Shown here: piece by piece, positions 1 to 64,000 of the stretch | Numbering within the stretch: position 1 is the first letter of the stretch | Layout of the letters: each line of letters begins with the position of its first letter | Assembly: GCF_037042905.1 (NCBI RefSeq) | Contig: NC_087247.1 | Location: forward strand, 13,082,001 to 13,146,000 | Direction of reading: 5' to 3' | Source of the DNA: Lytechinus pictus | Taxonomy: Eukaryota | Length of the DNA: 64,000 bases | Notes under the pieces: generated by a model | What the model was told of the DNA's origin: nothing | The model's database searches: none | What the model saw: only the letters and a program-made list of their open reading frames with translations | Translations under genes and position numbers: made by a program

Positions 1-1939
1 TATGACGCTGTAATGGAGTAGATATGAAAAATCACACAGAGTTCTTAAAAAGTTGGCACTTTGATGTTCAGCGTAAAGTGTTTATCCGATACACACTTTA
101 CGCTCCATTCAAGAGTTTTTGGCGAGATTCGACATCTGAGAATTAGCGAATTCAAACAATCATTCCCTACCCAAACGCTGTATTAAGTGGTCACATTAAG
201 TGATTATTTATATTTTCACAGGCAATTAACTCTTTATTTATCTACATCATCTAAGAATAAGCCTCATCGTTTTCTGAAATGTATATTGTATACCTTTTTC
301 CTCCTTCATTTTTATTATATTTCAATGAGCATGATTTTATTCCTCGTTCTAAAGAAGCTTTAAAATGCCATCGACTTGTCATAAAGTCAACATACATAAA
401 ATGTTGTATGTTAACATGGCGAGATAGTTATGTTATAAGTTACGACATATAAAAAGGGAAAAAATTGCAAAATTAATCTTATATCAACGTGATCAATGAA
501 CGGTGCGTGCGCACGTGGATGCCGATCTTGAACTTTAATTCTTTCCTCAACAAAAGCATGTACCATTTTCAATCAGGACTACCGAATTCAGAGTATTTTT
601 GTATTTCAAACAGAGACCATCACAACACACATGTATCAATTGATTTTATTCATGTTATTAGTGGTATCATACTAATAGGTGCAGTGCAACAAGGGGACAG
701 TGACTTCGACAAATTTAGAGCTAGTCCTAATCAGGTCTCACTAATGTAGTAACCTACTTTTATGTATATCTATTTGGTAATGTCCTCTCATAATGGATGT
801 TTGTACGTAATAGCCCATTTTTCTCAACTTCAGGTACTTCAAGAACATGTAGAAGGCCCGATGGCCGAAAGCTGTAATAAAATCCGATGAAACCCAGGCA
901 AGGCTGCTTCTGCAGCTTACATGCTTCATTAGCATCCTCTCATATATATATAATGGTATTGTTGAAAAGCTCTATCAGTTGCCTGCAGATCGCACCTCAC
1001 GTAGGTTGCGTGAAACTCTGAGTAGCAATAAATTTGATAAACCTACAGCCAACCGTATGAACTTTATATTTCATATTTTATTTTTCATATTTTATTTTTT
1101 TCATTAAAAGTCAACTATTTACATAATTTTCAGTCAAATATAAAAATGCAATCATAAGCATAATATTCATGTAAAAACCCAGGGCCAGTATTTTGCAGTG
1201 TAAGCAATTGGACAAGAACGAATCTGACTAATCTAAGGGGAAAATGAAGTAACAAAACATATCATAAATATCATTATTTCACATACATACTTTCCCGTGT
1301 GTACATACATACGTACATACAAACATACTTATATACATACGGTTCTGTACACTCTAAAAAAAGATTGAGTAAATATTTACCCAATATTGTGTAGGTGGGG
1401 AACCATGTTTGCTGTGTACTCTTCCCCCCAAAAAAAAAAAATTAACACAACATTGCGTTAGATTTACAAAGTTATTTGATATCATTTTACCGAGCAAACA
1501 TGCATGTTCCTATTTTACCCATGCAGTATTGTTAGACTTCTTAAGAATGTACCGCTAGCCTGCTACAAAAAGAGCAGAAAACGTTTCGCAAAAAACGATT
1601 CCTACTTCATTTTAACCTTTTCATATTTACGATATCTCCTCACACTTTTACGATTTTGGTAAACATTTGGGAAACAAAGTGTCAATTTGCATTTCGTCTA
1701 TCATTCTCACAACCTATGCCGACCATGTCCTTATAAACAAAAATCGTGAGAAGAATAAACTAACTCGTTAACCCATTCTTGTCTGAACAGTGACATTTCA
1801 TTTGTTTATAACAGTGTATAGAATTATTGTTAAATTGCTTTCAATTCTTGCACGCAATTCTATGACCTTTAGTCAGAGAGCAATACGCCAATTCATGTAT
1901 TTATTGTCGCAGAAGGAAGGGTATATTTCAGGGTAGTGT

Positions 1940-2019
1940 TTCCTCATTTGCAACACAGGTATCATTCGCATTTCTGTATTCAGTCATGACAGTGATGCCT
2001 ACGTCTGAATAAGGTAAGG
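1940..2019 (+). promoter_or_regulatory. V1 conserved upstream element + putative non-coding leader exon donor
   Basis: TTCCTCATTTGCAACACAGGTATCA followed by GAATAAG|gtaagg (donor 2014). Repeated ahead of every V exon. Confidence 0.6.
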
Positions 2020-2572
2020 AACATTCGGGTGTCATCGCACCTAATAATATTTTACAGTAAAATTAATTTTGATCTTGTGATGTGGAAGCAAACGTCCATT
2101 GGTAGGCAAAGTTCTCGAATGTAGATTGCTTTCCAAATTTTGCACGCCAAACAGAGACCTTAATCAATAACTCCGCAAAAAAACAAGACGTGAATTTCAT
2201 CTTTTGATTTATATGGATTGGTGCTTGTAGGATTTCACAAGGGTGAAAAGAGGAAAAGGGTCTTCGCAATTGATTATGGTCAAGGTGTCCCATTACAAAT
2301 ATTCAGTATGGCTCTAAAAAGGAGATGATCGATATCCACCCCCACCCCCGGATCCTCCGCAGGTTGTAGGTAGTCAGTCTAAATATAGTCGCAATTGAAT
2401 TTGTAAACAATCTAATATAGGCCTCGGCTTATGCCACAGCTTAAGTGACGAAAGGACACTATAGTACCTCATTTTTTGTAGCGATACAATAATTCAGATA
2501 ATCTATATTCCAACAGAATCGACCATCATTTACCAAAGATCTTAGCGAGTAACCGAGAAAACGGGGGCAATC

Positions 2573-3604
2573 ATGACTCATGGATATGGTTTGAAGCTGG
2601 CGACCTTGGTACTCTGCCTGCTTCACTTCACTCCACCCATCTACTCAGCCCCACTCTCCTCCTACTTGGTATCATTCTTTACTCCTCCTGATGCTGACTC
2701 CGACCTACCATTCAACCACATCACCATCAACAACATCACAGGAGATGTCTATATTGGAGCAAGGGAGAGACTCTATCAACTGAACTCAGACCTGACTCTC
2801 AAACACGCCGTAGATACCGGATCATGCCCTTCTCCAGATGAAGATAACACCGATAATAATAAGCTTCTAGTGGTAGCTCCATCACCTGAGGATAAACTCA
2901 TCACATGTGGTGGCTGTGATGGTTACTGTGAGACAAGAAGCTTTACTAATATATCACATGATGTAGTGAGATATGACTCTTCTGGTACTCAGCTTGTAGT
3001 GACCACATCAGATGCACCTATAGTTGGAGCTGTGGTGTTGGGTGCTGACTATCAAAGCAATGGTGTTGGTACTGCAGATGATGGATTGTACTTATTTACG
3101 GGGATCAGTGATGCGTCAGTGAGCTTACCATCTATCTCAAAGCACAATATTGATGACTTGAGTCACGGACAACGGGTGACAGAACCTCAAGCTTCTTTCC
3201 CACAAAATATTTTCAAACATTTGATACCTTACATGGAAAACCTCTACTATTTCATGTCTAGGGGAAACAATCAGAAGAGTGCATACTTGGGGCGACTGTG
3301 TCGTAATTCATTAGACGAAACATTGTCATCCTACACAGAGATACTTCTACAGTGTGGAACTTATAGTGAGATCCAATCAGGTAATATAGGAGCAACTGGA
3401 TCCCAGCTTGCTAATTCATTCAGCATGGAGAGTGCTGATGATCTTCTGTACGCTGTATTCGGAAGTGATAGTTCTTCTGCTCTATGCATCTATAAGATGA
3501 GCGATGTAGAGCAGAGCTTTGATGATGCTGCCAAGGGATGTAGCCAATCAGGAGATAACAGAGGAACAGAGAACAACTACCTTCAAGATAGTTCATGTAA
3601 TAGT
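2573..3604 (+). CDS. Variable exon V1: signal peptide + N-terminal part of the Sema domain (344 codons), intact
   Basis: ATG at 2573, hydrophobic leader, plexin Sema motifs (FNHITI..TGDVYIGARERLYQL, NKLLVV, LITCG, LGRLC, SYTEI.LQC, LYAVF, SALCIYKM). Phase-0 donor AGT|GTAAGT at 3604/3605; acceptor ttccaacag| at 2516/2517. Confidence 0.9.
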
Positions 3605-4349
3605 GTAAGTGTAAATGTCAAGTAAGCTGAAAATCTTTAAAATCATTCTTACCATAATTCTTGTTCTTAGTGTTATAAATTGAACATGTGGCTCCGGACA
3701 GTCAAAATGGTAGTTTGATCTCTTCAAAACGGAATGAGTTCAACTTTTCGGAATAGACCTATATGGTGCTTTTCTGTTACACTCTAGTCAGTAGCACCGA
3801 ATATATCTGCATATGGCAATTAGTTTGCCGTGTATTTCCATGAATGAACATATTTATGACGACAGAAATGCATAAATCTAAAATCGTGCATTCATTATTC
3901 ATTTATCATTCATTATTATTAGAATGTACTTGATTGGGTTAAATAATGACGATCCACAGTATTGTACGACGCAATGATGGAATCAACATGAAAAATCACA
4001 CAGTTTTCAAAAACTTGGCACTTGGATGTTCAGCGTAAAGTGGTTATCCGATTCACACTTTACGCTGCATTCAAGAGTTAAGTGTTTGGCGAGATTTGAC
4101 ATCTGAGAATTAGCCACTTTAAACAATCATTCCGTACCCAAACGCTGTATCAAGTGGTCACATTAAGTGATTATTTTCACAGGCAATTAACTCGTGATTA
4201 ATTTATCTACACCAGCTAAGAATAAGCCTCATCGTTTTTCTGAAATGTATATTGTATATCATTCCCCCCTTCATTTTTATTATAATTCAATTAGCTTGAT
4301 TTCATTCCTCGTTCTACAGAAGCTTTAAAATGCCATCGACTTGTCGTAA

Positions 4350-4672
4350 AAAATCTAAATTAAAATCTAAAAAAATCCTGGGGCGATCGAGCCTTTGCTC
4401 ATGCCGGACCAGCCCTGTGGAATTCACTACCACACGAGCTGAAGAACTCAAACTCTGTAACATCCTTTAAGGGCAACCTAAAATTGCATTTGTTCACCAG
4501 CAGGTACTAGATTTGATGACAGAAATCTTTCCTTATTTGTAATTTACCCTTTCTTGTACTTCTCTTATAGTTATCTTTACTTTTATGTTTTGCTCTCTTC
4601 TAAGCGCCTTGAGCATTTAATCAAAATGGAAAAGACGCTATATAAATCATATGTATTATCATTATTATTATT
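4350..4672 (+). mobile_element. LINE/SINE 3'-end fragment, shared with 8228-8551
   Basis: Ends gcgccttgagc...gacgctatataaat..(att)n. Present only in the spacers after V1 and V2. Confidence 0.55.
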
Positions 4673-5531
4673 ACATAAAAAGTAAATAGCGAAAATTAAT
4701 CTTATATCAACATGTTCAATGAACGGTACGTGCGCATGTGGATGTCGATTAACTAGCCATAATTCTTTCCTCAACAAAAGCATATACCATTTTCAATCAG
4801 GACTACCGAATTCAGAGCATTTTTTAATTTAAGCCAGAGACCATGAACACAAACATGTATCAATGGATGTTATTCATGTCCTTAGTGGTATAATCTCACT
4901 ACAAGTGCAGTGCAACAAAGGGACAGCGGGTGGTTGCCCTATGGGTTTCAAGTAAGAATAAAGGTGGGATACAATGGGACAAGAAGAGGCTGGTAAGAAA
5001 AAAAAAGTGTTGGAAATAGATGGCTTTGTCGTGAACTGCACTATCATGACTATAGACTTACCCGTACGAATACCTCCATTCCAGACATAAGACTAGTACC
5101 CGTTACAACAAAGTCTTGGTAACACCGCTTCATGATATATGAATATACAATTCCATATTTCTTGCCATGATCAATTATTCGTGTGATATATTGACAAATA
5201 TGGCAGCTCATAATCTCCTCTACGTTCCACTCATCGAAAGTTTGCCTCATTTTTATCAGGGTTCGGAAACACAGTAAAATATTTGCAGCTTTATTGGTGT
5301 GGAAAATGATTGCTAACAATAGGAAAATAAAACTTATCATTTTTGTTGTGATTCACGAAAGAAATACATTGAAACTTTCATTCTCGTTTGTTCTGTAAAA
5401 GTATAATTTTGCTGATTAAATTTCAATCCTTGCACGAGCTGCCATGGCCTTTTGTCTGGGAACAATAGGCCAAATCATCGACCCATCGTCCCAAAAAATA
5501 TTCATATATATATATTGAATTTCATTGCCAG

Positions 5532-5628
5532 ACTTCCTCATTCGCAGCACAGGTATCATTTATATTACTCGTTTCAATCAGCGAGTTGAAAGTAGAGACC
5601 GCGATTCCATCGTGAGAATAAGGTAAGG
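5532..5628 (+). promoter_or_regulatory. V2 conserved upstream element + leader donor
   Basis: ACTTCCTCATTCGCAGCACAGGTATCA; GAATAAG|gtaagg donor at 5623. Confidence 0.6.
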
Positions 5629-6406
5629 AACATTCGGGTGTCATTCATTGCTTAATATTTCTTGAAATTATTGAACTTTTTACTGAAATAAATTCATATT
5701 TTGTGATGTGGTAGCAAAGGTCCATTTATGTACTATGCTACGCGGGCAATGTCCCGGAAAAGGGTGGTGGGGGGGGGGGGTCTGTAGGATTCTGAGGTAC
5801 ACATTGTATGTACATGTACTTCCACTGTTATGTTCATTTAATGATACATACAATGATGATGCGTAGACCTATTTACAGCAACTTTCATTGAAGATCTAAA
5901 TCGAAAATATGTTGAAATTATTTTATACATATTACATTTCTTGATTTCAATTTGAACAATTTAATTCACATGATTGTACTTGACTAAAACTCAAATTAAA
6001 AGGACAAATTAATACAGTCAAGACGTATCGTTGTATGTTGTAAAAAAATACCATGGTCAATATCAGCTTGCTCACAAGTGGACAACACTTTTAAAATGTT
6101 GTCTTTATTGCTATCATTTGATTTTCCATAATTAGGATTGGATTAATGGCAAAATAATAATTTCGCAAATTATTCATGTATATCCGTGCTACAAATCATC
6201 TTTGAATCATCTGCTTGATGGTTGTAGGTATAGTCAGTGGTCGTATTGTCACCCCGGATTTTATTGTGCTCAAATATGTCTAGCTATGATGATGGTACCC
6301 AAGTATGACTGATGTAGTAAGTAATGAAGTTAATTCATATTCAAACAGGATCATCACCTACATTTACCAAAGATCTTGACGAATAACCGAGGAAACAAGG
6401 ACAATC

Positions 6407-7441
6407 ATGACTCAAGGATACGGTTCGAAGCTGGTGATCTTGGTGTGCCTGCTTCATTTCACTCAACCCATCTACTCAGCTCCACTCTCCTCCTACCTGG
6501 TATCATCCTTTACTCCTCCTGATGCTGACTCGGACTTACCATTCAACCACATCACTTTCAACAACATCACTGGAGATGTCTACATCGGAGCACGGGAGAG
6601 ACTCTATCAACTCAACACAGATCTGACACCGAAACACACCATAGATACTGGATCATGTCAACCAGATAAAAATGATATCATTAATACCAATAATATTAGG
6701 CTTCTGGTGGTAGCTCCATCACCTGAGGATATGCTCATCACATGCGGTGGGTGTGACGGTTTTTGTGAGACAAGGAGCTTGAATAATATATCACATGATG
6801 TAGTGAGATATGACTCTTCTGGTACTCAGTATGTGGTTACGAGATCAGATGCACCTGTAGTTGGAGCTGTAGTGTTGAGTGCGGACTACCAGGATGATGG
6901 AGTTGGTACTGCAGATGATGGATTGTACTTATTTACGGGGATCAGTGATGCAACACCAAACTTTCCATCTATATCAAAGCACAATATTGATGAATTGACT
7001 CATGGACAACGGGTGACAGCACCTCAAGCTTCTTCCCCACAAAACATTTTTAAACATTTGATCCCCTTCATGGAAAATCTCTACTATCTCATGTCTAGGG
7101 GAAACAGTCAGAAGAATGCATACTTGGGGCGACTGTGCCGTAATTCATTAGACGAAGCATTGTCATCCTACACAGAGATACTTCTACAGTGTGGAACTTA
7201 TAGTGAGATCCAGTCAGGTCTTATCGGAGAAGCAGGATCCCAGCTAGCTGATTCCTTCAGCTTGGAGAGTACTGACGATCTTCTGTATGCTGTATTTGGT
7301 AGTGATAGTTCATCTGCTCTTTGCATCTATAAGATGAGTGATGTAGAGCAGAGTTTTGACGGTGCTGCCAAGGGATGTAGCCAATCAGGAGATAACAGAG
7401 GAACAGAGAACAACTATCTTCAAGGTAGTTCATGTAATAGA
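6407..7441 (+). CDS. Variable exon V2 (345 codons), intact
   Basis: Paralog of V1. Acceptor tcaaacag| at 6348/6349; phase-0 donor AGA|GTAAGT at 7441/7442. Confidence 0.9.
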
Positions 7442-8730
7442 GTAAGTGTAAATGTCAAGTAAGCTGAAAATCTTTAAAATCATTCTTACCATAATTCTTG
7501 TTCTTAGTGTTATTAATTGAACATATGGCTCCGGACAATCAAAATTGTAGTTTGATCTCTTCAAAACGGAATAAGTTCAACTTTCGGAATAGACCTATAT
7601 AGGCCTATTTGCAGATTATGGGCAATTCAGCATGGTGCCTCTCTGTTACACTCTAGTCAGTAGCACCGAATATATCTGCACATGGCAATTAGTTTGCCGT
7701 GTATTTCCATGAATGAACATATTTATGACGACAGAAATGCATAAAATCCAAAATCGTGCATTCATTATTATTCATTTATCATTTATTCATTATTATTAGA
7801 ATGTACTTGATTGAGTTAAATAATGACGATCCACAGTATTGTATGACGCAATGATGGAATCAACGTGAAAAATCACACAGAGTTTTCAAAAACTTGGCAC
7901 TTGGATGTTCAGCGTAAAGTGGTTATCCGATTCACACTTTACGCTGTATTCAAGAGTTAAGTGCTTGGCGAGATTTGACATCTGAGAAATAGCCACTTTA
8001 AACAATCATTCCGTACCCAAACTCTGTATCAAGTGGTCACATTAAGTGATTATTTTCACAGGCAATTAACTCGTGATTAATTTATCTACACCAGCTAAGA
8101 ATAGGCCTCATCGTTTTCTGAAATGTATATTGTATATCATATCCCCCTTCATTTTAATTATAATTCAATTAGCCTGATTTCATTCCTTGTTTTACAGAAG
8201 CTTTAAAATGCCATCGACTTGTCGTAAAAAAATCTAACTTAAAATCTAAAAAAATCCTGGGGCGATCGAGCCTTTGCTCATGCCGGACCAGCCCTGTGGA
8301 ATTCACTACCACACGAGCTGAAGAACTCAAACTCTGCAACATCCTTTAAGGACAACCTAAAATTGCATTTGTTCACCAGCAGGTACTAGGTTTGATGACA
8401 GAAATCTTTCCTTATTTGTAATTTACCCTTTCTTGTACTTCTCTTATCGTTCTCTTTACTTTAATGTTTTGCTCTCTTCTAAGCGCCTTGAGCATTTAAT
8501 CAAAATGGAAAAGACGCTATATAAATCATATGTATTATCATTATTGTTATTACATAAAAAGTGAATAGCGAAAATTAATCTTATATCAACATGTTCAATG
8601 AACGGACTACCGAATTCAGAGCATTTTTTTAAATTTAAACCAGAGACCATGAACACAAACATGTATCAATGGATCATGTTCTTCGTCGTATAATCATACT
8701 GCCAAGTGCAGTTGAACAAAGGGACAGCAG

Positions 8731-8885
8731 GGGCCTGTTGCATAAAACTTTTAACCTGAGAAAACTCAGGTATTTTTTACCCAAGTTTTTGCCCTGTGTT
8801 AAAGTCAATGGCAGAAATCAGACTAACCTTACTTTTCAGTTTTTACCGGAGTTTTCTAGGTAAAAAAGTTTTATGCAAAAGGCTG
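8731..8885. mobile_element. Small MITE (Harbinger/ISL2EU-like)
   Basis: Imperfect TIR ...TTGCATAAAACTTTT, CAG TSD, absent from the paralogous site at ~4927. Confidence 0.6.
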
Positions 8886-9481
8886 CAGGTGGTCGCCCTC
8901 TGGGATTCAAGTAGGAATAAAGGCGGGATACAGTGGGACAAGAAGAGGCTGGTAAGAAAAAAAGTGTGGGAAATAGATGGCTTTGTCGTGAACTGCACTG
9001 TCATGACTGTAGAATTACCCGTGCAAAATCGCCATTTCAGACATCGGGCCATCTTGACCCGTTACAACAAAGTCTTGGTAACACCGCTTCATGATATATG
9101 AATATACAATTCCATATTTCTTGCCATGATGAATCATTTATGTGATATATTGACAAATATGGCAGCCCACAATCTCCTCTACGTTCCCCTCATCGAAAGT
9201 TTGCCTCATTCAGGGTTCGGAAAAACAGTAAAATGTTAACACAATCATTGGTGTGCAATATGCTTGCTAATAAGAAAAGAAAAACTTATCATTTTTGTTG
9301 TGATTCACGAAAAAAATATATTGAAACTTTCAATTTTGTTTGCTCTGTAAAAGCATAATTTTGTAGATTGAAATTCAATCCTCTCACGAGCTGCCATGGT
9401 ATTTTGCCTGGGAACAAGAGGCCGAATCATCGACCCATCGTCGCTAAAAAGATGTAAATATATATTGAATTTTATGGCAAG

Positions 9482-9572
9482 ACTTCCTCATTTGCAGCAC
9501 TGGTATCAATTATATTACTCTCTTCAAGAGAGACCGCGATGCCTTCGTCATGTTCGTGGGAATAAGGTAAGG
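9482..9572 (+). promoter_or_regulatory. V3 conserved upstream element + leader donor
   Basis: ACTTCCTCATTTGCAGCACTGGTATCA; gtaagg donor at 9567. Confidence 0.55.
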
Positions 9573-10045
9573 AACATTCGGGTATCATTCATTGCTTAAT
9601 ATTTGAACTTTTTACTGATATGAATTTAGATCTTGTGATGTGGTAGCAAAGGTCCATTATGAACTATGTTACGAGGGCAACGTCCTGGAAGGGGGGGGGG
9701 GTCTGTAGGATTCTGAGGTACAATATGTATACAAATATTTACTTCCAATTTTATATTTATTTAATGTTGCATACAATGATTTTGCGTTGGCCTATTCACA
9801 GCCACTATCATTGAAGATCTCATTCTAAGATAGGGCTTATATCGAAATGATTTTATAAATATTACATTTCTACACTTTAATTTGAACAATTCAATTCACA
9901 TGATTGTACTTGATTAAAGATCCAATTGAAATGACAAATTGATACAGTCAACGATTACCGGTGTATGTTGTAAAAAAAATACCATGATCAATATTTGCTT
10001 GCTCACTAGTGGAAAACACTTTTAAGGGGTTGTCTTTATTGCTTT

Positions 10046-11269
10046 CATCACCAGAGATGTCTATATTGGTGCACGAGAGAGACTCTAGCTATCAACTCAA
10101 CTCAGAGCTGTCTCTCAAACACACTGTAGATACCGGATCGTGTCGTTCTCCAAATGAAGACAATACCAATAACAATAGACTTCTGGTGGTAGCTCCATTA
10201 CCTGAGGATAAACTCATCACATGTGGTGGCTGTGATGGTTTCTGCGAGACAAGGAGCTTGACTAATATATCACATGATGTAGTGAGACATGACTCTCTTG
10301 ATACTCAGCGAGTGGTTACGACATCAGATGCAGCTATTGTTGGAACTGTGGTGTTGGGTGCAGACTACCAGGATGATGAAGTTGGTAATGCAGATGGTGG
10401 ATTGCACTTATTTACTGGGATCAGTGATGCCTCAATTACCATTCGTTCTCAAAGAGAAATCTTATTGACCTAAGCTATGGGCAAGAGGTAACACATCCTC
10501 AAACCTCGTCCCGACAAAACGTTTTCAAAATGTTAATCCCTTACATGGAAAACCTCTACTATTTAATGTCTAGGGGAAACATTCAGAAGAGTGCATACTT
10601 GGGGCGACTTTGCCGTAATTCATTAGACGAAGATTTTGCGTCCTACACAGAGATACAACTACAGTGTGGATCTCACAATGAGATCCAGTCAGGTCATATA
10701 GGAGCAGCAGGATCCCAGCTAGCTGATTCCTTCAGCTTGGAGAGTACTGACGATCTTCTGTATGCTGTTTTCGGAAGTGATGTTTCATCTGCTCTTTGCA
10801 TCTATAAGATGAGTGATATAGAGCACAGTTTTGACGATGCTGCCAAGGGATGTAGCCAATCAGGAGATAACAGAGGAACAGAGAACAACTATCTTTGATA
10901 TTTGTGGATTACTTGTTTTAAGTTTGTATTCTGTGTCCGTCTCGAATTTTGTATAGAGTTGTATATATAGTTTGTTTATAATTAGCATTGAAACTAACTT
11001 TAGGGGCTTGCCTTCTCTACAAGCTTTTGCTTTTCTTGGCAAGTCCCTCCGTTCATTTCTTGTTTCTTTTCATTGATAATATTAATGCAACAAATTGTAG
11101 TTTTGTTTAATTTATATTCAACATTTGTTACGAAATTTCATTGATTTGTCTGTATTATCGATTATATTGAATATGTACTGTTACTTTGATTATATTTTGA
11201 AAAAATTGTTGAACGGAAATAAAATCTAAATCAAAAAATCTAAATCTTCAAGGTAGTACATGTAATAGA
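10046..11269 (+). pseudogene. Variable exon V3, pseudo-exon
   Basis: Acceptor, ATG and signal peptide are deleted (intron sequence fused to catcaccagagatgtctat). Frameshifts split it into ORFs 10009-10473 and 10530-10898. There is an insertion at 10896-11243. The GTAAGT donor is retained at 11270. Confidence 0.88.
10896..11243 (+). mobile_element. 5'-truncated non-LTR retroelement 3' end inserted in V3
   Basis: Flanked by ATCTT duplication; ends with AATAAA and an (AAATCT)n-like tail. Confidence 0.6.
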
Positions 11270-11482
11270 GTAAGTGTAAATGTCAAGTGAGCTAAAAATC
11301 TATCAGATCATTCTTAACAAAATTCTTGTTGTTAATGTTATTAATTGAACATATGGCTCCGGGCAATCAGAACGGTAGTTTGATCTCTTAAAAAAGGAAT
11401 GAGTTCAATTTCGAAATAGGCCTACATAAGCCTATTATGGGCACAATACAGCATGGTGCTTCAGTAACACCGAATATGTCTG

Positions 11483-12463
11483 TGTCACGAAACCAAGCTG
11501 CATGGAGAATATTCTCGCCTCGACGCAAAGAAATACCCGTGACTAAAAGCTTGCGAGAAGAAGTTGATTTTATTACAGGTTCAAGACTTCAAGATGAATC
11601 TTCAACACACATGTGTATATGTTTCAACACAAGCGCAATAAAATACCAGCTCTGAGACATTGCGTCTCCTTCTCTTTCGTAGCTATACTATTTTCTGACT
11701 AGAATTCACTCTCCTTCCACTGTTTATAACGTACCATTACATAAATATAAGCCACTGTTACATAAGAATATATAAAGGAATATAAAGAGAATTCTATACC
11801 CTATGTTTCTCCTCGTCCGAAATTACATAAACTACTGTAGCCAATCAAGGCTCAGGACTGACTTATATTAGTTATAATATTCCTTATCTTGGGATGGATA
11901 TAAAGGGATACAGAGAGACACTACTTGGAACCAATCATCTCACAGGACCACCTTACATAAGCGTTGGGAGGTGCATTTAAAGAAATACATAACGAAACTT
12001 TTTTGGACCAATCGCATCTTACGAGTTCCTTACATAAGTTAAGTTGTTCCTTGTCTGGAGATGGATACAAATAGTTACAAAGAAGAACCACTTCTGGCCA
12101 ATGATACTACAGGGCTATAGTGTCTGGAAATGAACTAAAGTTTTGTAAAGAGAAACTCTTTCTGACCAATCACAGTGTAGTGCTTTCTTACATAAAATGT
12201 GTTTTTCCAGACAGGGGTAATGAATGTTTATCCCTCCCTTGACGTTTGTATCAAGGACAAAGACTCCTGCAGTAGGAAAAAAAAAGACCGTGGCTTATTT
12301 TGAGCCATGGCCTTAAGACTTGAAGCCATATGAGCGTAAATCCTTGCATGTAAAATGGGTTACTGTATATACTTTCAGGACTTTCACATGCCTACTTTAA
12401 TATTAGGTACACACCTATCATTTAGAAAGAATATAATTTAACTATGAGGACTACTTCGTCACA
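11483..12463 (-). mobile_element. Solo LTR (~980 bp)
   Basis: Termini TGTCACGAA...TTCGTCACA, 5-bp TSD gtctg/gcctg, several CCAAT boxes, TATA-like and AATAAA signals on the minus strand. Absent from paralogous spacers. Confidence 0.7.
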
Positions 12464-13281
12464 GCCTGCACAAGGCATTTTAATTTGCCGCGTATTTCCA
12501 GGAATGCATGAATGATAACATATTCATGATGATAGAAATGTATAAAATTCAAAATCGTGCATTCATATTGTTTTAAAAATGTACTTACTGATTTTATTTC
12601 TTCTGATAGACAGTATCGACGCTAGAATGGAATCAATATGAAAAATCACACAGAGTTCTCAAAAACTTGGCACTTTGATGTTCAGCGTAAAGTGGTTATG
12701 CTATATTAATATATCAACTGCACCCCCCAAACAAAAAATTGAGACATGGACAGGATCTATGATATGTTATGTATACATCGAAATCAAGTCGATCTACCTT
12801 TGTTTTCATTTTTATTGTTAATTAAAATATCAACTGAAAACCCTACTAATCTAGGCCTCAGTACACTTAATTGGATGTAATCCAAATTGAATTGAATGAA
12901 CAAATATTTAGGTGATTAATCTTGGAACCATATTATTCAACTACAAAAAAAAAATCAAAATTTTACTCTTTTTTTTTAGTTATTTATTCGTTCCTGGAAT
13001 AAAACTACACTATTTCACAAAATCAGCTCTCGCTCCGCAGAACACACAGCACTGCAGCAGGTCTATGAATGTACGTAGTGGCTGTTCTAATAAGCGATCA
13101 CACCCCCCCCCCAACTATGTTTCCCATCGTGAAAACACTCCATTGCCGCCCGTAGTACACTCTCCGAGCTCAAAAAATTCTAAGTCCTGAACATGACTCT
13201 GAGTAAATTGACTTCAAGTCGGTTGACTCAGGGTCAACTTTCAGGTGTGTATCTCCATTGCTGCATATATATATATATATA

Positions 13282-14261
13282 AAAAGGAATATATAGAGAA
13301 TTCTCTAATAATAATAATAATAATATAGGGTATTTATATTGCGCACATATCCACCTTGTTAGGTGCTCAAGGCGCTCCTATATTACCCGGCTAAGCTAGG
13401 CGTTCATAGCGCACACAGCTTTTTAAGGAATTACTTCCTACCGGTACCCATTTACCTCACCTGGGTTGAGTGCAGCACATTGTGGATCAGTTTCTTGCCG
13501 AAGGAAATTACGCCATGGCTGGGATTCGAACCCACGACCCTCTGTTTCAAAGTCCGAAGACTAATCCACTGGGCCACAACGCTCCACCTCCTCTACCCTA
13601 TGTTTCTCCTCGTCCGAAATTACATAAACTACTGTAGCCAATCAAGGCTCAGGACTGACTTATATTAGTTATAATATTCCTTATCTTGGGATGGATATAA
13701 AGGGATACAGAGAGACACTACTTGGAACCAATCATCTCACAGGACCACCTTACATAAGCGTTGGGAGGTGCATTTAAAGAAATACATAACGAAACTTTTT
13801 TGGACCAATCGCATCTTACGAGTTCCTTACATAAGTTAAGTTGTTCCTTGTCTGGAGATGGATACAAAGAGTTACAAAGAAGAACCACTTCTGGCCAATG
13901 ATACTACAGGGCTATAGTGTCTGGAAATGAACTAAAGTTTTGTAAAGAGAAACTCTTTCTGACCAATCACAGTGTAGTGCTTTCTTACATAAAATGTGTT
14001 TTTCCAGACAGGGGTAATGAATGTTTATCCCTCCCTTGACGTTTGTATCAAGGACAAAGACTCCTGCAGTAGGAAAAAAAAAAGACCGTGGCTTATTTTG
14101 AGCCATGGCCTTAAGACTTGAAGCCATATGAGCGTAAATCCTTGCATGTAAAATGGGTTACTGTATATACTTTCAGGACTTTCACATGCCTACTTTAATA
14201 TTAGGTACGCACCTATCATTTAGAAAGAATATGATTTAATTATGAGGACTACTTCGTCACA
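13282..14261 (-). mobile_element. Partial second copy of the solo LTR (duplicated with its right flank), interrupted by a SINE
   Basis: Near-identical to ~11775-12463 and followed by the same gcctgcacaaggcattt flank. Confidence 0.72.
13306..13587 (-). mobile_element. Full-length tRNA-derived SINE
   Basis: Minus-strand head GTGGAGCGTTGTGGCCCAGTGG (A box)...GGTTCGAATCC (B box) and a (TTA)n tail. Confidence 0.85.
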
Positions 14262-15759
14262 GCCTGCACAAGGCATTTTAATTTGCACGTATTTCCAGGA
14301 ATGATAACATATTCATGATGATAGAAATGTATACAATTCAAAATCGTGCATTCATATTGTTTAAAAAAATGTACTTATTGATTTTAATTCTGATGATTCA
14401 CAGTATTGACGCTAGAATGGAATCAATATGAAAAATCACACAGAGTTCTCAAAAACTTGGCACTTTGATGTTCAGCGTAAAGTGATATCCGATACACACT
14501 TTACGCTCCATTCAAGAGTTTTTGGCGAGATTCGACATCTGAGAATTAGCGAATTCAAACAATCATTCCGTACCAAAACGTTGTATTAAGTGGTCACATT
14601 AAGTGATTATTTATATTTTCACAGGCAATTAACTCTTTATATATCTACATCATCTAAGAATAAGCCTCATCGTTTTCTGAAATGTATATTGTATACCTTT
14701 TTCCTCCTTCATTTTTATTATATTTCAATGAGCATGATTTCATTCCTCATTCCAAAAGAAGCTTTAAAATGCCATCGACTTGTCATACAGTCAACATACA
14801 TAAAATGTTGTATGTCATCATGGCGAGATAGTTATGTTATAAGTTACGGCATATAAAAAGGAAAAAAATAGCAAAATTAATTTCATATCAACGTGATCAA
14901 TGAACGGTGCGTGCGCACGTGGATGCCGATCTTTAACTTTAATTCTTTCCTCAACAAAAGCATTTACCATTTTCAATCAGCAGTACCGAATTCAGAGCAT
15001 TTTTGTATTTCAAACAGAGACCATCACAACACACATGTATCAATTAATTTTATTCTTGTTATTAGTGGTATCATACTAACAGGTGCAGTGCAACAAGGGG
15101 ACAGTGACTTCGATAAATTTAGAGCTAGTCCTAATCAGGACTCACTAATAAAGTAACCTATTTATTTGGTAATGTCCTCTCATTATGGATGTCTGTACGT
15201 AATACAGTAGACCCTTTTCTCAACTTCAGGTACTTCAAGAACATGAAGGCCCGATGGCCGAAAGCTGTAATAAAATCCGATGAAACCCAGGCCAGGCTGA
15301 TAATAATAATAGTGATAAAGCCCCTTTCACAATTGTTGCCAAACAGACTACAACGGCTTGCGACTCGAAATTTTTCCCGTTGTACGACTCGTTGTAGCCG
15401 TTGTACCACTTATTGTACGATCCAGATGCGACAAAATGGTCGCATCTCGGTCGGGAAAAAAAACCGTGCTGCTCCGATATTTTGAGCGACTGACGCGATG
15501 AAAAATAATTGCACGACAGGCAGGACGAGTGTTGTGCGACTTTGCACGCACTCGTAAGACCCCGAACGAGTGTTGCACGAGTATTTTCATGTCGTACGAT
15601 GATGCATCCTGTCGTACGAGTCCGTTGTACCACCCTAAGACTATTGGAAGACCTGTCTTGCCCCCTTTGCAACGTTGTACGATTTTTTTTCACCCCCAAT
15701 ATAAGCTCGAGAACTCCTGAGCTTTCATCCCAAATGTCTGGACCATCCATACTGTAAAC

Positions 15760-17061
15760 ATGGCTGCTGCTCGACCAATAGCTCCTGGGAGGCTCTTGCA
15801 TTTGCTAAGTCTGAGAAGGCAAATCCAAAACGTTCAAGACAGACATGTCATATTGATGGCCTTACTCATCCGTAGACGTCAAAGACATGCAAGGCAAAGA
15901 AGAAGGTGGTGGGTCAAACCCTGGATTGAGAGACGTGTACTGTTTGGACAGTATGATAATCTGATGACGGAGTTGCAGAGAGAATGTCAGGGTGACTTCC
16001 TGAACTACATGAGGATGCCACCAGAAACGTTCCTTGAACTGTTGCAGCGCATCACTACGAGGATAGAGAAGTCCTATCGCTACCGGCAGCCACTGGATCC
16101 TGGGCTCAAACTGGCCATCACCTTGAGATATCTTGCGACCGGCAACAGCTACAAAACCCTGCAGTATGCCTTCCGTGTTGCCCATAATACGATCTCTCTG
16201 TTTATACCAGAGGTGTGCCAGGCCATCATCAGTGAATACCAAGATGAAGTATTTTCCTGTCCAACTACCCCAGATGAATGGAGAGAAGTGGCACGGACTT
16301 ACGCTGACAGATGGAACTTTCATCATGTCTGTGGAGCCTTGGACGGAAAACACGTGGCCATCAGAAATCCACCAGGCTCTGGTACGATCTACTACAACTA
16401 CAAGGGTTTCTACAGCCTCATCCTCTTGGCCCTAGTTGATGGCAATTACAAGTTCCTCTGGGCTGACGTTGGTAATCCCGGTTCATCATCGGATGCCCAG
16501 GTCTTCAACCACAGCCCGCTGAGACGTGGACTGGAGAATGGTACTCTTGGCCTGCCAGATCCAGAGCCCCTGCCAGATGATGACCGAGACACCCCTTACT
16601 TCTTAATTGGGGACGACGCCTTCCCTCTCAGGACATGGATGCAGAAGCCGTACTCCAACCGTGAGCAGACCGACGAGGAGAGAATCTTCAACTACCGTCT
16701 CTCGAGGGCTCGCCGTGTGGTGGAGAACAGCTTTGGCATCCTTGCACATCGCTGGAGATGCTTGTTGAGTACCCTACAGCTTGATCCAGAAAAAGCCAGG
16801 ACAGTCATTATGGCCTGCATGTGCCTCCACAACCTAATGAGAGATCGTTTTCCTGGGCTTCAGAACATTGACGTTGACCGTGAAGATGAGTTGGGCAACC
16901 ACATCCCTGGGGCATAAAGAAACGCAGCAGTTCTGCAGGATGTTGAACGAGTTGGCGGAGGCTACCAGGCAAACAAAGAGGGCAAGAAGCTGAAAACTTA
17001 CCTGAAGCACTACTACAACAGTCCAGTTGGAAGCCTGCCCTGGCAACAACACATGATATAG
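15760..17061 (+). CDS. Harbinger DDE transposase (HARBI1-like), premature TAA at 16915-16917
   Basis: Motifs LAITLRYLATG, GALDGKH, YYNYKG.YS, GDDAFPL, FNYRLSRARRVVENSFG. The frame continues after the TAA through YYNSPVGSLPWQ to TAG at 17061. Confidence 0.9.
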
Positions 17062-17140
17062 ACTGCCACTTGGCGCACTACTTGGGATACAGCACAGACT
17101 CTGCCATAAAAATGGCATGTAAACTTCGATCATGATTTTG

Positions 17141-18095
17141 TGGAATGAATCATTTCAAAGTAGAAATGAATGACCATGTCAACAGTTATTTTAAACATAC
17201 ATTACTTTTACATCGAAAGGTAGTTTGAAATTTAAAAAGTTAACTCTCCTTAATAACATGTGTTTGAAATAAAATAATGAAGGAGAACATGTTTGAAAAA
17301 ATGTGATTTATGAGAATAAAAAAGATGTACAGATATAACATATTTTCTTTTGTCATTAATCATGTTGTTTTAAACATGATATATATTTTTCAAAGACATT
17401 TTATTAACGATAATTAATTTCATTGACCATGTTAATGTTTAAAATAAAGTTTGAAATAAATGTTCCAAAATGGGTCAGTTGTAAATTAAATTGAGAGAGT
17501 TCATCAAGTAACAATAACAATCCAAACAAAAGTTCACTGTTCGTTTTCTTTATTTGACAAGTCTGACAAGTTCAAATGGATGATGATTGATGTGACGGCG
17601 CTGTTGCTGCCTCCTTGATTTAGTGGAATGAATCATTTCAAAGAAGAAATGAATGATCATGTCAACATTTATTTTAAACAAAAATTTCTTTGACAATGAA
17701 ATGTTTGAAATAATAAACGTTGATTCTCCTTTAATAGCATGTATTTGAAATAAAAAAAAAAGAACATTTTTGAAAAAACGTGATTTATGAGAATAAAAAA
17801 GATGTACAGATATAACAAATTTTATATTGTCATTAATCATGTTGTTTTAAAAATTATATATTTTTTCCAAGACATTTTGTTAACGAAAATGAATTCTATT
17901 CACCGAGTAAATGTTTAAAAAAGTTTGAAATAAATGTTCCAAAATAGTCAAATTATAATTTGAGTTGAGAGAGTTCGTCAAGTAACAATAAAAACAATCC
18001 TAACAAAAGTTCACTGTTCATCTTCTTCATCTGACAAGTTCAACTGGGTGATGATTGATGTGTTGGCGCTGTTGCTTCCTCCTTGCTGCTGCTGC
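17141..18095. repeat. ~485-bp tandem duplication in the Harbinger intergenic/ORF2 3' region
   Basis: tggaatgaatcatttcaaag... starts at 17141 and 17624. Confidence 0.75.
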
Positions 18096-19368
18096 TGAAA
18101 GGAGGCCTGCTGTTTTTGCTGGAAGTGGGGGTGCTGCTGCTGGAAGGGGGCCTGTAAATTGGGCTGCTGAAATCCTCCCTGAGGGTTCTGAGGGGTCCAG
18201 GTGCTGCTTGGCCCGAGCATCCCAAGGAAGGAAGCAGGTGGAGCGTTCTGGGTGAAGCCGATCGGCGCTGACTGAGGCCTGAGTGGCTGGATCATCTGGG
18301 GCGAGATACTGGGGTGGTGGAAAGGTGGTCCGCCCGATCCTGGTAGCGGCTCACCAAGTTGAAAGTGTCCCTGGTGAACTCTCACCAGAGGAGTCTTGGA
18401 AGTGGGCGGACGGCCTGCAGCATCCATTCTAGCCAGGCCTGCCTTTCGTCAGCGCCTTGGGTGAGTGCCGCATCCACCTGGCTCCGGATGGCCGTCTGCT
18501 CGGTGGATGTTCTGATGAATTCCAGGAGGGCCTTGTCCACATCGGTGGGCGACCCCCTCTTCTGCCTCTTCTTGGGAGGTGCAGCCCCCTGGCTGGAGAC
18601 TTTGTTGGAGCTGGGTGCTTGGCTGGCATCTGGACCCTGCTCATCTAAACCCTCTTCGTCGGAGGCGGCTTCAGTAATTCGGCCACTGAGGTGGCCCAGT
18701 TGGCAGCCCTGTGACCGATGGACTATGTGCTTCGTCAGAAAACCAAGGTTGTTATTGACCCATCTCTGTCTGGGGGTAAGGACGATGGCCTTCTGACCAC
18801 TCTTCTTTCCAGCGGTCTTCATCTTCCCCAGGATGGTCCTCTGGCTTTTATACCATAGTCTGATGTCGGCCACTGAAAATATACAAAATGTAGAAGCAAG
18901 AAATTAGTCAACATCCAAAAAATTTGCATGTTTAACTAATAAACATCATCAATAAATCGGAATGTGCATATTTTTCAGCTACTACTTACCGGTGACTCCC
19001 AGCTTTTCCGCCATCTCCATGTACTTGCGCTCCTTCTTCTTAGAGTTTTTGAAGTCCACCTTGCTCTTGTCGTAGATGAACTCATTGTCAGCGAAAAACT
19101 CGGCCAGCTCCTGCTCCATGGCTTTGGTGATACCGCAGGTAGCATGGCCATCTATCACGTTGTTCTCATCACTGGCGGCGGCTGGTGGATCTTGGCCCCC
19201 TTCCTGCAGCATTTCATCATCCTCGGTCTGGGCTTCACCAAATTCATTACCCTCATCACCAGCTATGACAGAAGCAGTAGCTTTCTCCTCGGCCACGGGT
19301 ATAGGCTGGGGCCCTTCCTCCTCATCAGGCTGATTTTTCCTCTTTTTCCTTGACTTCTTTGGGGCCAT
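18011..19368 (-). CDS. Harbinger ORF2 Myb/SANT (MADF-like) DNA-binding protein, 2 exons (19368-18990; 18872-18011), disrupted
   Basis: NLS-like MAPKKSRKKRK; EQELAEFFADNEFIYDK...MAEKLGVT|VADIRLWYKSQRT..GK; GT-AG intron 18989-18873; TGA at 18384-18382 and a later frameshift. Confidence 0.8.
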
Positions 19369-19848
19369 GCCGATGCTTGTATTTTGGTTGTGTCTTGTTC
19401 ACTGTAGCAGCGTCTCGTCAGGCATCAGCGGTTGTAATGAAGAAAGTCGCATCGCGTGTCGTATTTATAGGCCAACACCTCGCGCGACAGGTGGTGCGGT
19501 GTGTCGCACAATGGGTCGTAGCCTTGTACGATCGGTTGTAGTAGTCGTACAACGGGTCGCTAGGTCGCGCGACATATGGCGCTACAAAACGCATATGTCG
19601 TGCGACTTGGTCGCATCATCGTTCAACCGTTGCAGCCGTTGTACGACTGTTGCACCCGGAAACATGAAAATAATCGCACGATTACGTCTCACGACTGTTG
19701 TATCCTGGTGCAGTGGTCGTTCACCTCTCGTACGATTTTATATATTGCTTGCGACTCAAAGACAACACTTCTACAACAGGACGGAAAAAATATTTTCGAA
19801 AAAAAAAATTATCGCACGAGTGAGGCGCCAATTGTGAAAGGGGCTTTA

Positions 19849-21298
19849 AACCCCTTTCACAATTGACGTATGTTAAGGTCTTAAAAGCGACTCGGGCTTT
19901 AAGACCTTAACAGACGTACGACCATTTGCGACCTTTTGGTCGTGCAACAGGCATCAATCGCCAGTCATCTCATAAGATCGCACAGAGGCTTTCACAGTTG
20001 CAACAGCTGTCGTACAACAAAAACAATCATTAAAACCCGTTGCACGAGTAAGTCGCTTATGATCCTATTGTGCTCGTGCGATCACATACGAGTGTTGCAC
20101 GAGGGATTGCGAGGGGAACGGTCGCATACATGCGAATGAAACGGTAGTGCAATGTTGCAAGCCGTTGCGATCGGTCTTGCAACAGTCTTATGGCCCATAT
20201 ATTATCGCACCCAGTCGCAAGACAGGTCTCTGTACATGTAGGTCGCTAGCACATGTGCAAGTGTTGAACGACCTCCAGTCGACTAAATGCGACTACTTAA
20301 TTGTGCCACCTCTCGCACCAAGTCGTACAACTTTGAACAACACTCACACGATGATCGCCCGACCGATGGTACGGCCTGATGCGAGTAAAGCCCCTTTCAC
20401 AATTGACGTACGACCTGTTTACGACCGCCTGCAACAGTTTTTTTCTGCTGTTGCACGATCGATCTCTTGGTGACTTGCGAGCACTCGCAGTCGTTGTAGA
20501 CGGTCGCACGAACTCGAGGTGGTCGTGACTGGTCACATCTGAACTTTGAACATGTTCAAAATCCGAACGCGATCAAATACGACCGATTCACTCGCATCAG
20601 CTCGTATCCGGGGTCGTACCATCGGTCGGGCGATCATCGTGGGAGTGTTGTTCAACGTTGCACGACTTGGTGCGAGAGGTGGCACAACTAAGTAGTCGCA
20701 TTTACTCGACTGGAGGTCGTACAACACTTGCACATGTGCTAGCGACCTACATGTACAGAGACCTGTCTTGCAACTGGGTGCGATAATATGATGTGCCATA
20801 AGACTGTTGCAAGACCGATCGCAACGGCTTACAACATTGCACTACCGTTGTGTGCGACGTACCGTTCCCCTCGCAATCCCTCGTGCAACACTCGCATGTG
20901 ATCGCACGAGCACAATAGGATCATAAGCGACTTACTCGTGCAACGGGTTTTACTGGTTGTTTTTGTTGTACGACAGCTGTTGCAACTGTGAAAGCCTCTG
21001 TGCGATATTATGAGATGACTGGCGATTGATGCCTGTTGCAGCCTGTCGCACGACCAAAAGGTCGCAAGTCGTCGTACGTCAATTGTGAAAGGGGCTTAAA
21101 TCAATTGTATTTGATCGCGTTTGGATTTTGAACATGTTCAAATTCAGATGCGACCAGTCACGACCACCTCCGACCACCTCGAATTCGTGCGTCCGTCTAC
21201 AACGACTGCGAGTGCTCGCAAGACACCAAGAGATCGATCATGCAACAACAAGAAAACAAGCTGTTGCAGGCGGTCGTACGTCAATTGTGAAAGGGGCT
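19849..21298. mobile_element. Non-autonomous Harbinger MITE carrying a nested copy of itself
   Basis: Same TIR (A(A/G)CCCCTTTCACAATTG), TAA at 21299-21301, interrupted at 20389-21096. Confidence 0.88.
20389..21096. mobile_element. Nested Harbinger MITE in inverted orientation
   Basis: Perfect TIRs, TAA TSD at 20386-20388 and 21097-21099. The body is the reverse complement of the host MITE. Confidence 0.9.
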
Positions 21299-21301
21299 TA
21301 A

Positions 21302-21989
21302 TTGAGCACACACACCGTCCAGAGACGCTCATGGCGCTAGCGCAGCAGCAGTTCCTTTGAATACAAAATTGTATACACGTACATTACAAACAGCTACTTA
21401 GATATAAATAGAAATCTTAAATCACTACGAAGTACCATCCTCCACCATCACTGAAGTTCCCAGCTACATCCTGGTAGGGTCTGGTGCCCTTGTGTTTGCT
21501 GCACCGTTCACCGACAATTTAAGGGGCAAGCCCGGTCAGCTCAGTACTCACATGAGCTCTAGCAAATAAAGGCACTGTCCAGCCCCCATAGGAAGCCAGT
21601 CAGACCAGCATGTGATGTCAGAGAGTGTACTTTGAATGCATACAAAACAAAATTATGTCTTTAAAAAATAAATGTACATAATATACAGTGTATATAGATT
21701 TAGTTGTGAAGGTATTAAAGGTTGAACAAATAGGTCTTAAGGTGTAGTTTAAATATGTCATGCACTTTAATGGAGCGAAGTGACTGAGGAAGTTGATTCC
21801 ACAACTTGGCCGCAGCATGTGAGAAGGACCTATCCCCCCAAGAATGTCGGGTACGAGGACTTAGAAGCAAATTGTCACATCCAGATCTTAAAAGTACGAG
21901 TTGGATTGTAGGGATGTAGCTCCATGGATGTAGCGTATCTTTAATATATTGTGGCGATATCCCATGAATGGTTCGATGGACAAGTAACA
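21302..21989 (-). mobile_element. 5'-truncated L2/CR1-group LINE (its (TAT)n tail lies at 15300-15318, displaced by the Harbinger cluster)
   Basis: Minus strand reads ...PRTRHSWGDRSFSHAAAKLWNQLPQSLRSIKVHDIFKLHLKTYLF, a typical ORF2 C-terminus. The empty site is visible in the paralogous spacer at ~900 (ggctgcttctgc). Confidence 0.78.
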
Positions 21990-22039
21990 GCTGCTTCTGC
22001 AGCTTTCATGCTTCATTAGCATTAGCATTAGCTTCATTA

Positions 22040-22090
<51 letters not shown>

Positions 22091-23037
22091 ATGGTATTGC
22101 AGATCGCACCTCACGTAGGTTGCGTGAAACTCTGAGTAGCAATAAATTTGATAAACCTACAGCCAACCGTATGAACTTGTATTTTATTTTTTTATTTTTT
22201 TCATTAAAAGTCAGCTATTTACATAATTTTCAGTCAAATATAAAAATGCAATCATAGGCATAATATTCATGTAAAAACTCAGGGCCAGTATTTTAAAGTG
22301 TAAGCAATTGGACAAGAACTAATCTGACTAATCTAAGGGGAAAATGAAGTAACAAAACATATCATAATTATCATTATTTCACATACATACATACTTTCAC
22401 GTGTATACACCCTTACATACAAACATACGGTTCTGTACACTCTAAAAAAAGATTGAGTAAATATTTACCCAATATTGTGTAGGTGGGGAACCATGTTTGC
22501 TGTGTACTCTTTTCCCCAAAAAAAATCAACACAACATTGCGTTAGATTTACAAAGTTATTTGATATCATTTTACCCAGCAAACATGCATGTTCCTATTTT
22601 ACCAATGCAGTATTGTTAAACTACTTTAGAATGTACCACTGGCCTGCTAAAAAAAGAGCAGAAAACGTTTCGCAAAAAAAGATTCCAACTTATTTTAACC
22701 TTTTCATATTTACGATATCTCCTCACACGTTTACGATTTTGGTAAACATTTTGGAAACAAAGTGTCAATTTGCATTTCGTCTATCATTCTCACATCCTAT
22801 GCCCACCATGTCCTTATAAACTCTATATACAAAAATCGTGAAAAGAATAAACTAACTCGTTAAACCATTCTTGGTTGAACAGTGACATTTCATTTGTTAA
22901 TAACAGTGTATAGAATTATTGTTAAATTGCTTTAAATTCTTGCACGCAATTCCATTCCGTGACCTTTAGTCACAGAGCAATAAGCCAATTCATGTATTCA
23001 TTGTCGCAAAAAGGAAGGGTATATTTCAGGGTAGTGT

Positions 23038-23116
23038 TTCCTCATTTGCAACACAGGTATCATTCGCTTTTCTGTTCAAGTCGAGACAGTGATGCCTACG
23101 TCTGAATAAGGTCAGG
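23038..23116 (+). promoter_or_regulatory. V4 conserved upstream element + leader donor
   Basis: TTCCTCATTTGCAACACAGGTATCA; GAATAAG|gtcagg donor at 23111. Confidence 0.55.
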
Positions 23117-23833
23117 AACATTCGGGTGTCATTACACCTAATATTATTGAAATCATTGTACTTATTTTACTGTAAAATGAATTTTGATCTTGTGGTGTGG
23201 AAGCAAAAGTCCATTGGTGGGCAAAGTTCTCGAACAGTTGAATGTATAGATTACTTTCGGAATTTTGCACGCCAAACAGAGTCCTTAATCAATAACTCCG
23301 CAAAAACAAAACGTGAATTTCATCTTTTGATTTATAGGGATTGGTGCTTGTAGGATTTCACAGGGGTGATATTTTGCTTAAAAAACTCCAACAAGCAAAA
23401 GAAAATAAAAACTAAGAAGAAGGTATTCGTTCCAGAAGGGAGGAGAACTATGTCACGAAAAGTTTTACAGCACCCCCTCCCCCCAAAAAAAAAAAATTGA
23501 AAAAAAAAGAGAAAAAGGGTCTTCACATTTGATTATGGTCAACGTGTCCCATTACAAATATTTATTATGGCTCTAAAAAGGGGGATGATCGATATCCACC
23601 ATTACCCCCGGATCCGCCGCAGGTTGTAGGTAGTCAGTCTAAATATAGTGGCCATTGAACTTTTAAACCATCTAATATAGGGGCTTCGACTTATGCCACA
23701 GCTTACGTGACGAAAGGACATATATTACCTCAATTTTTGTACCGATACAATAATCCAGATAATTTATATTCCAACAGAATTGACCATCATTTACCAAAGA
23801 TCTTAGCGAGTAACCGAGAAAACGGGGGCAATC

Positions 23834-24864
23834 ATGACTCATGGATATGGTTTGAAGCTGGCGATCTTGGTGCTCTGCCTGCTTCACTACACTCAACCCA
23901 TCTACTCAGCCCCACTCTCCTCCTACCTGGTATCATTCTTTACTCCTCCTGATGCTGACTCCAACCTACCATTCAATCACATCACCATAAACAACATCAC
24001 TGGAGATGTCTATATTGGAGCAAGGGAGAGACTGTATCAACTCAGCTCAGACCTGACTATCACACACACCGTAGATACCGGATCATGCCCTTCTCCATAT
24101 GAAGATAATACCAATAATAATAGGCTTCTGGTGGTAGCTCCATCACCTGAGGATAAACTCGTCACGTGTGGGGTTGTGATGGGTACTGTGAGACAAGAAG
24201 CTTGAACAATATATCACGTGATGTAGTGAGATATGATGTAATTGATGATCAGCTTGTGGTGACCACATCAGATGCACCCATTGTAGGAGCTGTGGTGTTA
24301 GGTGCTGACCTTCAAGGCAATGGTGTTGGTACTGCAGATGGTGGATTGTACTTATTTACTGGGATCAGTGATGCAACTATTATGAATCCATCTATCTCAA
24401 AGCACAATCTGGTTTACCTACGCCACGACCAAAAGGTAGCCCGACCCTTATCTTCTGCCCCGCGAAACATTTTTAAACATTTGATTCCTTCCATGGAAAA
24501 CATTTATTATTTAATGTCTAGGGAAAACAGTCAGAAGAGTGCATACTTGGGGCGACTGTGCCGTAATTCATTAGATGAACAGTTAGCATTCTACACAGAG
24601 ATAGAAATACAATGTGGGTCTTACAATGAGATTCAGTCAGGTCACATAGGAGCAGCAGGATCCCATCTTGCTGACTCATTCAATATTGATAGTACTGAAG
24701 ATCTTTTGTATGCAATATTTGGAAGTGATATTTCATCTGCTCTGTGCGTCTATAAGATGAGTGATGTAGAGCAGAGTTTCGACGATGCTGCCAAGGGATG
24801 TAGCCAAACAGGAGATAACAGAGGAACGGAGAACAACTACCTTCGTGATAGTTCATGTAATAGA
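23834..24864 (+). pseudogene. Variable exon V4: full length but with a single 1-bp deletion (young pseudo-exon or assembly error)
   Basis: 1031 nt = 344 codons minus 1. It reads tgtggggttgt at ~24166-24176 where V6 has tgtgggggttgt (CGGC). Acceptor at 23777/23778 and GTAAGT donor at 24865 are intact. Confidence 0.75.
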
Positions 24865-26783
24865 GTAAGTGTAAATGTCAAGTGAGCTGAAAATCTTTCA
24901 AATAATTTTTACCATAACTCTTGTAGGTAGTGTTATTGATTGAAAATAATTGTGCCTCAGTCGATCAGAATAGTAGTTTAATCTCTTCAAAATTCAAAAT
25001 TGAATTAGTTCAAATTTCGAAATTCTAATAGGTTTTAAACGATTGAATAATGAAGAATGAATATGACTATGAAGAATGAATATAACACCCTGGTGGCCTA
25101 TTATAATGGAAGCTAAGCTTCTTATAGCAGGTCACCACGTTTCTTTTCCATCTCATCCAATGTTCCGTAATAATTTATGAAGTGCATTATACATATTATT
25201 CTGTGATTTTTTACTTTTTGTTCTTTGCTTGTCACATAATGATTTACTGTTTGCTGTTGTCGGAATCGAAGCTAAATAAAGATTCCTTTAAATAGGCATA
25301 TATATTCAGACTATGGGCAATACATCATGGCGCTCTTTTGTTACATTCTAGCATGTCTACTAAATAATTATGTCTGCACAAGGCACTTTAGTTTGCCGAG
25401 TACTTTCATGTATGATACTATATTCACGATGATAGAAATGCAAAAAATTCAAAACCATGCATTCATATCATAAAAATGTATTATTGATTTTCATGATGAA
25501 GATTCACTGTATTGTATGGCGCTATAATGGAGTTCTCAAAAACTTGGCACTTGAATGTTCAGCGTAAAGTGGTTATCCGATACACACTTTATGCTGCATT
25601 CAAGAGTTAATTTTTTGGCGAGATTTGACCTCTGAAAATTAGTCACTTTAAACAATCATTTCGTACCCAAACGCTGTATTTAGTGGTCACATTAAGTGAT
25701 TATTTATATTTTCACAGTCAATTAACTCTTATTTATCTACACCATCTAAGAATAAGCCTCATCGTTTTCTGAAATGTATGTTGTATATCTTTTTCCTCCT
25801 TCAAGTCTATTATGTTTCAATTTGCACGATTTCAGTCTTCGTTCTACAGAAGCTTTAAAGCGCCATTGTCTTGTCATAAAGTCGACATGCATGAAATGTT
25901 GTATGTCAACATGGCGAGAAAAGTTATGTTATAAGTTACGACATATAAAAAGTAAATAGCAAAATTAATATTATATCAACATGATAAATGAACGGTGCGT
26001 GCGCATGTGGATGCCGATCTTTAACTAGCAATAATTCTTTCCTCAACAAAAGCATATACCATTTTCAATCATGACTACCGAATTCAGAGCATTTTTTATA
26101 TTTAAACCAGAGACCATGAACACAAACATGTATCAATGGATCATGTTCTTAGTGGTATAATCATACTAACAAGTGCAGTGGAACAAAGGGACAGCAGGTG
26201 GTCGTCCTCTGTGATTCAAGTGAGAATAAAGGCGGGATACAATGGGACAAGAAGAGGCTGGTAAGAAAATAAGAGTGTGGGAAATAGATGGCTTTGTCGT
26301 GAACTTCACTGTCATGACTGTAGACTTACCCATGCAAATACCCCCGTTTCAGACATAAGGCCAGACTGACCCGTTACAACAAAGTCTTGGTAACACCGTT
26401 GCATGATATGTAAATATACAATTCCATATTTCTTGCCATGATGAATCATTCATGTGATATATTGACAACATATGGCAGCCCACAAACGCCTTCGTTCCAC
26501 TCATTGAAAATTTGTCTCGTTTTCATCAGGGTGCAGAAACACAGTAGGACCCACGTCTAAAATGTTTGCAGAGTCAATGGTGTGGAAACTTATTTTCTTG
26601 TGATTCACGAAAAAATAATAATGTGACCTTCATTATTGTTTGTTCTGTAATGCTCTTTAATTTTATAGCCAGATTAAATTCAAATTCTTGTACGCGATGC
26701 CATGGCCTTTTGTCAGAGAGTAATTAGCCAATTCATCGATCCATAGTCGCCAAAAAAATATATGTATTGAATTTTAGGGCAAG

Positions 26784-26909
26784 ACTTCCTCATTTGCCGC
26801 ACAGGTATCACTTATATTACTCTATTCAATCAGGGAGTTGAAAGTAGAGACATCGATGCCTTCGTGGGAATAAGGTACCACCGGTAAGGAACCGGTTAGA
26901 AAGGTAAGG
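26784..26909 (+). promoter_or_regulatory. V5 conserved upstream element + locally triplicated leader donor
   Basis: ACTTCCTCATTTGCCGCACAGGTATCA; candidate donors at 26875 (gtacca), 26884 and 26904 (gtaagg). Confidence 0.55.
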
Positions 26910-27559
26910 AACATTCGACTGTCATTCATTGCTTAATATTTCTTGAAATTATGGAACTTTTTACTGAAATAAATTTAGATCAAGTGATGTGGTAGCAAAA
27001 GTTCATCGATGTGCTAGGGTAAGAGGGCAATGTTCCGAGGGGAAGGGAGGGGCCTGTACGATTATGAGGTTAGAAATATATACTTTGTACTTCCAATTTT
27101 ATGTTCATTACAGTAGATTTTTCTATGGGATGCATATGAATTTAGAACAACTTTCATTGAAGATCTGAATCGATAATATTTTTAAGAAATTATTTCGTGC
27201 ATTTTATATTTCTGTATCATAATTCAAACAGATTGATATGCATGATCATACCTGGCAAAAACTTTACTTAAAAGAGAAACTTAAAACAGGCTACTAGTAT
27301 TTTATAAAGTAATCATTTATGAAAATATCAAACCTGTTTGTCGGAGTGGACAGCCCTTTTAAGGGGTCGTCTTCATTTTGAACAATGTTAATATTGTTGT
27401 TAACATATATAAAGTAATTTTAGTAATAATGATAACATCTTACTTCCATTATGATTGTACAGGCCGGAGTTAACAAGATAGATCATTTATATTCTCTATA
27501 ACAGAATCGACCTTCATTTACCAAGATCTTGGCGAAATACCGAGGAAAAGGGGACAATC

Positions 27560-28594
27560 ATGACTCAAGGATATGGTTTGAAGCTGGCGACCTTAGTCTT
27601 CTGCCTGCTTCACTTCACTCCACCCATCTACTCAGCTACACTCTCCTCCTACCTGGTATCATCCTTTACTCCTCCTGATGCTGACTCGGACCTACCATTC
27701 AACCACATCACCATCAACAATTACATCACCGGTGATGTCTATATTGGAGCAAGGGAGAGACTCTATCAACTCAACACAGCCCTGACTCTCAAACACACAG
27801 TAGATACAGGATCGTGTCGTTCTCCAAATGAAGATAATACCAATAACAATAGGCTTCTAGCGGTAGCTCCATCACCTGAAGATAAACTCATCACTTGTGG
27901 TGGTTGTGATGGTTTCTGTGAGACAAGGAGCTTGACTAATATATCACATGATGTAGTGAGACATGACTCTTCTGGTACTCAGTATGTGGTTACGACATCA
28001 GATACACCTATCGTTGGAGCTGTACTGTTGGGTGCGGACTACCAGGAAGATGGAGTTGGTACTGCAGATGAGAGATTATACTTATTTACGGGGATCAGTG
28101 ATGCATCACTTACCTTTCGATCTATCTCAAAACACAACCTTTTTGATCTTAAGAATGAACAACATGTAACACAACCCCTATCTTCTGCCCCACAAATCAT
28201 TTTCAAATATTTGATTGCTTATAGGGAAAACCTCTTCTATTTCATGTTTAGGGGGAACATACAGAATAATGCACATTTGGGGCGACTTTGCCGTAATTCA
28301 TTAGATGAACAGTTAGCATCCTACACAGAGATACAACTTCAATGTGGATCTCACAATGAGATCCAGTCAGGTCATATCGGAGCAGCAGGATCCCAGTTAG
28401 CTGATTCATTCAGCATGGAGAGTACAGATGACCTTCTGTATGCTGTATTCGGAAGTGAAAGTTCATCTGCTCTATGCATCTACAAGATGAGTGATGTAGA
28501 GCAGAGCATTGACGATGCTGCCAAGGGATGTAGCCGATCAGGAGATACAAGAGGAACGGAGAGCAACTACCTTCAAGATAGTACATGTAATAGT
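27560..28594 (+). CDS. Variable exon V5 (345 codons), intact
   Basis: Paralog of V1/V2. Acceptor tataacag| at 27504/27505; phase-0 donor AGT|GTGAGT at 28594/28595. Confidence 0.9.
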
Positions 28595-29592
28595 GTGAGT
28601 GTTGATGTCAAATGAGCTGAAAATCTTTCTAATCATTTTTACCGTAATTCTTGTAGGTAGTATTATTGATTGAACGTGTCATATGCCTCCGTAAATCAGA
28701 ATGGTAGTTTGATCTCTTCAAAACTGAATGAGTGCAAATTTCGAAATAGGCCTATAGACCTCTATCCAGATTATGGGCAATAAATCGTGGCGGTCCCCTG
28801 TTACACTCTAGTCAGTCATACTAAATATGTCTACACAAGGCATTTAGTTTGCCGTGTACTTTCATGTATGGTAATACATTCACGGTAATAGAAATGCATA
28901 AAATTCAAAACCATGCATTCATTATTATTAAAATGTACTTGATTTTAATGATGACGATTATACAGTATTGTATGACGCTATAATGGAATCAATATAAAAA
29001 ATCACAGAGTTCTAAAAAACTTAGTACTTGAATGTTATGCGTAAAGTTTGTATCTTAATTGGTTAAAGTTTGACATCTGAGAATGATCCACTTCAAATGG
29101 ACTTTCCCTATTCAAGATCAACGCTGTGTTAAGTTAACTCAGTTAAGTTAAGGCAGTTAACTCGCAATCCATCTCCAATCTCTTAGAATTAGCCTAATTG
29201 TTTCCTAATTCGTCGTTTTTTCTTTTCCTAATTCATTAATATATGAATATGATTTCAGTCTGCATTCTACATGCATGCAAAAGCTTTTAAGTGCCATCGA
29301 CTTGTCGAGACGGCGAGGTACGTTTGCTTCGTCGACACATTAAACATTGTATGTGAACATGGCGAGATACGGTATCTCGCCAAGTCAACCAATGAGAAGT
29401 TTTATGGCAACATGACGAGATATGCTTTCTTTTCAAATGGACATATAAAAAGTAAATGGCGAAAATTCATTTTATATCCATGCATAGCGTGGGTGCACCT
29501 GGATGTTGATATCTAACCAGCAGGCCTACACCATTTTCAAATATACCAAAGGACTACCAACTTAAGAGCTTTTTTGTATTACAACCAGTGAC

Positions 29593-31789
29593 CATGGGCG
29601 GAAATCCCAGGGGGGACAGGGGGACGTGTCCCCCCTACTCAAAATAGTAGAGGGGACACAATATCAAATGTCCCCCCTACTATTTTTGGTCTTTTATGAT
29701 GGTAAGAAATACATCATTATAAATCGAAATAAAACATGTATTTTGGGACGGGATGACCTTACTTTGGCGATGATAACCTTTTTTTTGCTTGTCAAATTTT
29801 GGTTTTTAAAAAGTGCTCTGTAAAAATGTTAGTTTTATGGTCTGAACTTGCGCTGCGCTCGCAAAGTTTGATTTATCAGGTACCTACAGGTATTATTTTC
29901 GTGTATTCCATAAAGTTTTTAAAATATCCCTTTTCAGGTCTGATTGCCAAGACGTATATCAGCTAGCGCGCTGCACGCTCGCATTTTGATTGGCGAGTTA
30001 TATAAATGTTTCAATATAGATTATACAACAAACTATATAAAATCCCCTTTTTATGACAGTTTGTCAAAAATTTTAGCTCGCGATTTGCGCTCGCATTGAT
30101 GGTTAAAAATATATTAACTGATGCATCCTATTCAGAATCACAAAAGTGAAATGTCCAGTTTTTATGCCATTATATCATCAGATTTCGCACCCTCATTAGG
30201 CATTAATAATTGAATTGTCCCTTTTGTTTCATCTCGCGCTTAGCAAGAGGAATAGGAATATAGTCATCATTTTCATATGATGACATGTCGTAAGGATGTC
30301 CCGGTCCTATGTCAAAACTTAAGTAATACTAATATCAGCTCTTTTTTAAGTGCGATCCATATCCACCTTACAATTTTTCTTCAAAGTGCTTGAAATATAA
30401 ACTGAAATTGACTATTTTTCAGATCGGAATATCAAAGTTTCATGATTTTCATGATTAAAGTTGTATTTAGAATGCCTAGATTCTAGGTCTAAATATAAAA
30501 CACGCTCGTGCATGTTTATTCAGATACTCAACTTGTTCTCTAATTTAAATTAAGCCGTTAAATCATTATCCAGTTTCAGATCACAATATCAATTTTTTTC
30601 TGCTCGCGCTTTGTGATCGCATTATTAATGTAGTAAGACCCCATATTACTCATCCTTTTGATGATTTACAAAACATGAACAGAGTGGCCCATTTTTAGGT
30701 CTAAATCTCGAAAAAAAAATTCTGCTCGCGCTTCGCGCTAGCATCAATCGTTAAATTATATAGCTATCCTGTTCACGATTTAAAAAACTGATTAAAATTG
30801 TCCATTCTTTCTTTAGAAAGTTAAAATTTTTCAGCTCGCGCCTCGCGCTCGCATTTTTTGATCGTTGAAATATGTAACGCCTTCATGGCTAAGTGCAAGC
30901 AGTCCTTAACAGGTGCCTTTTCAACAGGTACCAGTTCAAAACGTATATAAAAATGTTCTGCTCGCGCTTTGCGCTCGCATTATTAATACTCACCCTTTTT
31001 AGGTTTTACAAAACATGAATAGACTGAGTGTCTCGTTCAGTAAATATTATAGGACTAAATCTCGAAATTTTCCGCTCGCGCTTCGCGCTCGCATTTAATT
31101 GTTTATTTATATACCTATTCTGCTTGAGTTACAAAAAGTGCTTAGAATTTCCATTATTAATACTCACCCTTTTCAGGATATACAAAACATGAATAGAGTG
31201 TCTCGTTCAGTAAATATTATAGGACTAAATCTCGAAATTTCCGCTCGCGCTACGCGCTCGCATTAATTAATTACTTATATACCTATTCTGCTTGAGTTAC
31301 AAAAAGTGCTTAGAATTTCCATTCTTTAGGTGAACATGTCCAAAAAATTCAGCTCGCGTTTCGCGCTCACATTATTTGATTGTTAAATGCTACTTTAACA
31401 GGTATCTTTTCTATCAGTTCATTTCTGCTCGCGCTTTGCGTTTGTAGTAATTATTAAGTTGCATAAACATCTTTTTCAGGATAACAAACATTGCCCAGAA
31501 TCAGTTCAAATTTTAGGAAAATATACATAAAATTTCCAAAAAAAAATAGCTCGCGGTTCGCGCTCGCATCATATAAATAAGGATTATGATATTATATATT
31601 TATTTATAAGAATAAAGCTAAGAAGTGACTAATGAGGACTGCCCCTTCAAAGAAACAAACAAAAATCATCTTCGAGCTGCCAATCGGGGAAAATATGGCT
31701 GAAACAAATTACCGCCCCCCCCCCCTATTGGCGAAGGCTGGATCCGCCCCTGTGTCCCCCCTACCTTTTGGGAGAGATTTCCGCCCCTG
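29593..31789. mobile_element. Non-autonomous hAT-like element with internal GCTCGCGCTTCGCGCTCGCA repeats
   Basis: TIR CA(T/G)GGGCGGAAATC, 8-bp TSD CCAGTGAC. Confidence 0.8.
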
Positions 31790-32162
31790 CCAGTGACCAT
31801 CACCCAATACATGTATCAATTGATTTTATCAGTGGCATCATACTAAAAGGGGCATGCAGAACAGCAAACGGGCAGCGGGCAACCGCCCCCATTGGTTTCA
31901 AGTGAAAATAAAGGGGTACATAGGACAAGATGAGGCGGGTAAGAAAAACAAAATTATAAGTGAAATAGATGGCTTTGTCACGAGTAAGACTTATCCCTAT
32001 GTATACCCCTTTACAAACACAAGGCCGTCGGGAACAACAAAGTCTTGGTAACACCACTGCATGATATATAAACAAACAAAAGTTCCATATTTATTGCTAT
32101 GATAAATCATTCATGTGCTATATTGACAAATATGGCAGTTCACAATCGCACACGTTTCACTC

Positions 32163-32414
32163 CAGTGGCGTAATGAGCCAAAATTTGGCTAGATATGGCG
32201 TATCCCGTAAAATTAATACAAAGTTGTAAATGAGCGAAGCAAGCGAGCAAATATTTCGACATTTTTATTTCGAAAATCCAAGTTTGTGATAGACTTTGAC
32301 ATATTATTCGGAAAATAATATCTATTTCAACCTTATCCCTTTCCTTTTCTTTCCTTTTTTTCCCTTGGTCGTGAAAAGCCCCAAGCCCCCCCCCCCCCAA
32401 CCTGTACGCCAATG
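32163..32414. mobile_element. hAT-like MITE
   Basis: TIR CA(G/T)TGGCGTA, 8-bp TSD TTTCACTC. Confidence 0.78.
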
Positions 32415-32729
32415 TTTCACTCATCAAAGTTTTTTATTATTATTATTCATCAGGGTTCGTATTAAACTTCGTAACACAGTAAAATGTTCGCAGCATAAAA
32501 TTGGTGTGAAAACTGTTTCATAGCAATAAGAAATGTAACTTATTATTTTTGTTGTGAGACACGAAAAAAAAGTGTGTGAACTTCATTCTTGTTTGCTTTG
32601 TATTGGTACAGTTTTATAGTCATATTTTAAATTCAATTTCAGTACCATAACCTTTAGTCAGAAAGCGATAACTCAATTCATCGATTCCTCGTCGCAAAAC
32701 GATATATATTTCTAATTTCAGGGCAGTAT

Positions 32730-32809
32730 TTCCTCATTTGCAACACAGGTATCATTCTTATTTCTGTATTCAGTCCTGACCGCGATGCCTTCGTCAGAAT
32801 AAGGTAAGG
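32730..32809 (+). promoter_or_regulatory. V6 conserved upstream element + leader donor
   Basis: TTCCTCATTTGCAACACAGGTATCA; GAATAAG|gtaagg donor at 32804. Confidence 0.55.
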
Positions 32810-33552
32810 AACAGTCATTGCGTACTGTTTTTGAAGTTTTTGAACTTTTTACTGAAATAAATTCACATCTTGTGATGTGATAGCAAAAGTCCATTGATAT
32901 ACTAGGTTAAGAGGGCCAATCCCGGGGATGAGGGTTGAGGGTCCCGGGGGTCTTTATCATTTGTATTTAGTCTTCTACATTTCAGTTTATCACAGTAATT
33001 GTTGATGCGCATGATGCACAACAACTAAATCACTTAAGATCTAATTAGACTGTAAAAATTTCCAATGATTTCATACATTTTAGATTTCTGTATTTTAATT
33101 CTAACAGTTTGATTCGTATGATTATACTAAAACAAAAACTTCATTAAAAGATAAACTTAATACGGGCTACTAGTAGGCTTATCTTTGTATGTGGTAAAAA
33201 AAATCATTTTAAGAAAGCATCAAACCTGTTTGTCCACGAGTGGACTCGGCCCTGACGGGTTGTCTTTATTTCGAACATAAATGTTACCTTTATTTAATGA
33301 CAAGATGTTAAATCTAAATATGTAATCGTCTTGATTTAAACTCATTGATGGTTGTAGGTATAGCAATGGTCGCCCTTTGAATTTGTTTTAATAAAATAGG
33401 CGGATTCTACCACAGCTTAAGTGATGAAATGACTCATCTCACTTCCATAATATTTGTACCGGCCGGAGTAATCAGATAATTTATATTCCAACAGAATCAT
33501 CGCCTACATTTACCAAGATCTTGGCGAAATAACCGAGGCAACAGGGACAATC

Positions 33553-34976
33553 ATGACTCAAGGATACGGTTCGAAGCTGGTGATCCTGGTTTTTTGCCTG
33601 CTTCACATCATTCAACCCATCTACTGATCAGCTCCACTCTCCTACCTGGTATCATCCTTAACTCCTCCTGATTCTGACTCGGACTTACCATTCAACCACA
33701 TCACCGGAGATGTCTATATTGGAGCAAGGGAGAGACTCTATCAACTCAACACAGACCTGACTCTCAAACACACAGTAGATACCGGATCGTGTCGTTCTCC
33801 AAATGAAGATAATACCAATAATAATATGCTTCTAGTGCTAGCTCCGTCACCAGAGAGTAAACTCGTCACGTGTGGGGGTTGTGACGGTTTCTGTGAGACA
33901 AGGAGCTTGCATAATATATCAGATGATGTAGTGAGATATGATGTTAGTAATGATCAGCTTGTGGTGACCACATCAGATGCACCCATTGCTGGTGCTGTCG
34001 TGTTGGGTGCTGAATATCAAGATGATGGAGTTGGTACTGCAGATGATGGATTGTACTTATTTACTGGGATCAGTGATCCGTCAGTGAACTTACCATCTAT
34101 CTCAAAGCACAATATTAATGATTTGCGTCATGGACAACGGGTGACACAGCCCCAACCCTCTTCCCCACAAAACGATTTCAAACATTTTGATCCCCTTTAT
34201 GGAAATCCTCTATTTAATGTCTAGGGGGAACAATCAGAAGAGCGCATACTTGGGGCGACTGTGCCGTAATTCATTAGATGAACAGTTAGCATCCCATACA
34301 GAGATACAACTGCAGTGTGGATCTTACAGTGAGATCCAGTCAGGTCATATAGGAGCAGCAGGATCCCAGCTAGCTGATTTTTTCAGCTTGGAAGGCGGTG
34401 CTGCACCATCCCGAGTTTGCCCAATCTCGAGATTTTAGCCCGATCGGCCCTCTTCGCGATTAATCTCGAGATTCAAGAAACCCCGTTCTCCACCATCGCA
34501 AGAAGAGCGATTCCTGCTCGAGCGAGGCATCGATGCGTTATGGTCTGACGCCGTGAATAAATAATCCAGAGTGCGTCGATCTGCACCTACGAATTAGCGC
34601 GATAATTCGTAAAATGGCGCGCTATTTTGCAAATAATCCCAAGATGACTTGGGATTGCAATCTCGAGATTAATCCTACGAACTAGCGCGATAATTGCGTC
34701 TCCATTGCAAATAATCTCGAGATTGTTCAGATCGGGATAATTTGCCGGATCAGAAATAGCGCGCTAATTTGAAAACTCGGGATGGTGCAGACGGCCCTGG
34801 AGAGAACAGATGACCTTCTGTATGCTGTATTCGGAAGTGATAGTTAATCTGCTCTATGCATCTCTAAGATGAGTGATATAGAGCAGAGCTTTGACGATGC
34901 TGCCAGAGGATGTAGCCGAACAGGAGATACAAGAGGAACGGAGAGCAACTTTCTTCAAAATAGTATATGTAACAGA
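33553..34976 (+). pseudogene. Variable exon V6, pseudo-exon
   Basis: ATG at 33553, in-frame TGA at codon 25 (33625-33627), small deletions, frameshift near 34187, MITE at 34393-34798. GTAAGT donor at 34977. Confidence 0.9.
34393..34798. mobile_element. MITE inserted in V6
   Basis: TIR core CTGCACCATCCCGAGTTT, TSD GGA (or TGGA). Interrupts the SLES codons. Confidence 0.82.
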
Positions 34977-35134
34977 GTAAGTGTAAATGTGAAGTAAGCT
35001 GAAAATCTTTAAAATTATTTTTACCATAATTCTTGAAAAATAGTATTAATTGAACATATGCCTCCGAGCAATCAGAATGGTAGTTTGATCTCCTCAAAAT
35101 GGAATGAGTTCAAATTTCGGAATAGGCCTGTATA

Positions 35135-35356
35135 CAGCGGTGCTATATAGTTAGTGAATCCCACTAGAAAATGAGCATATTTTAAATGTTCAAGCTCTGC
35201 CATATGTTTTTATATTTAATTGTTAAGACAGGTGATAAAATACAACATTCAATAAAGTTTGTTTCGCGGAAACACACTATAGTGTTGTAGTCTCTTCAAC
35301 ACTCAGTATGAAGGAGTGCTTTTCTGGAGGGGTTCGCTAACTTTTTAGCACCACTG
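35135..35356. mobile_element. Tc1/mariner-like MITE
   Basis: TIR CAG(C/T)GGTGCTA..AGTTAG.GAA.CCC, preceded by TA. Confidence 0.6.
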
Positions 35357-36904
35357 TCTATCCAGATTATGGGCAATACTTCATAGCACTTCTGTTTACG
35401 CTCTACTCATTTTAATATACTGAATATGTCTACACAAGGCATGTTCGTTTACAGTGTACTTTCATTTTTATATCCGTGATGGTAGAAATGCATGAAAATA
35501 AAAAACCATATGTCTTCATGATTATTATAATGTACTGATTGACTTTAATGATGAATATTCACATCATTGCATGGCGCTATAATGGAAACAGTGAAAAGCA
35601 GAGTGATCTTAACAGGGGCCGTGGAAGCGGGGGGGGGGGGGGTTCAGTCCCCCCCCCCCAACTTTTTTCCAAAACCCGTACAAAAACGTAAAAATGACCA
35701 TATGATCGTGATATTTTGCATGGTCAGTTACTCAGTTCCCCCCCCCCCCCCCCCGCTACTTTGAAAACCATTCCGACTGTGGGCAATTCAATAAAAGGAT
35801 CAACCTTTTTGTACGTCCGACCCCCATTTTTCTTAAGTTTTACTTCACTTCATATACTGACCAAGCGATGGACATTTGACAGCATTACAGGCTGTCATAA
35901 GAACCAGAAATCAGAGACAGAAAATGTCATGAAGGTCCCACATAAAGGGGATCGGACGTACATATTTTATGGAATTGCCCCTGCGTAGCGTAAAATATGT
36001 ATCTTGAGTGAAGTTTGACATCTGAGAATAAGCCACTTCAAAAAGACATTCCCAATTCAAAACGCTGTAGTGAGTGATCACATTAATATTGTATATTTTC
36101 ACAGGCAAACTCGCAATTCATCTACAATCTTTCGAAAAATCCTAATTAAAATTGTTCCCTAAATCGGTTGTATATCTTTCCCTCATTTCTTTTGATTATG
36201 TTTTAATATGAGTATGATTTCAGTCTACGTTCTACATGTTCTAGAGAAGCTTTAAAGTACCGTCGATTTGACGAGATGGCGAGATACACAATGTCGACAC
36301 TAAAACGTGGTTAACATGGCGAGACAGGTGATCTCGCCAAGTCGAACAATGAAAAGATGTATGTCAACATAGCGAGATACGTTATCTATTCAAGACAAAT
36401 AATGAAAAATGAAAATTGTATGTCAACATGACGAGATATGGCTCTTGAAGTGAAGTCGACTAACGAGAAGTTGTATGTCAACATGACGAGATACGTCATT
36501 TCGCCAATTGACATGTAAAATTAGCTTGAATTGATTTTAAATCCATAAAAAGCGCGGGTGCACGTGGATGGTGATATATCAGCCATAGTTCTTTCCTTTA
36601 TAACAAAAACATAAGCCTACACCAAGTTTCAAATAGACGTAAGGATTACTATATAAGTTCAGAGCCTTTTTGTATATGATTACAACCAGCTACCATCACT
36701 AGAAACATATGTCAATTGATTTTATTCAAGTTATTAGTGACATCATACTAACAGGGGCAGTGCAAAAAAGGGCAGCGGGCGGTCGCCTTATATGTGTTTC
36801 AAAAAAAGAGTTAGAAAAAAGGCGTGGTACAATGGGACAATAAGAGGCTGGGAAGAACAAAAGTGTGGGAAATAGATTGCTTTGTCGCGAACTGCGCACT
36901 GTCT

Positions 36905-37047
36905 TGAATCCCTTTAATCGTTGAACGCCAAACAGGGTAGCAGCAACTCCCATCTTTTAACGTATTTCGGTCTACTGACACGGCCGGGGTTTGAACCCCC
37001 AACCTCCCGGTTTTGAGGCGGACGCTCTACCAACTGAGCCAACACAC
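36905..37047 (-). mobile_element. tRNA-derived SINE head (second family), truncated
   Basis: Minus strand TGGCTCAGTTGGTAGAGCG...GGTTCAAACCCC (A and B boxes), inserted relative to paralogous spacers. Confidence 0.6.
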
Positions 37048-37462
37048 TGCAGCATCAATGGTGTGGAAACTTTTTCGTAACTAAGGAAATAAAACTTTTT
37101 TTTCTTCATTCACCAAAAAAATGTAACCCTCATTTTTATTTACTCTGTACGTAATACTTTTTAATTTTGTATAGCCAGATTAGATTTAAAAATGGCCGCA
37201 ACCCTCAATTTAATGTCGAATGTTAAAGACTAAAATATTTTTATTTTTTCCCAAAAACGTTAACGCCAAATGAATTTGACTTTTTTGTCCCCCCCCCCAA
37301 AAAAAAAGAGACAGCCAGAAATAAAAGAAGAAGAAAAAGGTTGAAAAGGGAGATATAGAAAAGGAAAAGGAAACATATAAAGGGGAAATAATTAAGAAGA
37401 CACAACTTAAAAAAAAACACTAATAATAATAATAAAAATAAAAAGGAAGAAATAAGAGACAA

Positions 37463-38441
37463 CCCAGATAGCAAAGTATCTGGGGCCCATATGGGAATCA
37501 TGTGGGCCTACTGGGGCCCATATGTACCATGTAAAACCCACGTGTGGACCATATGGTTTGTCCCACCTAGAACCCAGATAATAAAAACCATATGGGCCCC
37601 ATGTGGTATCTATATGGGCGATGTGGTCTTATTTCAGGGTCGACCGAGCCCAGATAGAAACATATAAAACCCATATGGGGCCCATATGGGGTTTTCCACC
37701 TAGAACCCACATAATAAAACCATATGGCCCCGTGTGGTATCTATATGGGCGAAGTGACATAATTATGGATCGACTGAGCCCAGATAGAAACATATAAAAC
37801 CCATATGGGGCCTTTATGGGTTTTCCCACCTAGAACCCACATAATAAAACCATATGGGCCCCATGTGGTATATATATGGGCGAAGTGGCATAATTATGGA
37901 TCGCCTGAGCACATATAGGAACATATATAAAACCCATATGGGGCCCATATGGGTTTTCCCACCTAGAACCCAGATAATAAAACCATATGGGCCCCATGTG
38001 GTATCTATATGGGCGAAGTGGCATAATTATGGATCGACTGAGCCCAGATAGAAACATATAAAACCCATATGGGGCCCATATGGGAGCAATGTGGGCCTGC
38101 CCATATTCAACCCACACTAAACCCACTTGGCCCAAATGGGCCCCACATAGGGTGTACATATGGGTCCCAGATTGGCCAGGTGGGGCCCATATGGGCCCAT
38201 ACATAGCCCAAATGGGCCCCATATGGTTTACATGGGTACGATGTGGGCCTGCCCATATTTACCCCGCGCGAAACCCTGGCCCATATGGGCCCCAGACGGG
38301 GTGTGCGGTGCAAAAAACACAAGGGGCCCAGATGGGCCCATACATAGCCCACATGGGCAACCCATATGGGGCCCACATTTTAGCCCAGATAAGCCCATGC
38401 ACAAGTAACCCATATGGGCCCCATATATTTTGCTCACTGGG
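37463..38441. mobile_element. TIR element built of CCCATATGGG palindromes and ~130-bp subrepeats
   Basis: Ends CCCAGATAGCAAAGTATCTGGGGCCCATATGGG and (reverse complement) CCCAGTGAGCAAAATATATGGGGCCCATATGGG. Confidence 0.7.
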
Positions 38442-39780
38442 TTTGTTTAAGACTAGCGCCAAACGTGTTTAGGGTATGTGTGTTTTCCCCGGGTCATATT
38501 CTGGCCAAAATGTGTAAATAAAGCCCCCGCGAAAAATTTGTTTAGGGGTTATTTTGCACACAGAGAAAAAAAATCGTTTAGGGGTGTAATAAGGTCGCGC
38601 ATGTGTACAGCAATACATTTGACTGCCCTTCTGGGGGGGGGGGGGTAGGTCCATTGATAAAGTTACTGAAAGAGGTTATAGTTCATTCGTTGGTCTCAAG
38701 ATTGTTCCAGTTCACAGTTTGCAAATTTCACTTTTACTTAATCATGTCAATGCATCCTGACATATATATATTTTTTTTTTGGGGGGGGGGGGTGGAGCTA
38801 GAACCTTCTCCATATGAATTAGGTGTGACCAAAATTTACACGTGACAAAAAAGGCTCTTATGCAATCAACACTCGAGATAAGCCAGCAGCAAAAATGATC
38901 AGCTAGACGGAAAGGAGAAGAAAAAGATGGATAAGGAAAGCGGAGATAGAGAGGGGAAAATAAGAAAAATAAAGAAAAGGGAACGAGAGAAGAAAGAACA
39001 GCATATAACGATGAAAAAACAGATCCAGGAGCGGAGGAGCCTTTATTCCGCCCCCCCCCCCAAAAAAAAAGAGAGGGGGAGAGAGAAAGAGAGAGAGGGA
39101 TCGAGAGAGACTCTGAGACAGAAACTGAAGAGAATTAGAAAAGGAGGGGAAAGGAGCTAAGGAAGGATCATTTTTTAAATGAAACATAAAGAAAAAGGGG
39201 AGGAATTATTAGGAACAGAAAATTGGCAGGCTCTCGATCTTATAGCTTTATAATTATGTACATATTTTTATTGATTTTAATGTTTATATCTTTTTTGTAA
39301 ACCTATGATCGGCCGGTGATGGGAGAATTACCATTAAAAGTGTCCGTTTTGGCTATATCCGTGACCACTGCACTCGGACTGTACTCATCAATTAATGGTT
39401 TTTTAATTTTCTTTTTTTTTTTGTATTTTATTGTGAAACTCGGCATGTCTGCAATTAATTGGGACTAGTCAGGGTCTAGTATAGAGATCCCAGGTCCCAG
39501 CAATGGCGTGATTTCCTTCACACTCACAGGAGAAAAGAGCAAATAAACCTCGGAACGGTTTGTGGTATTTGTATCGGCCTAGCCCTAGATAGAAAAATCA
39601 GTCCTCTTCTCCGTCCACGCATTATTTCCATTGAGATTTCGCCACCATGAAGAGACATCATCAAACTACGATCATGGGGGATACACGAATACATACTGTA
39701 TTTTCCGACGAAGGTCTAGACATGTGTCTCCGTGATAATTTGATTTTCTTTTAAAATTTCTCTGCTCCTTTCCGTTGCAG

Positions 39781-39996
39781 GTTAACATAGAACCACCTGA
39801 TGCAGTTTTATGTACAGCTTTTCAAATAGAAGATGGTTCAACTACTAGGTACTACCAGTATGCCAGTGGAGTGAATCCCCTCTCTCCTTCACTCATCATC
39901 CCTCTTGGTGCTGCATCTCCCACTTCCATTGTAACAACCATAGAGAGACAACATACTCTTGCAATCATAGGAGATACACAAGGAAATCTTCAAAAG
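39781..39996 (+). CDS. Constant exon C1a (Sema continuation VNIEPPDAVLC...GDTQGNLQK), phase 0-0
   Basis: Polypyrimidine tract + ttgcag| acceptor, AAG|gttagt donor, 72 codons. Carries a plexin-like 'T.AIIGDTQGNLQK' motif. Confidence 0.88.
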
Positions 39997-40051
39997 GTTA
40001 GTGTGTTCTCGATCATAAAGTGAAAGGACTTACCTTTTATTTTCCTTGCAG

Positions 40052-40270
40052 GTTTATAGCATAGAACCGCCCGATTCAGTTCTATGTACAGCGTATCTAA
40101 TATTAGATGGTACTGGGTATCTGTACTACCAGTATGCCAGTGGAGTGAATGCCCTTCCTGCATCACTCGTCATCCCTCTTGGTGCTGCATCTCCCACCTC
40201 AATAGTAACAACCATAGAGAGACAACATACCATTGCATGCATAGGAGATACACAAGGAAACCTTCAAAAG
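40052..40270 (+). CDS. Constant exon C1b (tandem paralog of C1a, VYSIEPPDSVLC...GDTQGNLQK), phase 0-0
   Basis: ccttgcag| acceptor, AAG|gttagg donor, 73 codons, open. Differs from C1a at 16 of 73 aligned positions. Confidence 0.88.
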
Positions 40271-40479
40271 GTTAGGGTTGCATATCTGTGTACTACTTAA
40301 TCAATGGGAAAGTTTTCAGCAACTCTTTTCACTGATTTAAGTTCAAATTATGGTTAGGCTTATCTATTTCAATCTAATATTTGAATCAATTTGACATGAA
40401 AATAGGCTATTGATCCAACTTCTCAATCTTTCAAATTTTTAGACCAATGGTATTAAAAATAATTAATCATCGCTATGAA

Positions 40480-41065
40480 AGGACAAGTCCACCCCAACAA
40501 AAAGTTGATTTGAATAAAAAGAGAAAGATCTAACAAGCAAAACAATGAAAACTTCATCAAAATCGGATGTACAATAAGAAAGTTATTTCATTTTAAAGTT
40601 TTGCTTAATTTTACAAAACAGTTTATATGCACATCCTGGTCGGTATGGAAATGAGGAGACTGATGACATCATCCACTCACTATTTCTTTTGTATTTTATT
40701 ATATGAAATATTTTAATTTTCTCCTTATATTCAAGTGAAACAACGATTAATTTCTCAATGAACATATGGAATTAGCATCGTTTAATACTATATGTTTTAG
40801 TCAAGGTGGTCGATCTTTATCATCAAATCTGTAAAAGTAAAATATTGTGTAATTCAAACAATAAAAAACAAAAGAAATAGTGAGTGATGGACATCATCGA
40901 CTGTCTCATTGCATGTCACTGAGATGTGCAGATCACTGTTTATCAAAAATAAGCAAAACTTTAAAATGTCATAACTTTCTTATTTTACATCCGATTTTGA
41001 TGAAATTTTTAGCGTTATGTTAGTTTCAAATTCAAATCAACATTTTTCTGGGGTGGACTTGGCCT
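40480..41065. mobile_element. Kolobok-like MITE, copy 1
   Basis: TIR AGGACAAGTCCACCCC, TGAA/TTAA flanks. Same family as 57871 and 60636, in the opposite orientation. Confidence 0.72.
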
Positions 41066-42377
41066 TTAATGAATAAAGGGGCAGTTGTATATGAATAGCA
41101 TTCTTCAAAAATGACCTTGCAGGCTTGATCCATTGATTGCCATACTCCAAAGGTTTACATGGAGAACATTGAGTTTTTTTCTCATTTCCGCTGGAATGGG
41201 TTACTTTTTAGGAAGAAATCCCTAAACATGGAGTATGATTTTATACTGGAAAATCCCTAAACATGGCCCCAATTTTTAGATACTGGCCTTAAACATGGGT
41301 CCATATTCTCCTCCATTGTATTTGGTGCAAATACGAAATGACCTTACATTTTGGGTGATAACCTTTTCTTTTTTTTCCCCAAGGGGAAAATCCCCCCCCC
41401 CCCCCTTTGGAGAATCCTGGATCCGCCCCTGTAGCAAATCCCTAATAATATACCTTTTTAGCTAAAATGACCTGTAAATATGGGTATTGGTTTTAGACCT
41501 TCAGCCACACACCCCCTTCCAACCCCCCCTACCAGAAGATTTTAAAAGGTAAAAGGTGGGAGTTGCTCCTACCCTGTTTGGCATTCAATGACTTAAGTGA
41601 TAGAGCAACGCTTATCTGGCACTGTACAGTGGCTGCCAGACCAAAGATCAATTGGGCAAAATGAGATTTTGGAATATTTCTGATTTCTGTTTCGAACAAT
41701 AAAATATGGATTTCTTCTTCATTTTGTTAAGAGCTATCAAAACATTTTGATTTTTAAAGAATCTTTCTCCCTATCCCTAATTATGTACATGTCTCTTGAT
41801 AACTCTACACATTGTTTTGTAAAATGTATTTTCTCATTTTCATTGATATACCGGTGAATAACAAAAAGTTTACACCTAAATAATGTATTTAATCAGAGAA
41901 AGAAAAAAATTGTACTATTTCATTGTTATACATCAAAGGAATGGCCTAATTCCAAAAATTTGTTTAATGATTTTGTACGCAATCAGTTCATCCTTTCATG
42001 AATATGGAAAATATAATGGCAGAAGAAAATAATAAGTAACCAATAAACAAATAATGAAAATTGTTTATTATGAGATTGTCAAAAGAGCTGCCATTATTTT
42101 AGAAGGAAAGAGACAACTTTAAGTTATTTGCTTTCGCTGAAATATTATTAATTAATACGTTAGTATACAGCAAGGTACAATTCCTTTGACTTTACCCATT
42201 AATATCTCAGATTTCATTGTGTAATGAATCATGTAAAATCACTATGTAACATTTGATATTGAAATGGTGCGATGCATACTGAACAGGCCCAATAGAATCA
42301 ATAGTCCATTGTGATGTTCATCTACACAACTTTCACTGACTTGACCTGTCTTATTTCGAACATGCTTGTTTCATCAG

Positions 42378-42515
42378 GTGAATATTGTTAACAGCACATT
42401 TGGCTATGTCTACGAGACAGTTCCTCTTGGAAGTGGATCTGTTTTGCGAGAGCTATTTCTTGATGAATCTACAGAGCAGTTAACATTAGCCACAACTTCA
42501 GATCAAGGCTCACAG
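42378..42515 (+). CDS. Constant exon C2 (end of Sema: VNIVNSTFGYVYETVPLGSGSVLRELFLDESTEQLTLATTSDQGSQ)
   Basis: tcatcag| ... CAG|gtgagt, 46 codons, phase 0-0. Confidence 0.85.
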
Positions 42516-43065
42516 GTGAGTTGTAATATTGGAGAACTGTAAAGCGCATCTAGAGCAGTTTTGATTGATTATGCATTATATAAGCACCAGTTTATTATTA
42601 TCATTGTTAATATTATTATTATTATCATCATTGTTATCATCATTATTATTATTGTTATCATTGTTATTATTGTTATTATACAAGATATAAAATATGCAAA
42701 AAAATACAATTCCTGTTGTGATTAAACAAAAGTTAGGGGCATACAATTAATATTTGGGTATTTATAAATAATGATTTTTTATCTAAATGGAGAACAATGT
42801 ATATAAAGAGCATGTAGTGCGATAAAAGAAATTATTTTACCCAGAGGCAGATATCAGAGCATATTTTTGAAGAAGTATATTATATTCATTATATATAGGC
42901 CTGCCTTTTATAAAGCATGAGGAACATTGGACTGATATACAAGTATACACACAGATGCGGATCTAGATTTTGCTGGGGGGGGGGGGCAAGGATCCTTCAG
43001 CCCCCCCCCCCCTCCCCCGTGGATCCAATCCTGATTTAACCTTTAATCTTTGTGATATTATACAG

Positions 43066-43181
43066 GTTCTTAAACTAAATTTGGCAAACTGTGGCCAATA
43101 CCAAACCTGTGATGAGTGCATTGGTGGCAATGGAGGAAACGATGGAGACCCTTACTGTGGATGGTGTACTTTAGAAAAAAG
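43066..43181 (+). CDS. Constant exon C3 (PSI1: NCGQYQTCDECIG...DPYCGWCTLEKR)
   Basis: Classic PSI motif DPYCGWC. tacag| ... AG|gtgaga, phase 0-2. Confidence 0.92.
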
Positions 43182-44719
43182 GTGAGAAGTTTGTTTGAAT
43201 TTCTGTTCTAATGACGAAAACCCTGAGTTATATTGCTTTCTTTAAAAATGAGGAAATATGATGAAGGATCTTGTTATGGATGTATATAACAATTTATAAA
43301 ATTCATAGGACCTGCAGGAACTTAGAGTCAAGTTGGATAATTATAGTCCATCAAAGCAGAGATATCAGTAATAAATTGTATCAAAAATATATTCTAGAAA
43401 GTAAAAAAGGGGCCTAAGCTTTCGATCCTAGCAGAATCTTCGTCGGAGGCAAAATGTATTCTCATGTTACTCTAAGTGTTCCACATTGTAAGAAATAGGA
43501 CATGTGTCGGGGATATTCTGTCAAATTATGTGCCATATCTGAGACTTAATTCTTAAGAAAAAAAATGTGCATACGACTCTGACATATTTGCATTAATGTT
43601 GATTAGACCTAAACATCTTGAAATTAATATCTTGAGTTATAGACTTGCTGTTATATTTTGGCCATTTTAATTAGAAAAATACCCAGATTAGGATTTTTAA
43701 TGGCCCCTACAGACTACCTTGATTGTGTTTCATTAATTTTATATTTGATTGTGCCAAATGCTTAAGAGTCCAAATTCAAAGTTTCACTGCGATACAATTT
43801 TGTTTGGTGAAAATACATGTAACGTGCTTTGTTGTTCAGACTTCACGCTTGCATCCCGGGGGGGCCACTTACATTGATGAGTGGATACCATGCGCGACCA
43901 AAAAAACACGTAAAAAGGATGTCTTTTTCAAGATAGGGCACGTTACGTACGTTAGGGCACGTTACGTACGTAACGTGATAAGGGTGTCAAAAACACAAAA
44001 ATAATGAAAAAAGGGTATCTATTTCGCTAGGAAAGCTACATGTTGAGGGTCAAATTTGCGGGGATGATAAAACAAAATTGAAATTTTTTATAAAGGATGT
44101 CCTTTTTGCCCCAACACTACGTGTTTCAAATCCCATTTGCGCGAGGTGTGGAAGGTGGGGCTGTACTAAACAAAATGATGTGTAAAGGTAAAACCAACGA
44201 CCGACGGACCCGTGACATAACAATAAAATATCGCTGTACATGTTTAGGGGTTCATTTCAGGGAATACTTGCCAAGAGTATCGTTTTGTTTCCAATACTTG
44301 TTAAGGGTAGGGTTTGACACGCCAATACTTGTTAAGGGGTACATTTTCAGAATATGGAAAATACGTGTTTAGGGTGCTTTTTGAGATCTCATGGTTGCGC
44401 ATGGTATCCACTCGTGAATGGAAATAAATATTTTGAAAGGAATACATGAATAATCATCAAATCACAAATGCCTATGTCAGTGAATTTGAAAGCCACCTTC
44501 ATGGTTGTCTCCAATGACCTTTTTCTGCTCGTGCGCAGTTTACAACCGTGAACAGGCTTATTGCTTCCTTTCCTTGACTTGGCCCCTTCATTTGAAAATT
44601 CCATGCTTTGTCTGTGGGCTTATTTAAGTACATGGTTAGGCCTAACATGGGTATATCCATGTTTGAGCATGTCCAGCTTCCCTTGCATGTGCTTATCCTA
44701 CATTTCTCAAGTGATACAG

Positions 44720-47700
44720 TAGTCGATTTGACATTTTCCGAACCTAGAAATGTTCTCTCCGATGAAGTTATTTTTCTTGATTCATGTTCGTATGGGGTCC
44801 TAGAACAAATTCAGCTTGGTTGCCCAAACGGCAACTTTGGGCAATTTTGCTAATTTGCATAAATCAAAAATGGCCGCCACATATGCCATCTTGAAAACCT
44901 AAGTTTTGAACCCCTTGCCCCAAAATGATGAGCAATAACTCATTTTAGGGGTTAAGGGTTGTGTAGAATCTATAATTATTTTTGCATTATAAGGTCATCT
45001 TCAGGTCAAATCCAAGATGGCCGCCATATGACGCCATCTTGAAATATTAACTTTTGAACCCTTTGCCCAAGAATCATGAACATTAACTCTATTGGTGATC
45101 ATTTGGTATGTTGCTTCATTTATGTCGTAATTTTGCATAAAGGATAATCTTCAGATCAAATCCAATATGGACGCAAAACGCCATCTTGAAAAAACTACTT
45201 TCCGATGCTTATACGTGTGAGAGCTAATGTAAAGGGATTTCAGTAAGAATACTAATTTCCTTTATTAATTCTCAAATTTTAGGTCAAGGTGAAGTCACAT
45301 CTGAGATGTCAGATTTCGACATTAACTGCTCACCTTAGAATGAATCCTTTTAGGTTTTGGCTATGATCCATTTTGTGTGTATTTTTATTTGTTTTAATGT
45401 CCATCCATACTTTTGTACTGAATAGGCTTTTGGAGTGTTATTTGAATTCGAAAGTGTTTTCTCCATATTTTTCCTATATCAATGTGTCCAATGATTGGTA
45501 GGCATCAGTTTGTTTTAAAAGACGATGGTGTAGTGCTAGGTCTTACATTTTCGAGAGTGGCTGTAGAACTCAGCTCTAGAGTGGCAGTCTGTAGAGCAAA
45601 TTTGTACAGGTGAAGGAGGATGGCGCTGAGACAGGTATAGATAGAAATGCTGCCCTAGCCTTCCTCCTAGGTCTTTGGTCTGCCAAATTAGCATTCCGAT
45701 TATTTTCTGACGTCTTGACCCCTGTCCTTATTAGCTCTCCCTAGAAAGGCGACTCTCGTATACATCTTCATAAGTGTTAGTGTCTCTGCCGGCAAGTTTT
45801 ATGTCACGTTTGCAGGTGTCTTTATAACGAAGGTGTGATCTACAAATGGGGTGAGACCAAGCACACAGCTCACCTTATCTTGGTGAATCCCTTCTGGGAT
45901 TCGCCAAGGTTTCATGCGGCGAACATGCCCCAACCACTTGAGGCGCCTTTGACTATAAAGGAGCGAGAATAAGCTGGGGATGCCAGCACGTACGCTGAAT
46001 TTTTGTATTTTTTCACTTTGTCCTGCCATTTAACGTGCATGATAAAGAAGGTGTTTAGCCGCTTTTCTTAGTTGGTGTACGTTTTTCCAGGACTTACTTC
46101 CGTACAGGAGCTTTGCCGTGACTGTGGCAGATTTTCCTATCCTGTTGCTTATCTCCTTGTCCAGTGAAAGGGAGCTAGAGACAGATAGATGATCCGATGT
46201 AGGTGAGGAGTCCACCACTACCAGACGAGTGCGTGCTGTTGATAGAGATATCTGGAGGACAGTCAGTGTCTTGAGTCGATCAGGATTTCTGTTTCACATG
46301 TAGGCTGATGGGTGATCCAAACTCCTTACATGCACAGGACAGGCGGCTGTTTGACTAGGTCTTGTACTCCTGCTTCTTGAGAGGCAGGGGCGACATCGTT
46401 TCCGTGCAATATCTCACGAATGAGAACCATCCTGACCATTGTTTTGGCAGGTAGTCGGTCGATGCATTTTTTCAGTTCCCAATCTGCGTTGGTATGGATA
46501 TAGACGTCCTCTGTGCATTCGCCAAATGCATACTGGGAAAGCTTGGAAAAGAAGATCCCAAAGAGTGTCAGGGCCAGTCGCAGCCTTGCTTCACGCCACT
46601 GCTCACAGGAACTGAGGAAAGGTACCAGGTGTTGTAGCAAACTGTGCTCATGGAATGATATGACCAGGGAACAGTCTTGGGGAACATATCTTCTGCAGGA
46701 GGCTAAATAGTGCACTCCTGCTGACCAAGTCAATGGCTCTTGTCAGGACAAAAGGTCCAATGATAGTTATAAAGGAAGGTAATAACTTAACTTTTTTCTG
46801 AAAAATACGGAGAAATCACTTTTTAATTCAAAAATAGAAGTCCTTTCACTAGAAAAGTACGGTTGGACATAAACAAGAATTAGAACTCCCGAAATAGATC
46901 ATAGCCAAAACCTTGAATGGTTTCATTTAAAGTGAGCGGTTAATGACGAAATCTATCAACCATCTGATCATCTTAGACATGACTTGACCTCGAACTAAAA
47001 ATGGAGTGATTAAAAGAAATTAATAATTCTTACTGAAATTCCCTTACATGATCTCCTACACATAATACTAACCTCTTCAGGACAGCGTGTACGCTTTTAG
47101 GGAGAGTACTTCTTCAAGGTTCAATAGTCACGGGAAGTAGTTTTTTTTTTATTGCGTTTAGCGGCCATCTTGGACATGTTAGATTTGATCTGAAGATGAT
47201 CTAATATTGCAAAAATTATTAACAGAAAGGGAATCAACATACCAAATAACTCATGGAAATGGGTATTAATCATGATTCTGGGACAAAGGGTTCAGAAGTT
47301 TATTTTTCAAAATGGCATCTTCTGGCGGCCATCTTGGATTTGACCTGAAGATGACATTATATTGCAAAATAGATCTATAGCAGAAAGAGATTCTACACAC
47401 CCTTAAACCCATAAACAGAGGTATAAACTCGTCATTCTGGGGCAAGAGGATCAAAAGTCAATTTTTCAGAATGGCATCTGGCGGCCATCTTGGATTTGAC
47501 CTGAAGATGACCTTATATTGCAAAAATGATAATAGAAATCTGTTCTACACACATCTAAACCCATAAAATGAGTCATTGCTCATCATTTTGGGGCAAGGGG
47601 TTCAAATGTTAGGTTTTCAAGATGTCATCTGGCGGCCATTTTGGATTTATGCAAATTAGCAAAATTGCCCAAACGGCAACTTTGGGCAACCAAGCTGAAT

Positions 47701-47802
47701 TTGTTCTAGGACCCCATAGGAACACGAATCAAGAAAAAAACTTCATCGGAAAGAACATTTCTAGGTTGGTGTATTGAGCCTATGTGACTGTCAAATCGAC
47801 TA
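44720..47802. mobile_element. Long-TIR DNA element (Academ-like) enclosing a decayed RTE-type LINE fragment (~45520-46740, minus strand)
   Basis: Termini TAGTCGATTTGACA, CAG TSD, several hundred bp of inverted repeat. Inner minus-strand remnant reads RRLKWLGHVRRM..RIP. Confidence 0.6.
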
Positions 47803-48142
47803 CAGTGCTCTGTACTGAGAAGCACCCCTTTATTCTTGGTGATATTACCCCTTTCTCTTTTCTTTTAAACAACGACTCTCTTCCATTTTCAACTGATCTC
47901 ATGTGAACAAGTGGATTGGTGTTGGGTGAAAGTCACATTGATGTTTTATCTTCATTCGCACCTTTTAAATCTATAGTTTTTATATAGTGAAGTGTGATTT
48001 CCGATTTTAACAAGTGCATCCACTTATTCCTCCTTAAATTGTGCCCTTATATATACAAATGACAAAGGCCAAAAGGACAAATTTAAAGGCTCTGTCACAA
48101 TGCTAGCTTGCTTGCATTGTTATTAGGTTTGTCTGAAATTAA

Positions 48143-48726
48143 AGGAGAATGAAACTCTTGGAGCAAGTTAGCTTTTGTGATAGCAGAAAAATCAAAGAAT
48201 AAGATCAACAAAAGTTTGAGTAAAATAGGACTAGCAATAGAAGATTTATGAGCATTTGAATGTCGAGATCACTAATGCTATGGAGATCCTCCCATTGGCA
48301 ATGCGACCAAGATCTATGATGTCACAGATGAACAACTCTCCCCTTTTGGACACTGAAAATATACCCCAAAACATCTCTTTTTGCTCATTCTAATCACAAG
48401 ACAAACGATTCATCAATGATATAATGTTGTGAAACCTCTGTACTTGTCCTCTCATAAAGAGAACACCTCACCTTGTGATAGACTCTAGAAAAGTGAGAAT
48501 ATAAGTGAAATTAGTACTAAAGTAATGAGGGAGTTGTACGTGTGTGACATCACAGATCTTGGTCGCATTGCCAATGGGAGGATCTACATGGCATTAGTGA
48601 TCTCAATATTCAAATGCTCATAACTTTCTTATTATTCATTCAATCTTCCTCAAACTTTCAACAATATGTTTCTTTGATTTTTCTCTTTGATATGGATTCA
48701 GCTGGTTTCAAGGGTTTCATTCTCCT
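48143..48726. mobile_element. Second Kolobok-like fold-back MITE
   Basis: TTAA TSD, TIR AGGAGAATGAAAC, long internal inverted repeats. Confidence 0.72.
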
Positions 48727-49292
48727 TTAAGTTTCACATACTGACAAACCCTAGATAAGTTGTCATTGCATACTTCTTGACATTCACATTTCTTTTATAA
48801 TTGCATTATGATACTTCATCTTCAAATTATTTTTTATGTATAAATTATGAACTTCTTTTTTTTTTCTTGTACGTTCTGATGTTGCACCCTTTGGGATTTA
48901 TAATTTTTCTTTTTTTAAAAAAATTGATGTTTCCCGGATCCCTCCCCCTTGATTTTGATACATTGCACCTGGCATGATAGTGGCTCAGTGGTTAGCGTAC
49001 AGTGCCTATTCAATGCACAGAAGGTCAAAGCTTCAATCCCCTGCCGACTCGTACAATACATACATATGAAATTTGAATTTACCGCATTTATTGCACTCTG
49101 CATGTTAGAATGGGGAATAAGTAATGATACAATATATGACACAGTACTTAATACCCGCTTGAAGATCAGATGACAATGGCTATCCTTGGTAAACAAGATA
49201 TATTGTAGTTATCTAAAGGAGTAAAATGAAATTGTGCAATCGTGTTATGCATATTAATCTATACAATATACATATCTTCTTATTTTATCAAG

Positions 49293-49422
49293 GTGCACAA
49301 GGTATGAGGCATGCGATCTGCCTGAGCAACCATCAAGATGGTTATCATACAATGCTTTACAGTGTGTTTCCATCTCTGATGTACAGCCAGATAATCTTCC
49401 TTATGATGTAACGGACCAACAG
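49293..49422 (+). CDS. Constant exon C4 (CTRYEACDLPEQPSRWLSYNALQCVSISDVQPDNLPYDVTDQQ)
   Basis: tcaag| ... CAG|gtattt, phase 2-0. Completes PSI1. Confidence 0.85.
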
Positions 49423-51305
49423 GTATTTTACATTCATATTTCATTCTCTTCCCTATCTTTAAGGGTTTATTTTCAGTTGGTCTAATGCCAATTCTTTTAA
49501 TCACCAACTCACCTACTGTTATTTGGTCTACCATCAGTTCATCCACAATCCTCATGATCTTATATTGCAGTTTTGTCCACTCACCTTTTCGTCTAATAAC
49601 CAGTTGGTCCAATAGCCATTTAGTCAATATTCTGTTTGGTCTAATTGGAATAAGTTTTAATTGAAAATAAAATGGATATTAGATCGACGGATTATGAGAC
49701 GATATAGTCATAGGCAAACTAGTGATTAGACGAAGTGATGATTGGATCAATTGGTTATTAGACCAAATGGTGGTTAGACGAAATGTTGATGGATGGAATG
49801 GCATTAGAATATAGACCATGAGATGAGTGGACAAGTTGGCAATAGATAAAGTGGCAATTTACCTCTTTTTCCAATAATTAAATGCTTGGTAGAATTATAT
49901 TGAACACTCTTGCCCGGATATCTCAGCTACAAGTGGATGAAAACACTTGAAATCATGTAGGCACTTAAGAATAATATTGATGGGTCTAGTGGTGGGTGCA
50001 GGACATCATAAAACTGGGATCAGAGAAATTGGGCAGATTTCTTCATCATTTTCTTCAAATCATGAAGAAGCGCCACCCCCCCAAAAAAAAATCAGTTCAG
50101 TTGGAATAATTGATGAACATGACGAAAACCTCTATTTGAGAACACTATCCCCTGTTTCCCTCTTCATCAATTCTCTTCTCCAAGTACGACAAACCCTAAC
50201 TGCCCCCAAGCAAGCAATTTAAGTATCAAAACACCTGTTTCTTGACCTCGGTCCAAAGATAACACAACAGCCCGGCAAATACAGTCACAGCAGGGGGCCA
50301 CACACGATTGGATGCATGCGCAGCGCTGAGCGCGGTCCCTGCAAAGCATGCCGTCATTTTTATTCGCTTACTTTCCTTATTTCGAGGTCGATTTTCTTCA
50401 TTCGAAATTGAAAATGGACTAACATTGGATTTCTGAATACAATATGCCTTTGAAACGTGATTAAATATCGAATACAATAATTTCATTCTGAAGGTCCTAC
50501 TACAGGCAGAGAAGTCTTTCGTAATAGCATAGCTGTTGTTTATCATTTCGTCCTTGGCTCAACGCTCATATACTGGCCTGTGGAGGTGAAATTGAGACAG
50601 CGGGGATTACCTGGCCAAGCAGGGTTGATCAGGGCTTGGAAATGATTTTTGGGATTTCCAAACGTAAAATGGGGTATAAAACCGCAGTTTGCAATCTGAA
50701 CTGCTGTCTTTCTCCAAACGGGGGTTTGACGTAATGAATAATAAAAAGAAGTCAAAAGAAACCCCTTTCTCACATAATCGAAGCATTTGTCTTTAAATAA
50801 ATAACACATTGAAATACAAGTTTTTCATTCTCCAACAAGACAAAATTGGTTCCAAAAGGGAAATTCTGACAATTAAGCCCCTGCCTGCATAATTCTGTGA
50901 TACAAAACTTAGTGAAATACTTTGGGTAACATTAAGTGGTTTTAAAACATAATTTTGTTCCAAAAGGTTCTTTGTGATATATATAAATCTCTTTAGATCC
51001 TCTAATTCCTCCCTCCAGAAGCTAACATTATATTATATCAATATATTACTCTGTTCTAATTATGATATAATATTCAAGTACCAAAGAACAGATATCAACT
51101 GTATTTCAAACTGAAGTAACTGTTAGTTTTGTGTGTTTCTATTTACCAATTAACTTAAGTGAGTTGTATAACTGTATACCATTATTGATACATCAAGGAC
51201 TACAATACAATACAATACATAATGGGTAAACAATATTCAAAATATTTACAGATGAGTGTATATGACTACACTAAAAATGAGACCATATGAGAGTTGGAGG
51301 TACGT

Positions 51306-52738
51306 CCTGGGGGGGCCACTTACATTGACGAGTGGAAACCATGCGCAACCCAAAAAACATGTAAAAAGGATGTCTTTTTCAAGATAAGGCATGTTACGTA
51401 CGTAACGTAATAAGGGTGTCAAAAATACTAAAATAGTGAAAAAAGGGTATCTATTTCGTTAGGAAAGTTACGTGATTAGGGTCAAATTTGCGAGGGTCAT
51501 GAAAAATACGAGACATTTGGCTTTCTCCTGCTCGTACGCACGAGCGTCCGTCGATATAACACATGGTATTTCTATTAAAATATGCACCCTTTTTCTTAAA
51601 AGTTGATGGAGAGGGGGAAAAATTAATCGTATCAAGTCGGGGAATTCAGTAATGAGGACAGGAAAACTATATTTCACTGATTTGTATGATTCATCCCATT
51701 TGATTAACTCATCTAATCGTGTTTTGGGGCTAATCTTTCCCTTACGCATTGCTTTTTGACAGAAGTTCTATGGAAAATGCACCTTTTTTCACACAAACTT
51801 TGAGACACTCTGTATTCGTTTCCCCATTACTCGAGAATAAATGGGCAGTTAACGATGGGGTGAAAGATTTATTGAAGAACAGAATGTATATTTCACGAAA
51901 ATGAAAACCATGTCCCCATTGGATGTTATCTTCAATACGTGTTTTTTAGATAAAGTTAGTTGTCAAATCGGCTCTCCTGGCATTTGAGGTCTCTATCGGT
52001 GACGTCACTCAGGGTCGTCATGCCTGAACCATCGGCTGGGCAGGGGTCGAAATGGTAGTATAATCCACGCATAATGCACTGGATATAGACAATAATCTTG
52101 TCCTCTCGTTCAAATGAATGTGTAACTCATACAATTTTTATAAGAGCATTCAACATGAGCACTGTAGTGATTATTTCTTTGTTATAAGTGAATGAAAGTC
52201 CCTCCATTCGAGTTTGATCACCCCTATCGTGAAAATATATATCACTCCCCAAGTTGTAACACAGTCAGCTGTTAGCACTCAGGGTCACTCCGTGACCTGT
52301 GTGTGCATTCAAGAGTTGTACACGATTTTCTGTCTCATTTAGGCAGAAATCTTTCATAATGAAAAGACTAAAATGTTTTATAAAGGATGTACTTTTTAGC
52401 CCAACAATCAATACTACGTCAATTATAGAGTCTGACTTTGCGCGAGGTGTGGGAGGTGGGGCCGTACTAAACCCAATGATGTAGGTAAAGGTAAAACCGA
52501 CGTCTGTGACATATAACAATTAAGATATCGCTGTACTTGTTTAGGGGTTCAATTCAGGGAATACTTGCCAAGTGAATTTTTTTATTTCCAATACTTGTTA
52601 AGGGTAGGGTTTCACACACCAATACTTGTTAAGGGGTGCATTTTCAGAATATGGAAAATACGTGTTTAGGGTGCTTTTCGGGACCCCATGGTCGCGCATG
52701 GTATCCACTCAATGGAAGTGCCCCCCCCCCCCCCCCGG
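51306..52738. mobile_element. G-run-terminated DNA element (Mutator-like); a truncated relative lies at ~43856-44425
   Basis: Ends CCTGGGGGGGCCACTT / AAGTGCCCC..CCGG, (G)AGGTACGT TSD. Body shared with 43856-44425. Confidence 0.6.
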
Positions 52739-52811
52739 AGGTACGTAGACAATCAAATATTCCTGACCTGTATAAATTTGAGTTCTGTCTTGACTTGCAA
52801 TTTCCTATTAG

Positions 52812-52940
52812 ATTACAATAAAAGGTACAACAGCTCCCAGAGCCTAGGGACATAATTCATTTGTGTGATTATACTTCTACTACTACCTGTTATGCTCTCA
52901 TCTGTATATCTCCTGCAAACAAACTACCTTTAATTCCAGA
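52812..52940 (+). pseudogene. Decayed tandem duplicate of exon C5
   Basis: ag|attacaataaaaggtacaacagctccca...ctctcatctgtatatctcctgcaaacaaactacc matches C5 (ag|attaccataacagtacaacagctccca...ctctcacctgcacatctcctcctgcaaacgaagtacc) with indels and no donor. Confidence 0.75.
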
Positions 52941-52982
52941 AGAATTATCATTTTAATGTACCTTTTTTGTTTAATTGTTAAG

Positions 52983-53136
52983 ATTACCATAACAGTACAA
53001 CAGCTCCCACGTCTTACGGACAGCTTTCAATACAGGTGTGCCTTTGGTACCTATGAGGTCGATGCTGCTACATCTGGTGATACTCTCACCTGCACATCTC
53101 CTCCTGCAAACGAAGTACCTCCAATTCCTGCTGGAT
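52983..53136 (+). CDS. Constant exon C5 (IPT/TIG1: ITITVQQLPRLTDSFQYRCAFG...LTCTSPPANEVPPIPAG)
   Basis: gttaag| ... T|gtaagt, phase 0-1. Plexin TIG1 pattern LP...Y.C.F...C.SP. Confidence 0.88.
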
Positions 53137-53410
53137 GTAAGTACATGAAATGTAATTGCAAATTTTGATCTACACAGTGAAAACCCTCATACAGCCGAGT
53201 TGTTCTCTTGAAGTATTAAACAGGCCTAACATTTTTTTGTTGTTGATAATTTTGGACTTATTCTAGATTTTGATATTGGGGATAATTTAAGGGCAAGGTC
53301 AGTGTTCCATATGGCACATTTACTAAAGAAAATTCATGGAAATAAGAATGGCACAACAAATCTCCAAGGCAAATGAGAGGGGTATCAAGGCTCTCAAAGG
53401 GCAATCATGT

Positions 53411-56165
53411 ATAAAAAGTTATAATTGGTTGTACATAAAGAGCTTAAGAATAAAAGTTACAATCGGTTGTACATAAAGAGCTTAAGAATAAAAAGTTACA
53501 ATCAGTTGTACATAAAGAGCTTAAGAATAAAAAGTTACAATCAGTTGTACATAAAGAGCTTAAAAATAAAAAGTTATAATTGGTTGTACATAAAGAGCTT
53601 AAGAATAAAAAGTTACAATCGGTTGTACATAAAGAGCTTAAGAATAAAAAGTTACAATCGGTTGTACATAAAGAGCTTAGGAATAAAAAGTTACAATTGG
53701 TTGTACATAAAGAGCTTATGAATAAAAAGTTACAATCGGTTGTACATAAAGAGCTCAGGAATAAAAAGTTACGATCGGTTGTACATAAAGAGCTGAAGAA
53801 TAAAAAGATACAATTGGTTGTACATAAAGAGCTTATGAATAAAAAGTTACAATCGGTTGTACATAAAGAGCTTAAGAATAAAAAGTTACAATCGGTTGTA
53901 CATAAAGAGCTTAAGAATAAAAAGTTACAATTGGTTGTACATAAAGAGCTTATGAATAAAAAGTTACAATCGGTTGTACATAAAGAGCTCAGGAATAAAA
54001 AGTTACGATCGGTTGTACATAAAGAGCTTAAGAATAAAAAGTTACAATCGGTTGTACATAAAGAGCTTATGAATAAAAAGTTACGATCGGTTGTACATAA
54101 AGAGCTTAAGAATAAAAAGTTACAATCGGTTGTACATAAAGAGCTTAAGAATAAAAAGTTACAATTGGTTGTACATAAAGAGCTTATGAATAAAAAGTTA
54201 CAATCGGTTGTACATAAAGAGCTTATGAATAAAAAGTTACAATCGGTTGTACATAAAGAGCTCAGGAATAAAAAGTTACGATCGGTTGTACATAAAGAGC
54301 TTAAGAATAAAAAGTTACAATCGGTTGTACATAAAGAGCTTATGAATAAAAAGTTACAATCGGTTGTACATAAAGAGCTCAGGAATAAAAAGTTACAATT
54401 GGTTGTACATAAAGAGCTTATGAATAAAAAGTTACAATCGGTTGTACATAAAGAGCTTATGAATAAAAAGTTACAATCGGTTGTACATAAAGAGCTTAAG
54501 AATAAAAAGTTACAATCGGTTGTACATAAAGAGCTTATGAATAAAAAGTTACGATCGGTTGTACATAAAGAGCTTAAGAATAAAAAGTTACAATCGGTTG
54601 TACATAAAGAGCTCAGGAATAAAAAGTTACGATCGGTTGTACATAAAGAGCTTATGAATGAAAAGTTACAATTGGTTGTACATAAAGAGCTTAAGAATAA
54701 AAAGTTACAATCGGTTGTACATAAAGAGCTTAAGAATAAAAAGTTACAATCGGTTGTACATAAAGAGCTCAGGAATAAAAAGTTACGATCGGTTGTACAT
54801 AAAGAGCTTAAGAATAAAAAGTTACAATTGGTTGTACATAAAGAGCTTATGAATAAAAAGTTACAATCGGTTGTACATAAAGAGCTCAGGAATAAAAAGT
54901 TACAATCGGTTGTACATAAAGAGCTTATGAATGAAAAGTTACAATCAGTTGTACATAAAGAGCTTAAGAATAAAAAGTTACAATCGGTTGTACATAAAGA
55001 GCTTAAGAATAAAAAGTTACGATCGGTTGTACATAAAGAGCTTAAGAATAAAAAGTTACAATCGGTTGTACATAAAGAGCTTAAGAATAAAAAGTTACGA
55101 TCGGTTGTACATAAAGAGCTTAAGAATAAAAAGTTACGATCGGTTGTACATAAAGAGCTTAAGAATAAAAAGTTACGATCGGTTGTACATAAAGAGCTTA
55201 AGAATAAAAAGTTACGATCGGTTGTACATAAAGAGCTTAAGAATAAAAAGTTACGATCGGTTGTACATAAAGAGCTTATGAATAAAAAGTTACAATCGGT
55301 TGTACATAAAGAGCTTAAGAATAAAAAGTTACGATCGGTTGTACATAAGGAGCTTAAGAATAAAAAGTTACGATCGGTTGTACATAAAGAGCTTAAGAAT
55401 AAAAAGTTACAATCGGTTGTACATAAAGAGCTCAGGAATAAAAAGTTACAATCGGTTGTACATAAAGAGCTCAGGAATAAAAAGTTACAATCAGTTGTAC
55501 ATAACGAGCTTAAGAATAAAAAGTTACAATCGGTTGTACATAAAGAGCTTAAGAATAAAAAGTTACAATCGGTTGTACATAAAGAGCTTAAGAATAAAAA
55601 GTTACGATCGGTTGTACATAAAGAGCTTAAGAATAAAAAGTTACAATCGGTTGTACATAAAGAGCTTAAGAATAAAAAGTTACGATCGGTTGTACATAAA
55701 GAGCTTAAGAATAAAAAGTTACGATCGGTTGTACATAAAGAGCTTAAGAATAAAAAGTTACGATCGGTTGTACATAAAGAGCTTAAGAATAAAAAGTTAC
55801 AATCGGTTCTACATAAAGAGCTTAAGAATAAAAAGTTACAATCGGTTGTACATAAAGAGCTTAAGAATAAAAAGTTACGATCGGTTGTACATAAAGAGCT
55901 TAAGAATAAAAAGTTACAATTGGTTGTACATAAAGAGCTTAAGAATAAAAAGTTACGATCGGTTGTACATAAAGAGCTTATGAATGAAAAGTTACAATTG
56001 GTTGTACATAAAGAGCTTATGAATAAAAAGTTACAATCGGTTGTACATAAAGAGCTTAAGAATAAAAAAGTTACAATAGGTTGTACATAAAGAGCTTAAG
56101 AATAAAAAGTGACAATCAGTTGTACATAAAGAGCTTATGAATGAAAAGTTACGATCGGTTGTACA
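53411..56165. repeat. 39-bp minisatellite (~70 copies) in intron C5-C6
   Basis: Unit ATAAAAAGTTACAATCGGTTGTACATAAAGAGCTTAAGA with a few recurring variants. Confidence 0.97.
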
Positions 56166-56359
56166 CTTTAAAATATGTCCAAAGTGAAATTGGCAAACCC
56201 TGAGCTTACTCTAATGGTTTGATATAAATATATATTAAATCAAACCATTTTTAAATTTTATTAATCATTTATCATAATTGATATTTTCATCATTAAATAT
56301 TCATGTATGTGATTTTCTGCATTGAGATGACCTTTCATTCCTTTTTTCATTATTTCTAG

Positions 56360-56459
56360 CATACTTTGTGTCAGTGGATCTGTCTATTGTGTCAACTGAA
56401 ACAAAGGTCAAATTTGTGGCCACAGATTTCTCCTTCTTTGGGTGCAGTCTCATCAAATC
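56360..56459 (+). CDS. Constant exon C6 (SYFVSVDLSIVSTETKVKFVATDFSFFGCSLIKS)
   Basis: tttctag| ... TC|gtaagt, phase 1-2. Confidence 0.86.
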
Positions 56460-57643
56460 GTAAGTGCTTGGTTTTTATACCGTAAATAATGTTATATTTC
56501 ATGTAATTAATATCTTCTGCTATGAGAAATGATTAGGGCTGAGTCATTACATGTTTTATTTGATAAGTCACTGCTCCTGATATTTTGGCATAAACCTGTG
56601 GACCACTAAAATAAAGAAAAACATTAGAAATTCATTGCCACCAAAGACTATGAATATCAACCACTGTAAGGCCTATATTTTTTTAAATACTGTTTTGTAC
56701 TATTATTTCATTTATTTTGATATATTATTTCATATTTTAATTAGATGTTTATTTCTTGTTTGCACTGGTATTGGAGATGATGGGAATATGCTTGTTAAAA
56801 GCAATTATTACATCTGATATTATGCATTTGGTATCACCTGTGCCTGGGAGGCAAAAAGCGAACTGAAATCACTCTGACCCGCAGGTCTCTCTTCCCGATA
56901 TATCTGACTGGGGGAGTGCAGGTTTCCCCCTACTCTTATATGAATAGTGCAGTGGGTTCTTAATGTGCAAAGGTGGTGACTCTTCTATACACAGGGCCTC
57001 CATTTAACGTCCTATCCGAGGGACAGAGTGTTTTCCACTGTAACAAAGTTCATGTTGAATTCTGCAGTTTTCCTCACTAGAACATTTCCCATTTCTAATG
57101 TACATGGAGGCCTAAGATGAAGAATTCATTGGAGTGGTGATTAGCAGACATGCATCAAAATGCAAATAAAAGGTCTTTGCAAAAAACATATCTAAATCAA
57201 ACTGAAATTATATAAATTACAGTCATTGCAAACTTGAACTCTGACATAGCCAATTAAAAAAGTTTTGAAGTAGTTATCCTTTGACGTCTGGTGGAGGCCC
57301 CAACCTTGATTGTGTCTATCTGACTTTTGCACATATTTTTTTTTTCACATATTAATTAGATCTAAACTCAGCAAGTTTGTTGGAAAGTTCATGACATTGA
57401 GGAACGTCCTCAAAATGTTGAAATGTGGAGCACATAACATTTCCTCCAGTCAAGCTTATCATTTTACTCCCTACCATTAAAAAATTTTTTTTTAGTAAGA
57501 CAGGTGATGTCCTCAGACTATTTTGATTGCTATTCTCCTTTACGGTTGTGGATAGAAGCAAAATCCCTTTCAATTTATAGTCATGTTGCTTTGAAATATA
57601 TATTCTTTTAAAAATGAAACAATTTTTTGGTACATATATTCAG

Positions 57644-57761
57644 ATGTTCAGCCTGTGTGACAGTTGACTTTCCATGTGACTGGTGTGTGTATGACAACAA
57701 GTGTACAGACGATAGCAGCTCAGAATGTCAGGCAGGAGATACAGTTATCATTGGAGATAAT
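57644..57761 (+). CDS. Constant exon C7 (PSI2: CSACVTVDFPCDWCVYDNKCTDD...)
   Basis: attcag| ... AAT|gtaagc, phase 2-0. C..CV....PC.WC....KCT motif. Confidence 0.9.
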
Positions 57762-57870
57762 GTAAGCAGATGATGAGATTATATGCATTGTATAATTTTG
57801 TAACAGACTATGCTCAGGATTGTTTATGTTTATAATATATGTACACTGGAAAAAGAAACTATTCTCTTAA

Positions 57871-58473
57871 AGGTAAAGTCCACCCCAGAAGAAATTTGAT
57901 TTTAATAAATAGAGAAAAATCAAACTAGCATAATGCTGAAAATTTGATCAAAATCGGATGTAAAATAAGAAAGTTATGACAATTTCAAAGTTTCGCTTAT
58001 TTTTAACAAAATAGTTATATGAACGAGCCAGTTACATCCAAATGAGAGAGTCGATGATGTCATTCACTCACTATTTCTTTTGTTTTTTATTGTTTGAATT
58101 ATACAATATTTCAATTTTTACGAATTTGATGATTAGGACCTCCTGCCTGAAGCACAAAATGTTAAAATAATGGAATTCCACGTGTTCAGGGAGGAATAAA
58201 ACTTCATTTCACATGACAATGACGAGAAAATCCAAATATTTCATATTTCATATAATAAAATACAAAAGATATAGTGAGTGAATGACGTCATCAGTCTCCT
58301 CATTTGCATACCGACCAGGATGTGCATATAACTGTTTTGTGAAATTAAGCGAAACTTTAAAATATCATAACTTCCTTATTTTACATCCGATTTTGATGAA
58401 ATTTTCAGTGTTATGTTTGTTGGATTTTTCTCTTTTTATTCAAGTCAACTTATTGTTGGGGTGGACTTGTCCT
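57871..58473. mobile_element. Kolobok-like MITE, copy 2
   Basis: TTAA TSD, TIR AGG..AAGTCCACCCC. Confidence 0.78.
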
Positions 58474-59267
58474 TTAACTTTCCTCTAAACTTAATTTTCA
58501 TAGCAATAGATTATTACAGTATGATATTGTTTTTTATCACTTTCTTATCTGAGGGTGGTATACAGTGTATTTACAATCTGTATTTGTGTTGAATGGTTTA
58601 AGATGGTTTCCATATCATTTTGAAAATGTATAGGTTAAATTTTGCATATCCAATAAAATTTGCCACACTTTGATTTGTGTTATGAAACATTTGAATATAA
58701 AGTCTGTGTACCTAACTAGTTGTGGTTTATATGAAAAGACTGTGGGGATGATGACTGGCCTTTTATCACTTGCATATTATTTGCTCAAAGAATAAATTTA
58801 TTTGAAGTACCCAGGTTTTGGAATCATTGTCCAACGAAATAACTAACTGTTTATCCTTAAGTACATTAAAGTGTAAATTAAAATCCTTTTTTTTATCCAG
58901 CTATATGGACTCGGTTTAGACGCACTGGCTGAACACTGAATTTGCGTTGTACCTTTTTATACTTTCCCTCTCATTCTTTACCCCGCGATTTCTTAATATA
59001 CACTTAATCTGGCTCTTCCTATGTAGTCTGAACTTTTTGTAAGTGTCTGATCTCCTTGATAATTTCATAATTAGATTAAAGGAACCTGTAGACATTACAA
59101 GCTCTGTTTTTTATGCAGGTTCCTTCATATTTCACTTTCATTATCATAATCTTCTGTATTTTGTATATAATCAAATGTATTTCTTGTATATTGTGTTATT
59201 ATATTTTGTTATATATTTTGTGAAGTATGAAAATAAATTCAATACAATGTTTTAAAATTCATTGTAG

Positions 59268-59405
59268 AATCATGTTGGTAGTGGAAATCGAGGACAGGAA
59301 TTTTGTCCCCAGCTGCTTGGAGCAACTGAATCCTTTCTGATCCCAGTCAACATTCCTTCCCGTTTCTCACTGTCTGCAAAGAATCTTCCTACAGATCCAT
59401 CTCAG
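59268..59405 (+). CDS. Constant exon C8 (NHVGSGNRGQEFCPQLLGATESFLIPVNIPSRFSLSAKNLPTDPSQ)
   Basis: ttgtag| ... CAG|gtaatt, phase 0-0. Plexin CPQL...LIP....AKNLP motif. Confidence 0.9.
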
Positions 59406-59974
59406 GTAATTGTATTTGTGACTTGAAAATATAGTAAGATTTATTCTTATATTTTCATCTATATCTTGGTATATATTTTTCATAGCACACATAATTCTTC
59501 ACAATTTTCTATGCTATTGCAAATGGGTACAATATGTGCATTCTTATTTTATAGAAACAATAACAAAATGATACCAGACTGCAGTGCAGATAAAAACTCC
59601 TATAACATAATTAGAATTGTTGATTTGCAGAACTTCTCAATATTTATGAAAATATTTTTCAAATAATGTTCTCCTTAACTCTTCTTTTCCAAAGACAAGT
59701 GATAATTGAATGTTCTTTGATCTCAGACAGAGCCGTTGTGGATGCAAGTGTGTGTTTGTGTATAAAATTAGCTGCTACAATTTCATTAGGTGTGTGTGTG
59801 TAATTGCATAATACAGACGTGTATCAATCAGATATGATTATTCACGTCTGGAACCTATCTTTAACGCCACCATCCGAAAGACGTGACCAGAACTTCCTCC
59901 ATGTAGAGCTTGAATTACAGGCATAAGCCTCTTCACCCAGTTTTCTTGACTAAATTGTTTTCATATTTTTCCAG

Positions 59975-60076
59975 GGCCTACAAAGATATGAGTGCATCCT
60001 TGACATTGAAGGAGAAGAAGTGAGAGTAGCCAGTGCTGAATTTACTGAAACCTACATCCTCTGTAATGATAAGGAG
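59975..60076 (+). CDS. Constant exon C9 (GLQRYECILDIEGEEVRVASAEFTETYILCNDKE)
   Basis: ttccag| ... GAG|gtaaca, phase 0-0. YECIL.I.G motif. Confidence 0.88.
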
Positions 60077-60635
60077 GTAACAACAAGACTTAATAATCAT
60101 TATCTAATGCGAATATAGTAAAATTTGTTACACTTAATAATAAATCTGTTGGTATTTGTTTGTATTCATTTTTTTGTATTCCAGTATTTAAATTTTCACC
60201 CCTATCTATTTACATTTATCTTGAAGTTTGAGTGCTTATAAATACTGATTCAAGTTTGAAAAAATAGTTATTTGATCTTGAAAAATAATCATATTGAAGA
60301 ACATTTCACCACATAACGATACTGGTTGTGTTGACCATACAAAGTGAGAATCATTGATGTCTTTAATTCACTTAACAATTCTAGTGCGAGCATATTAGAT
60401 TTCTTTTATCCCAAATAACTTTGAAATCTATAATCTCTAGAAGGTCAGATTTGAGATTTATTGATGTCTTTATTATTCAATAACAATTCTAGCAAGCATA
60501 TTAGATTTCTTTTATCTCAAATAACTTGGAAATCTATAATCTCTAGGTAAGATTTGAGATGTTCACATTTCCTGTAAGTAGAATTGCAAAGTTGACCACC
60601 GTTGAATTGAAAAATTATGTTGCTATCTCTTTTAA

Positions 60636-61232
60636 AGGTCAAGTCCACCCCAACAAAATGTTGATTTGAATAAATAGAGAAAAATCAAACTAGCATAACA
60701 CTGAAAATTTCATCAAAATCGGATATAAAATAAGAAAGTTATGGCATTTAAAAGTTTCACTTATTTTTCACAAAAACGTGATATGCACATCTCAGTGACA
60801 TGCAAATGAGACAGTCGATGATGTCCATCACTCACTATTTCTTTTGTTTTTTATTGTTTGAATTATACAATATTTCATTTTTTACAGATTTGACAATAAG
60901 GACCAACTTGACTAAACCATATATTATTAAAACAATGCTAATTCCACATGTTCAGGGAGGAATTACTCTTTGTTTCACTTGACAATGAGGAGAAAGTTAG
61001 AATATTTCATATAATGAAATACAAAAGAAATAGTGAGTGGATGACGTCATCAGTTTACTCATTTGCATACCGACCAAGATGTACATATAACTGTTTTGTG
61101 AAATTAAGCAAAACTTTAAAATGTCATAACTTTCTTATTTTACATCCGATTTTGATGAAATTTTCAGTGTTAGGCTTGTTGGACTTTTCTCTATTTATTC
61201 AAATCAACTAATGGTTGGGGTGGACTTGTCCT
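60636..61232. mobile_element. Kolobok-like MITE, copy 3
   Basis: TTAA TSD, same TIR. Confidence 0.78.
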
Positions 61233-61272
61233 TTAAATAACATTTTGCATAATCTGTATTAACTTATTTCAG

Positions 61273-61366
61273 TATATTTACGATGAGAATGCCATTCAGA
61301 AGAACATCAGTGTCTCCGTAAAGTGGAATGGGCAGAACACAATCGATGACCATTCAGATTCATTTG
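61273..61366 (+). CDS. Constant exon C10 (YIYDENAIQKNISVSVKWNGQNTIDDHSDSF)
   Basis: tttcag| ... G|gtaaga, phase 0-1. Plexin 'V.WNG...ID' motif. Confidence 0.88.
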
Positions 61367-61584
61367 GTAAGATATAGAAATATATGGAAAAATCATGGTA
61401 TATGCACAAAATACCAATAACTGTTTAATATGTGAATAGTATTAAGTTGATTAAAGTCTTTAGTATAGGCCTAACTCAATCATGATACAAATAACAATTT
61501 GAATTCAACAACCCCCCCCCCCCTAGAAAATGAACAATATTAACTAAAAAAATATCTCTATTTTTTTTTCTATTTCTTTTACAG

Positions 61585-61775
61585 TCACTCTTTATAAGTG
61601 TTCTATTAATGGTGGAAGTTGCAGTCGATGTCTTTCCCAAGAAGCTACCCCATCTGTCTTGAACTGTGGTTGGTGCGGTGATGACTGCAATGTCATTCAG
61701 AGTGATGTTTGCCAGAATAATGGGTTTCTCCATCAGAATGAGACGCAGCAATGTCCATCACCAGTTATTACCAAG
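61585..61775 (+). CDS. Constant exon C11 (PSI3: VTLYKCSINGGSCSRCLS...NCGWCGDDC...QCPSPVITK)
   Basis: ttacag| ... AAG|gttaga, phase 1-0. LYKC...SC..CL...CGWC...CP.P.IT motif. Confidence 0.92.
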
Positions 61776-62334
61776 GTTAGAGGAGTATTGTTCACACAGA
61801 TTATAAGGCTCATGAAGTAGTTCAGAATTGCTGCAGTTCACTACTATTTTTGTTTTCATGTGGCGAAAATCACCCTGCATTTGTTTACTCGCTGTACAAA
61901 CCCAAAGTCTTGTAAAGAGAGAGATGAAGAATCACCCAAGGACAATTGAAAGCTTGATAGAACCTGATGTTAGGTCTTATTTTTGGCCCAAAGTATTACT
62001 GCAGCATATCCAACCAAGCCTTGATGCATTGGAATATTTTATACATACCTGCCCTGTAGACAGGGTTTTCAATTAGGGGGTGTAATCCCTTCTCTCTTCC
62101 CTTTTCTTATTCTTTTCATCTCCTATTTTGACAATTTCAGGGGGTTCGATTGAACCCTGAACTTTGGGCATACTTACAATTTTGGGGGTTGTTTTTTAAT
62201 TCTCGATACTATTAATATTATTAAATATAAACAGTATTCATTTTTCGTATCATAGACATAAAGAATCAAATATGTTATTCCAAACAAACATTCTCAACTT
62301 TTTAATTATTTCTTTTGATTTTGTTTCCTTCAAG

Positions 62335-62489
62335 TTCAACCCAATGTCAGGTCCAATTGGTGGGCGTACCAGGTTAGAAGTCATCGGAACTGATATAGGA
62401 GTGGTATTTGAGGATGTTCTCCAAATTCATATTCAAGACTTGGAATGCGATAAGACTGACATGGATGAATATTACCAGGCAGGACAGAG
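62335..62489 (+). CDS. Constant exon C12 (IPT3: FNPMSGPIGGRTRLEVIGTDIG...)
   Basis: ttcaag| ... AG|gtaaat, phase 0-2. IPT signature P.SGP..G.T...I.G. Confidence 0.9.
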
Positions 62490-62539
62490 GTAAATCTCAT
62501 GTTTTACTCTCTACTTTTTCCCTTTTCCATTACTCTATA

Positions 62540-62760
62540 GTGGGCGTTGTGGCCCAGTGGATTAGCCTCAGGACTTTCAAACAAAGGGTCGTGGGTTCAA
62601 ATCCCAGCCATGGCTTGGTTTCCTTCAGCAAGGTGAGGTACCTGGTAGGAATTAATGCCTTCAAATGTGTGTGCACGGTAAGTAATTGAGGCCTCCAAGC
62701 CAAAGCCAGGGTGATAACATCCATGTCCTTTCGAAGCACATAGAGATGTTATATTCAAAT
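62540..62760 (+). mobile_element. Degenerate copy of the same tRNA-SINE head family
   Basis: gtgggcgttgtggcccagtggattag...gggttcaaatcccagccatggc matches the head at 13587. Confidence 0.7.
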
Positions 62761-63403
62761 AACAAAATAAATCTGAAAGTTAATGCTTTCTTTCTTTCCA
62801 ATCAAATGTTTATTCAAAGTTTGATACTCACATTTTTGACGTCCCCTACATTGTCATCAGGAGTAAATGACAATGATTAGATCAATCATAATAAAATGTT
62901 TTGAATAAACATTTGATTGGCAAAAAAAGCATTAACTTTTAGATTGGTGTTTTTTTATGTATTACTGAGGTTATGAAGATTTGAATCAGTGATAGGATAC
63001 ACCATCACATGATCATAGCTGTAAGAATCGCATTTCTCGGTTTAGAAATCACCTCAGTGAATATAACTGCATTTTATTGTAAACTGCTACTTTATATTGC
63101 AAGGAGGTGACGTCACCCACTGCTTATAAGTAATCAGGTAGATTTATTGGGATTGCTCTGAGGAACTTTTGATTTTAATAGGCTCCTCCTATTTATTTTC
63201 TTCCCCCCCCCCCCATTTATATGAATAAAGATAGATGTAAACTGAAATGTATGGATTTTTTTCTTTACTTTTACTTTTCTCAATGGTGCATCAGGCCTTC
63301 TAAATGGATAAGAAAGGCAATGAAGTCAAAGAACTTTAACTGTGTGATGAAAATGAGCTGTATTTGTCTCATTACACTCAATGTTTTTGTGTTTGTTTTC
63401 CAG

Positions 63404-63518
63404 TGTAAGTTGCATGACAAGTATATCTACTGAAGTATTATCAGAACCCATTGGAATCACTGTGATGTCAGGTAATGGAAATAAGACTGGGCAAAGCACT
63501 CAAGATTTTCAGTACAGG
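63404..63518 (+). CDS. Constant exon C13 (SVSCMTSISTEVLSEPIGITVMSGNGNKTGQSTQDFQYR)
   Basis: ttccag| ... AGG|gtaagt, phase 2-0. Ends in the IPT 'F.Y' motif. Confidence 0.87.
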
Positions 63519-63552
63519 GTAAGTTTGATTTTGTTTGCTTGTTTTCTTTTAT

Positions 63553-63660
63553 TTGCATGGCAAGTATATCAACTGAAGTATAATCAGCACCAATTGAGAT
63601 CACAGTGATATCAGGTAATATACATGTAGATAGCACAGAGCACAAGACTTTCAATATAGG
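63553..63660 (+). pseudogene. Decayed tandem duplicate of exon C13
   Basis: ttgcatggcaagtatatcaactgaagtaTAAtcag...caagactttcaatatagg|gttagt parallels C13. In-frame TAA; acceptor lost. Confidence 0.78.
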
Positions 63661-64000
63661 GTTAGTTATGTTATATGAAATATCACATTGAAATGATTGC
63701 TGTTTGTGTGTGTGTTTTTTAATCCTGATCACTCTAAAAAATATTAGGTAAAAATGCTCCATGAGGGTTATTACGTATCCAACCAACATTGGGCACTTCT
63801 TTCGGGCATTTTTATTTATCCAGTGGGATGAAAATTTTGCCCATTCTAAAGTAATTGCTGCTTATTTTTTAACCTTACTGGACAATATGCTTCCCCCATT
63901 GGGTAAAATACTGCCCCAATATTGGTTGGACACATAATTACCCTTATGCTTGTTAAAATTTTACCAAATATTTTTTACAGGGATGAAGGTCATAAGGATA

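What the first reader, a model, noticed from the sequence alone, without database searches (positions are those of the whole stretch)
1940..32809. Each V cassette has its own conserved upstream element and non-coding leader exon, suggesting promoter choice
Seen: (AC/GT/AT)TTCCTCATT(T/C)GC..CAC(A/T)GGTATCA at 1940, 5532, 9482, 23038, 26784 and 32730. Each is followed 70-120 nt later by AAG|gt(a/c)agg, then 0.5-0.7 kb of more diverged intron, then an aacag| acceptor (acceptor deleted in V3). The motif is better conserved than its flanks. Established: TTCCTC is the reverse of the ETS/PU.1-type GAGGAA core, and Pcdh promoters share a conserved sequence element. Inference: each V has its own promoter; the ETS-like site hints at immune-cell expression (speculative).
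Basis: partly seen in the sequence, partly recalled or inferred. Interest (0 to 1): 0.72.

Follow-up and report, generated by a model that had tools for sequence, protein, structure and literature searches.

The report
Own promoters for urchin plexin V-cassettes
A sea-urchin (Lytechinus pictus) plexin receptor gene has a row of seven duplicated front-end cassettes, and each carries the same strongly conserved 25-base element at the start of its own small non-coding exon, so the gene can probably begin at different cassettes and make receptors with different ligand-binding heads.

Summary
TTCCTCATTYGCNNCACWGGTATCA occurs exactly six times in the window and once 2.2 kb upstream (V0). It occurs nowhere else in the 812-Mb genome. 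Across 10 copies (7 L. pictus, 3 L. variegatus), 21 of 25 bases are invariant. That is far above third codon positions (31% invariant) and matches the best coding windows.

Each motif opens a 73-118-nt non-coding leader exon, followed by a 0.5-0.7-kb intron and a 1.1-kb exon. That exon encodes the signal peptide and about 345 aa of a plexin Sema domain.

RNA-derived contigs contain exactly the predicted GT..AG joints 2013|2517 (V1) and 5622|6349 (V2). Coverage starts at the motif: the V2 contigs end at about 5533. A TATA-like run lies 27-29 nt upstream in one cassette subtype. The element therefore sits at the transcription start, in the first 25 nt of the RNA, not upstream of it.

A RefSeq model joins V5 to the single set of constant exons. 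V1, V2 and V5 are intact and under purifying selection. V0, V3, V4 and V6 are broken.

This is a protocadherin/UGT1A/sDscam-like alternative-promoter layout in a plexin. I found no report of it. The ETS/immune-cell idea and one-promoter-per-cell choice are untested.

The parts
1940..1964 (+). V1 conserved 25-nt element (start of the leader exon)
1940..2013 (+). V1 non-coding leader exon (74 nt, subtype A). It holds a mini-uORF at 1995-2012.
   Evidence: GT..AG joint 2013|2517 in run X4; coordinates
2517..3604 (+). V1 coding exon. ATG at 2573, 344 codons, intact. It encodes the signal peptide and the N-terminal part of the plexin Sema domain. Donor AGT|GTAAGT.
5505..5516 (+). TATA-like run TATATATATATT. 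Its first T lies 29 nt before the V2 motif.
   Evidence: Sequence only, function inferred.
5534..5558 (+). V2 conserved 25-nt element
5534..5622 (+). V2 non-coding leader exon (89 nt, subtype B). The 5' ends of RNA contigs fall at about 5533-5536.
   Evidence: Joint 5622|6349 in X1 (88 nt on the leader side) and in X4. No coverage at 4852-5442.
6349..7441 (+). V2 coding exon. ATG at 6407, 345 codons, intact. Donor AGA|GTAAGT.
   Evidence: A V2-like exon is joined to a C1-type exon at 7441 in X2.
9484..9566 (+). V3 element and leader exon (83 nt)
10046..11269 (+). V3 coding-exon remnant. The acceptor and the 5' part are deleted, and it contains a stop.
23038..23110 (+). V4 element and leader exon (73 nt, donor GTCAGG)
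23778..24864 (+). V4 coding exon, frame-shifted (it matches in two pieces)
26786..26903 (+). V5 element and leader exon. The donor region is duplicated, giving possible donors at 26874 and 26903. A TATA-like TATATGTA starts at 26759.
27505..28594 (+). V5 coding exon. ATG at 27560, intact. It is the first coding exon of RefSeq plexin model XP_063952485.1. The junction in that model implies a donor at 28600.
32730..32803 (+). V6 element and leader exon (74 nt)
33495..35134 (+). V6 coding exon, broken by stops and an insertion
39781..39996 (+). Constant exon C1a (72 codons, phase 0). It continues the Sema domain after a V exon.
40052..40270 (+). Constant exon C1b, a duplicate of C1a
42369..63518 (+). 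Further single-copy constant exons (42369-42518, 43063-43182, 49288-49425, 52980-53129 ... 63402-63518). The gene runs on to about +83.8 kb beyond the window.

Best explanation
The 25-nt element marks the transcription start region of a separate promoter in every V cassette of one plexin gene.

Each cassette is a self-contained 5' module made of:
- a proximal promoter, with a TATA-like run 27-29 nt upstream in subtype B and CCAAT-like and TATA-like boxes in subtype A;
- a 73-118-nt non-coding leader exon that begins with the element;
- a 0.5-0.7-kb intron;
- a 1.1-kb exon holding the rest of the 5' UTR, the signal peptide and about 345 aa of the Sema domain.

Transcription that starts at one cassette gives leader(x)-V(x). 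The phase-0 donor of V(x) is then spliced to the shared exon C1a or C1b and the rest of the plexin (PSI, TIG and cytoplasmic domains). This yields receptors that differ in the N-terminal two thirds of the ligand-binding Sema propeller.

Shown:
- the array, the element and its excess conservation;
- the leader-to-V splices of V1 and V2, and their transcript starts near the element;
- the V5-to-C1a join in a RefSeq model;
- purifying selection on V1, V2 and V5.

Inferred:
- that the element acts as DNA (a core-promoter or factor-binding site at +1..+25);
- that V1 and V2 also reach the constant exons in L. pictus;
- that only one promoter is used per transcript or per cell.
For: - The array is seven cassettes about 3.9 kb apart, upstream of one set of constant exons.
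- The element is found only in this array in the whole genome. It is also present in three orthologous L. variegatus cassettes.
- 21 of 25 columns are invariant, against 31% at third codon positions (P=5e-8). Identity is 0.948, against 0.55 and 0.65 in the flanks.
- V6 keeps 25/25 identity with V1 although its flanks are only 50-59% identical to V1's.
- GT..AG joints at 2013|2517 (X4) and 5622|6349 (X1 and X4, two studies) match the prediction. There is no coverage at 1700-1896 or 4852-5442 in those runs. The V2 contigs end at about 5533-5536.
- The TATA-like run starts 27-29 nt before the element in V2 and V5.
- RefSeq XP_063952485.1 (1857 aa) runs V5, C1a, C2 and on to the cytoplasmic domain, skipping the dead V6.
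- V2-like and V1-like exons are joined to C1-type exons in the relative's run X2.
- dN/dS is 0.23-0.29 at dS 0.32-0.35 among V1, V2, V5 and LvA.
Against: - The RNA evidence is assembled contigs only. These cannot fix a TSS, a strand or an expression level. The 'RNA' label of runs X1-X4 is itself a guess.
- V1-to-C1 and V2-to-C1 junctions were not seen in L. pictus itself. The organism-B junction contigs could come from a neighbouring paralogous gene.
- NCBI-type models call V1 and V2 as separate ~350-aa proteins.
- Four of the seven cassettes are broken yet keep the element.
- In subtype A the TATA-like box starts 18 nt upstream of the element, which does not fit a start at its first base.
- V coding exons have their own 3' splice sites, so how internal V exons are skipped is unexplained.
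Confidence: 0.7

Rival explanations
1. Each cassette is an independent small gene. Its transcript (leader plus V exon) reads into the intron, stops after ...VSVNVK and encodes a ~350-aa secreted Sema fragment. Only the V used by the annotation (V5) belongs to the plexin gene.
For: Database models of 344-371 aa ending in the read-through peptide exist in L. pictus, L. variegatus and S. purpuratus. Runs X4 and X2 have coverage just past the V2 donor.
Against: - The same split of the V exon from the rest is also made at single-V plexin genes of S. purpuratus, where the constant exons follow within 1.4-1.8 kb. It therefore looks like an annotation habit.
- 345 aa is only part of a seven-bladed Sema propeller.
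- The GTAAGT/GTGAGT donors are conserved in phase 0 with C1.
- V-to-C1 junctions are seen.
Confidence: 0.1
2. The element is conserved for a role in the RNA, not as promoter DNA. It would be a 5'-terminal UTR element controlling translation or stability, for example a TOP-like pyrimidine start CTTCCTC or an interplay with the leader mini-uORF.
For: The element lies inside the transcript. The V2 contig begins CTTCCTC. A mini-uORF is present in 8 of 10 leaders.
Against: There is no covariation and only a weak predicted structure (-5.9 kcal/mol, 0 compensatory pairs). The -1 base differs between subtypes (C in B, T in A). The uORF is lost in V2 and LvC. This rival does not exclude a promoter role.
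Confidence: 0.12
3. The element is an ETS/PU.1-type site (GAGGAA on the minus strand) that restricts the cassettes to immune cells.
For: GAGGAA is invariant in all 10 copies. Subtype B reads ATGAGGAAGTC, close to a PU-box. ETS sites near start sites are common (my own knowledge).
Against: - The base pair after GGAA is AC or AT in subtype A and V6, so the canonical GGAAGT is not conserved.
- The other 19 conserved bases are not explained by an ETS site.
- No tissue information was available, because the runs are coded.
Confidence: 0.1
4. The conservation has no function. It is left over from recent duplication or from gene conversion among the cassettes.
For: The cassettes are young duplicates with 70-92% identity along the whole unit. 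Dead cassettes keep the element.
Against: The neutral yardstick inside the same units (third codon positions 31% invariant, dS about 0.33) is far exceeded. Conversion tracts would not stop at 25 nt. Subtypes A and B align only around the element, the leader and the start of the intron.
Confidence: 0.05

Closest known systems
Clustered protocadherin (Pcdh alpha/gamma) variable exons with a conserved sequence element (CSE) in each promoter (my own knowledge: Wu and Maniatis 1999; Tasic et al. 2002)
   Same: There is a tandem array of homologous variable 5' exons, each with its own promoter carrying a shared conserved element, spliced to one set of constant exons. The variable part encodes the extracellular recognition region.
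   Different: No CTCF-like motif is present. Each cassette has two exons (non-coding leader plus V exon), so V exons have 3' splice sites. The array holds only 7 cassettes, 3 of them intact. The V exon encodes part of one domain, not a whole ectodomain. Stochastic choice is untested.
Chelicerate sDscam genes with tandemly arrayed multi-exon 5' cassettes and alternative promoters (PMC4835542)
   Same: The 5' cassettes have several exons, each preceded by its own promoter. Intron sequence just after the variable cassette is retained. The array arose by 5' segmental duplication that included the promoter.
   Different: The protein family differs (Ig versus plexin Sema). Here the first exon of each cassette is non-coding. 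Here one sharply conserved 25-nt element sits at the start site. The sDscam promoters were tested with reporters and 5'-RACE; these have not been.
UGT1A locus (my own knowledge)
   Same: Alternative first exons, each with its own promoter, are joined to shared downstream exons. Pseudo-exons sit among functional ones.
   Different: UGT1A first exons have no upstream leader exon and no single shared promoter motif. Its promoters are regulated by tissue and inducers.
Echinoderm plexin expansion (PMC6374515, citing Whittaker et al. 2006)
   Same: Plexins are known to be expanded in echinoderms. This genome has about 20 paralogues on contig C17 plus neighbours on C3.
   Different: That expansion is by whole-gene duplication. 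A tandem array of alternative 5' Sema cassettes inside one plexin gene is not described there, and five full-text searches found no report of one.

Membership tests
Variable-first-exon cluster with per-exon promoters (Pcdh/UGT1A/sDscam type) | Tandem homologous 5' cassettes upstream of a single set of constant exons | tested here: met
   Seven cassettes run from -2203 to 35134. The constant exons from 39781 onward are single-copy, apart from the C1a/C1b pair.
Variable-first-exon cluster with per-exon promoters (Pcdh/UGT1A/sDscam type) | Each cassette is transcribed from its own start site | tested here: inconclusive
   Met for V1 and V2: their own leader-to-V joints are present and the upstream bins have no coverage. 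For V0 and V3-V6 it is only inferred from the conserved element. Contigs cannot fix a TSS.
Variable-first-exon cluster with per-exon promoters (Pcdh/UGT1A/sDscam type) | Each variable exon is spliced to the first constant exon | tested here: inconclusive
   V5-to-C1a is present in XP_063952485.1. V2-like and V1-like exons are joined to C1-type exons in the relative's run X2. V1 and V2 junctions in L. pictus were not seen.
Variable-first-exon cluster with per-exon promoters (Pcdh/UGT1A/sDscam type) | A shared conserved promoter element in every cassette | tested here: met
   The 25-mer is present in 7 of 7 cassettes and in 3 of 3 L. variegatus cassettes, with 21 of 25 positions invariant.
Variable-first-exon cluster with per-exon promoters (Pcdh/UGT1A/sDscam type) | One promoter chosen per cell or allele | not testable with these tools
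   This needs single-cell or allele-resolved RNA data.
Pcdh-type CSE | The promoter element contains a CTCF site | tested here: not met
   A CTCF consensus scan gave 3 hits against 3.6 expected, none at a cassette-conserved position.
Pcdh/UGT1A-type variable exon | The variable exon is the true first exon and lacks a 3' splice site | tested here: not met
   Each V coding exon is preceded by a leader exon and uses an aacag| acceptor.
ETS/PU.1 binding site | A GGAA core with conserved flanks (GAGGAAGT) | tested here: inconclusive
   The GAGGAA core is invariant. The GT flank is present only in subtype B. Binding cannot be tested here.
TATA plus initiator core promoter | A TATA box about 30 nt upstream of an initiator at the mapped start | tested here: inconclusive
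   In subtype B the first T of the TATA-like run is 27-29 nt before the element, and the contigs end there. In subtype A the TATA-like TATATTT starts 18 nt upstream of the element. CTCATT fits the BBCABW initiator consensus, but the A lies 6 nt inside the contig end.
Plexin | Sema, PSI, TIG/IPT and plexin cytoplasmic domains in one chain | tested here: met
   The V exons match Pfam Sema and solved plexin A and B structures. The full model P0192 carries the Sema, PSI, TIG_plexin, Plexin_cytopl and Plexin_RBD Pfam domains.

The most novel reading that the evidence does not exclude
The array is a true promoter-choice system. A dedicated factor reads the invariant 25-nt start-site element and activates one cassette per cell or cell type. 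The plexin is thereby given alternative Sema-domain faces, multiplied by the C1a/C1b choice. This would be an echinoderm counterpart of protocadherin or sDscam diversity, built on a guidance or immune receptor whose GAP site was noted elsewhere in this scan as inactive.
Probability: 0.25. Interest if true: 0.8.

Novelty: new variant of a known kind. Interest (0 to 1): 0.6.

Why it matters
Receptor diversity made by alternative promoters over tandem variable exons is known from only a few families (protocadherins, UGT1A, chelicerate sDscam). A plexin that swaps most of its semaphorin-binding Sema domain this way would add a new family and a new phylum.

It also offers a compact system that can be tested directly. 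The cassettes are 3.9 kb, the element at the start site is sharply defined at 25 nt, and sea urchins allow easy reporter injection.

On the practical side, it shows that the many ~350-aa 'plexin-B2-like' gene models in urchin annotations are probably first coding exons of larger plexin genes.

Tried and rejected
- **Transposon origin of the element.** Rejected. There are only 7 genome-wide hits, all in the array.
- **Same element in other plexin promoters.** Absent (up to 7 mismatches) within 2.5 kb upstream of 15 C17 paralogues and from the 10-kb locus L012 that holds the neighbouring plexin's first exon and about 6 kb upstream of it. The neighbour shares 86% identity in coding sequence only.
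- **S. purpuratus.** The 25-mer is absent from the likely orthologue L014 (up to 3 and up to 7 mismatches) and from L031 and L032 (up to 8 mismatches). Only the likely orthologue L014 keeps the donor AGGTAAGGAACAT and a 74-nt leader that starts TTCCTTGTTCG, a 9/11 match. This is suggestive, not proof.
- **RNA structure in the leader.** No covariation.
- **Docking-site type pairing between the element and the intron before C1a.** The duplex energy of -18.1 is no better than shuffled controls.
- **CTCF motif.** Not enriched.
- **Rfam families.** Nothing in the cassettes; only a borderline tRNA-like hit at 36985-37041.
- **The 1-mismatch 12-mers at 58296 and 61055.** Chance-level, and they lack the rest of the element.
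- **The bacterial promoter scan tool.** Not used, because it is not appropriate for an animal gene.
- **Whittaker et al. 2006.** Not held in the library.
Full report
**What the region is**

The window is G000:C3:13082001-13146000 of a Lytechinus pictus assembly. Contig C17 of G000 has the same length (31,958,207) as the contig that carries NCBI L. pictus plexin proteins.

BLAST of the window against itself shows tandem units about 3.9 kb long. Each unit holds an exon of about 1.1 kb. That exon encodes a signal peptide and about 345 aa matching the Pfam Sema domain and the N-terminal Sema region of solved plexin A and B structures.

A six-frame search of the whole genome finds seven such cassettes here: V0 just upstream of the window, and V1-V6 inside it. 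V1, V2 and V5 are open. V0, V3, V4 and V6 carry stops or frameshifts. Other hits are a neighbouring plexin first exon 60 kb upstream and about 20 paralogues on C17.

Downstream of V6 lies one set of constant exons: C1a 39781-39996, its duplicate C1b 40052-40270, then 42369-42518, 43063-43182, 49288-49425 and so on.

**Checking the observation**

- The 12-mer TTCCTCATTYGC has six exact matches at the stated places. With up to one mismatch there are 8 matches, against 0.76 expected.
- The 25-mer TTCCTCATTYGCNNCACWGGTATCA, allowing 2 mismatches, occurs 7 times in 812 Mb. All are on the + strand in this array, and the seventh is at window -2203 before V0. It is therefore not a dispersed repeat.
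Leader exons are 1940-2013, 5534-5622, 9484-9566, 23038-23110, 26786-26903 (with a duplicated donor) and 32730-32803.
- Each leader ends in AAG|GTAAGG, except V4, which has GTCAGG.
- Introns are 503-726 nt, with aacag| acceptors at 2517, 6349, 23778, 27505 and 33495.
- In V3 the acceptor and the 5' part of the exon are deleted.

**Is the conservation more than duplication history?**

I aligned 3-kb units of the seven L. pictus cassettes with three L. variegatus cassettes. The latter come from locus L015, which carries the same element three times.

| Region | Invariant columns or identity |
|---|---|
| 25-nt element | 21/25 invariant; mean pairwise identity 0.948 |
| Third codon positions of the V exon | 31% invariant |
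| First and second codon positions | 56-58% invariant |
| 150 nt upstream of the element | 24% invariant |
| Deep intron | 23% invariant |
| Upstream flank (pairwise identity) | 0.55 |
| Downstream flank (pairwise identity) | 0.65 |

The element window ranks 4th of 2416 windows of 25 columns; only one non-overlapping coding window is better. The binomial probability of 21/25 at the third-position rate is 5e-8, which survives correction for the roughly 100 independent windows.

The intact V exons differ by dS 0.32-0.35 with dN/dS 0.23-0.29. Neutral sites have therefore diverged by about a third while the element has hardly changed.

V6 shares 25/25 bases with V1, although its flanks are only 50-59% identical to V1's. 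Two leader/intron subtypes exist: A (V0, V1, V4, LvA, LvB) and B (V2, V3, V5, LvC). BLAST aligns them only around the element, the leader and the first part of the intron. The element is under constraint.

**Transcript evidence**

One run search and one read-laying run were allowed, and all four runs returned assembled contigs, not raw reads.

- Runs X1 and X4 are organism A, from two studies. Many of their contigs are 100% identical to the window. Both contain the joint 5620/5622 to 6347/6349 with GT..AG ends. X4 also contains 2011/2013 to 2515/2517.
- The X1 contig carries 88 nt on the leader side, so it begins at about 5533, one base before the element. The X4 depth figure implies a contig of about 87 nt ending at the same place.
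- X1 and X4 have no coverage at 4852-5442 or 1700-1896. X4 does cover introns and intergenic DNA elsewhere.
- V1 and V2 transcripts therefore begin in the bin that holds the element, not at a far-upstream leader.
- In V2 and V5 a TATA-like run (TATATATA, TATATGTA) starts 29 and 27 nt before the first base of the element. That is the usual spacing for a start at the element's first bases.
- In subtype A the TATA-like TATATTT starts only 18 nt upstream, so the exact start may differ there.
- The element is therefore best described as the start-site region, +1 to about +25 of the leader, not as an upstream site.

Contigs cannot prove a TSS. This step is inferred.

**Do V exons reach the constant exons?**

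- The V donors (AGT|GTAAGT, AGA|GTAAGT, AGT|GTGAGT) lie after a complete codon, and C1a reads on in phase 0 as VNIEPPDAV....
- A representative search gave a long urchin plexin, P0050. Using its N-terminal region as query found P0192 = XP_063952485.1, 'plexin-B1-like [Lytechinus pictus]', 1857 aa, on this contig.
- The first 345 residues of P0192 are V5. It continues with C1a, C2, C3 and on to exons at window +83.8 kb, skipping the dead V6. Its junction reads ...CNSVS|VNIEPP, which implies a donor 6 nt beyond the homologous V2 position.
- Run X2 is organism B. Its contig carries AATAG, which matches the LvB acceptor of L. variegatus. In X2 a V2-like exon stops matching at 7443 and continues with a C1-type exon start (junction 7441|GT...). 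A V1-like exon does the same. The same run also shows a leader-to-V joint.
- V1-to-C1 and V2-to-C1 junctions in L. pictus itself were not among the rows shown.

**The rival 'separate small genes'**

Many database entries of 344-371 aa ('plexin-B2-like') in three urchin species are V exons read through into the intron, ending ...VSVNVK. The same split is made at S. purpuratus plexins that have a single V exon followed within 1.4-1.8 kb by the PSI/TIG/cytoplasmic exons. I therefore read it as an annotation habit, perhaps helped by intron retention after the V donor. Similar retention is reported for sDscam cassettes.

**What the element is not**

- No CTCF-like motif accompanies it.
- It does not form a covarying RNA structure.
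- It has no complement before C1a that could act as a docking site.
- It matches no Rfam family.
- It is absent upstream of 15 C17 paralogues and from the neighbouring plexin's first-exon locus L012.
- The 25-mer is absent from three S. purpuratus loci. The likely orthologue L014 has a single V exon, the conserved donor AGGTAAGGAACAT and a leader of exactly 74 nt that begins TTCCTTGTTCG. This hints that the leader and its pyrimidine-rich start predate the array.

**The ETS idea**

GAGGAA on the minus strand is invariant. The next two bases are GT only in subtype B; they are AC in subtype A and AT in V6. The remaining 19 conserved bases are not explained by an ETS site. No tissue information was available. 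The idea is possible but unsupported.

**Comparison and novelty**

The layout works like clustered protocadherins, UGT1A and, most closely, chelicerate sDscam, which has multi-exon 5' cassettes each with its own promoter (PMC4835542).

It differs in five ways:
- the protein family is a plexin;
- each cassette begins with a non-coding leader exon;
- V exons have their own acceptors, which leaves open how internal V exons are skipped;
- there is no CTCF site;
- only three cassettes are intact in this assembly.

Echinoderm plexin expansion by gene duplication is known (PMC6374515). Five full-text searches found no report of tandem 5' Sema cassettes within a plexin gene.

**Verdict**

The 'own promoter and leader exon' reading is supported for V1 and V2 by RNA contigs and for V5 by a RefSeq model, and it extends to the others by conservation. 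The exact TSS, exclusive choice, the binding factor and immune-cell expression remain open.

Noticed in passing
window 2077-2099, 5703-5725, 9635-9657, 23192-23214, 26984-27006, 32872-32894: A second conserved block, GTGRTGTGRWAGCAAANGTYCAT, lies 64-81 nt into every leader intron (6 of 6, none expected by chance). The first ~25 intron bases, GTAAGGAACATTCGGGTGTCATT, are also conserved well beyond the splice consensus. Together these may form a downstream promoter-proximal or splicing element.
   Followed up: partly
window 1995-2012 (V1) and the homologous places in V0, V3-V6, LvA and LvB: A mini-uORF, ATG CCT (A/T)CG ... GAA TAA (MPTSE*/MPSWE*), ends one base before the leader donor. It is present in 8 of 10 leaders and lost (ATT) in V2 and in its L. 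variegatus counterpart LvC.
   Followed up: partly
window 74074-83808 (beyond the window; loci L010 and L033): The C-terminal exons of RefSeq model P0192, which starts with V5, map here. The V array and that cytoplasmic region therefore belong to one gene of about 86 kb.
   Followed up: partly
database proteins P0003-P0007 and P0202 (XP_054750171.1): Several L. pictus 'nr' V-type proteins are at most 87% identical to any V in this assembly, so another assembly or haplotype seems to carry a different V repertoire. P0202 (2303 aa) strings two V exons, C1a and C1b into one chain. That is what a pipeline produces when alternative cassettes are read as constitutive exons.
   Followed up: partly
loci L014, L032 (S. 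purpuratus), L015 (L. variegatus) and window V1, V2: Gene calls in three urchin species split the first coding (Sema) exon of plexins into a separate ~350-aa 'plexin-B2-like' protein that reads into the intron. This is probably a systematic mis-annotation.
   Followed up: partly
window 15760-16917 (+): An intact 385-aa ORF with a DDE_Tnp_4 (Harbinger/PIF-type) transposase domain lies in the 11.5-kb gap between V3 and V4, next to a GC-rich stretch at 18-22 kb. It is a transposon insertion that interrupts the array.
   Followed up: no
window 4261-4654: This intergenic stretch has contig depth 10-100 times that of the neighbouring exons in all four runs, with many internal joints. It is probably a dispersed repeat expressed or present elsewhere.
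   Followed up: no
window 36985-37041 (-): A borderline tRNA-like Rfam hit (29.3 bits against a gathering score of 29) lies between V6 and C1a. It may be a tRNA-derived SINE.
   Followed up: no
L015:19080-19140: In the L. variegatus cassette LvC, homology upstream of about -45 is replaced by other sequence including a CA repeat. The TATA-like run and the 25-nt element are kept, which suggests that the minimal conserved promoter is very short.
   Followed up: no

What the first reader, a model, noticed from the sequence alone, without database searches (positions are those of the whole stretch)
2517..63518. Plexin gene with a clustered variable-exon / constant-region architecture (protocadherin/UGT1A/sDscam-like receptor diversification)
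Seen: six tandem ~1.03-kb paralogous exons encode signal peptide plus most of a Sema domain, and all stop at the same phase-0 donor after C-N-(S/R). None is followed by its own downstream exons. One set of downstream exons starts in phase 0 at 39781/40052 and completes Sema-PSI-IPT-PSI-IPT-PSI-IPT with all phases matching. Established: vertebrate Pcdh-alpha/gamma, UGT1A and chelicerate sDscam use variable 5' cassettes spliced to common exons; the Sema domain is the ligand-binding part of plexins, and canonical plexins have one Sema-coding region per gene. Inference: one locus makes a receptor repertoire with swappable Sema domains on a common body (at least 3-4 V x 2 C1 = 6-8 isoforms in this window), possibly for self/non-self, immune or neural recognition. 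I do not know of this layout being described for plexins but cannot search the literature.
Basis: partly seen in the sequence, partly recalled or inferred. Interest (0 to 1): 0.96.

Follow-up and report, generated by a model that had tools for sequence, protein, structure and literature searches.

The report
Sea urchin plexin with alternative Sema cassettes
One plexin receptor gene of the sea urchin Lytechinus pictus has seven tandem copies of its promoter, leader exon and Sema-domain exon in front of a single receptor body; at least three copies are intact, conserved and transcribed, so the gene probably makes several receptors with different ligand-binding heads, which has not been described for plexins.

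Summary
The window (Lytechinus pictus, C3:13082001-13146000) has six ~3.8-kb tandem units, each with a promoter-like block, a short leader exon and a ~1.03-kb exon (V) coding a signal peptide plus about five of the seven Sema blades. A seventh, broken unit lies 0.3-1.4 kb upstream of the window. V1, V2 and V5 are intact. V4 has a single 1-nt deletion. V0, V3 and V6 are dead.

Only one receptor body follows: a tandem exon pair C1a/C1b 55 nt apart, then 33 more exons ending about 20 kb past the window. An NCBI model, XP_063952485.1, maps exactly as V5-C1a-body.

- Intact V exons show dN/dS 0.22-0.32 at dS about 0.33.
- V lineages are shared with L. variegatus, which also has several V units before one body.
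- S. purpuratus relatives have one V per body.
- Spliced RNA contigs show V1 and V2 are transcribed. V2 is spliced from its own leader exon. V1 coverage stops at its donor.

No read joining V1 or V2 to C1 could be obtained, so multi-V use is probable (about 0.6), not proven. Unlike protocadherin or UGT1A variable exons, these V exons carry acceptors. The body lacks all three GAP arginines. Two L. pictus annotations share the body (99.6%) but no V copy above 88%. I rate it a new variant of a known kind.

The parts
1940..2013 (+). V1 leader exon (non-coding) with promoter-like block just upstream (CCAAT-type motif ~1886)
   Evidence: Conserved motif and donor AAG|GTAAGG found upstream of all six V exons; exon ends inferred by homology to the V2 leader seen in RNA.
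2517..3604 (+). V1 exon: 56-nt 5'UTR, ATG 2573, signal peptide plus about five Sema blades; intact; donor AGT|GTAAGT, phase 0
   Evidence: RNA contigs cover 2588-3603 and nothing in 3604-3769. dN/dS 0.22-0.32 against the other V exons of this array.
5533..5622 (+). V2 leader exon, seen in RNA
   Evidence: An X1 contig joins 5533-5620 to 6347-6512 across a GT..AG intron of 726 nt.
6349..7441 (+). V2 exon (ATG 6407), intact, donor AGA|GTAAGT, phase 0
   Evidence: (contigs over 6347-7146 listed; depth to about 7441-7485, none in 7513-7700).
9484..10895 (+). V3 unit: leader-like block 9484-9566 and dead V copy 10009-10895 (5' deletions, frameshifts, donor lost)
23038..23110 (+). V4 leader exon (by homology)
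23778..24864 (+). V4 exon (ATG 23834): open except for one 1-nt deletion at 24172 (GGTGG to GGGG); donor intact
   Evidence: dN/dS 0.29 against its L. variegatus orthologue, so the lesion is recent or an error.
26786..26903 (+). V5 leader exon and core promoter
   Evidence: An island of 89-91% identity to the L. variegatus orthologous unit, within 44-70% flanks; motifs.
27505..28594 (+). V5 exon (ATG 27560), intact; canonical donor AGT|GTGAGT at 28594. The NCBI model uses GTTGAT six nt later (28600)
   Evidence: The X1 run holds 0.54 of its sampled words.
32730..34976 (+). V6 unit: leader-like block 32730-32803 and dead V copy 33553-34976 (1-nt insertion at 34185, 409-nt MITE at 34397-34805); donor still intact
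39781..39996 (+). C1a: first constant exon (216 nt, phase 0 to 0), next part of the Sema propeller; strong acceptor
   Evidence: used in NCBI model P0192.
40052..40270 (+). C1b: tandem paralogue of C1a (219 nt, phase 0 to 0), 55 nt after the C1a donor; intact splice sites; skipped in P0192, included in the older model P0210
42378..42515 (+). C2: last Sema blade
   Evidence: structure model.
43066..43181 (+). PSI1 exon
49293..53136 (+). Two exons (49293-49422 and 52983-53136): end of PSI1 and IPT1
56360..63518 (+). Eight further ectodomain exons (56360-56459, 57644-57761, 59268-59405, 59975-60076, 61273-61366, 61585-61775, 62335-62489, 63404-63518): IPT1, PSI2, IPT2, PSI3, start of IPT3. The gene runs on past the window to a stop at window-equivalent 83811
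   Evidence: Exact reconstruction of P0192 with GT-AG introns. Pfam families recorded for P0192. TM and cytoplasmic exons downstream.

Best explanation
This is a Lytechinus-specific tandem amplification of the 5' module of one plexin gene. The module holds a promoter, a ~75-120-nt leader exon and a 1.03-kb exon that codes the signal peptide, the N-terminal closing strand and about five of the seven Sema blades.

Proposed mechanism:
1. Each intact module (V1, V2, V5; V4 where its frameshift is absent) fires from its own promoter.
2. The leader exon is spliced to its own V exon.
3. The shared phase-0 V donor is then spliced over the downstream, weak-acceptor V exons to the strong acceptor of C1a or C1b.
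4. C1a and C1b lie 55 nt apart and are probably mutually exclusive.
5. Splicing continues into one common body: the rest of the Sema domain, PSI/IPT repeats, a TM segment and a plexin cytoplasmic domain that has lost all three GAP arginines.

The outcome would be a small set of receptors that differ in most of the Sema head but share stalk and tail.

Shown: the architecture; integrity and purifying selection of V1, V2 and V5; a separate promoter and leader exon for V2 in RNA; transcription of V1 and V2, with V1 coverage ending at its donor; conservation of the layout in L. variegatus.

Inferred: the joining of V1, V2 and V4 to C1, the skipping of downstream V exons, and C1a/C1b exclusivity.
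For: - Seven V copies but only one C1a/C1b pair and one body at this locus. Every other gene of the family in the genome (about 20 on C17, plus the gene just upstream) has one V and one C1.
- P0192 maps exactly as V5-C1a-body.
- V alone cannot close the propeller. In the model (pLDDT 86, pTM 0.87; TM 0.73-0.78 to solved plexin Sema-PSI) about 11 strands come from C1 and C2.
- dN/dS is 0.22-0.32 at dS 0.32-0.46 among V1, V2, V4 and V5, and 0.29-0.38 against L. variegatus orthologues.
- The tree pairs V5, V4 and V3 with copies in other Lytechinus annotations at 95-99% support.
- A promoter and leader block lies upstream of every V. For V5 it forms a conserved island between species.
- The X1 contigs behave as RNA: a spliced leader-to-V2 joint, exon-only coverage, and V1 depth ending at 3603. 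X1 also holds 0.54 of the V5 words.
- V acceptors have 45-65% pyrimidine against 85% for C1a and C1b.
- L. variegatus has at least four V copies (two open) before one body.
Against: - No read or contig joining any V donor to C1 was seen. I had one read-laying run limited to 6 kb, and contigs break at exon ends.
- The V5-C1a join rests on a Gnomon model that uses an odd GTTGAT donor.
- Every V exon has a used or usable acceptor. A V1 pre-mRNA could splice V1 to V2, which is out of frame because of the 58-nt UTR. I found no docking or selector complementarity that would enforce skipping.
- Three deep rRNA-depleted RNA-seq runs show almost no reads on V1 and V2.
- NCBI annotates V1 and V2 as separate 350-aa read-through ORFs. 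It does the same for the V exon of the single-V neighbouring gene in L. variegatus, so that split is uninformative.
- Four of the seven copies are broken.
Confidence: 0.6

Rival explanations
1. Only the proximal intact cassette (V5) makes the receptor. V1 and V2 are transcribed and conserved for another reason. They may splice to an unrecognised terminal exon and give short secreted proteins, or feed regulatory or NMD transcripts through V-to-V splicing.
For: The only full-length model uses V5. V exons carry acceptors, and V1-to-V2 splicing is formally possible. No V1 or V2 to C1 junction was seen.
Against: A V-only product lacks two to three propeller blades. Purifying selection at dS of about 0.33 on V1 and V2 requires a translated, folded product. 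The contig across the V2 acceptor shows only leader-to-V2, not V1-to-V2. No coverage follows the V1 donor, so there is no read-through 3' end.
Confidence: 0.25
2. The array is a neutral, decaying by-product of unequal crossing-over. The transcripts are noise from duplicated promoters and the open frames survive by chance.
For: Four of seven copies are broken. S. purpuratus manages with one V per gene. No window of the exon has dN/dS above 0.45, so there is no sign of diversifying selection.
Against: Three 344-codon frames have stayed open at dS of about 0.33, with dN/dS 0.22-0.31. V lineages are retained across species. The V5 promoter and leader are conserved between species within unalignable flanks.
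Confidence: 0.1
3. The array is an assembly artefact: collapsed or expanded haplotypes stitched in tandem.
For: Sea urchin genomes are highly heterozygous. The older L. pictus annotation holds a different set of V proteins.
Against: The copies differ by 12-20% and carry different lesions and TE insertions. RNA contigs from another study match V1 and V2 individually. L. variegatus shows the same layout. There are no N runs in the window.
Confidence: 0.03

Closest known systems
Clustered protocadherin alpha/gamma and UGT1A loci (multiple variable first exons spliced to common exons)
   Same: A tandem array of paralogous large 5' coding exons, each with its own promoter, upstream of one set of constant exons. 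The variable part codes the recognition or substrate-binding region. Evolution is by birth and death, with pseudo-exons in the array.
   Different: Here each cassette is two exons (leader plus V), so V exons have 3' splice sites and downstream V exons must be skipped. The array is small (3-4 usable V exons) and genus-specific. The split falls inside one folded domain, the Sema propeller, rather than between domains. V-to-constant splicing is not yet shown.
Chelicerate sDscam (tandem 5' cassettes chosen by alternative promoters; PMC9258826)
   Same: An invertebrate cell-surface receptor diversified by 5' cassettes with their own promoters on a common body.
   Different: It belongs to a different protein family (Ig/FNIII). 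sDscam has 50-100 isoforms with RNA-pairing-assisted trans-splicing. I found no pairing elements here.
Echinoderm plexin-B expansion (PMC6374515, which cites Whittaker et al. 2006 for S. purpuratus)
   Same: This gene belongs to the echinoderm-expanded, plexin-B-like group. The genome holds about 20 more tandem whole genes on C17.
   Different: The published expansion is by whole-gene duplication. Amplifying only the Sema-exon module in front of one body is not mentioned in the papers I could search.
Mutually exclusive tandem exon pairs (for example alpha-tropomyosin exons 2/3; from memory)
   Same: C1a and C1b are homologous, of nearly equal length (216 and 219 nt), both phase 0 to 0. They are separated by only 55 nt, with the likely branch point about 33 nt from the C1a donor.
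   Different: Exclusivity is untested. One NCBI model skips C1b and an older one includes both.

Membership tests
Plexin | N-terminal seven-bladed Sema domain | tested here: met
   Pfam PF01403 on V exons. PDB sequence match to Plexin-B1 Sema-PSI, E 4.5e-31. AlphaFold model pLDDT 86; Foldseek TM 0.73-0.78 to Plexin A, A2 and B1.
Plexin | PSI and IPT/TIG repeats, a single TM segment, and a cytoplasmic Plexin_cytopl domain with RBD | tested here: met
   P0192 carries PF01437, PF17960, PF18020, PF01833, PF24479, PF08337 and PF20170 and maps exactly onto the locus. The TM segment and cytoplasmic exons lie downstream of the window.
Plexin | Catalytic GAP arginines (the LRR(T/S)E pair and the LPLRFW arginine) | tested here: not met
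   In an alignment with canonical plexins, P0192 reads FINTET and CLS-NFW at these motifs. Which motifs are catalytic is from memory.
Variable-first-exon / constant-exon cluster (Pcdh, UGT1A, sDscam type) | Tandem paralogous variable exons upstream of a single set of constant exons | tested here: met
Variable-first-exon / constant-exon cluster (Pcdh, UGT1A, sDscam type) | Each variable exon has its own promoter | tested here: met
   A conserved promoter and leader block lies upstream of all six V exons. An RNA contig starts at the V2 block and splices into V2. The V5 block is a conserved island between species. TSS use by V1, V4 and V5 was not seen directly.
Variable-first-exon / constant-exon cluster (Pcdh, UGT1A, sDscam type) | The variable exon is the first exon and has only a 5' splice site | tested here: not met
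   V2 is entered through an acceptor at 6347/6348 from a leader exon. Homologous CAG acceptors precede V1, V4, V5 and V6.
Variable-first-exon / constant-exon cluster (Pcdh, UGT1A, sDscam type) | Every variable exon is cis-spliced to the first constant exon | tested here: inconclusive
   V1 coverage stops at its donor. V2 coverage stops within about 45 nt of its donor. V5-C1a exists only as an NCBI model. No junction read was obtained.
Mutually exclusive exon pair (C1a/C1b) | Homologous exons of the same phase with intact splice sites, exactly one included per mRNA | tested here: inconclusive
   Homology, phase and splice sites are met. There are no RNA data on inclusion. The models disagree: P0192 has C1a only, P0210 has both.

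The most novel reading that the evidence does not exclude
The V array together with C1a is a long-lived, highly polymorphic haplotype block. Different L. pictus individuals would carry largely different sets of Sema cassettes, some closer to L. variegatus cassettes than to any in the other haplotype, on an almost identical signalling-dead plexin body. That is the genetic signature expected of an individual-specific recognition system, such as allorecognition, immune or gamete/larval recognition. In such a system isoform choice and haplotype content together would define identity.
Probability: 0.15. Interest if true: 0.9.

Novelty: new variant of a known kind. Interest (0 to 1): 0.68.

Why it matters
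Plexins are treated as one-gene, one-Sema-domain receptors, and their diversity is thought to arise by whole-gene duplication. This locus would show a second route: swapping most of the ligand-binding propeller by promoter choice and splicing, with the splice point inside a single folded domain. It would add a deuterostome invertebrate example to the short list of variable/constant receptor clusters.

It also raises a splicing problem those clusters do not have, because the downstream variable exons carry acceptors and must be skipped.

The body has lost its GAP arginines. Echinoderms have expanded secreted semaphorins (PMC6374515). Together these suggest a binding or scaffolding role rather than classical Rap-GAP signalling.

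L. pictus is a laboratory species, so junction RNA-seq, single-cell V choice and deletion of individual cassettes are all feasible.

Tried and rejected
- A search of the 5.8-billion-protein set with the C1a exon, hoping for RNA-contig peptides across V|C1, found no candidates.
- The S. purpuratus isoforms X1 and X2 of the related gene differ only by an N-terminal extension, not by V exon. The S. purpuratus genes are canonical, with one V per C1.
- A search for docking or selector-type complementarity between the introns after V1, V2, V4 and V5 and the intron before C1a gave only chance matches of 12-17 nt.
- Sliding-window dN/dS found no window above 0.45. There are variable patches, with dN up to 0.22 around aligned codons 181-225, but no evidence of positive selection.
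- The rRNA-depleted RNA-seq runs X21-X23 were nearly empty on V1 and V2. They show low expression in those samples, not splicing.
- The ~350-aa 'plexin-B2-like' database proteins are V exons read through the donor into a stop. I rejected them as evidence for stand-alone genes, because the same split is made for the single-V neighbouring gene.
- Whittaker et al. 2006 (PMC3565218) is not held in the library.
- Four literature searches found no description of this layout. A fifth returned only papers on the known variable/constant-exon clusters.


Full report
**Source of the window.** The window is G000:C3:13082001-13146000. The protein P0192 (XP_063952485.1, 'plexin-B1-like [Lytechinus pictus]', 1857 aa) lies on a contig of 82,431,108 bases, the length of the window's chromosome. 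It is reproduced exactly from the window plus 20 kb of downstream sequence. The genome is therefore L. pictus.

**The observation.**
- tblastn with V1 finds six copies in the window. A whole-genome search adds a seventh, V0, 0.3-1.4 kb upstream of the window.
- V1 (2573-3604), V2 (6407-7441) and V5 (27560-28594) are open.
- V4 is open except for one 1-nt deletion at 24172.
- V3 has several deletions and has lost its 3' end and donor.
- V6 has a 1-nt insertion and a 409-nt MITE with terminal inverted repeats.
- V0 has a 2-nt insertion and a stop.
- Five copies end in phase 0 at CN(S/R) followed by GTAAGT or GTGAGT.
- The duplicated unit is about 3.8 kb and includes the spacers.

**Constant exons.**
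- The only C1-type exons at the locus are C1a (39781-39996) and C1b (40052-40270), a 274-nt tandem duplication.
- They are followed by single exons for the last Sema blade, PSI1, IPT1, PSI2, IPT2, PSI3 and IPT3. Beyond the window come further IPT exons, a TM segment and the cytoplasmic domain.
- In all there are 35 GT-AG coding exons, ending at window-equivalent 83811.
- P0192 uses V5, then C1a, and skips C1b. Its V5 donor is a weak GTTGAT six nt after the canonical GTGAGT. This may be a homology-driven modelling choice.

**Genomic context.**
- The family is large. About 20 copies on C17 are spaced 60-100 kb apart, each with its own C1 and cytoplasmic exons.
- Directly upstream on C3 lies a complete sister gene, with V at 13021125, C1 at 13024942 and cytoplasmic exons near 13.06 Mb.
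- Only the window's gene has V multiplied without the body.
- The related S. purpuratus cluster has canonical genes with one V and one C1.
- In L. variegatus the corresponding gene has an open V (P0004), a broken V, a V modelled as P0011 (no stop in my extraction of it) and a 3' V fragment before its body model.
- The L. variegatus sister gene has one V and one C1.
- NCBI splits V from the body even in that single-V gene. The many ~350-aa 'plexin-B2-like' entries, which end CN(S/R)-VSVNVK-stop, are therefore read-through ORFs and not evidence of separate genes.

**Is each V functional?**
- Among V1, V2, V4 (frameshift masked) and V5, dN/dS is 0.22-0.32 at dS 0.32-0.46.
- Against L. variegatus orthologues, V5 gives 0.38 at dS 0.21 and V4 gives 0.29 at dS 0.25.
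- Three 344-codon frames staying open at this divergence, with this ratio, implies translation into a constrained protein.
- A tree of V proteins pairs V5 with L. variegatus P0011 (support 98), V4 with P0004 (99) and dead V3 with an intact L. pictus protein from the older annotation (95).
- The lineages therefore predate the species split and evolve by birth and death.
- V alone cannot fold. In the AlphaFold model of residues 1-520 (pLDDT 86, pTM 0.87) the V exon ends at about residue 345, and about 11 further propeller strands come from C1 and C2.
- The model matches solved plexin Sema-PSI structures at TM 0.73-0.78. The best PDB sequence match is Plexin-B1.

**Promoters and RNA.**
- Every unit has a conserved block about 500-900 nt before the ATG. 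The block holds a CCAAT-type motif, a TTCCTCATTTGC-type motif and a leader-exon donor AAG|GTAAGGAACATTCG. The CCAAT-type motif was not found upstream of V3.
- Between the L. pictus V5 unit and its L. variegatus orthologue this block is an island of 89-91% identity in flanks of 44-70%.
- I laid four runs on 1800-7700.
- The contigs of run X1 behave as RNA. One contig joins 5533-5620 to 6347-6512 across a GT..AG intron. Coverage is confined to V1 (2588-3603), the V2 leader exon and V2, apart from a repeat at 4361-4754.
- The depth in bin 3573-3769 equals what the one contig ending at 3603 contributes. So nothing follows the V1 donor.
- That 322-nt contig has four letters beyond 3603 that did not align to the genome. 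A junction would produce this, but the evidence is weak.
- V2 depth ends between 7441 and about 7485 and is zero from 7513.
- X1 also holds 0.54 of the sampled V5 words, while two runs of the same study hold 0.01-0.02. That pattern is what regulated RNA would give.
- Three 2026 rRNA-depleted runs show no reads on V1 and a few on V2. Their first mates lie on the minus strand, which fits a plus-strand RNA if the library is of the usual stranded kind.
- So V1, V2 and probably V5 are transcribed in one sample. V2 is transcribed from its own promoter. Transcripts do not read through the V1 donor.
- The joints to C1 lie outside the 6-kb limit of my single read-laying run and remain unseen.

**Differences from Pcdh and UGT1A.**
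- V exons are second exons with acceptors: V2 starts at 6349, V1 at 2517, V4 at 23778 and V5 at 27505.
- A V1 donor joined to the V2 acceptor would be out of frame, because of the 58-nt UTR.
- Productive use of a distal V needs all downstream V exons to be skipped.
- The V acceptors have poor pyrimidine tracts (45-65%) against 85% for C1a and C1b. This could bias the choice, but that is inference.
- I found no intron complementarity of the Dscam or sDscam type.

**C1a and C1b.**
- They are 85% identical in DNA (dN 0.13, dS 0.30). Both are phase 0 to 0 with good splice sites.
- The 55-nt spacer puts the likely branch point about 33 nt from the C1a donor.
- Including both would duplicate part of a blade, so mutual exclusion is likely but untested.

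**Further findings.**
- The body lacks the three GAP arginines. It reads FINTET where canonical plexins have LRR(T/S)E, and CLS-NFW where they have LPLRFW. Some sister genes keep the RR pair. This confirms the scan note s1-317528.
- In the unit 1 against unit 2 comparison, the spacer just after the exon is 94-98% identical while the exons are 81-94% (mean 88%). This points to a mosaic history, such as gene conversion of spacers with the exons staying apart.
- The older L. pictus annotation (XP_0547... proteins) shares the body at 99.6% over 1438 aa and C1b at 100%. Its C1a-type exon is only 79% identical.
- None of its eight V-type sequences is more than 88% identical to any V copy in this genome. 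A direct genome search with its proximal V finds at best 81% over a full-length copy, and 86% over the V3 fragment.
- This suggests deeply different V/C1a haplotypes within the species. It rests on annotation proteins only.

**Verdict.** The architecture is real and unusual for a plexin, and it is conserved within Lytechinus. Several lines support function of at least three cassettes. The defining splice joints are unproven, and the analogy to classical variable-first-exon clusters holds only in part. No paper in the searchable library describes this layout.

Noticed in passing
window 2573-39996 compared with proteins P0210, P0002, P0003, P0006-P0009: Two L. pictus annotations share the plexin body at 99.6% and C1b at 100%. 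C1a is only 79% identical. No V protein of the older annotation is more than 88% identical to any V copy in this genome. The V array plus C1a may be a deeply diverged haplotype block whose boundary lies in the 55 nt between C1a and C1b.
   Followed up: partly
window-equivalent 74073-83092 (cytoplasmic exons, downstream of the window; loci L034-L035): The plexin body has lost all three GAP arginines (FINTET for LRR(T/S)E; CLS-NFW for LPLRFW). Some sister genes of the echinoid expansion keep the RR pair, but all those aligned lack the third arginine.
   Followed up: yes
window 3567-4722 versus 7442-8605: The spacer just 3' of V1 and of V2 is 94-98% identical, while the exons themselves are 81-94% identical. 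The units therefore have a mosaic history, probably spacer homogenisation with the exons kept apart.
   Followed up: partly
window 4361-4754: A repeat inside the V1-V2 spacer is very abundant in all four RNA runs (word depth up to about 400 in X1). Reads run off into unrelated sequence, so it is an expressed multicopy element.
   Followed up: no
window 15760-16917 (+) and 18382-18873 (-): An intact 385-aa PIF/Harbinger-type DDE transposase ORF (PF13359, E 4e-32) sits in the 13-kb gap between V3 and V4. Beside it is a 163-aa ORF with no Pfam hit and a GC-rich stretch (18-22 kb, GC 0.47-0.52).
   Followed up: partly
window 53411-56165: A 39-nt minisatellite of 70.6 copies (94% matches) lies in the intron between the IPT1 exons. 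It creates a spurious 836-aa ORF.
   Followed up: yes
window 37528-38084: A 133-nt tandem repeat (4.2 copies) lies in the intron between V6 and C1a, next to a low-complexity K/E/R-coding stretch at 38880-39160.
   Followed up: no
G000:C17:17.12-18.52 Mb: About 20 complete plexin genes of the same family lie in tandem at 60-100 kb spacing, each with one V and one C1. One copy (18172366 / 18182007) seems split by about 10 kb.
   Followed up: partly
window 28594-28600 and homologous sites after V1, V2 and V4: There are tandem candidate donors 6 nt apart (GTAAGT then GTAAAT; in V5, GTGAGT then GTTGAT). The NCBI model uses the second, weaker one in V5, which adds Val-Ser.
   Followed up: partly

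What the first reader, a model, noticed from the sequence alone, without database searches (positions are those of the whole stretch)
2820..28360. Hypervariable patches in the Sema cassettes against a conserved framework
Seen in V1/V2/V4/V5: GSC[PSPDED/QPDKNDII/PSPYED/RSPNED]NT; R(Y/H)D[SSGT/SSGT/VIDD/SSGT]Q; SDA[SVSLP/TPNFP/TIMNP/SLTFR]SISKHN[IDDLSHGQRVTEPQASFPQ/IDELTHGQRVTAPQASSPQ/LVYLRHDQKVARPLSSAPR/LFDLKNEQHVTQPLSSAPQ]. Flanking strands and cysteines are nearly invariant. Inference: diversifying selection on loops of the beta-propeller binding face.
Basis: partly seen in the sequence, partly recalled or inferred. Interest (0 to 1): 0.7.

Follow-up and report, generated by a model that had tools for sequence, protein, structure and literature searches.

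The report
Variable loops in urchin plexin cassettes
A sea urchin plexin receptor gene carries a row of alternative first coding exons that differ mainly in four surface loops on one face of the receptor head; the loops evolve about four times more freely than the scaffold, but positive selection on them is not proven.

Summary
The window (Lytechinus pictus) has six tandem copies of a 1.03 kb plexin exon (signal peptide plus Sema blades 1 to 5C). V1, V2 and V5 are intact, V4 lacks one base, and V3 and V6 are dead. Differences sit in the four quoted patches (entropy 1.23 vs 0.37 bits, permutation p<=0.002). Two other urchin cassette groups vary at the same places.

The scaffold has dN/dS about 0.23 to 0.32. 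The patches have about 0.92 to 0.98, which is not different from 1. Site models give omega>1 with one tree (p=4e-4), but the cassettes are mosaics (PHI p=0.0005). With segment trees the signal falls to p=0.015-0.19.

The patches are not free of constraint: patch C is identical in V5 and its L. variegatus counterpart (P=1.5e-5 under neutrality).

By strand topology the patches are the D1-A2, D2-A3, B3-C3 and C3-D3/D3-A4 loops, which share one face. In Plexin-B1 three of these loops belong to a nanobody epitope that does not overlap the semaphorin site.

Contigs of public runs show a leader exon spliced to V5 and a V4-type exon spliced to constant exon C1a.

This scan has already noted the same locus (C1a/C1b, dead V6).

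The parts
2573..3604 (+). Cassette V1: intact exon, signal peptide + Sema blades 1 to 5C, donor AGT|GTAAGT
   Evidence: ORF; Pfam Sema; Drosophila PlexA 6fkm E 1e-15; AF2 pLDDT 80 and Foldseek plexin hits; donor position matches S. purpuratus model P0016
6407..7441 (+). Cassette V2: intact exon, 85% aa identity to V1
10032..10895 (+). Cassette V3: pseudogene, 5' and 3' ends lost, frameshifts
23834..24864 (+). Cassette V4: open on both sides of a single missing base at about 24172; a V4-type exon is spliced to C1a in run X1
27560..28594 (+). Cassette V5: intact exon; contigs of run X2 cover it and stop at its donor
33553..34994 (+). Cassette V6: pseudogene (stop in the signal peptide, frameshifts, about 400 bp insertion at 34396-34790)
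2828..2845 (+). Patch A in V1 (res 86-91): D1-A2 insertion next to invariant C85; varies in length. V2 6659-6682, V4 24089-24106, V5 27818-27835
2978..2989 (+). Patch B in V1 (res 136-139): D2-A3 loop, highest entropy (1.97 bits). V2 6815-6826, V4 24238-24249, V5 27968-27979
3116..3130 (+). Patch C1 in V1 (res 182-186): B3-C3 loop. V2 6953-6967, V4 24376-24390, V5 28106-28120
3149..3205 (+). Patch C2 in V1 (res 193-211): C3-D3 loop, strand 3D with alternating fixed (L196, Q200, V202, P205) and variable positions, D3-A4 loop. V2 6986-7042, V4 24409-24465, V5 28139-28195
26700..26901 (+). V5 promoter block and short non-coding leader exon, ending at donor 26901. It is spliced to 27503, 57 bases before the V5 ATG. 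Homologous blocks lie about 600-750 bp upstream of V1, V2, V4 and V6
   Evidence: joint 26901->27503 (GT..AG) in runs X1 and X2; sequence; alignment; 10.9% divergence from L. variegatus against 28-50% in the flanks
39781..40005 (+). Constant exon C1a (continues the Sema domain); acceptor of the V4-type transcript
   Evidence: 28/28 loose letters after 24864 equal 39783-39810; translation and homology to P0016

Best explanation
The region is the 5' part of one plexin gene built like a variable-exon cluster. Each unit has its own conserved promoter block and short leader exon. Each unit also has one large exon that encodes the signal peptide and Sema blades 1 to 5C. That exon is spliced to shared constant exons from 39781 onward.

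The cassettes keep a propeller scaffold under purifying selection, and gene conversion partly homogenises it. Four loops (D1-A2 insertion, D2-A3, B3-C3, and the C3-D3/3D/D3-A4 stretch) take amino-acid changes about as fast as synonymous changes. These loops lie together on one face of blades 1 to 4. The loop versions are older than the scaffold around them. Short conversion tracts move them between cassettes. Once set, they can be held fixed across species.

The most likely reading is that the loops give each cassette its own surface, that is, a cassette-specific interaction or regulatory property. The cassettes were diversified and are then maintained; they are not evolving in a continuing arms race.

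Shown: the anatomy, the clustering, the rates, the mosaicism, and one V-to-constant splice. Inferred: that the loops contact a partner, and which partner.
For: Anatomy.

Splicing: leader exon to V5, and a V4-type donor to C1a.

Clustering: entropy 1.23 vs 0.37 bits, p<=0.002. The same hot spots occur in two independent cassette groups, 2.06 vs 0.79 and 1.27 vs 0.40.

Rates: scaffold omega 0.23 (CI 0.18-0.29) by NG86 and 0.32 by ML; patches 0.98 and 0.92. 15 of 31 patch codons fall in the omega>=1 classes against 22 of 277 elsewhere, Fisher p 7e-8.

Constraint after divergence: V5 and L. variegatus LvC have 0 non-synonymous changes in 53.8 sites of patch C. P is 1.5e-5 at the scaffold's synonymous rate and 0.019 at its non-synonymous rate. 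Flanking non-coding DNA differs by 11-50%. Patches B, C1 and C2 keep their length in all 12 Lytechinus cassettes.

Mosaicism: PHI p 0.0005. Segment trees improve lnL by 238. V4 and LvA share C1, but LvA carries a V1-type C2, 21/60 vs 6/60 differences.

Older patch lineages: patch dS is 1.56 times scaffold dS (CI 0.97-2.48). C2 types differ by 26-43%, as much as Lytechinus differs from Strongylocentrotus there.

One face: strand register from the AF2 model, anchored on the 5C-5D extrusion, the A5-B5 loop and the D1-A2 insertion.
Against: A patch omega near 1 is what unconstrained loops would give, and the patches were picked after seeing them.

Cross-species conservation rests on one cassette pair. 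In V4/LvA the C2 patch was replaced.

Three of six cassettes here are broken, and L. variegatus has only two intact ones plus remnants at this gene. That pattern fits birth-and-death turnover.

No binding partner is known.

The face assignment comes from secondary structure and topology, not from coordinates.

Splicing evidence is one contig per junction, from assembled contigs of runs whose RNA nature is only inferred. Use of V1 and V2 was not tested.
Confidence: 0.55

Rival explanations
1. Relaxed constraint only. The four patches are the least constrained exposed loops of any plexin Sema domain. Recently duplicated, partly redundant cassettes drift there, gene conversion shuffles the differences, and no cassette-specific function exists.
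For: Patch omega is 0.92-0.98 and cannot be told from 1. The same stretches align poorly and carry indels across plexin classes. Three of six cassettes are dead. Cassette number differs between sister species.
Against: V5/LvC patch C has no amino-acid change, where 10 would be expected at the scaffold's synonymous rate. Loop length is fixed in B, C1 and C2. Fixed and variable positions alternate along strand 3D. The C2 types look as old as the genus split.
Confidence: 0.27
2. Continuing positive diversifying selection (omega>1) on a ligand-contact surface, for example in an arms race or in self/non-self recognition.
For: Single-tree site models: M2a vs M1a LRT 15.8, with 4% of sites at omega 3; M8 vs M8a LRT 17. 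Residual signal with partitions: 3 segments p 0.015; M8 vs M8a with 5 segments p 0.05. The highest posteriors are at S197, S162, S341 and S184. Some close pairs have patch dN/dS of 1.3-1.7.
Against: The signal shrinks or vanishes once mosaic history is allowed: 5 segments p 0.19, 6 segments p 0.066. Recombination is known to inflate these tests. Patch omega as a whole is not above 1. Patch dS is raised too. The patch is frozen in V5/LvC. Three patches map to loops that lie outside the Sema4D contact site in Plexin-B1.
Confidence: 0.13
3. Artefact: the pattern comes from misalignment, pseudogene decay or assembly error in a repeated region.
For: V4 carries a frameshift. A Logan contig jumps between V4 and V5 at homologous places.
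Against: B, C1 and C2 align without gaps. V1, V2 and V5 are open, with scaffold omega 0.2-0.3. NCBI proteins of L. pictus, L. variegatus and S. purpuratus show the same pattern. Independent contigs match V5 without differences.
Confidence: 0.05

Closest known systems
Plexin Sema domains (Plexin-A/B; PDB 6FKM, 3OKY, 3OL2, 8BB7)
   Same: Same fold and cysteine framework. Profile E 1.5e-43 to Drosophila PlexA; Foldseek E 7e-18. The 5C-5D extrusion and the A5-B5 loop are in the expected places.
   Different: Known plexin genes are described with one Sema-encoding 5' exon. Here at least six alternative copies precede one constant region. The variable loops are not those shown to contact semaphorin in Plexin-B1.
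Clustered protocadherin and UGT1A loci (variable first exons, each with its own promoter, spliced to constant exons)
   Same: A tandem array of large 5' exons, each behind a conserved promoter block. At least one is spliced over downstream cassettes to shared exons. Gene conversion homogenises part of the exon while other parts stay distinct. The parallel with protocadherin gene conversion is from my own knowledge (Noonan et al. 2004) and was not checked here.
   Different: Each cassette also has a separate non-coding leader exon. The variable exon encodes only part of one domain, so the domain is completed by constant exons. Nothing is known about promoter choice or homophilic binding.
Echinoderm plexin and semaphorin expansion (Whittaker et al. 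2006; Junqueira Alves et al. 2019, PMC6374515)
   Same: Those surveys report many plexin-B-like genes in S. purpuratus and Acanthaster. NCBI names these cassettes 'plexin-B2-like'.
   Different: The text I read does not mention first exons or alternative exons. Part of the apparent gene count may be cassettes annotated as separate 350-aa genes that read into the intron (...VSVNVK stop).
Plexin-B1 epitope of nanobody VHH15 (PMC10206189)
   Same: The epitope is made of the D1-A2 insertion, the D2-A3 loop, the B3-C3 loop and others. By strand register these loop names match patches A, B and C1. Binding there lowers Sema4D binding allosterically.
   Different: The match is one of loop names derived from topology, not a superposition. 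The mammalian face is not known to bind a natural ligand.

Membership tests
Plexin receptor | N-terminal seven-bladed Sema propeller of plexin type | tested here: met
   Pfam Sema. The best solved relatives are all plexins. AF2 model pLDDT 80 with Foldseek plexin hits at E 1e-16 to 1e-18. The V exon supplies blades 1 to 5C.
Plexin receptor | Rest of the Sema domain, then PSI and IPT/TIG domains, encoded downstream and joined to the cassette | tested here: met
   C1a continues the domain in frame. Further constant exons match PSI/TIG-bearing urchin proteins. A V4-type donor is joined to 39781.
Plexin receptor | Cytoplasmic plexin GAP domain | not tested
   It lies beyond the window. Syntenic S. 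purpuratus and L. variegatus genes carry Plexin_cytopl. Earlier scan note s1-317528 reports a plexin tail without the GAP arginines 10 kb beyond the window; I did not check whether it is the same gene.
Variable-first-exon gene cluster (protocadherin/UGT1A type) | Tandem similar 5' exons, each with its own promoter | tested here: met
   Six units. A conserved upstream block with a CCAAT box and a leader exon. The V5 leader is spliced to the V5 exon.
Variable-first-exon gene cluster (protocadherin/UGT1A type) | Each variable exon spliced directly to the shared constant exons, one per transcript | tested here: inconclusive
   One contig joins a V4-type exon to C1a, skipping V5 and V6. V5 contigs stop at the donor. 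V1 and V2 were not examined (one read-laying run allowed). Contigs cannot show full transcripts.
Variable-first-exon gene cluster (protocadherin/UGT1A type) | Cell-specific or stochastic choice among cassettes | not testable with these tools
   Needs single-cell or long-read RNA data.
Positively selected recognition surface (MHC groove or immune-receptor type) | dN/dS above 1 at the variable sites, robust to recombination | tested here: not met
   Patch omega is 0.92-0.98. The LRT for omega>1 gives p 4e-4 on one tree but 0.015-0.19 with segment trees.
Positively selected recognition surface (MHC groove or immune-receptor type) | Variable sites clustered on one exposed surface that contacts the ligand | tested here: inconclusive
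   One face by topology. Ligand contact is unknown. Three loops lie outside the Sema4D site in Plexin-B1. No coordinates were available for a superposition.

The most novel reading that the evidence does not exclude
The cassette array gives one plexin a small repertoire of heads that differ on the propeller face that semaphorins use for face-to-face dimerisation. Cassette choice would then set a recognition code (homophilic or cassette-matched Sema-Sema pairing, or recognition of varied non-self ligands). This would be a protocadherin/Dscam-like or immune-type diversification built on a plexin. Earlier notes suggest the plexin may signal without GAP activity.
Probability: 0.15. Interest if true: 0.85.

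Novelty: new variant of a known kind. Interest (0 to 1): 0.55.

Why it matters
Plexins are treated as single-head receptors whose ligand specificity is fixed per gene. This gene can mount different Sema heads on one stalk. The differences are focused on one face, moved about by gene conversion, and in one case frozen across species. That makes the locus a natural experiment on what this face of the plexin propeller does.

It would also explain part of the reported 'expansion' of urchin plexins as alternative cassettes annotated as separate genes.

For method: the locus is a clear case where site models report positive selection on a single tree and largely lose the signal once mosaic history is allowed.

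Tried and rejected
1. My first strand register (N-terminal strand taken as 7D) put the patches on the bottom face, near the MET-HGF-beta site. I withdrew it after anchoring on the 5C-5D extrusion, the A5-B5 loop and the D1-A2 insertion. Only the tip of the 3C-3D hairpin (193-197) stays on that side.

2. I searched open papers for plexin-side contact residues. None lists them. Only PlxnA2 A396 is confirmed as a contact, and it aligns just after the V exon, in the constant exon. PlxnA2 D193 and F221 as contacts are my recollection only. They were not found in the library and sit uneasily, so I did not use them.

3. Janssen 2010, Liu 2010 and Whittaker 2006 are not held.

4. No DNA was available for other cassettes: P0002 is not on record, and P0012 and P0014 come without DNA. 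The other six L. pictus cassettes entered only the protein analysis.

5. Codon analysis of the second array (group B) was not attempted: identity is 55-76%, so synonymous sites are saturated.

6. The nine variants seen in run X1 all lie outside the patches, but there are too few for a test.

7. The idea that the pattern is pseudogene decay was rejected: scaffold omega is 0.2-0.3.
Full report
WHAT IS THERE

The window is from Lytechinus pictus. The closest database proteins are 'plexin-B2-like [Lytechinus pictus]'.

tblastn with the first ORF finds six tandem copies of one large exon:
- V1 2573-3604, V2 6407-7441 and V5 27560-28594 are open.
- V4 23834-24864 is open on both sides of one missing base at about 24172.
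- V3 (10032-10895) and V6 (33553-34994) are broken.

The whole unit of about 3.8 kb is repeated, not only the exon. A Harbinger-type transposase ORF (15760-16917) lies between V3 and V4.

Each exon encodes a signal peptide and about 320 residues of a plexin Sema domain:
- Pfam Sema.
- Drosophila PlexA 6fkm at E 1e-15 with one sequence and 1.5e-43 with a profile.
- AF2 model with mean pLDDT 80.
- Foldseek hits that are all plexins, then MET and RON.

All open copies end at AG(T/A)|GTAAGT. In S. purpuratus the NCBI model P0016 joins the homologous exon at that same point to the next Sema exon.

GENE MODEL

The next exons lie at 39781-40005 (C1a), about 40070-40279 (C1b), 42363-42518, 43063-43182, 49288-49425 and 52980-53129.

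I laid Logan contigs of four public runs on 23700-29600. They gave two junctions:
- 26901->27503 (GT..AG), in runs X1 and X2. This joins a short leader exon to the V5 coding exon 57 bases before its ATG.
- An X1 contig that leaves a V4-type exon at its donor and continues with 28 letters identical to 39783-39810. This sequence is unique in the window. The joint is therefore 24864|39781, and V5 and V6 are skipped.

X2 contigs cover the V5 leader and exon and stop at the donor.

An alignment of the upstream regions shows a conserved block before each cassette. It contains a CCAAT box, the motif TTCCTCATTTGCA(A/G)CACAGGTATCA and a leader exon ending AAG|GTAAGG. Between L. pictus V5 and its L. variegatus counterpart this block is 10.9% divergent, where the flanks are 28-50% divergent.

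So this is a variable-exon array in front of one constant region.

Limits of this evidence:
- There is one contig per junction.
- The RNA nature of the runs is inferred from the spliced contigs.
- V1 and V2 were not examined.
- The V4-type contig carries two differences from the reference, so it may be an allele or a near-identical cassette.

THE OBSERVATION

With 12 Lytechinus cassettes (V1, V2, V5, six further L. pictus proteins and three from L. variegatus):
- The 34 patch positions have mean entropy 1.23 bits against 0.37 elsewhere.
- Window scans and autocorrelation reject a random spread (p 0.0002-0.008).
- The same positions are the most variable in a second Lytechinus array on another chromosome (2.06 vs 0.79) and in a S. 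purpuratus group (1.27 vs 0.40).

RATES

I made a codon alignment of nine cassettes with DNA. These were V1, V2, V4 (read with N at the break, that codon excluded) and V5; L. variegatus LvA, LvC and LvD; and S. purpuratus SpA and SpB.

NG86 over 21 Lytechinus pairs:
- Scaffold: dS 0.35, dN 0.079, omega 0.23 (bootstrap CI 0.18-0.29).
- Patches: dS 0.52, dN 0.51, omega 0.98 (CI 0.56-1.54).

None of 1000 random sets of blocks of the same sizes reached omega 0.99; the maximum was 0.73.

My own GY94-F3x4 likelihood code gave omega 0.32 for the scaffold and 0.92 for the patches. Branch lengths came from M0, with one scale per partition. Fixing patch omega at 1 costs nothing (LRT 0.13, p 0.72).

RECOMBINATION

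- The PHI test gives p 0.0005.
- Five segment trees fit 238 lnL units better than one tree.
- The mosaic can be read directly. V4 and LvA are 2-10% apart along the exon and share patch C1 (TIMNP). In codons 200-219 they differ at 21 of 60 bases, and there LvA is V1-like with 6 of 60 differences.
- V1 and V2 differ by 10-19% in the exon but by only 2-4% in the 1.1 kb of intron behind it.

SITE MODELS

| Test | Trees | LRT | p |
|---|---|---|---|
| M2a vs M1a | one tree | 15.8 | 4e-4 |
| M2a vs M1a | 5 segments | 3.3 | 0.19 |
| M2a vs M1a | 6 equal segments | 5.4 | 0.066 |
| M2a vs M1a | 3 segments | 8.5 | 0.015 |
| M8 vs M8a | one tree | 17.0 | 2e-5 |
| M8 vs M8a | 5 segments | 2.65 | 0.05 |

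On one tree M2a puts 4% of sites at omega 3. In every version about a quarter of sites sit at omega about 1 and the rest at about 0.19. The relaxed sites are concentrated in the patches: 15 of 31 against 22 of 277, p 7e-8.

Positive selection is therefore suggested at most, not shown.

NOT NEUTRAL EITHER

V5 and LvC are the closest cross-species pair.
- Patch C (24 codons) has 0 non-synonymous changes and 1 synonymous change by the NG86 count.
- P is 1.5e-5 if the patch evolved at the scaffold's synonymous rate, and 0.019 at its non-synonymous rate.
- This stretch is the least diverged part of the exon (5.3%), while non-coding flanks differ by 11% or more.
- Patches B, C1 and C2 never change length in Lytechinus.
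- Along strand 3D, fixed residues (L196, Q200, V202, P205) alternate with variable ones.
- C2 occurs as a few types that differ by 26-43% in DNA. That is as much as Lytechinus differs from Strongylocentrotus in that segment.
- Patch dS is 1.56 times scaffold dS (CI 0.97-2.48).

The simplest account is that old, distinct loop versions are kept while conversion homogenises the scaffold around them and sometimes moves a loop version to another cassette.

WHERE THE PATCHES SIT

No coordinates are given out, so I used the DSSP string of the model. I fixed the strand register on three landmarks from the literature:
- the extrusion between 5C and 5D;
- the long A5-B5 loop, 19 residues in PlxnA2, which matches V1 275-289;
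- the D1-A2 insertion.

This gives:
- Patch A = D1-A2 insertion.
- Patch B = D2-A3 loop.
- Patch C1 = B3-C3 loop.
- Patch C2 = C3-D3 loop, strand 3D and the D3-A4 loop.

D-A and B-C loops lie on one face of a propeller. This is the face semaphorins use to dimerise. So the patches form an arc on one face from blade 1/2 to blade 3/4.

In Plexin-B1 the D1-A2 insertion and the D2-A3 and B3-C3 loops are part of the epitope of nanobody VHH15. According to the authors, that epitope does not overlap the Sema4D site, and the nanobody inhibits allosterically. They also say the B3-C3 loop is not in a region known for ligand binding.

The one plexin contact residue I could confirm, PlxnA2 A396, aligns just after the cassette, in the constant exon.

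So 'one surface' is supported by inference. 'The semaphorin-binding face' is not supported for three patches and is open for C2.

COMPARISON AND NOVELTY

Echinoderm plexin expansion is on record. I found no paper describing alternative Sema cassettes.

NCBI annotates the cassettes as separate genes of about 350 aa that read into the intron. L. variegatus has two intact cassettes, a pseudogene and a fragment before the orthologous constant region. S. purpuratus has one within 10 kb. The array is therefore young and turning over.

Earlier notes of this scan on the same window describe the duplicated C1a/C1b exon and the dead V6. I confirmed the C1a start and V6's state. Their notes on a GAP-dead plexin tail and an ITAM-like motif elsewhere were not checked.

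CAVEATS

- There are nine sequences.
- The likelihood code is my own, with fixed branch lengths.
- The patches were defined after inspection.
- In scripts only, the two pieces of V6 were laid side by side without its insertion for a distance table.

No joined V-plus-constant protein was folded or searched.

Noticed in passing
window 1860-2100, 5700-5950, 23130-23370, 26700-26901, 32650-32900: Each cassette has a conserved upstream block about 600-750 bp before its ATG. It contains a CCAAT box, the motif TTCCTCATTTGCA(A/G)CACAGGTATCA and a short leader exon ending AAG|GTAAGG. This recalls the conserved promoter element of protocadherin variable exons.
   Followed up: partly
window 3600-4750 vs 7440-8600: The intron behind V1 and the one behind V2 are 96-98% identical, while the exons are only 81-90% identical. 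A recent conversion or unequal crossover stopped inside the 3' part of the exon.
   Followed up: partly
window 24575 and 28316: A contig of run X1 jumps between homologous places of V4 and V5, with 10 other letters between. It is either an assembly chimera between paralogues or a recombinant V4/V5 allele.
   Followed up: no
window 15760-16917: An intact 385-aa Harbinger/PIF-type transposase ORF (DDE_Tnp_4, E 4e-32) lies between V3 and V4, next to a G+C-rich stretch at 18000-21000.
   Followed up: no
window 34396-34790: The insertion of about 400 bp that breaks V6 is full of short inverted AATCTCGAGATT-like repeats. It is probably a small non-autonomous transposon.
   Followed up: no
window 53580-56090: A long tandem repeat reads as an 836-aa ORF of VVHKELKNKKLQS units. 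It starts about 450 bases after the constant exon at 52980-53129. It is probably a minisatellite, not a gene.
   Followed up: no
P0002-P0011, P0013 (database proteins): NCBI models treat single cassettes as separate 'plexin-B2-like' genes of about 350 aa that run into the intron (...VSVNVK stop). This inflates urchin plexin gene counts.
   Followed up: partly
P0023-P0042 (L. pictus contig of 31,958,207 bases; L. variegatus contig of 31,190,146 bases): A second family of at least ten cassette-like Sema exons lies on another chromosome. They are 55-76% identical to each other and have the same four variable loops.
   Followed up: partly
P0008, P0009: Two L. pictus cassettes have a different 3' end (…GCMQTDDPNEYNNAYLSGSVCSTV…). 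A separate subtype or another gene's cassettes may lie outside the window.
   Followed up: no

What the first reader, a model, noticed from the sequence alone, without database searches (positions are those of the whole stretch)
39781..40270. Second diversity layer: duplicated exon C1a/C1b, probably forced to be mutually exclusive by steric hindrance
Seen: two intact phase 0-0 paralogous exons separated by only 55 nt (39997-40051). A branch-point-like CTTAC has its A at 40032, 35 nt from the upstream donor. Differences concentrate in one patch (FQIEDGSTTR vs YLILDGTGYL). Established: a donor-to-branch distance under ~50 nt blocks splicing and enforces mutual exclusion, as in alpha-tropomyosin exons 2/3. 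Inference: this doubles Sema-domain diversity combinatorially with the V exons.
Basis: partly seen in the sequence, partly recalled or inferred. Interest (0 to 1): 0.8.

Follow-up and report, generated by a model that had tools for sequence, protein, structure and literature searches.

The report
Duplicated alternative exon in urchin plexin
A sea-urchin (Lytechinus pictus) plexin receptor gene carries two tandem copies of one Sema-domain exon only 55 bases apart; RNA data show that the first copy is spliced on its own and that the second is also expressed, which fits either/or use, but that use and the proposed "intron too short" mechanism are not yet proven.

Summary
C1a (39781-39996) and C1b (40052-40270) are intact, phase 0-0 paralogous exons. 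They are 86% identical in DNA and 79% in protein, and a 55-nt GT..AG spacer separates them. The best branch-point-like A (40032) lies 35 nt from the C1a donor.

The gene is a Lytechinus pictus plexin-B-like gene with several alternative first exons (V exons).

- **C1a alone:** transcriptome contigs from two studies join C1a directly to the next exon (42378), skipping C1b. The current RefSeq model does the same.
- **C1b expressed:** one transcriptome holds a mismatch-free 146-nt contig that starts exactly at the C1b acceptor.
- **Tandem use:** no C1a-C1b join was seen. In that same run the C1a-to-C2 contig runs unbranched through the junction.
- **Family norm:** every homologue has one copy of this segment.
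- **Selection:** both copies evolve under purifying selection outside one hypervariable hairpin.

A C1b-to-C2 junction was not observed, C1b looks like a minor form, and the steric mechanism is untested. Human 56-nt introns do splice.

The first stage had noted this same stretch once more (s1-313798).

The parts
39781..39996 (+). Exon C1a: 72 codons, phase 0-0. Encodes the distal blade-5 extrusion and blade 6 of the Sema propeller. This is the major form.
   Evidence: X4 holds a 237-nt contig covering the whole exon without mismatch, joined to 42378. It is 100% identical to residues 348-419 of RefSeq XP_063952485.1.
39997..40051 (+). 55-nt GT..AG spacer between the two copies. About 33 nt are ancestral downstream intron and about 22 nt are a duplicated acceptor region.
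   Evidence: The paralogue's downstream intron begins with the same gttagtg...ataaagtgaaagga. No RNA contig was listed on it.
40028..40038 (+). ACTTACCTTTT: the best branch-point-like motif (A at 40032) and the start of the pyrimidine tract. It is also complementary to the donors of both C1a and C1b.
   Evidence: positions. inverted repeats I8 (10 of 11 bases) and I12 (9 of 10 bases). The branch point has not been mapped.
40052..40270 (+). Exon C1b: 73 codons, phase 0-0. Paralogue of C1a and the minor form.
   Evidence: X1 holds a 146-nt contig at 40052-40197 with no mismatch, starting at the first exon base, and X1 holds 63% of the exon's sampled words. The protein is identical in XP_054750171.1.
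42378..42515 (+). Exon C2: 46 codons, end of blade 6 and most of blade 7. It is the acceptor used by the C1a donor.
   Evidence: Joint 39996 to 42378 (GT..AG) in X1 and X4, and joint 42515 to 43066. Sequence.
43066..43180 (+). Exon C3: last propeller strand and the start of the PSI domain.
   Evidence: Pfam PSI match.
27560..28600 (+). V5, the alternative first exon used by the RefSeq model (signal peptide plus Sema blades 1-5). One of six V-type exons upstream.
   Evidence: V5 joined to C1a translates exactly to residues 1-419 of XP_063952485.1. The other V copies are at about 2573-3604, 6380-7440, 10046-11269 (split), 23633-24864 and 33392-34976 (split).

Best explanation
C1a and C1b are tandem-duplicated alternative cassette exons of a Lytechinus pictus plexin-B-like gene whose 5' end is a cluster of alternative first exons.

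Each copy encodes the same structural unit: the distal part of the blade-5 'extrusion', including a hypervariable beta-hairpin, plus blade 6 of the seven-bladed Sema propeller. A mature mRNA carries one of them. C1a is the major choice and C1b a minor, probably regulated one.

The choice is made when a V-exon donor pairs with either the C1a or the C1b acceptor.
- If C1a is chosen, its donor must go on to C2. The only branch sites available for the C1b acceptor lie 20-42 nt from that donor (35 nt for the best one), too close for U1 and U2 complexes to assemble on the same 55-nt intron.
- If C1b is chosen, C1a is removed as part of the long V-C1b intron.

**Shown:** the anatomy, the C1a-to-C2 junction, the presence of C1b in RNA, and coding constraint on both copies.

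**Inferred:** the C1b-to-C2 junction, strict exclusivity, and the steric mechanism.
For: - **Anatomy:**
- **C1a alone:** a C1a-to-C2 joint with GT..AG ends appears in X1 (depth 35) and X4 (depth 14), which come from two studies. X4 has one 237-nt contig that is mismatch-free over all of C1a. RefSeq XP_063952485.1 is V5-C1a-C2.
- **C1b in RNA:** the X1 contig 40052-40197 has no mismatch and starts at the first exon base. Depth is zero in both flanking introns, so it is spliced RNA rather than DNA.
- **V exons:** their ends differ in the last base, A versus T. That would break an assembly graph exactly at the exon edge, as is seen for both C1a and C1b.
- **No tandem join:** in X1, where C1b is expressed, the contig carrying the C1a 3' end runs unbranched through the junction into C2, and no 39996-to-40052 joint is listed.
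- **Family norm:** every homologue has one C1 segment directly followed by C2.
- **Structure:** the AlphaFold model (pLDDT 87.8) places C1 as extrusion end plus blade 6. In the tandem version one copy falls below pLDDT 50.
- **Selection:** dS = 0.30. Omega is 0.18 outside the patch and 0.89 inside it. Each branch has 4 synonymous and 2 non-synonymous changes outside the patch.
- **Intron size:** the 44 resolved introns of the family measure 339-5094 nt, so 55 nt is an extreme outlier.
- **Precedent:** a donor-to-branch distance under 50 nt is the accepted criterion for steric interference and applies to 9% of human mutually exclusive exon clusters (PMC5740500).
Against: - No junction from C1b to C2, or from a V exon to C1b, was seen. 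The C1b contig stops at 40197.
- C1b was found in only one run, is absent from X4, and is absent from the current RefSeq annotation. Two raw RNA runs had almost no reads on the gene.
- Fifteen joints were not displayed, and assembled contigs drop rare variants. A low-level C1a-C1b join cannot be excluded.
- Both exons are multiples of three, so double inclusion or double skipping stays in frame and is not removed by nonsense-mediated decay.
- The branch point is not mapped.
- The minimal intron of sea urchins is unknown (PMC2721852), and a human 56-nt intron is spliced with SPF45 (PMC8363638).
- The short spacer is a direct by-product of where the duplication broke. It is not necessarily a selected feature.
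Confidence: 0.5

Rival explanations
1. C1a is the constitutive exon. C1b is a young, rarely used duplicate whose occasional inclusion is splicing noise, so there is no functional second diversity layer.
For: The only current RefSeq model uses C1a. X4 has no C1b. Only one run holds C1b, at about a third of the C1a depth. No C1b-C2 junction was seen.
Against: - C1b is intact, with canonical splice sites.
- Outside the patch it has 4 synonymous and 2 non-synonymous changes on its own branch, where neutral evolution would give about three non-synonymous per synonymous (p about 0.04).
- Its protein is identical in two L. pictus assemblies, whereas C1a differs at 15 of 72 residues.
- dS = 0.30 means the copy has survived for a long time.
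Confidence: 0.25
2. The two exons are used either/or, but the exclusion is not steric. It could arise from competition between acceptors, regulated repression, RNA pairing, or simply loss of misfolded protein carrying two copies.
For: - Short introns of about 56 nt can be spliced in humans (PMC8363638).
- The motif at 40028-40038 can pair with both donors.
- The region 39960-40090 folds better than shuffles, z = -2.8, with the C1b pyrimidine tract paired.
- The tandem protein models poorly.
Against: - No docking/selector pair beyond what the splice-site consensus itself gives was found.
- The fold signal is weak and was not tested by covariation.
- The geometry of 35 nt meets the accepted steric criterion (PMC5740500).
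Confidence: 0.18
3. Both exons are normally included in tandem, as in the older model XP_054750171.1, giving a Sema domain with a repeated blade.
For: XP_054750171.1 contains C1a' followed by C1b. Both exons are phase 0-0, so the frame is kept.
Against: - That model also fuses two V exons and has been replaced.
- The C1a-to-C2 joint is seen in two runs, and no tandem joint is listed.
- No homologue has two copies.
- In the tandem model the first copy has pLDDT 36-47. That copy has no alignment depth, which weakens the point.
Confidence: 0.07

Closest known systems
Alpha-tropomyosin exons 2/3 and other mutually exclusive exons enforced by branch-point proximity (steric interference)
   Same: Two tandem homologous exons of equal phase. 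The only plausible branch site for the second exon lies under 50 nt (here 35 nt) from the donor of the first. The first exon is seen spliced past the second.
   Different: Exclusivity and the branch point are not demonstrated here. The organism is an echinoderm whose minimal intron is unknown. Here the whole intron is only 55 nt. In alpha-tropomyosin (from memory) the intron is longer and the branch point sits unusually far from the acceptor.
Tandem exon duplication giving alternative cassettes in general (Letunic/Kondrashov-type duplicated exons; human survey PMC5740500)
   Same: Same length class, same phase, sequence-similar exons that encode the same structural element, with differences focused in a surface patch.
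   Different: In most human clusters at least one exon length is not a multiple of three, so joint inclusion shifts the frame. Here both lengths are multiples of three, so that safeguard is absent.
Clustered variable-first-exon receptor genes (protocadherin alpha/gamma, UGT1A)
   Same: The gene has several promoter-proximal first exons, each with its own signal peptide, that splice to shared constant exons. C1a/C1b would add a second choice point.
   Different: Those clusters have no duplicated alternative exon at the start of the constant region. The protein here is a plexin, and use of more than one V exon is shown only indirectly.
Echinoderm plexin-B expansion (PMC6374515, citing Whittaker 2006)
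   Same: The gene belongs to the expanded echinoderm plexin-B-like group. About 20 paralogues are found in this genome.
   Different: Among the paralogues examined, only this gene has the duplicated C1 exon.

Membership tests
Mutually exclusive exons by steric hindrance (alpha-tropomyosin 2/3 type) | Adjacent homologous exons of the same phase that encode the same protein segment | tested here: met
   216 and 219 nt, phase 0-0, 79% amino-acid identity. Both align to the single segment found in homologues.
Mutually exclusive exons by steric hindrance (alpha-tropomyosin 2/3 type) | Donor-to-branch-point distance in the intervening intron below about 50 nt | tested here: inconclusive
   The intron is 55 nt. 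Candidate branch A residues lie 20, 35 and 42 nt from the donor. The geometry is met by sequence, but the branch point is not mapped and the threshold for sea urchins is unknown (PMC2721852).
Mutually exclusive exons by steric hindrance (alpha-tropomyosin 2/3 type) | Mature transcripts contain exactly one of the two exons | tested here: inconclusive
   C1a-only transcripts are shown in two runs and in RefSeq. C1b is seen in RNA in one run. No tandem joint is listed. No C1b-C2 joint was seen.
Mutually exclusive exons by steric hindrance (alpha-tropomyosin 2/3 type) | Lengthening the intron allows the two exons to be spliced together | not testable with these tools
   Needs a minigene experiment.
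Mutually exclusive exons by U2/U12 splice-site incompatibility | One flanking intron is U12-type (donor consensus RTATCCTT) | tested here: not met
   The donors are GTTAGT and GTTAGG, the V donors are GTAAGT or GTGAGT, and all acceptors end in AG.
Mutually exclusive exons policed by frame shift and nonsense-mediated decay | Exon length not divisible by three, so joint inclusion or joint skipping creates a premature stop | tested here: not met
   216 and 219 nt. The tandem reading has no stop, as in XP_054750171.1.
Mutually exclusive exons by competing RNA structures (docking and selector sites) | One docking site that is complementary to a selector next to each exon | tested here: inconclusive
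   The only shared complementarity is ACTTACCTTTT with both donors, 10-11 nt long, which the splice-site consensus itself explains. No covariation data are available.
Plexin | N-terminal seven-bladed Sema domain followed by PSI and IPT repeats and a cytoplasmic plexin GAP domain | tested here: met
   Pfam Sema and PSI match the window's exons. The full RefSeq product carries Sema, PSI, TIG/IPT and plexin cytoplasmic families. The model matches plexin A and B ectodomains at E = 1e-33, TM 0.75.

The most novel reading that the evidence does not exclude
C1 is a second, independently chosen specificity cassette of a polymorphic recognition receptor. Its hypervariable hairpin sits in the Sema 'extrusion', a region that Sema-family proteins use to bind ligands, co-receptors or partners. 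It differs as much between two L. pictus haplotypes (15 of 72 residues in C1a) as between the two exon copies. Together with the alternative V exons, this would give a plexin-based, combinatorially and allelically diversified surface receptor in a sea urchin, for example for self/non-self, pathogen or gamete/larval recognition.
Probability: 0.15. Interest if true: 0.8.

Novelty: new member of a known kind. Interest (0 to 1): 0.45.

Why it matters
If both exons are used either/or, this is a clean invertebrate-deuterostome example of exon choice forced by intron geometry. L. pictus embryos can be injected and stable lines now exist, so it can be tested with a simple spacer-lengthening minigene.

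It would also show that the clustered plexin gene varies its ligand-facing Sema surface at two independent points. The strong allelic divergence of C1a hints at diversifying selection on a receptor family whose expansion in echinoderms has no known function.

If C1b turns out to be noise, the locus is just a recent exon duplication and of little interest.

Tried and rejected
- **Raw RNA-seq runs X7 and X8.** About 6% of each run was read, and there was essentially no depth on the gene, so no junction counts are possible.
- **Protein search with C1b alone.** No candidates were found, so no transcript-derived fragments are in the collection.
- **Searches with full-length relatives.** Only single-copy homologues came back, with no isoform pair differing in C1 and no L. 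variegatus orthologue.
- **Contig ends near the C1a-C2 joint as a sign of a merging C1b-C2 path.** Rejected. The paralogue 97 kb upstream has the same last 9 nt of C1 and the same first 35 nt of C2, and it is expressed in X4.
- **Adding contig depths to test whether C2 equals C1a plus C1b.** Rejected as unreliable. C3 has twice the depth of C2 in the same run.
- **Intron-size survey of the species.** The 44 introns obtained all come from one gene family and do not define the species minimum.
- **AlphaFold of the tandem form.** The low confidence of the first copy is confounded by its lack of alignment depth.
- **U12 incompatibility and decay-based policing.** Both are excluded by sequence.
- **RNA-structure control.** Nothing convincing was found.

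Full report
**1. The observation**

- C1a is 39781-39996 (216 nt). C1b is 40052-40270 (219 nt).
- Each is preceded by a pyrimidine tract ending in ttgcag. C1a is followed by GTTAGT and C1b by GTTAGG.
- Both translate without stops in phase 0-0, to 72 and 73 residues.
- They are 86% identical in DNA, with similarity running a few bases into the flanks. They are 79% identical in protein (E = 5e-30 in a search of the whole genome).
- The spacer, 39997-40051, is 55 nt.
- The motif CTTAC has its A at 40032, which is 35 nt from the donor G and 19 nt from the acceptor.
- The only other branch-like A residues are 20 and 42 nt from the donor, so no possible branch site reaches 50 nt.
- Eight of the 16 amino-acid differences lie in the ten-residue patch FQIEDGSTTR / YLILDGTGYL.

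**2. What gene this is**

The window holds six copies of a roughly 1-kb first exon. Each begins with an ATG and a signal peptide and encodes the first 344 or so residues of a Sema domain. Two of the copies are split by insertions.

Downstream lie constant exons, including PSI repeats.

The current RefSeq protein XP_063952485.1, 'plexin-B1-like [Lytechinus pictus]', is reproduced exactly by V5 (27560-28600) joined to C1a, followed by C2 and the later exons. The window is therefore L. pictus.

The product carries the Sema, PSI, IPT/TIG and plexin cytoplasmic families. An AlphaFold model of residues 1-520 (pLDDT 87.8) matches plexin A and B ectodomains at E = 1e-33.

The genome holds about 20 paralogues with a C1-like exon. 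One lies 97 kb upstream and the rest form a cluster on another chromosome. Each has a single copy. The expansion of plexins in echinoderms is already known (PMC6374515).

**3. RNA evidence**

The raw runs had almost no reads on the gene.

The contig sets X1 and X4 come from different studies. Both behave as transcriptomes, with depth on exons, none on introns, and spliced joints. They show the following.

- **(a) C1a skips C1b.** A joint from 39996 to 42378 with GT..AG ends appears in both runs. In X4 it lies on one 237-nt contig that is mismatch-free over the whole of C1a.
A joint from 42515 to 43066 defines C2 (42378-42515), which lies between C1b and the PSI exon.
- **(c) C1b is in RNA.** X1 holds a 146-nt contig, without mismatch, that covers 40052-40197 and begins at the first base of C1b. 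Both flanking introns have zero depth. A second index search found 63% of the C1b words in X1 and in no other run of this species.
- **(d) No tandem join.** No joint from 39996 to 40052 is listed.

Two indirect points come from how such contigs are built.
- In X1, the contig that carries the 3' end of C1a runs on, unbranched, through the junction into C2. A C1a-C1b junction at a depth like that of C1b (about 11) would have created a branch at 39996.
- Contigs start exactly at the first base of C1a (both runs) and of C1b (X1). This is expected if V exons ending in A (V2-V4) and in T (V1, V5) are both spliced to them.

These are inferences, not junction reads. Fifteen joints were not displayed, and contigs lose rare forms.

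No C1b-to-C2 junction was seen, because the C1b contig stops at 40197.

**4. Gene models**

The superseded model XP_054750171.1 fuses two V exons and contains a C1a-like exon followed by C1b in tandem. It is clearly an over-prediction, and its successor uses C1a alone.

It is still informative, because it comes from another haplotype.
- Its C1b is identical to the window's (73 of 73 residues).
- The 1438 residues from C2 onward differ at 6 positions.
- Its C1a differs at 15 of 72 positions, mostly in and around the patch.

**5. Is each copy a working coding exon?**

- Between C1a and C1b, dS is 0.30 and dN is 0.13.
- dS is similar along the exon, but omega is 0.89 in the variable third and 0.18 elsewhere. 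The low divergence of the rest is therefore constraint, not recent gene conversion.
- With the upstream paralogue as outgroup, each branch has 4 synonymous and 2 non-synonymous changes outside the patch. Neutral decay of either copy would give roughly three non-synonymous changes per synonymous one (p about 0.04 per branch; pooled Fisher p = 0.004).
- C1a, C1b and the paralogue's exon are equidistant (33, 33 and 32 differences). The exon duplication is therefore about as old as the gene duplication.

**6. What the exon encodes**

In the model, a 16-residue helix at 310-325 follows strand 5C. This corresponds to the 'extrusion' of Sema domains described for RON and others (PMC3405059).
- C1 (348-419) covers the distal extrusion and the four strands of blade 6.
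- The variable patch (361-370) forms a beta-hairpin with a conserved DG turn, just after a conserved cysteine.
- C2 completes blade 6 and gives most of blade 7.

Extrusions vary between Sema proteins and take part in ligand, co-receptor or partner contacts (PMC3405059). Blade 6 of Drosophila PlexA contacts Sema1b in the side-on complex (PMC7327498). Blades 5-6 of PlexinC1 pack against IPT2 (PMC7181871).

All homologues, from S. purpuratus to distant plexins, have this segment once, directly followed by C2. Folding the tandem form leaves the first copy at pLDDT 36-47 while the second takes the canonical place. That copy has no alignment depth, so this is only weak support.

**7. Mechanism**

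The spacer is a by-product of the duplication. Its first 33 or so nucleotides match the intron that follows the single exon in the paralogue, and the remainder is a copy of the acceptor region.

Its geometry meets the accepted criterion for steric interference, a donor-to-branch distance under 50 nt, which applies to 9% of human mutually exclusive clusters (PMC5740500).

The other known safeguards are absent.
- The introns are U2-type.
- Both exon lengths are multiples of three.
- No docking/selector pairing was found beyond the trivial complementarity of ACTTACCTTTT to both donors.

Forty-four resolved introns of paralogous genes measure 339-5094 nt, with a median of 700. A 55-nt intron is far outside what this family uses.

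Against the steric reading:
- The minimal intron of sea urchins is not known (PMC2721852).
- A 56-nt human intron is spliced with the help of SPF45 (PMC8363638).
- The branch point is unmapped.
- Steric hindrance cannot prevent the skipping of both exons.

**8. Verdict**

The best reading (about 0.5) is a pair of alternative cassette exons in which C1a is the major form and C1b a minor one. The 55-nt spacer prevents tandem use.

The main rival (about 0.25) is that C1b is a little-used duplicate.

Either/or use by another mechanism (about 0.18) and routine tandem inclusion (about 0.07) are less likely.

This is a new member of a known kind. Its interest lies mainly in its place within the clustered plexin gene and in the allelic hypervariability of C1a.

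Noticed in passing
window 39781-39996, compared with XP_054750171.1 (P0159 residues 721-792): C1a differs at 15 of 72 residues between two L. pictus assemblies. C1b is identical, and the next 1438 residues differ at only 6. The V exons of that model are also only about 86% identical to the nearest V in the window. The variable end of the gene looks hyper-polymorphic or structurally different between haplotypes.
   Followed up: partly
window 40472-41141 (intron between C1b and C2): A repeat with very high depth in all four runs (up to about 1e5 in the contig sets) and reads on both strands in the raw RNA. It has many variants and loose ends. It is probably an abundant, transcribed interspersed repeat and is not part of the gene's exons.
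   Followed up: no
window 53296-56095: A 39-nt tandem satellite of about 70 copies at about 95% identity, inside an intron of the constant region. It accounts for the strong GC and AT skew of that segment.
   Followed up: no
window 3599-3616 and 28589-28606: The V exons end in two in-frame donors 6 nt apart (AGT|GTAAGT|GTAAAT in V1, AGT|GTGAGT|GTTGAT in V5). The RefSeq model uses the distal one in V5, which adds Val-Ser.
   Followed up: partly
G000:C3:13024942-13026960 (L003, L032), 97 kb upstream of C1a: A paralogous gene with a single C1 exon (76% amino-acid identity) and a C2 that is 96% identical in DNA. It is expressed in X4. Its intron after C1 begins like the 55-nt spacer.
   Followed up: partly
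window 39992-40002, 40028-40038 and 40266-40275: The branch-point-like element ACTTACCTTTT resembles the 5' end of U1 snRNA and can pair with the donor of C1a (10 of 11 bases) and of C1b (9 of 10 bases). The 131-nt region around the spacer folds better than shuffles (z = -2.8).
   Followed up: partly
window 37200-38500: A degenerate repeat region with long open frames on both strands (recurring PYGPHMG-like peptides), just upstream of the constant region.
   Followed up: no
window 15700-21400: A GC-rich block (up to 52% GC, against about 37% elsewhere) with long overlapping open frames on both strands, lying between V3 and V4. It may be an inserted mobile element.
   Followed up: no
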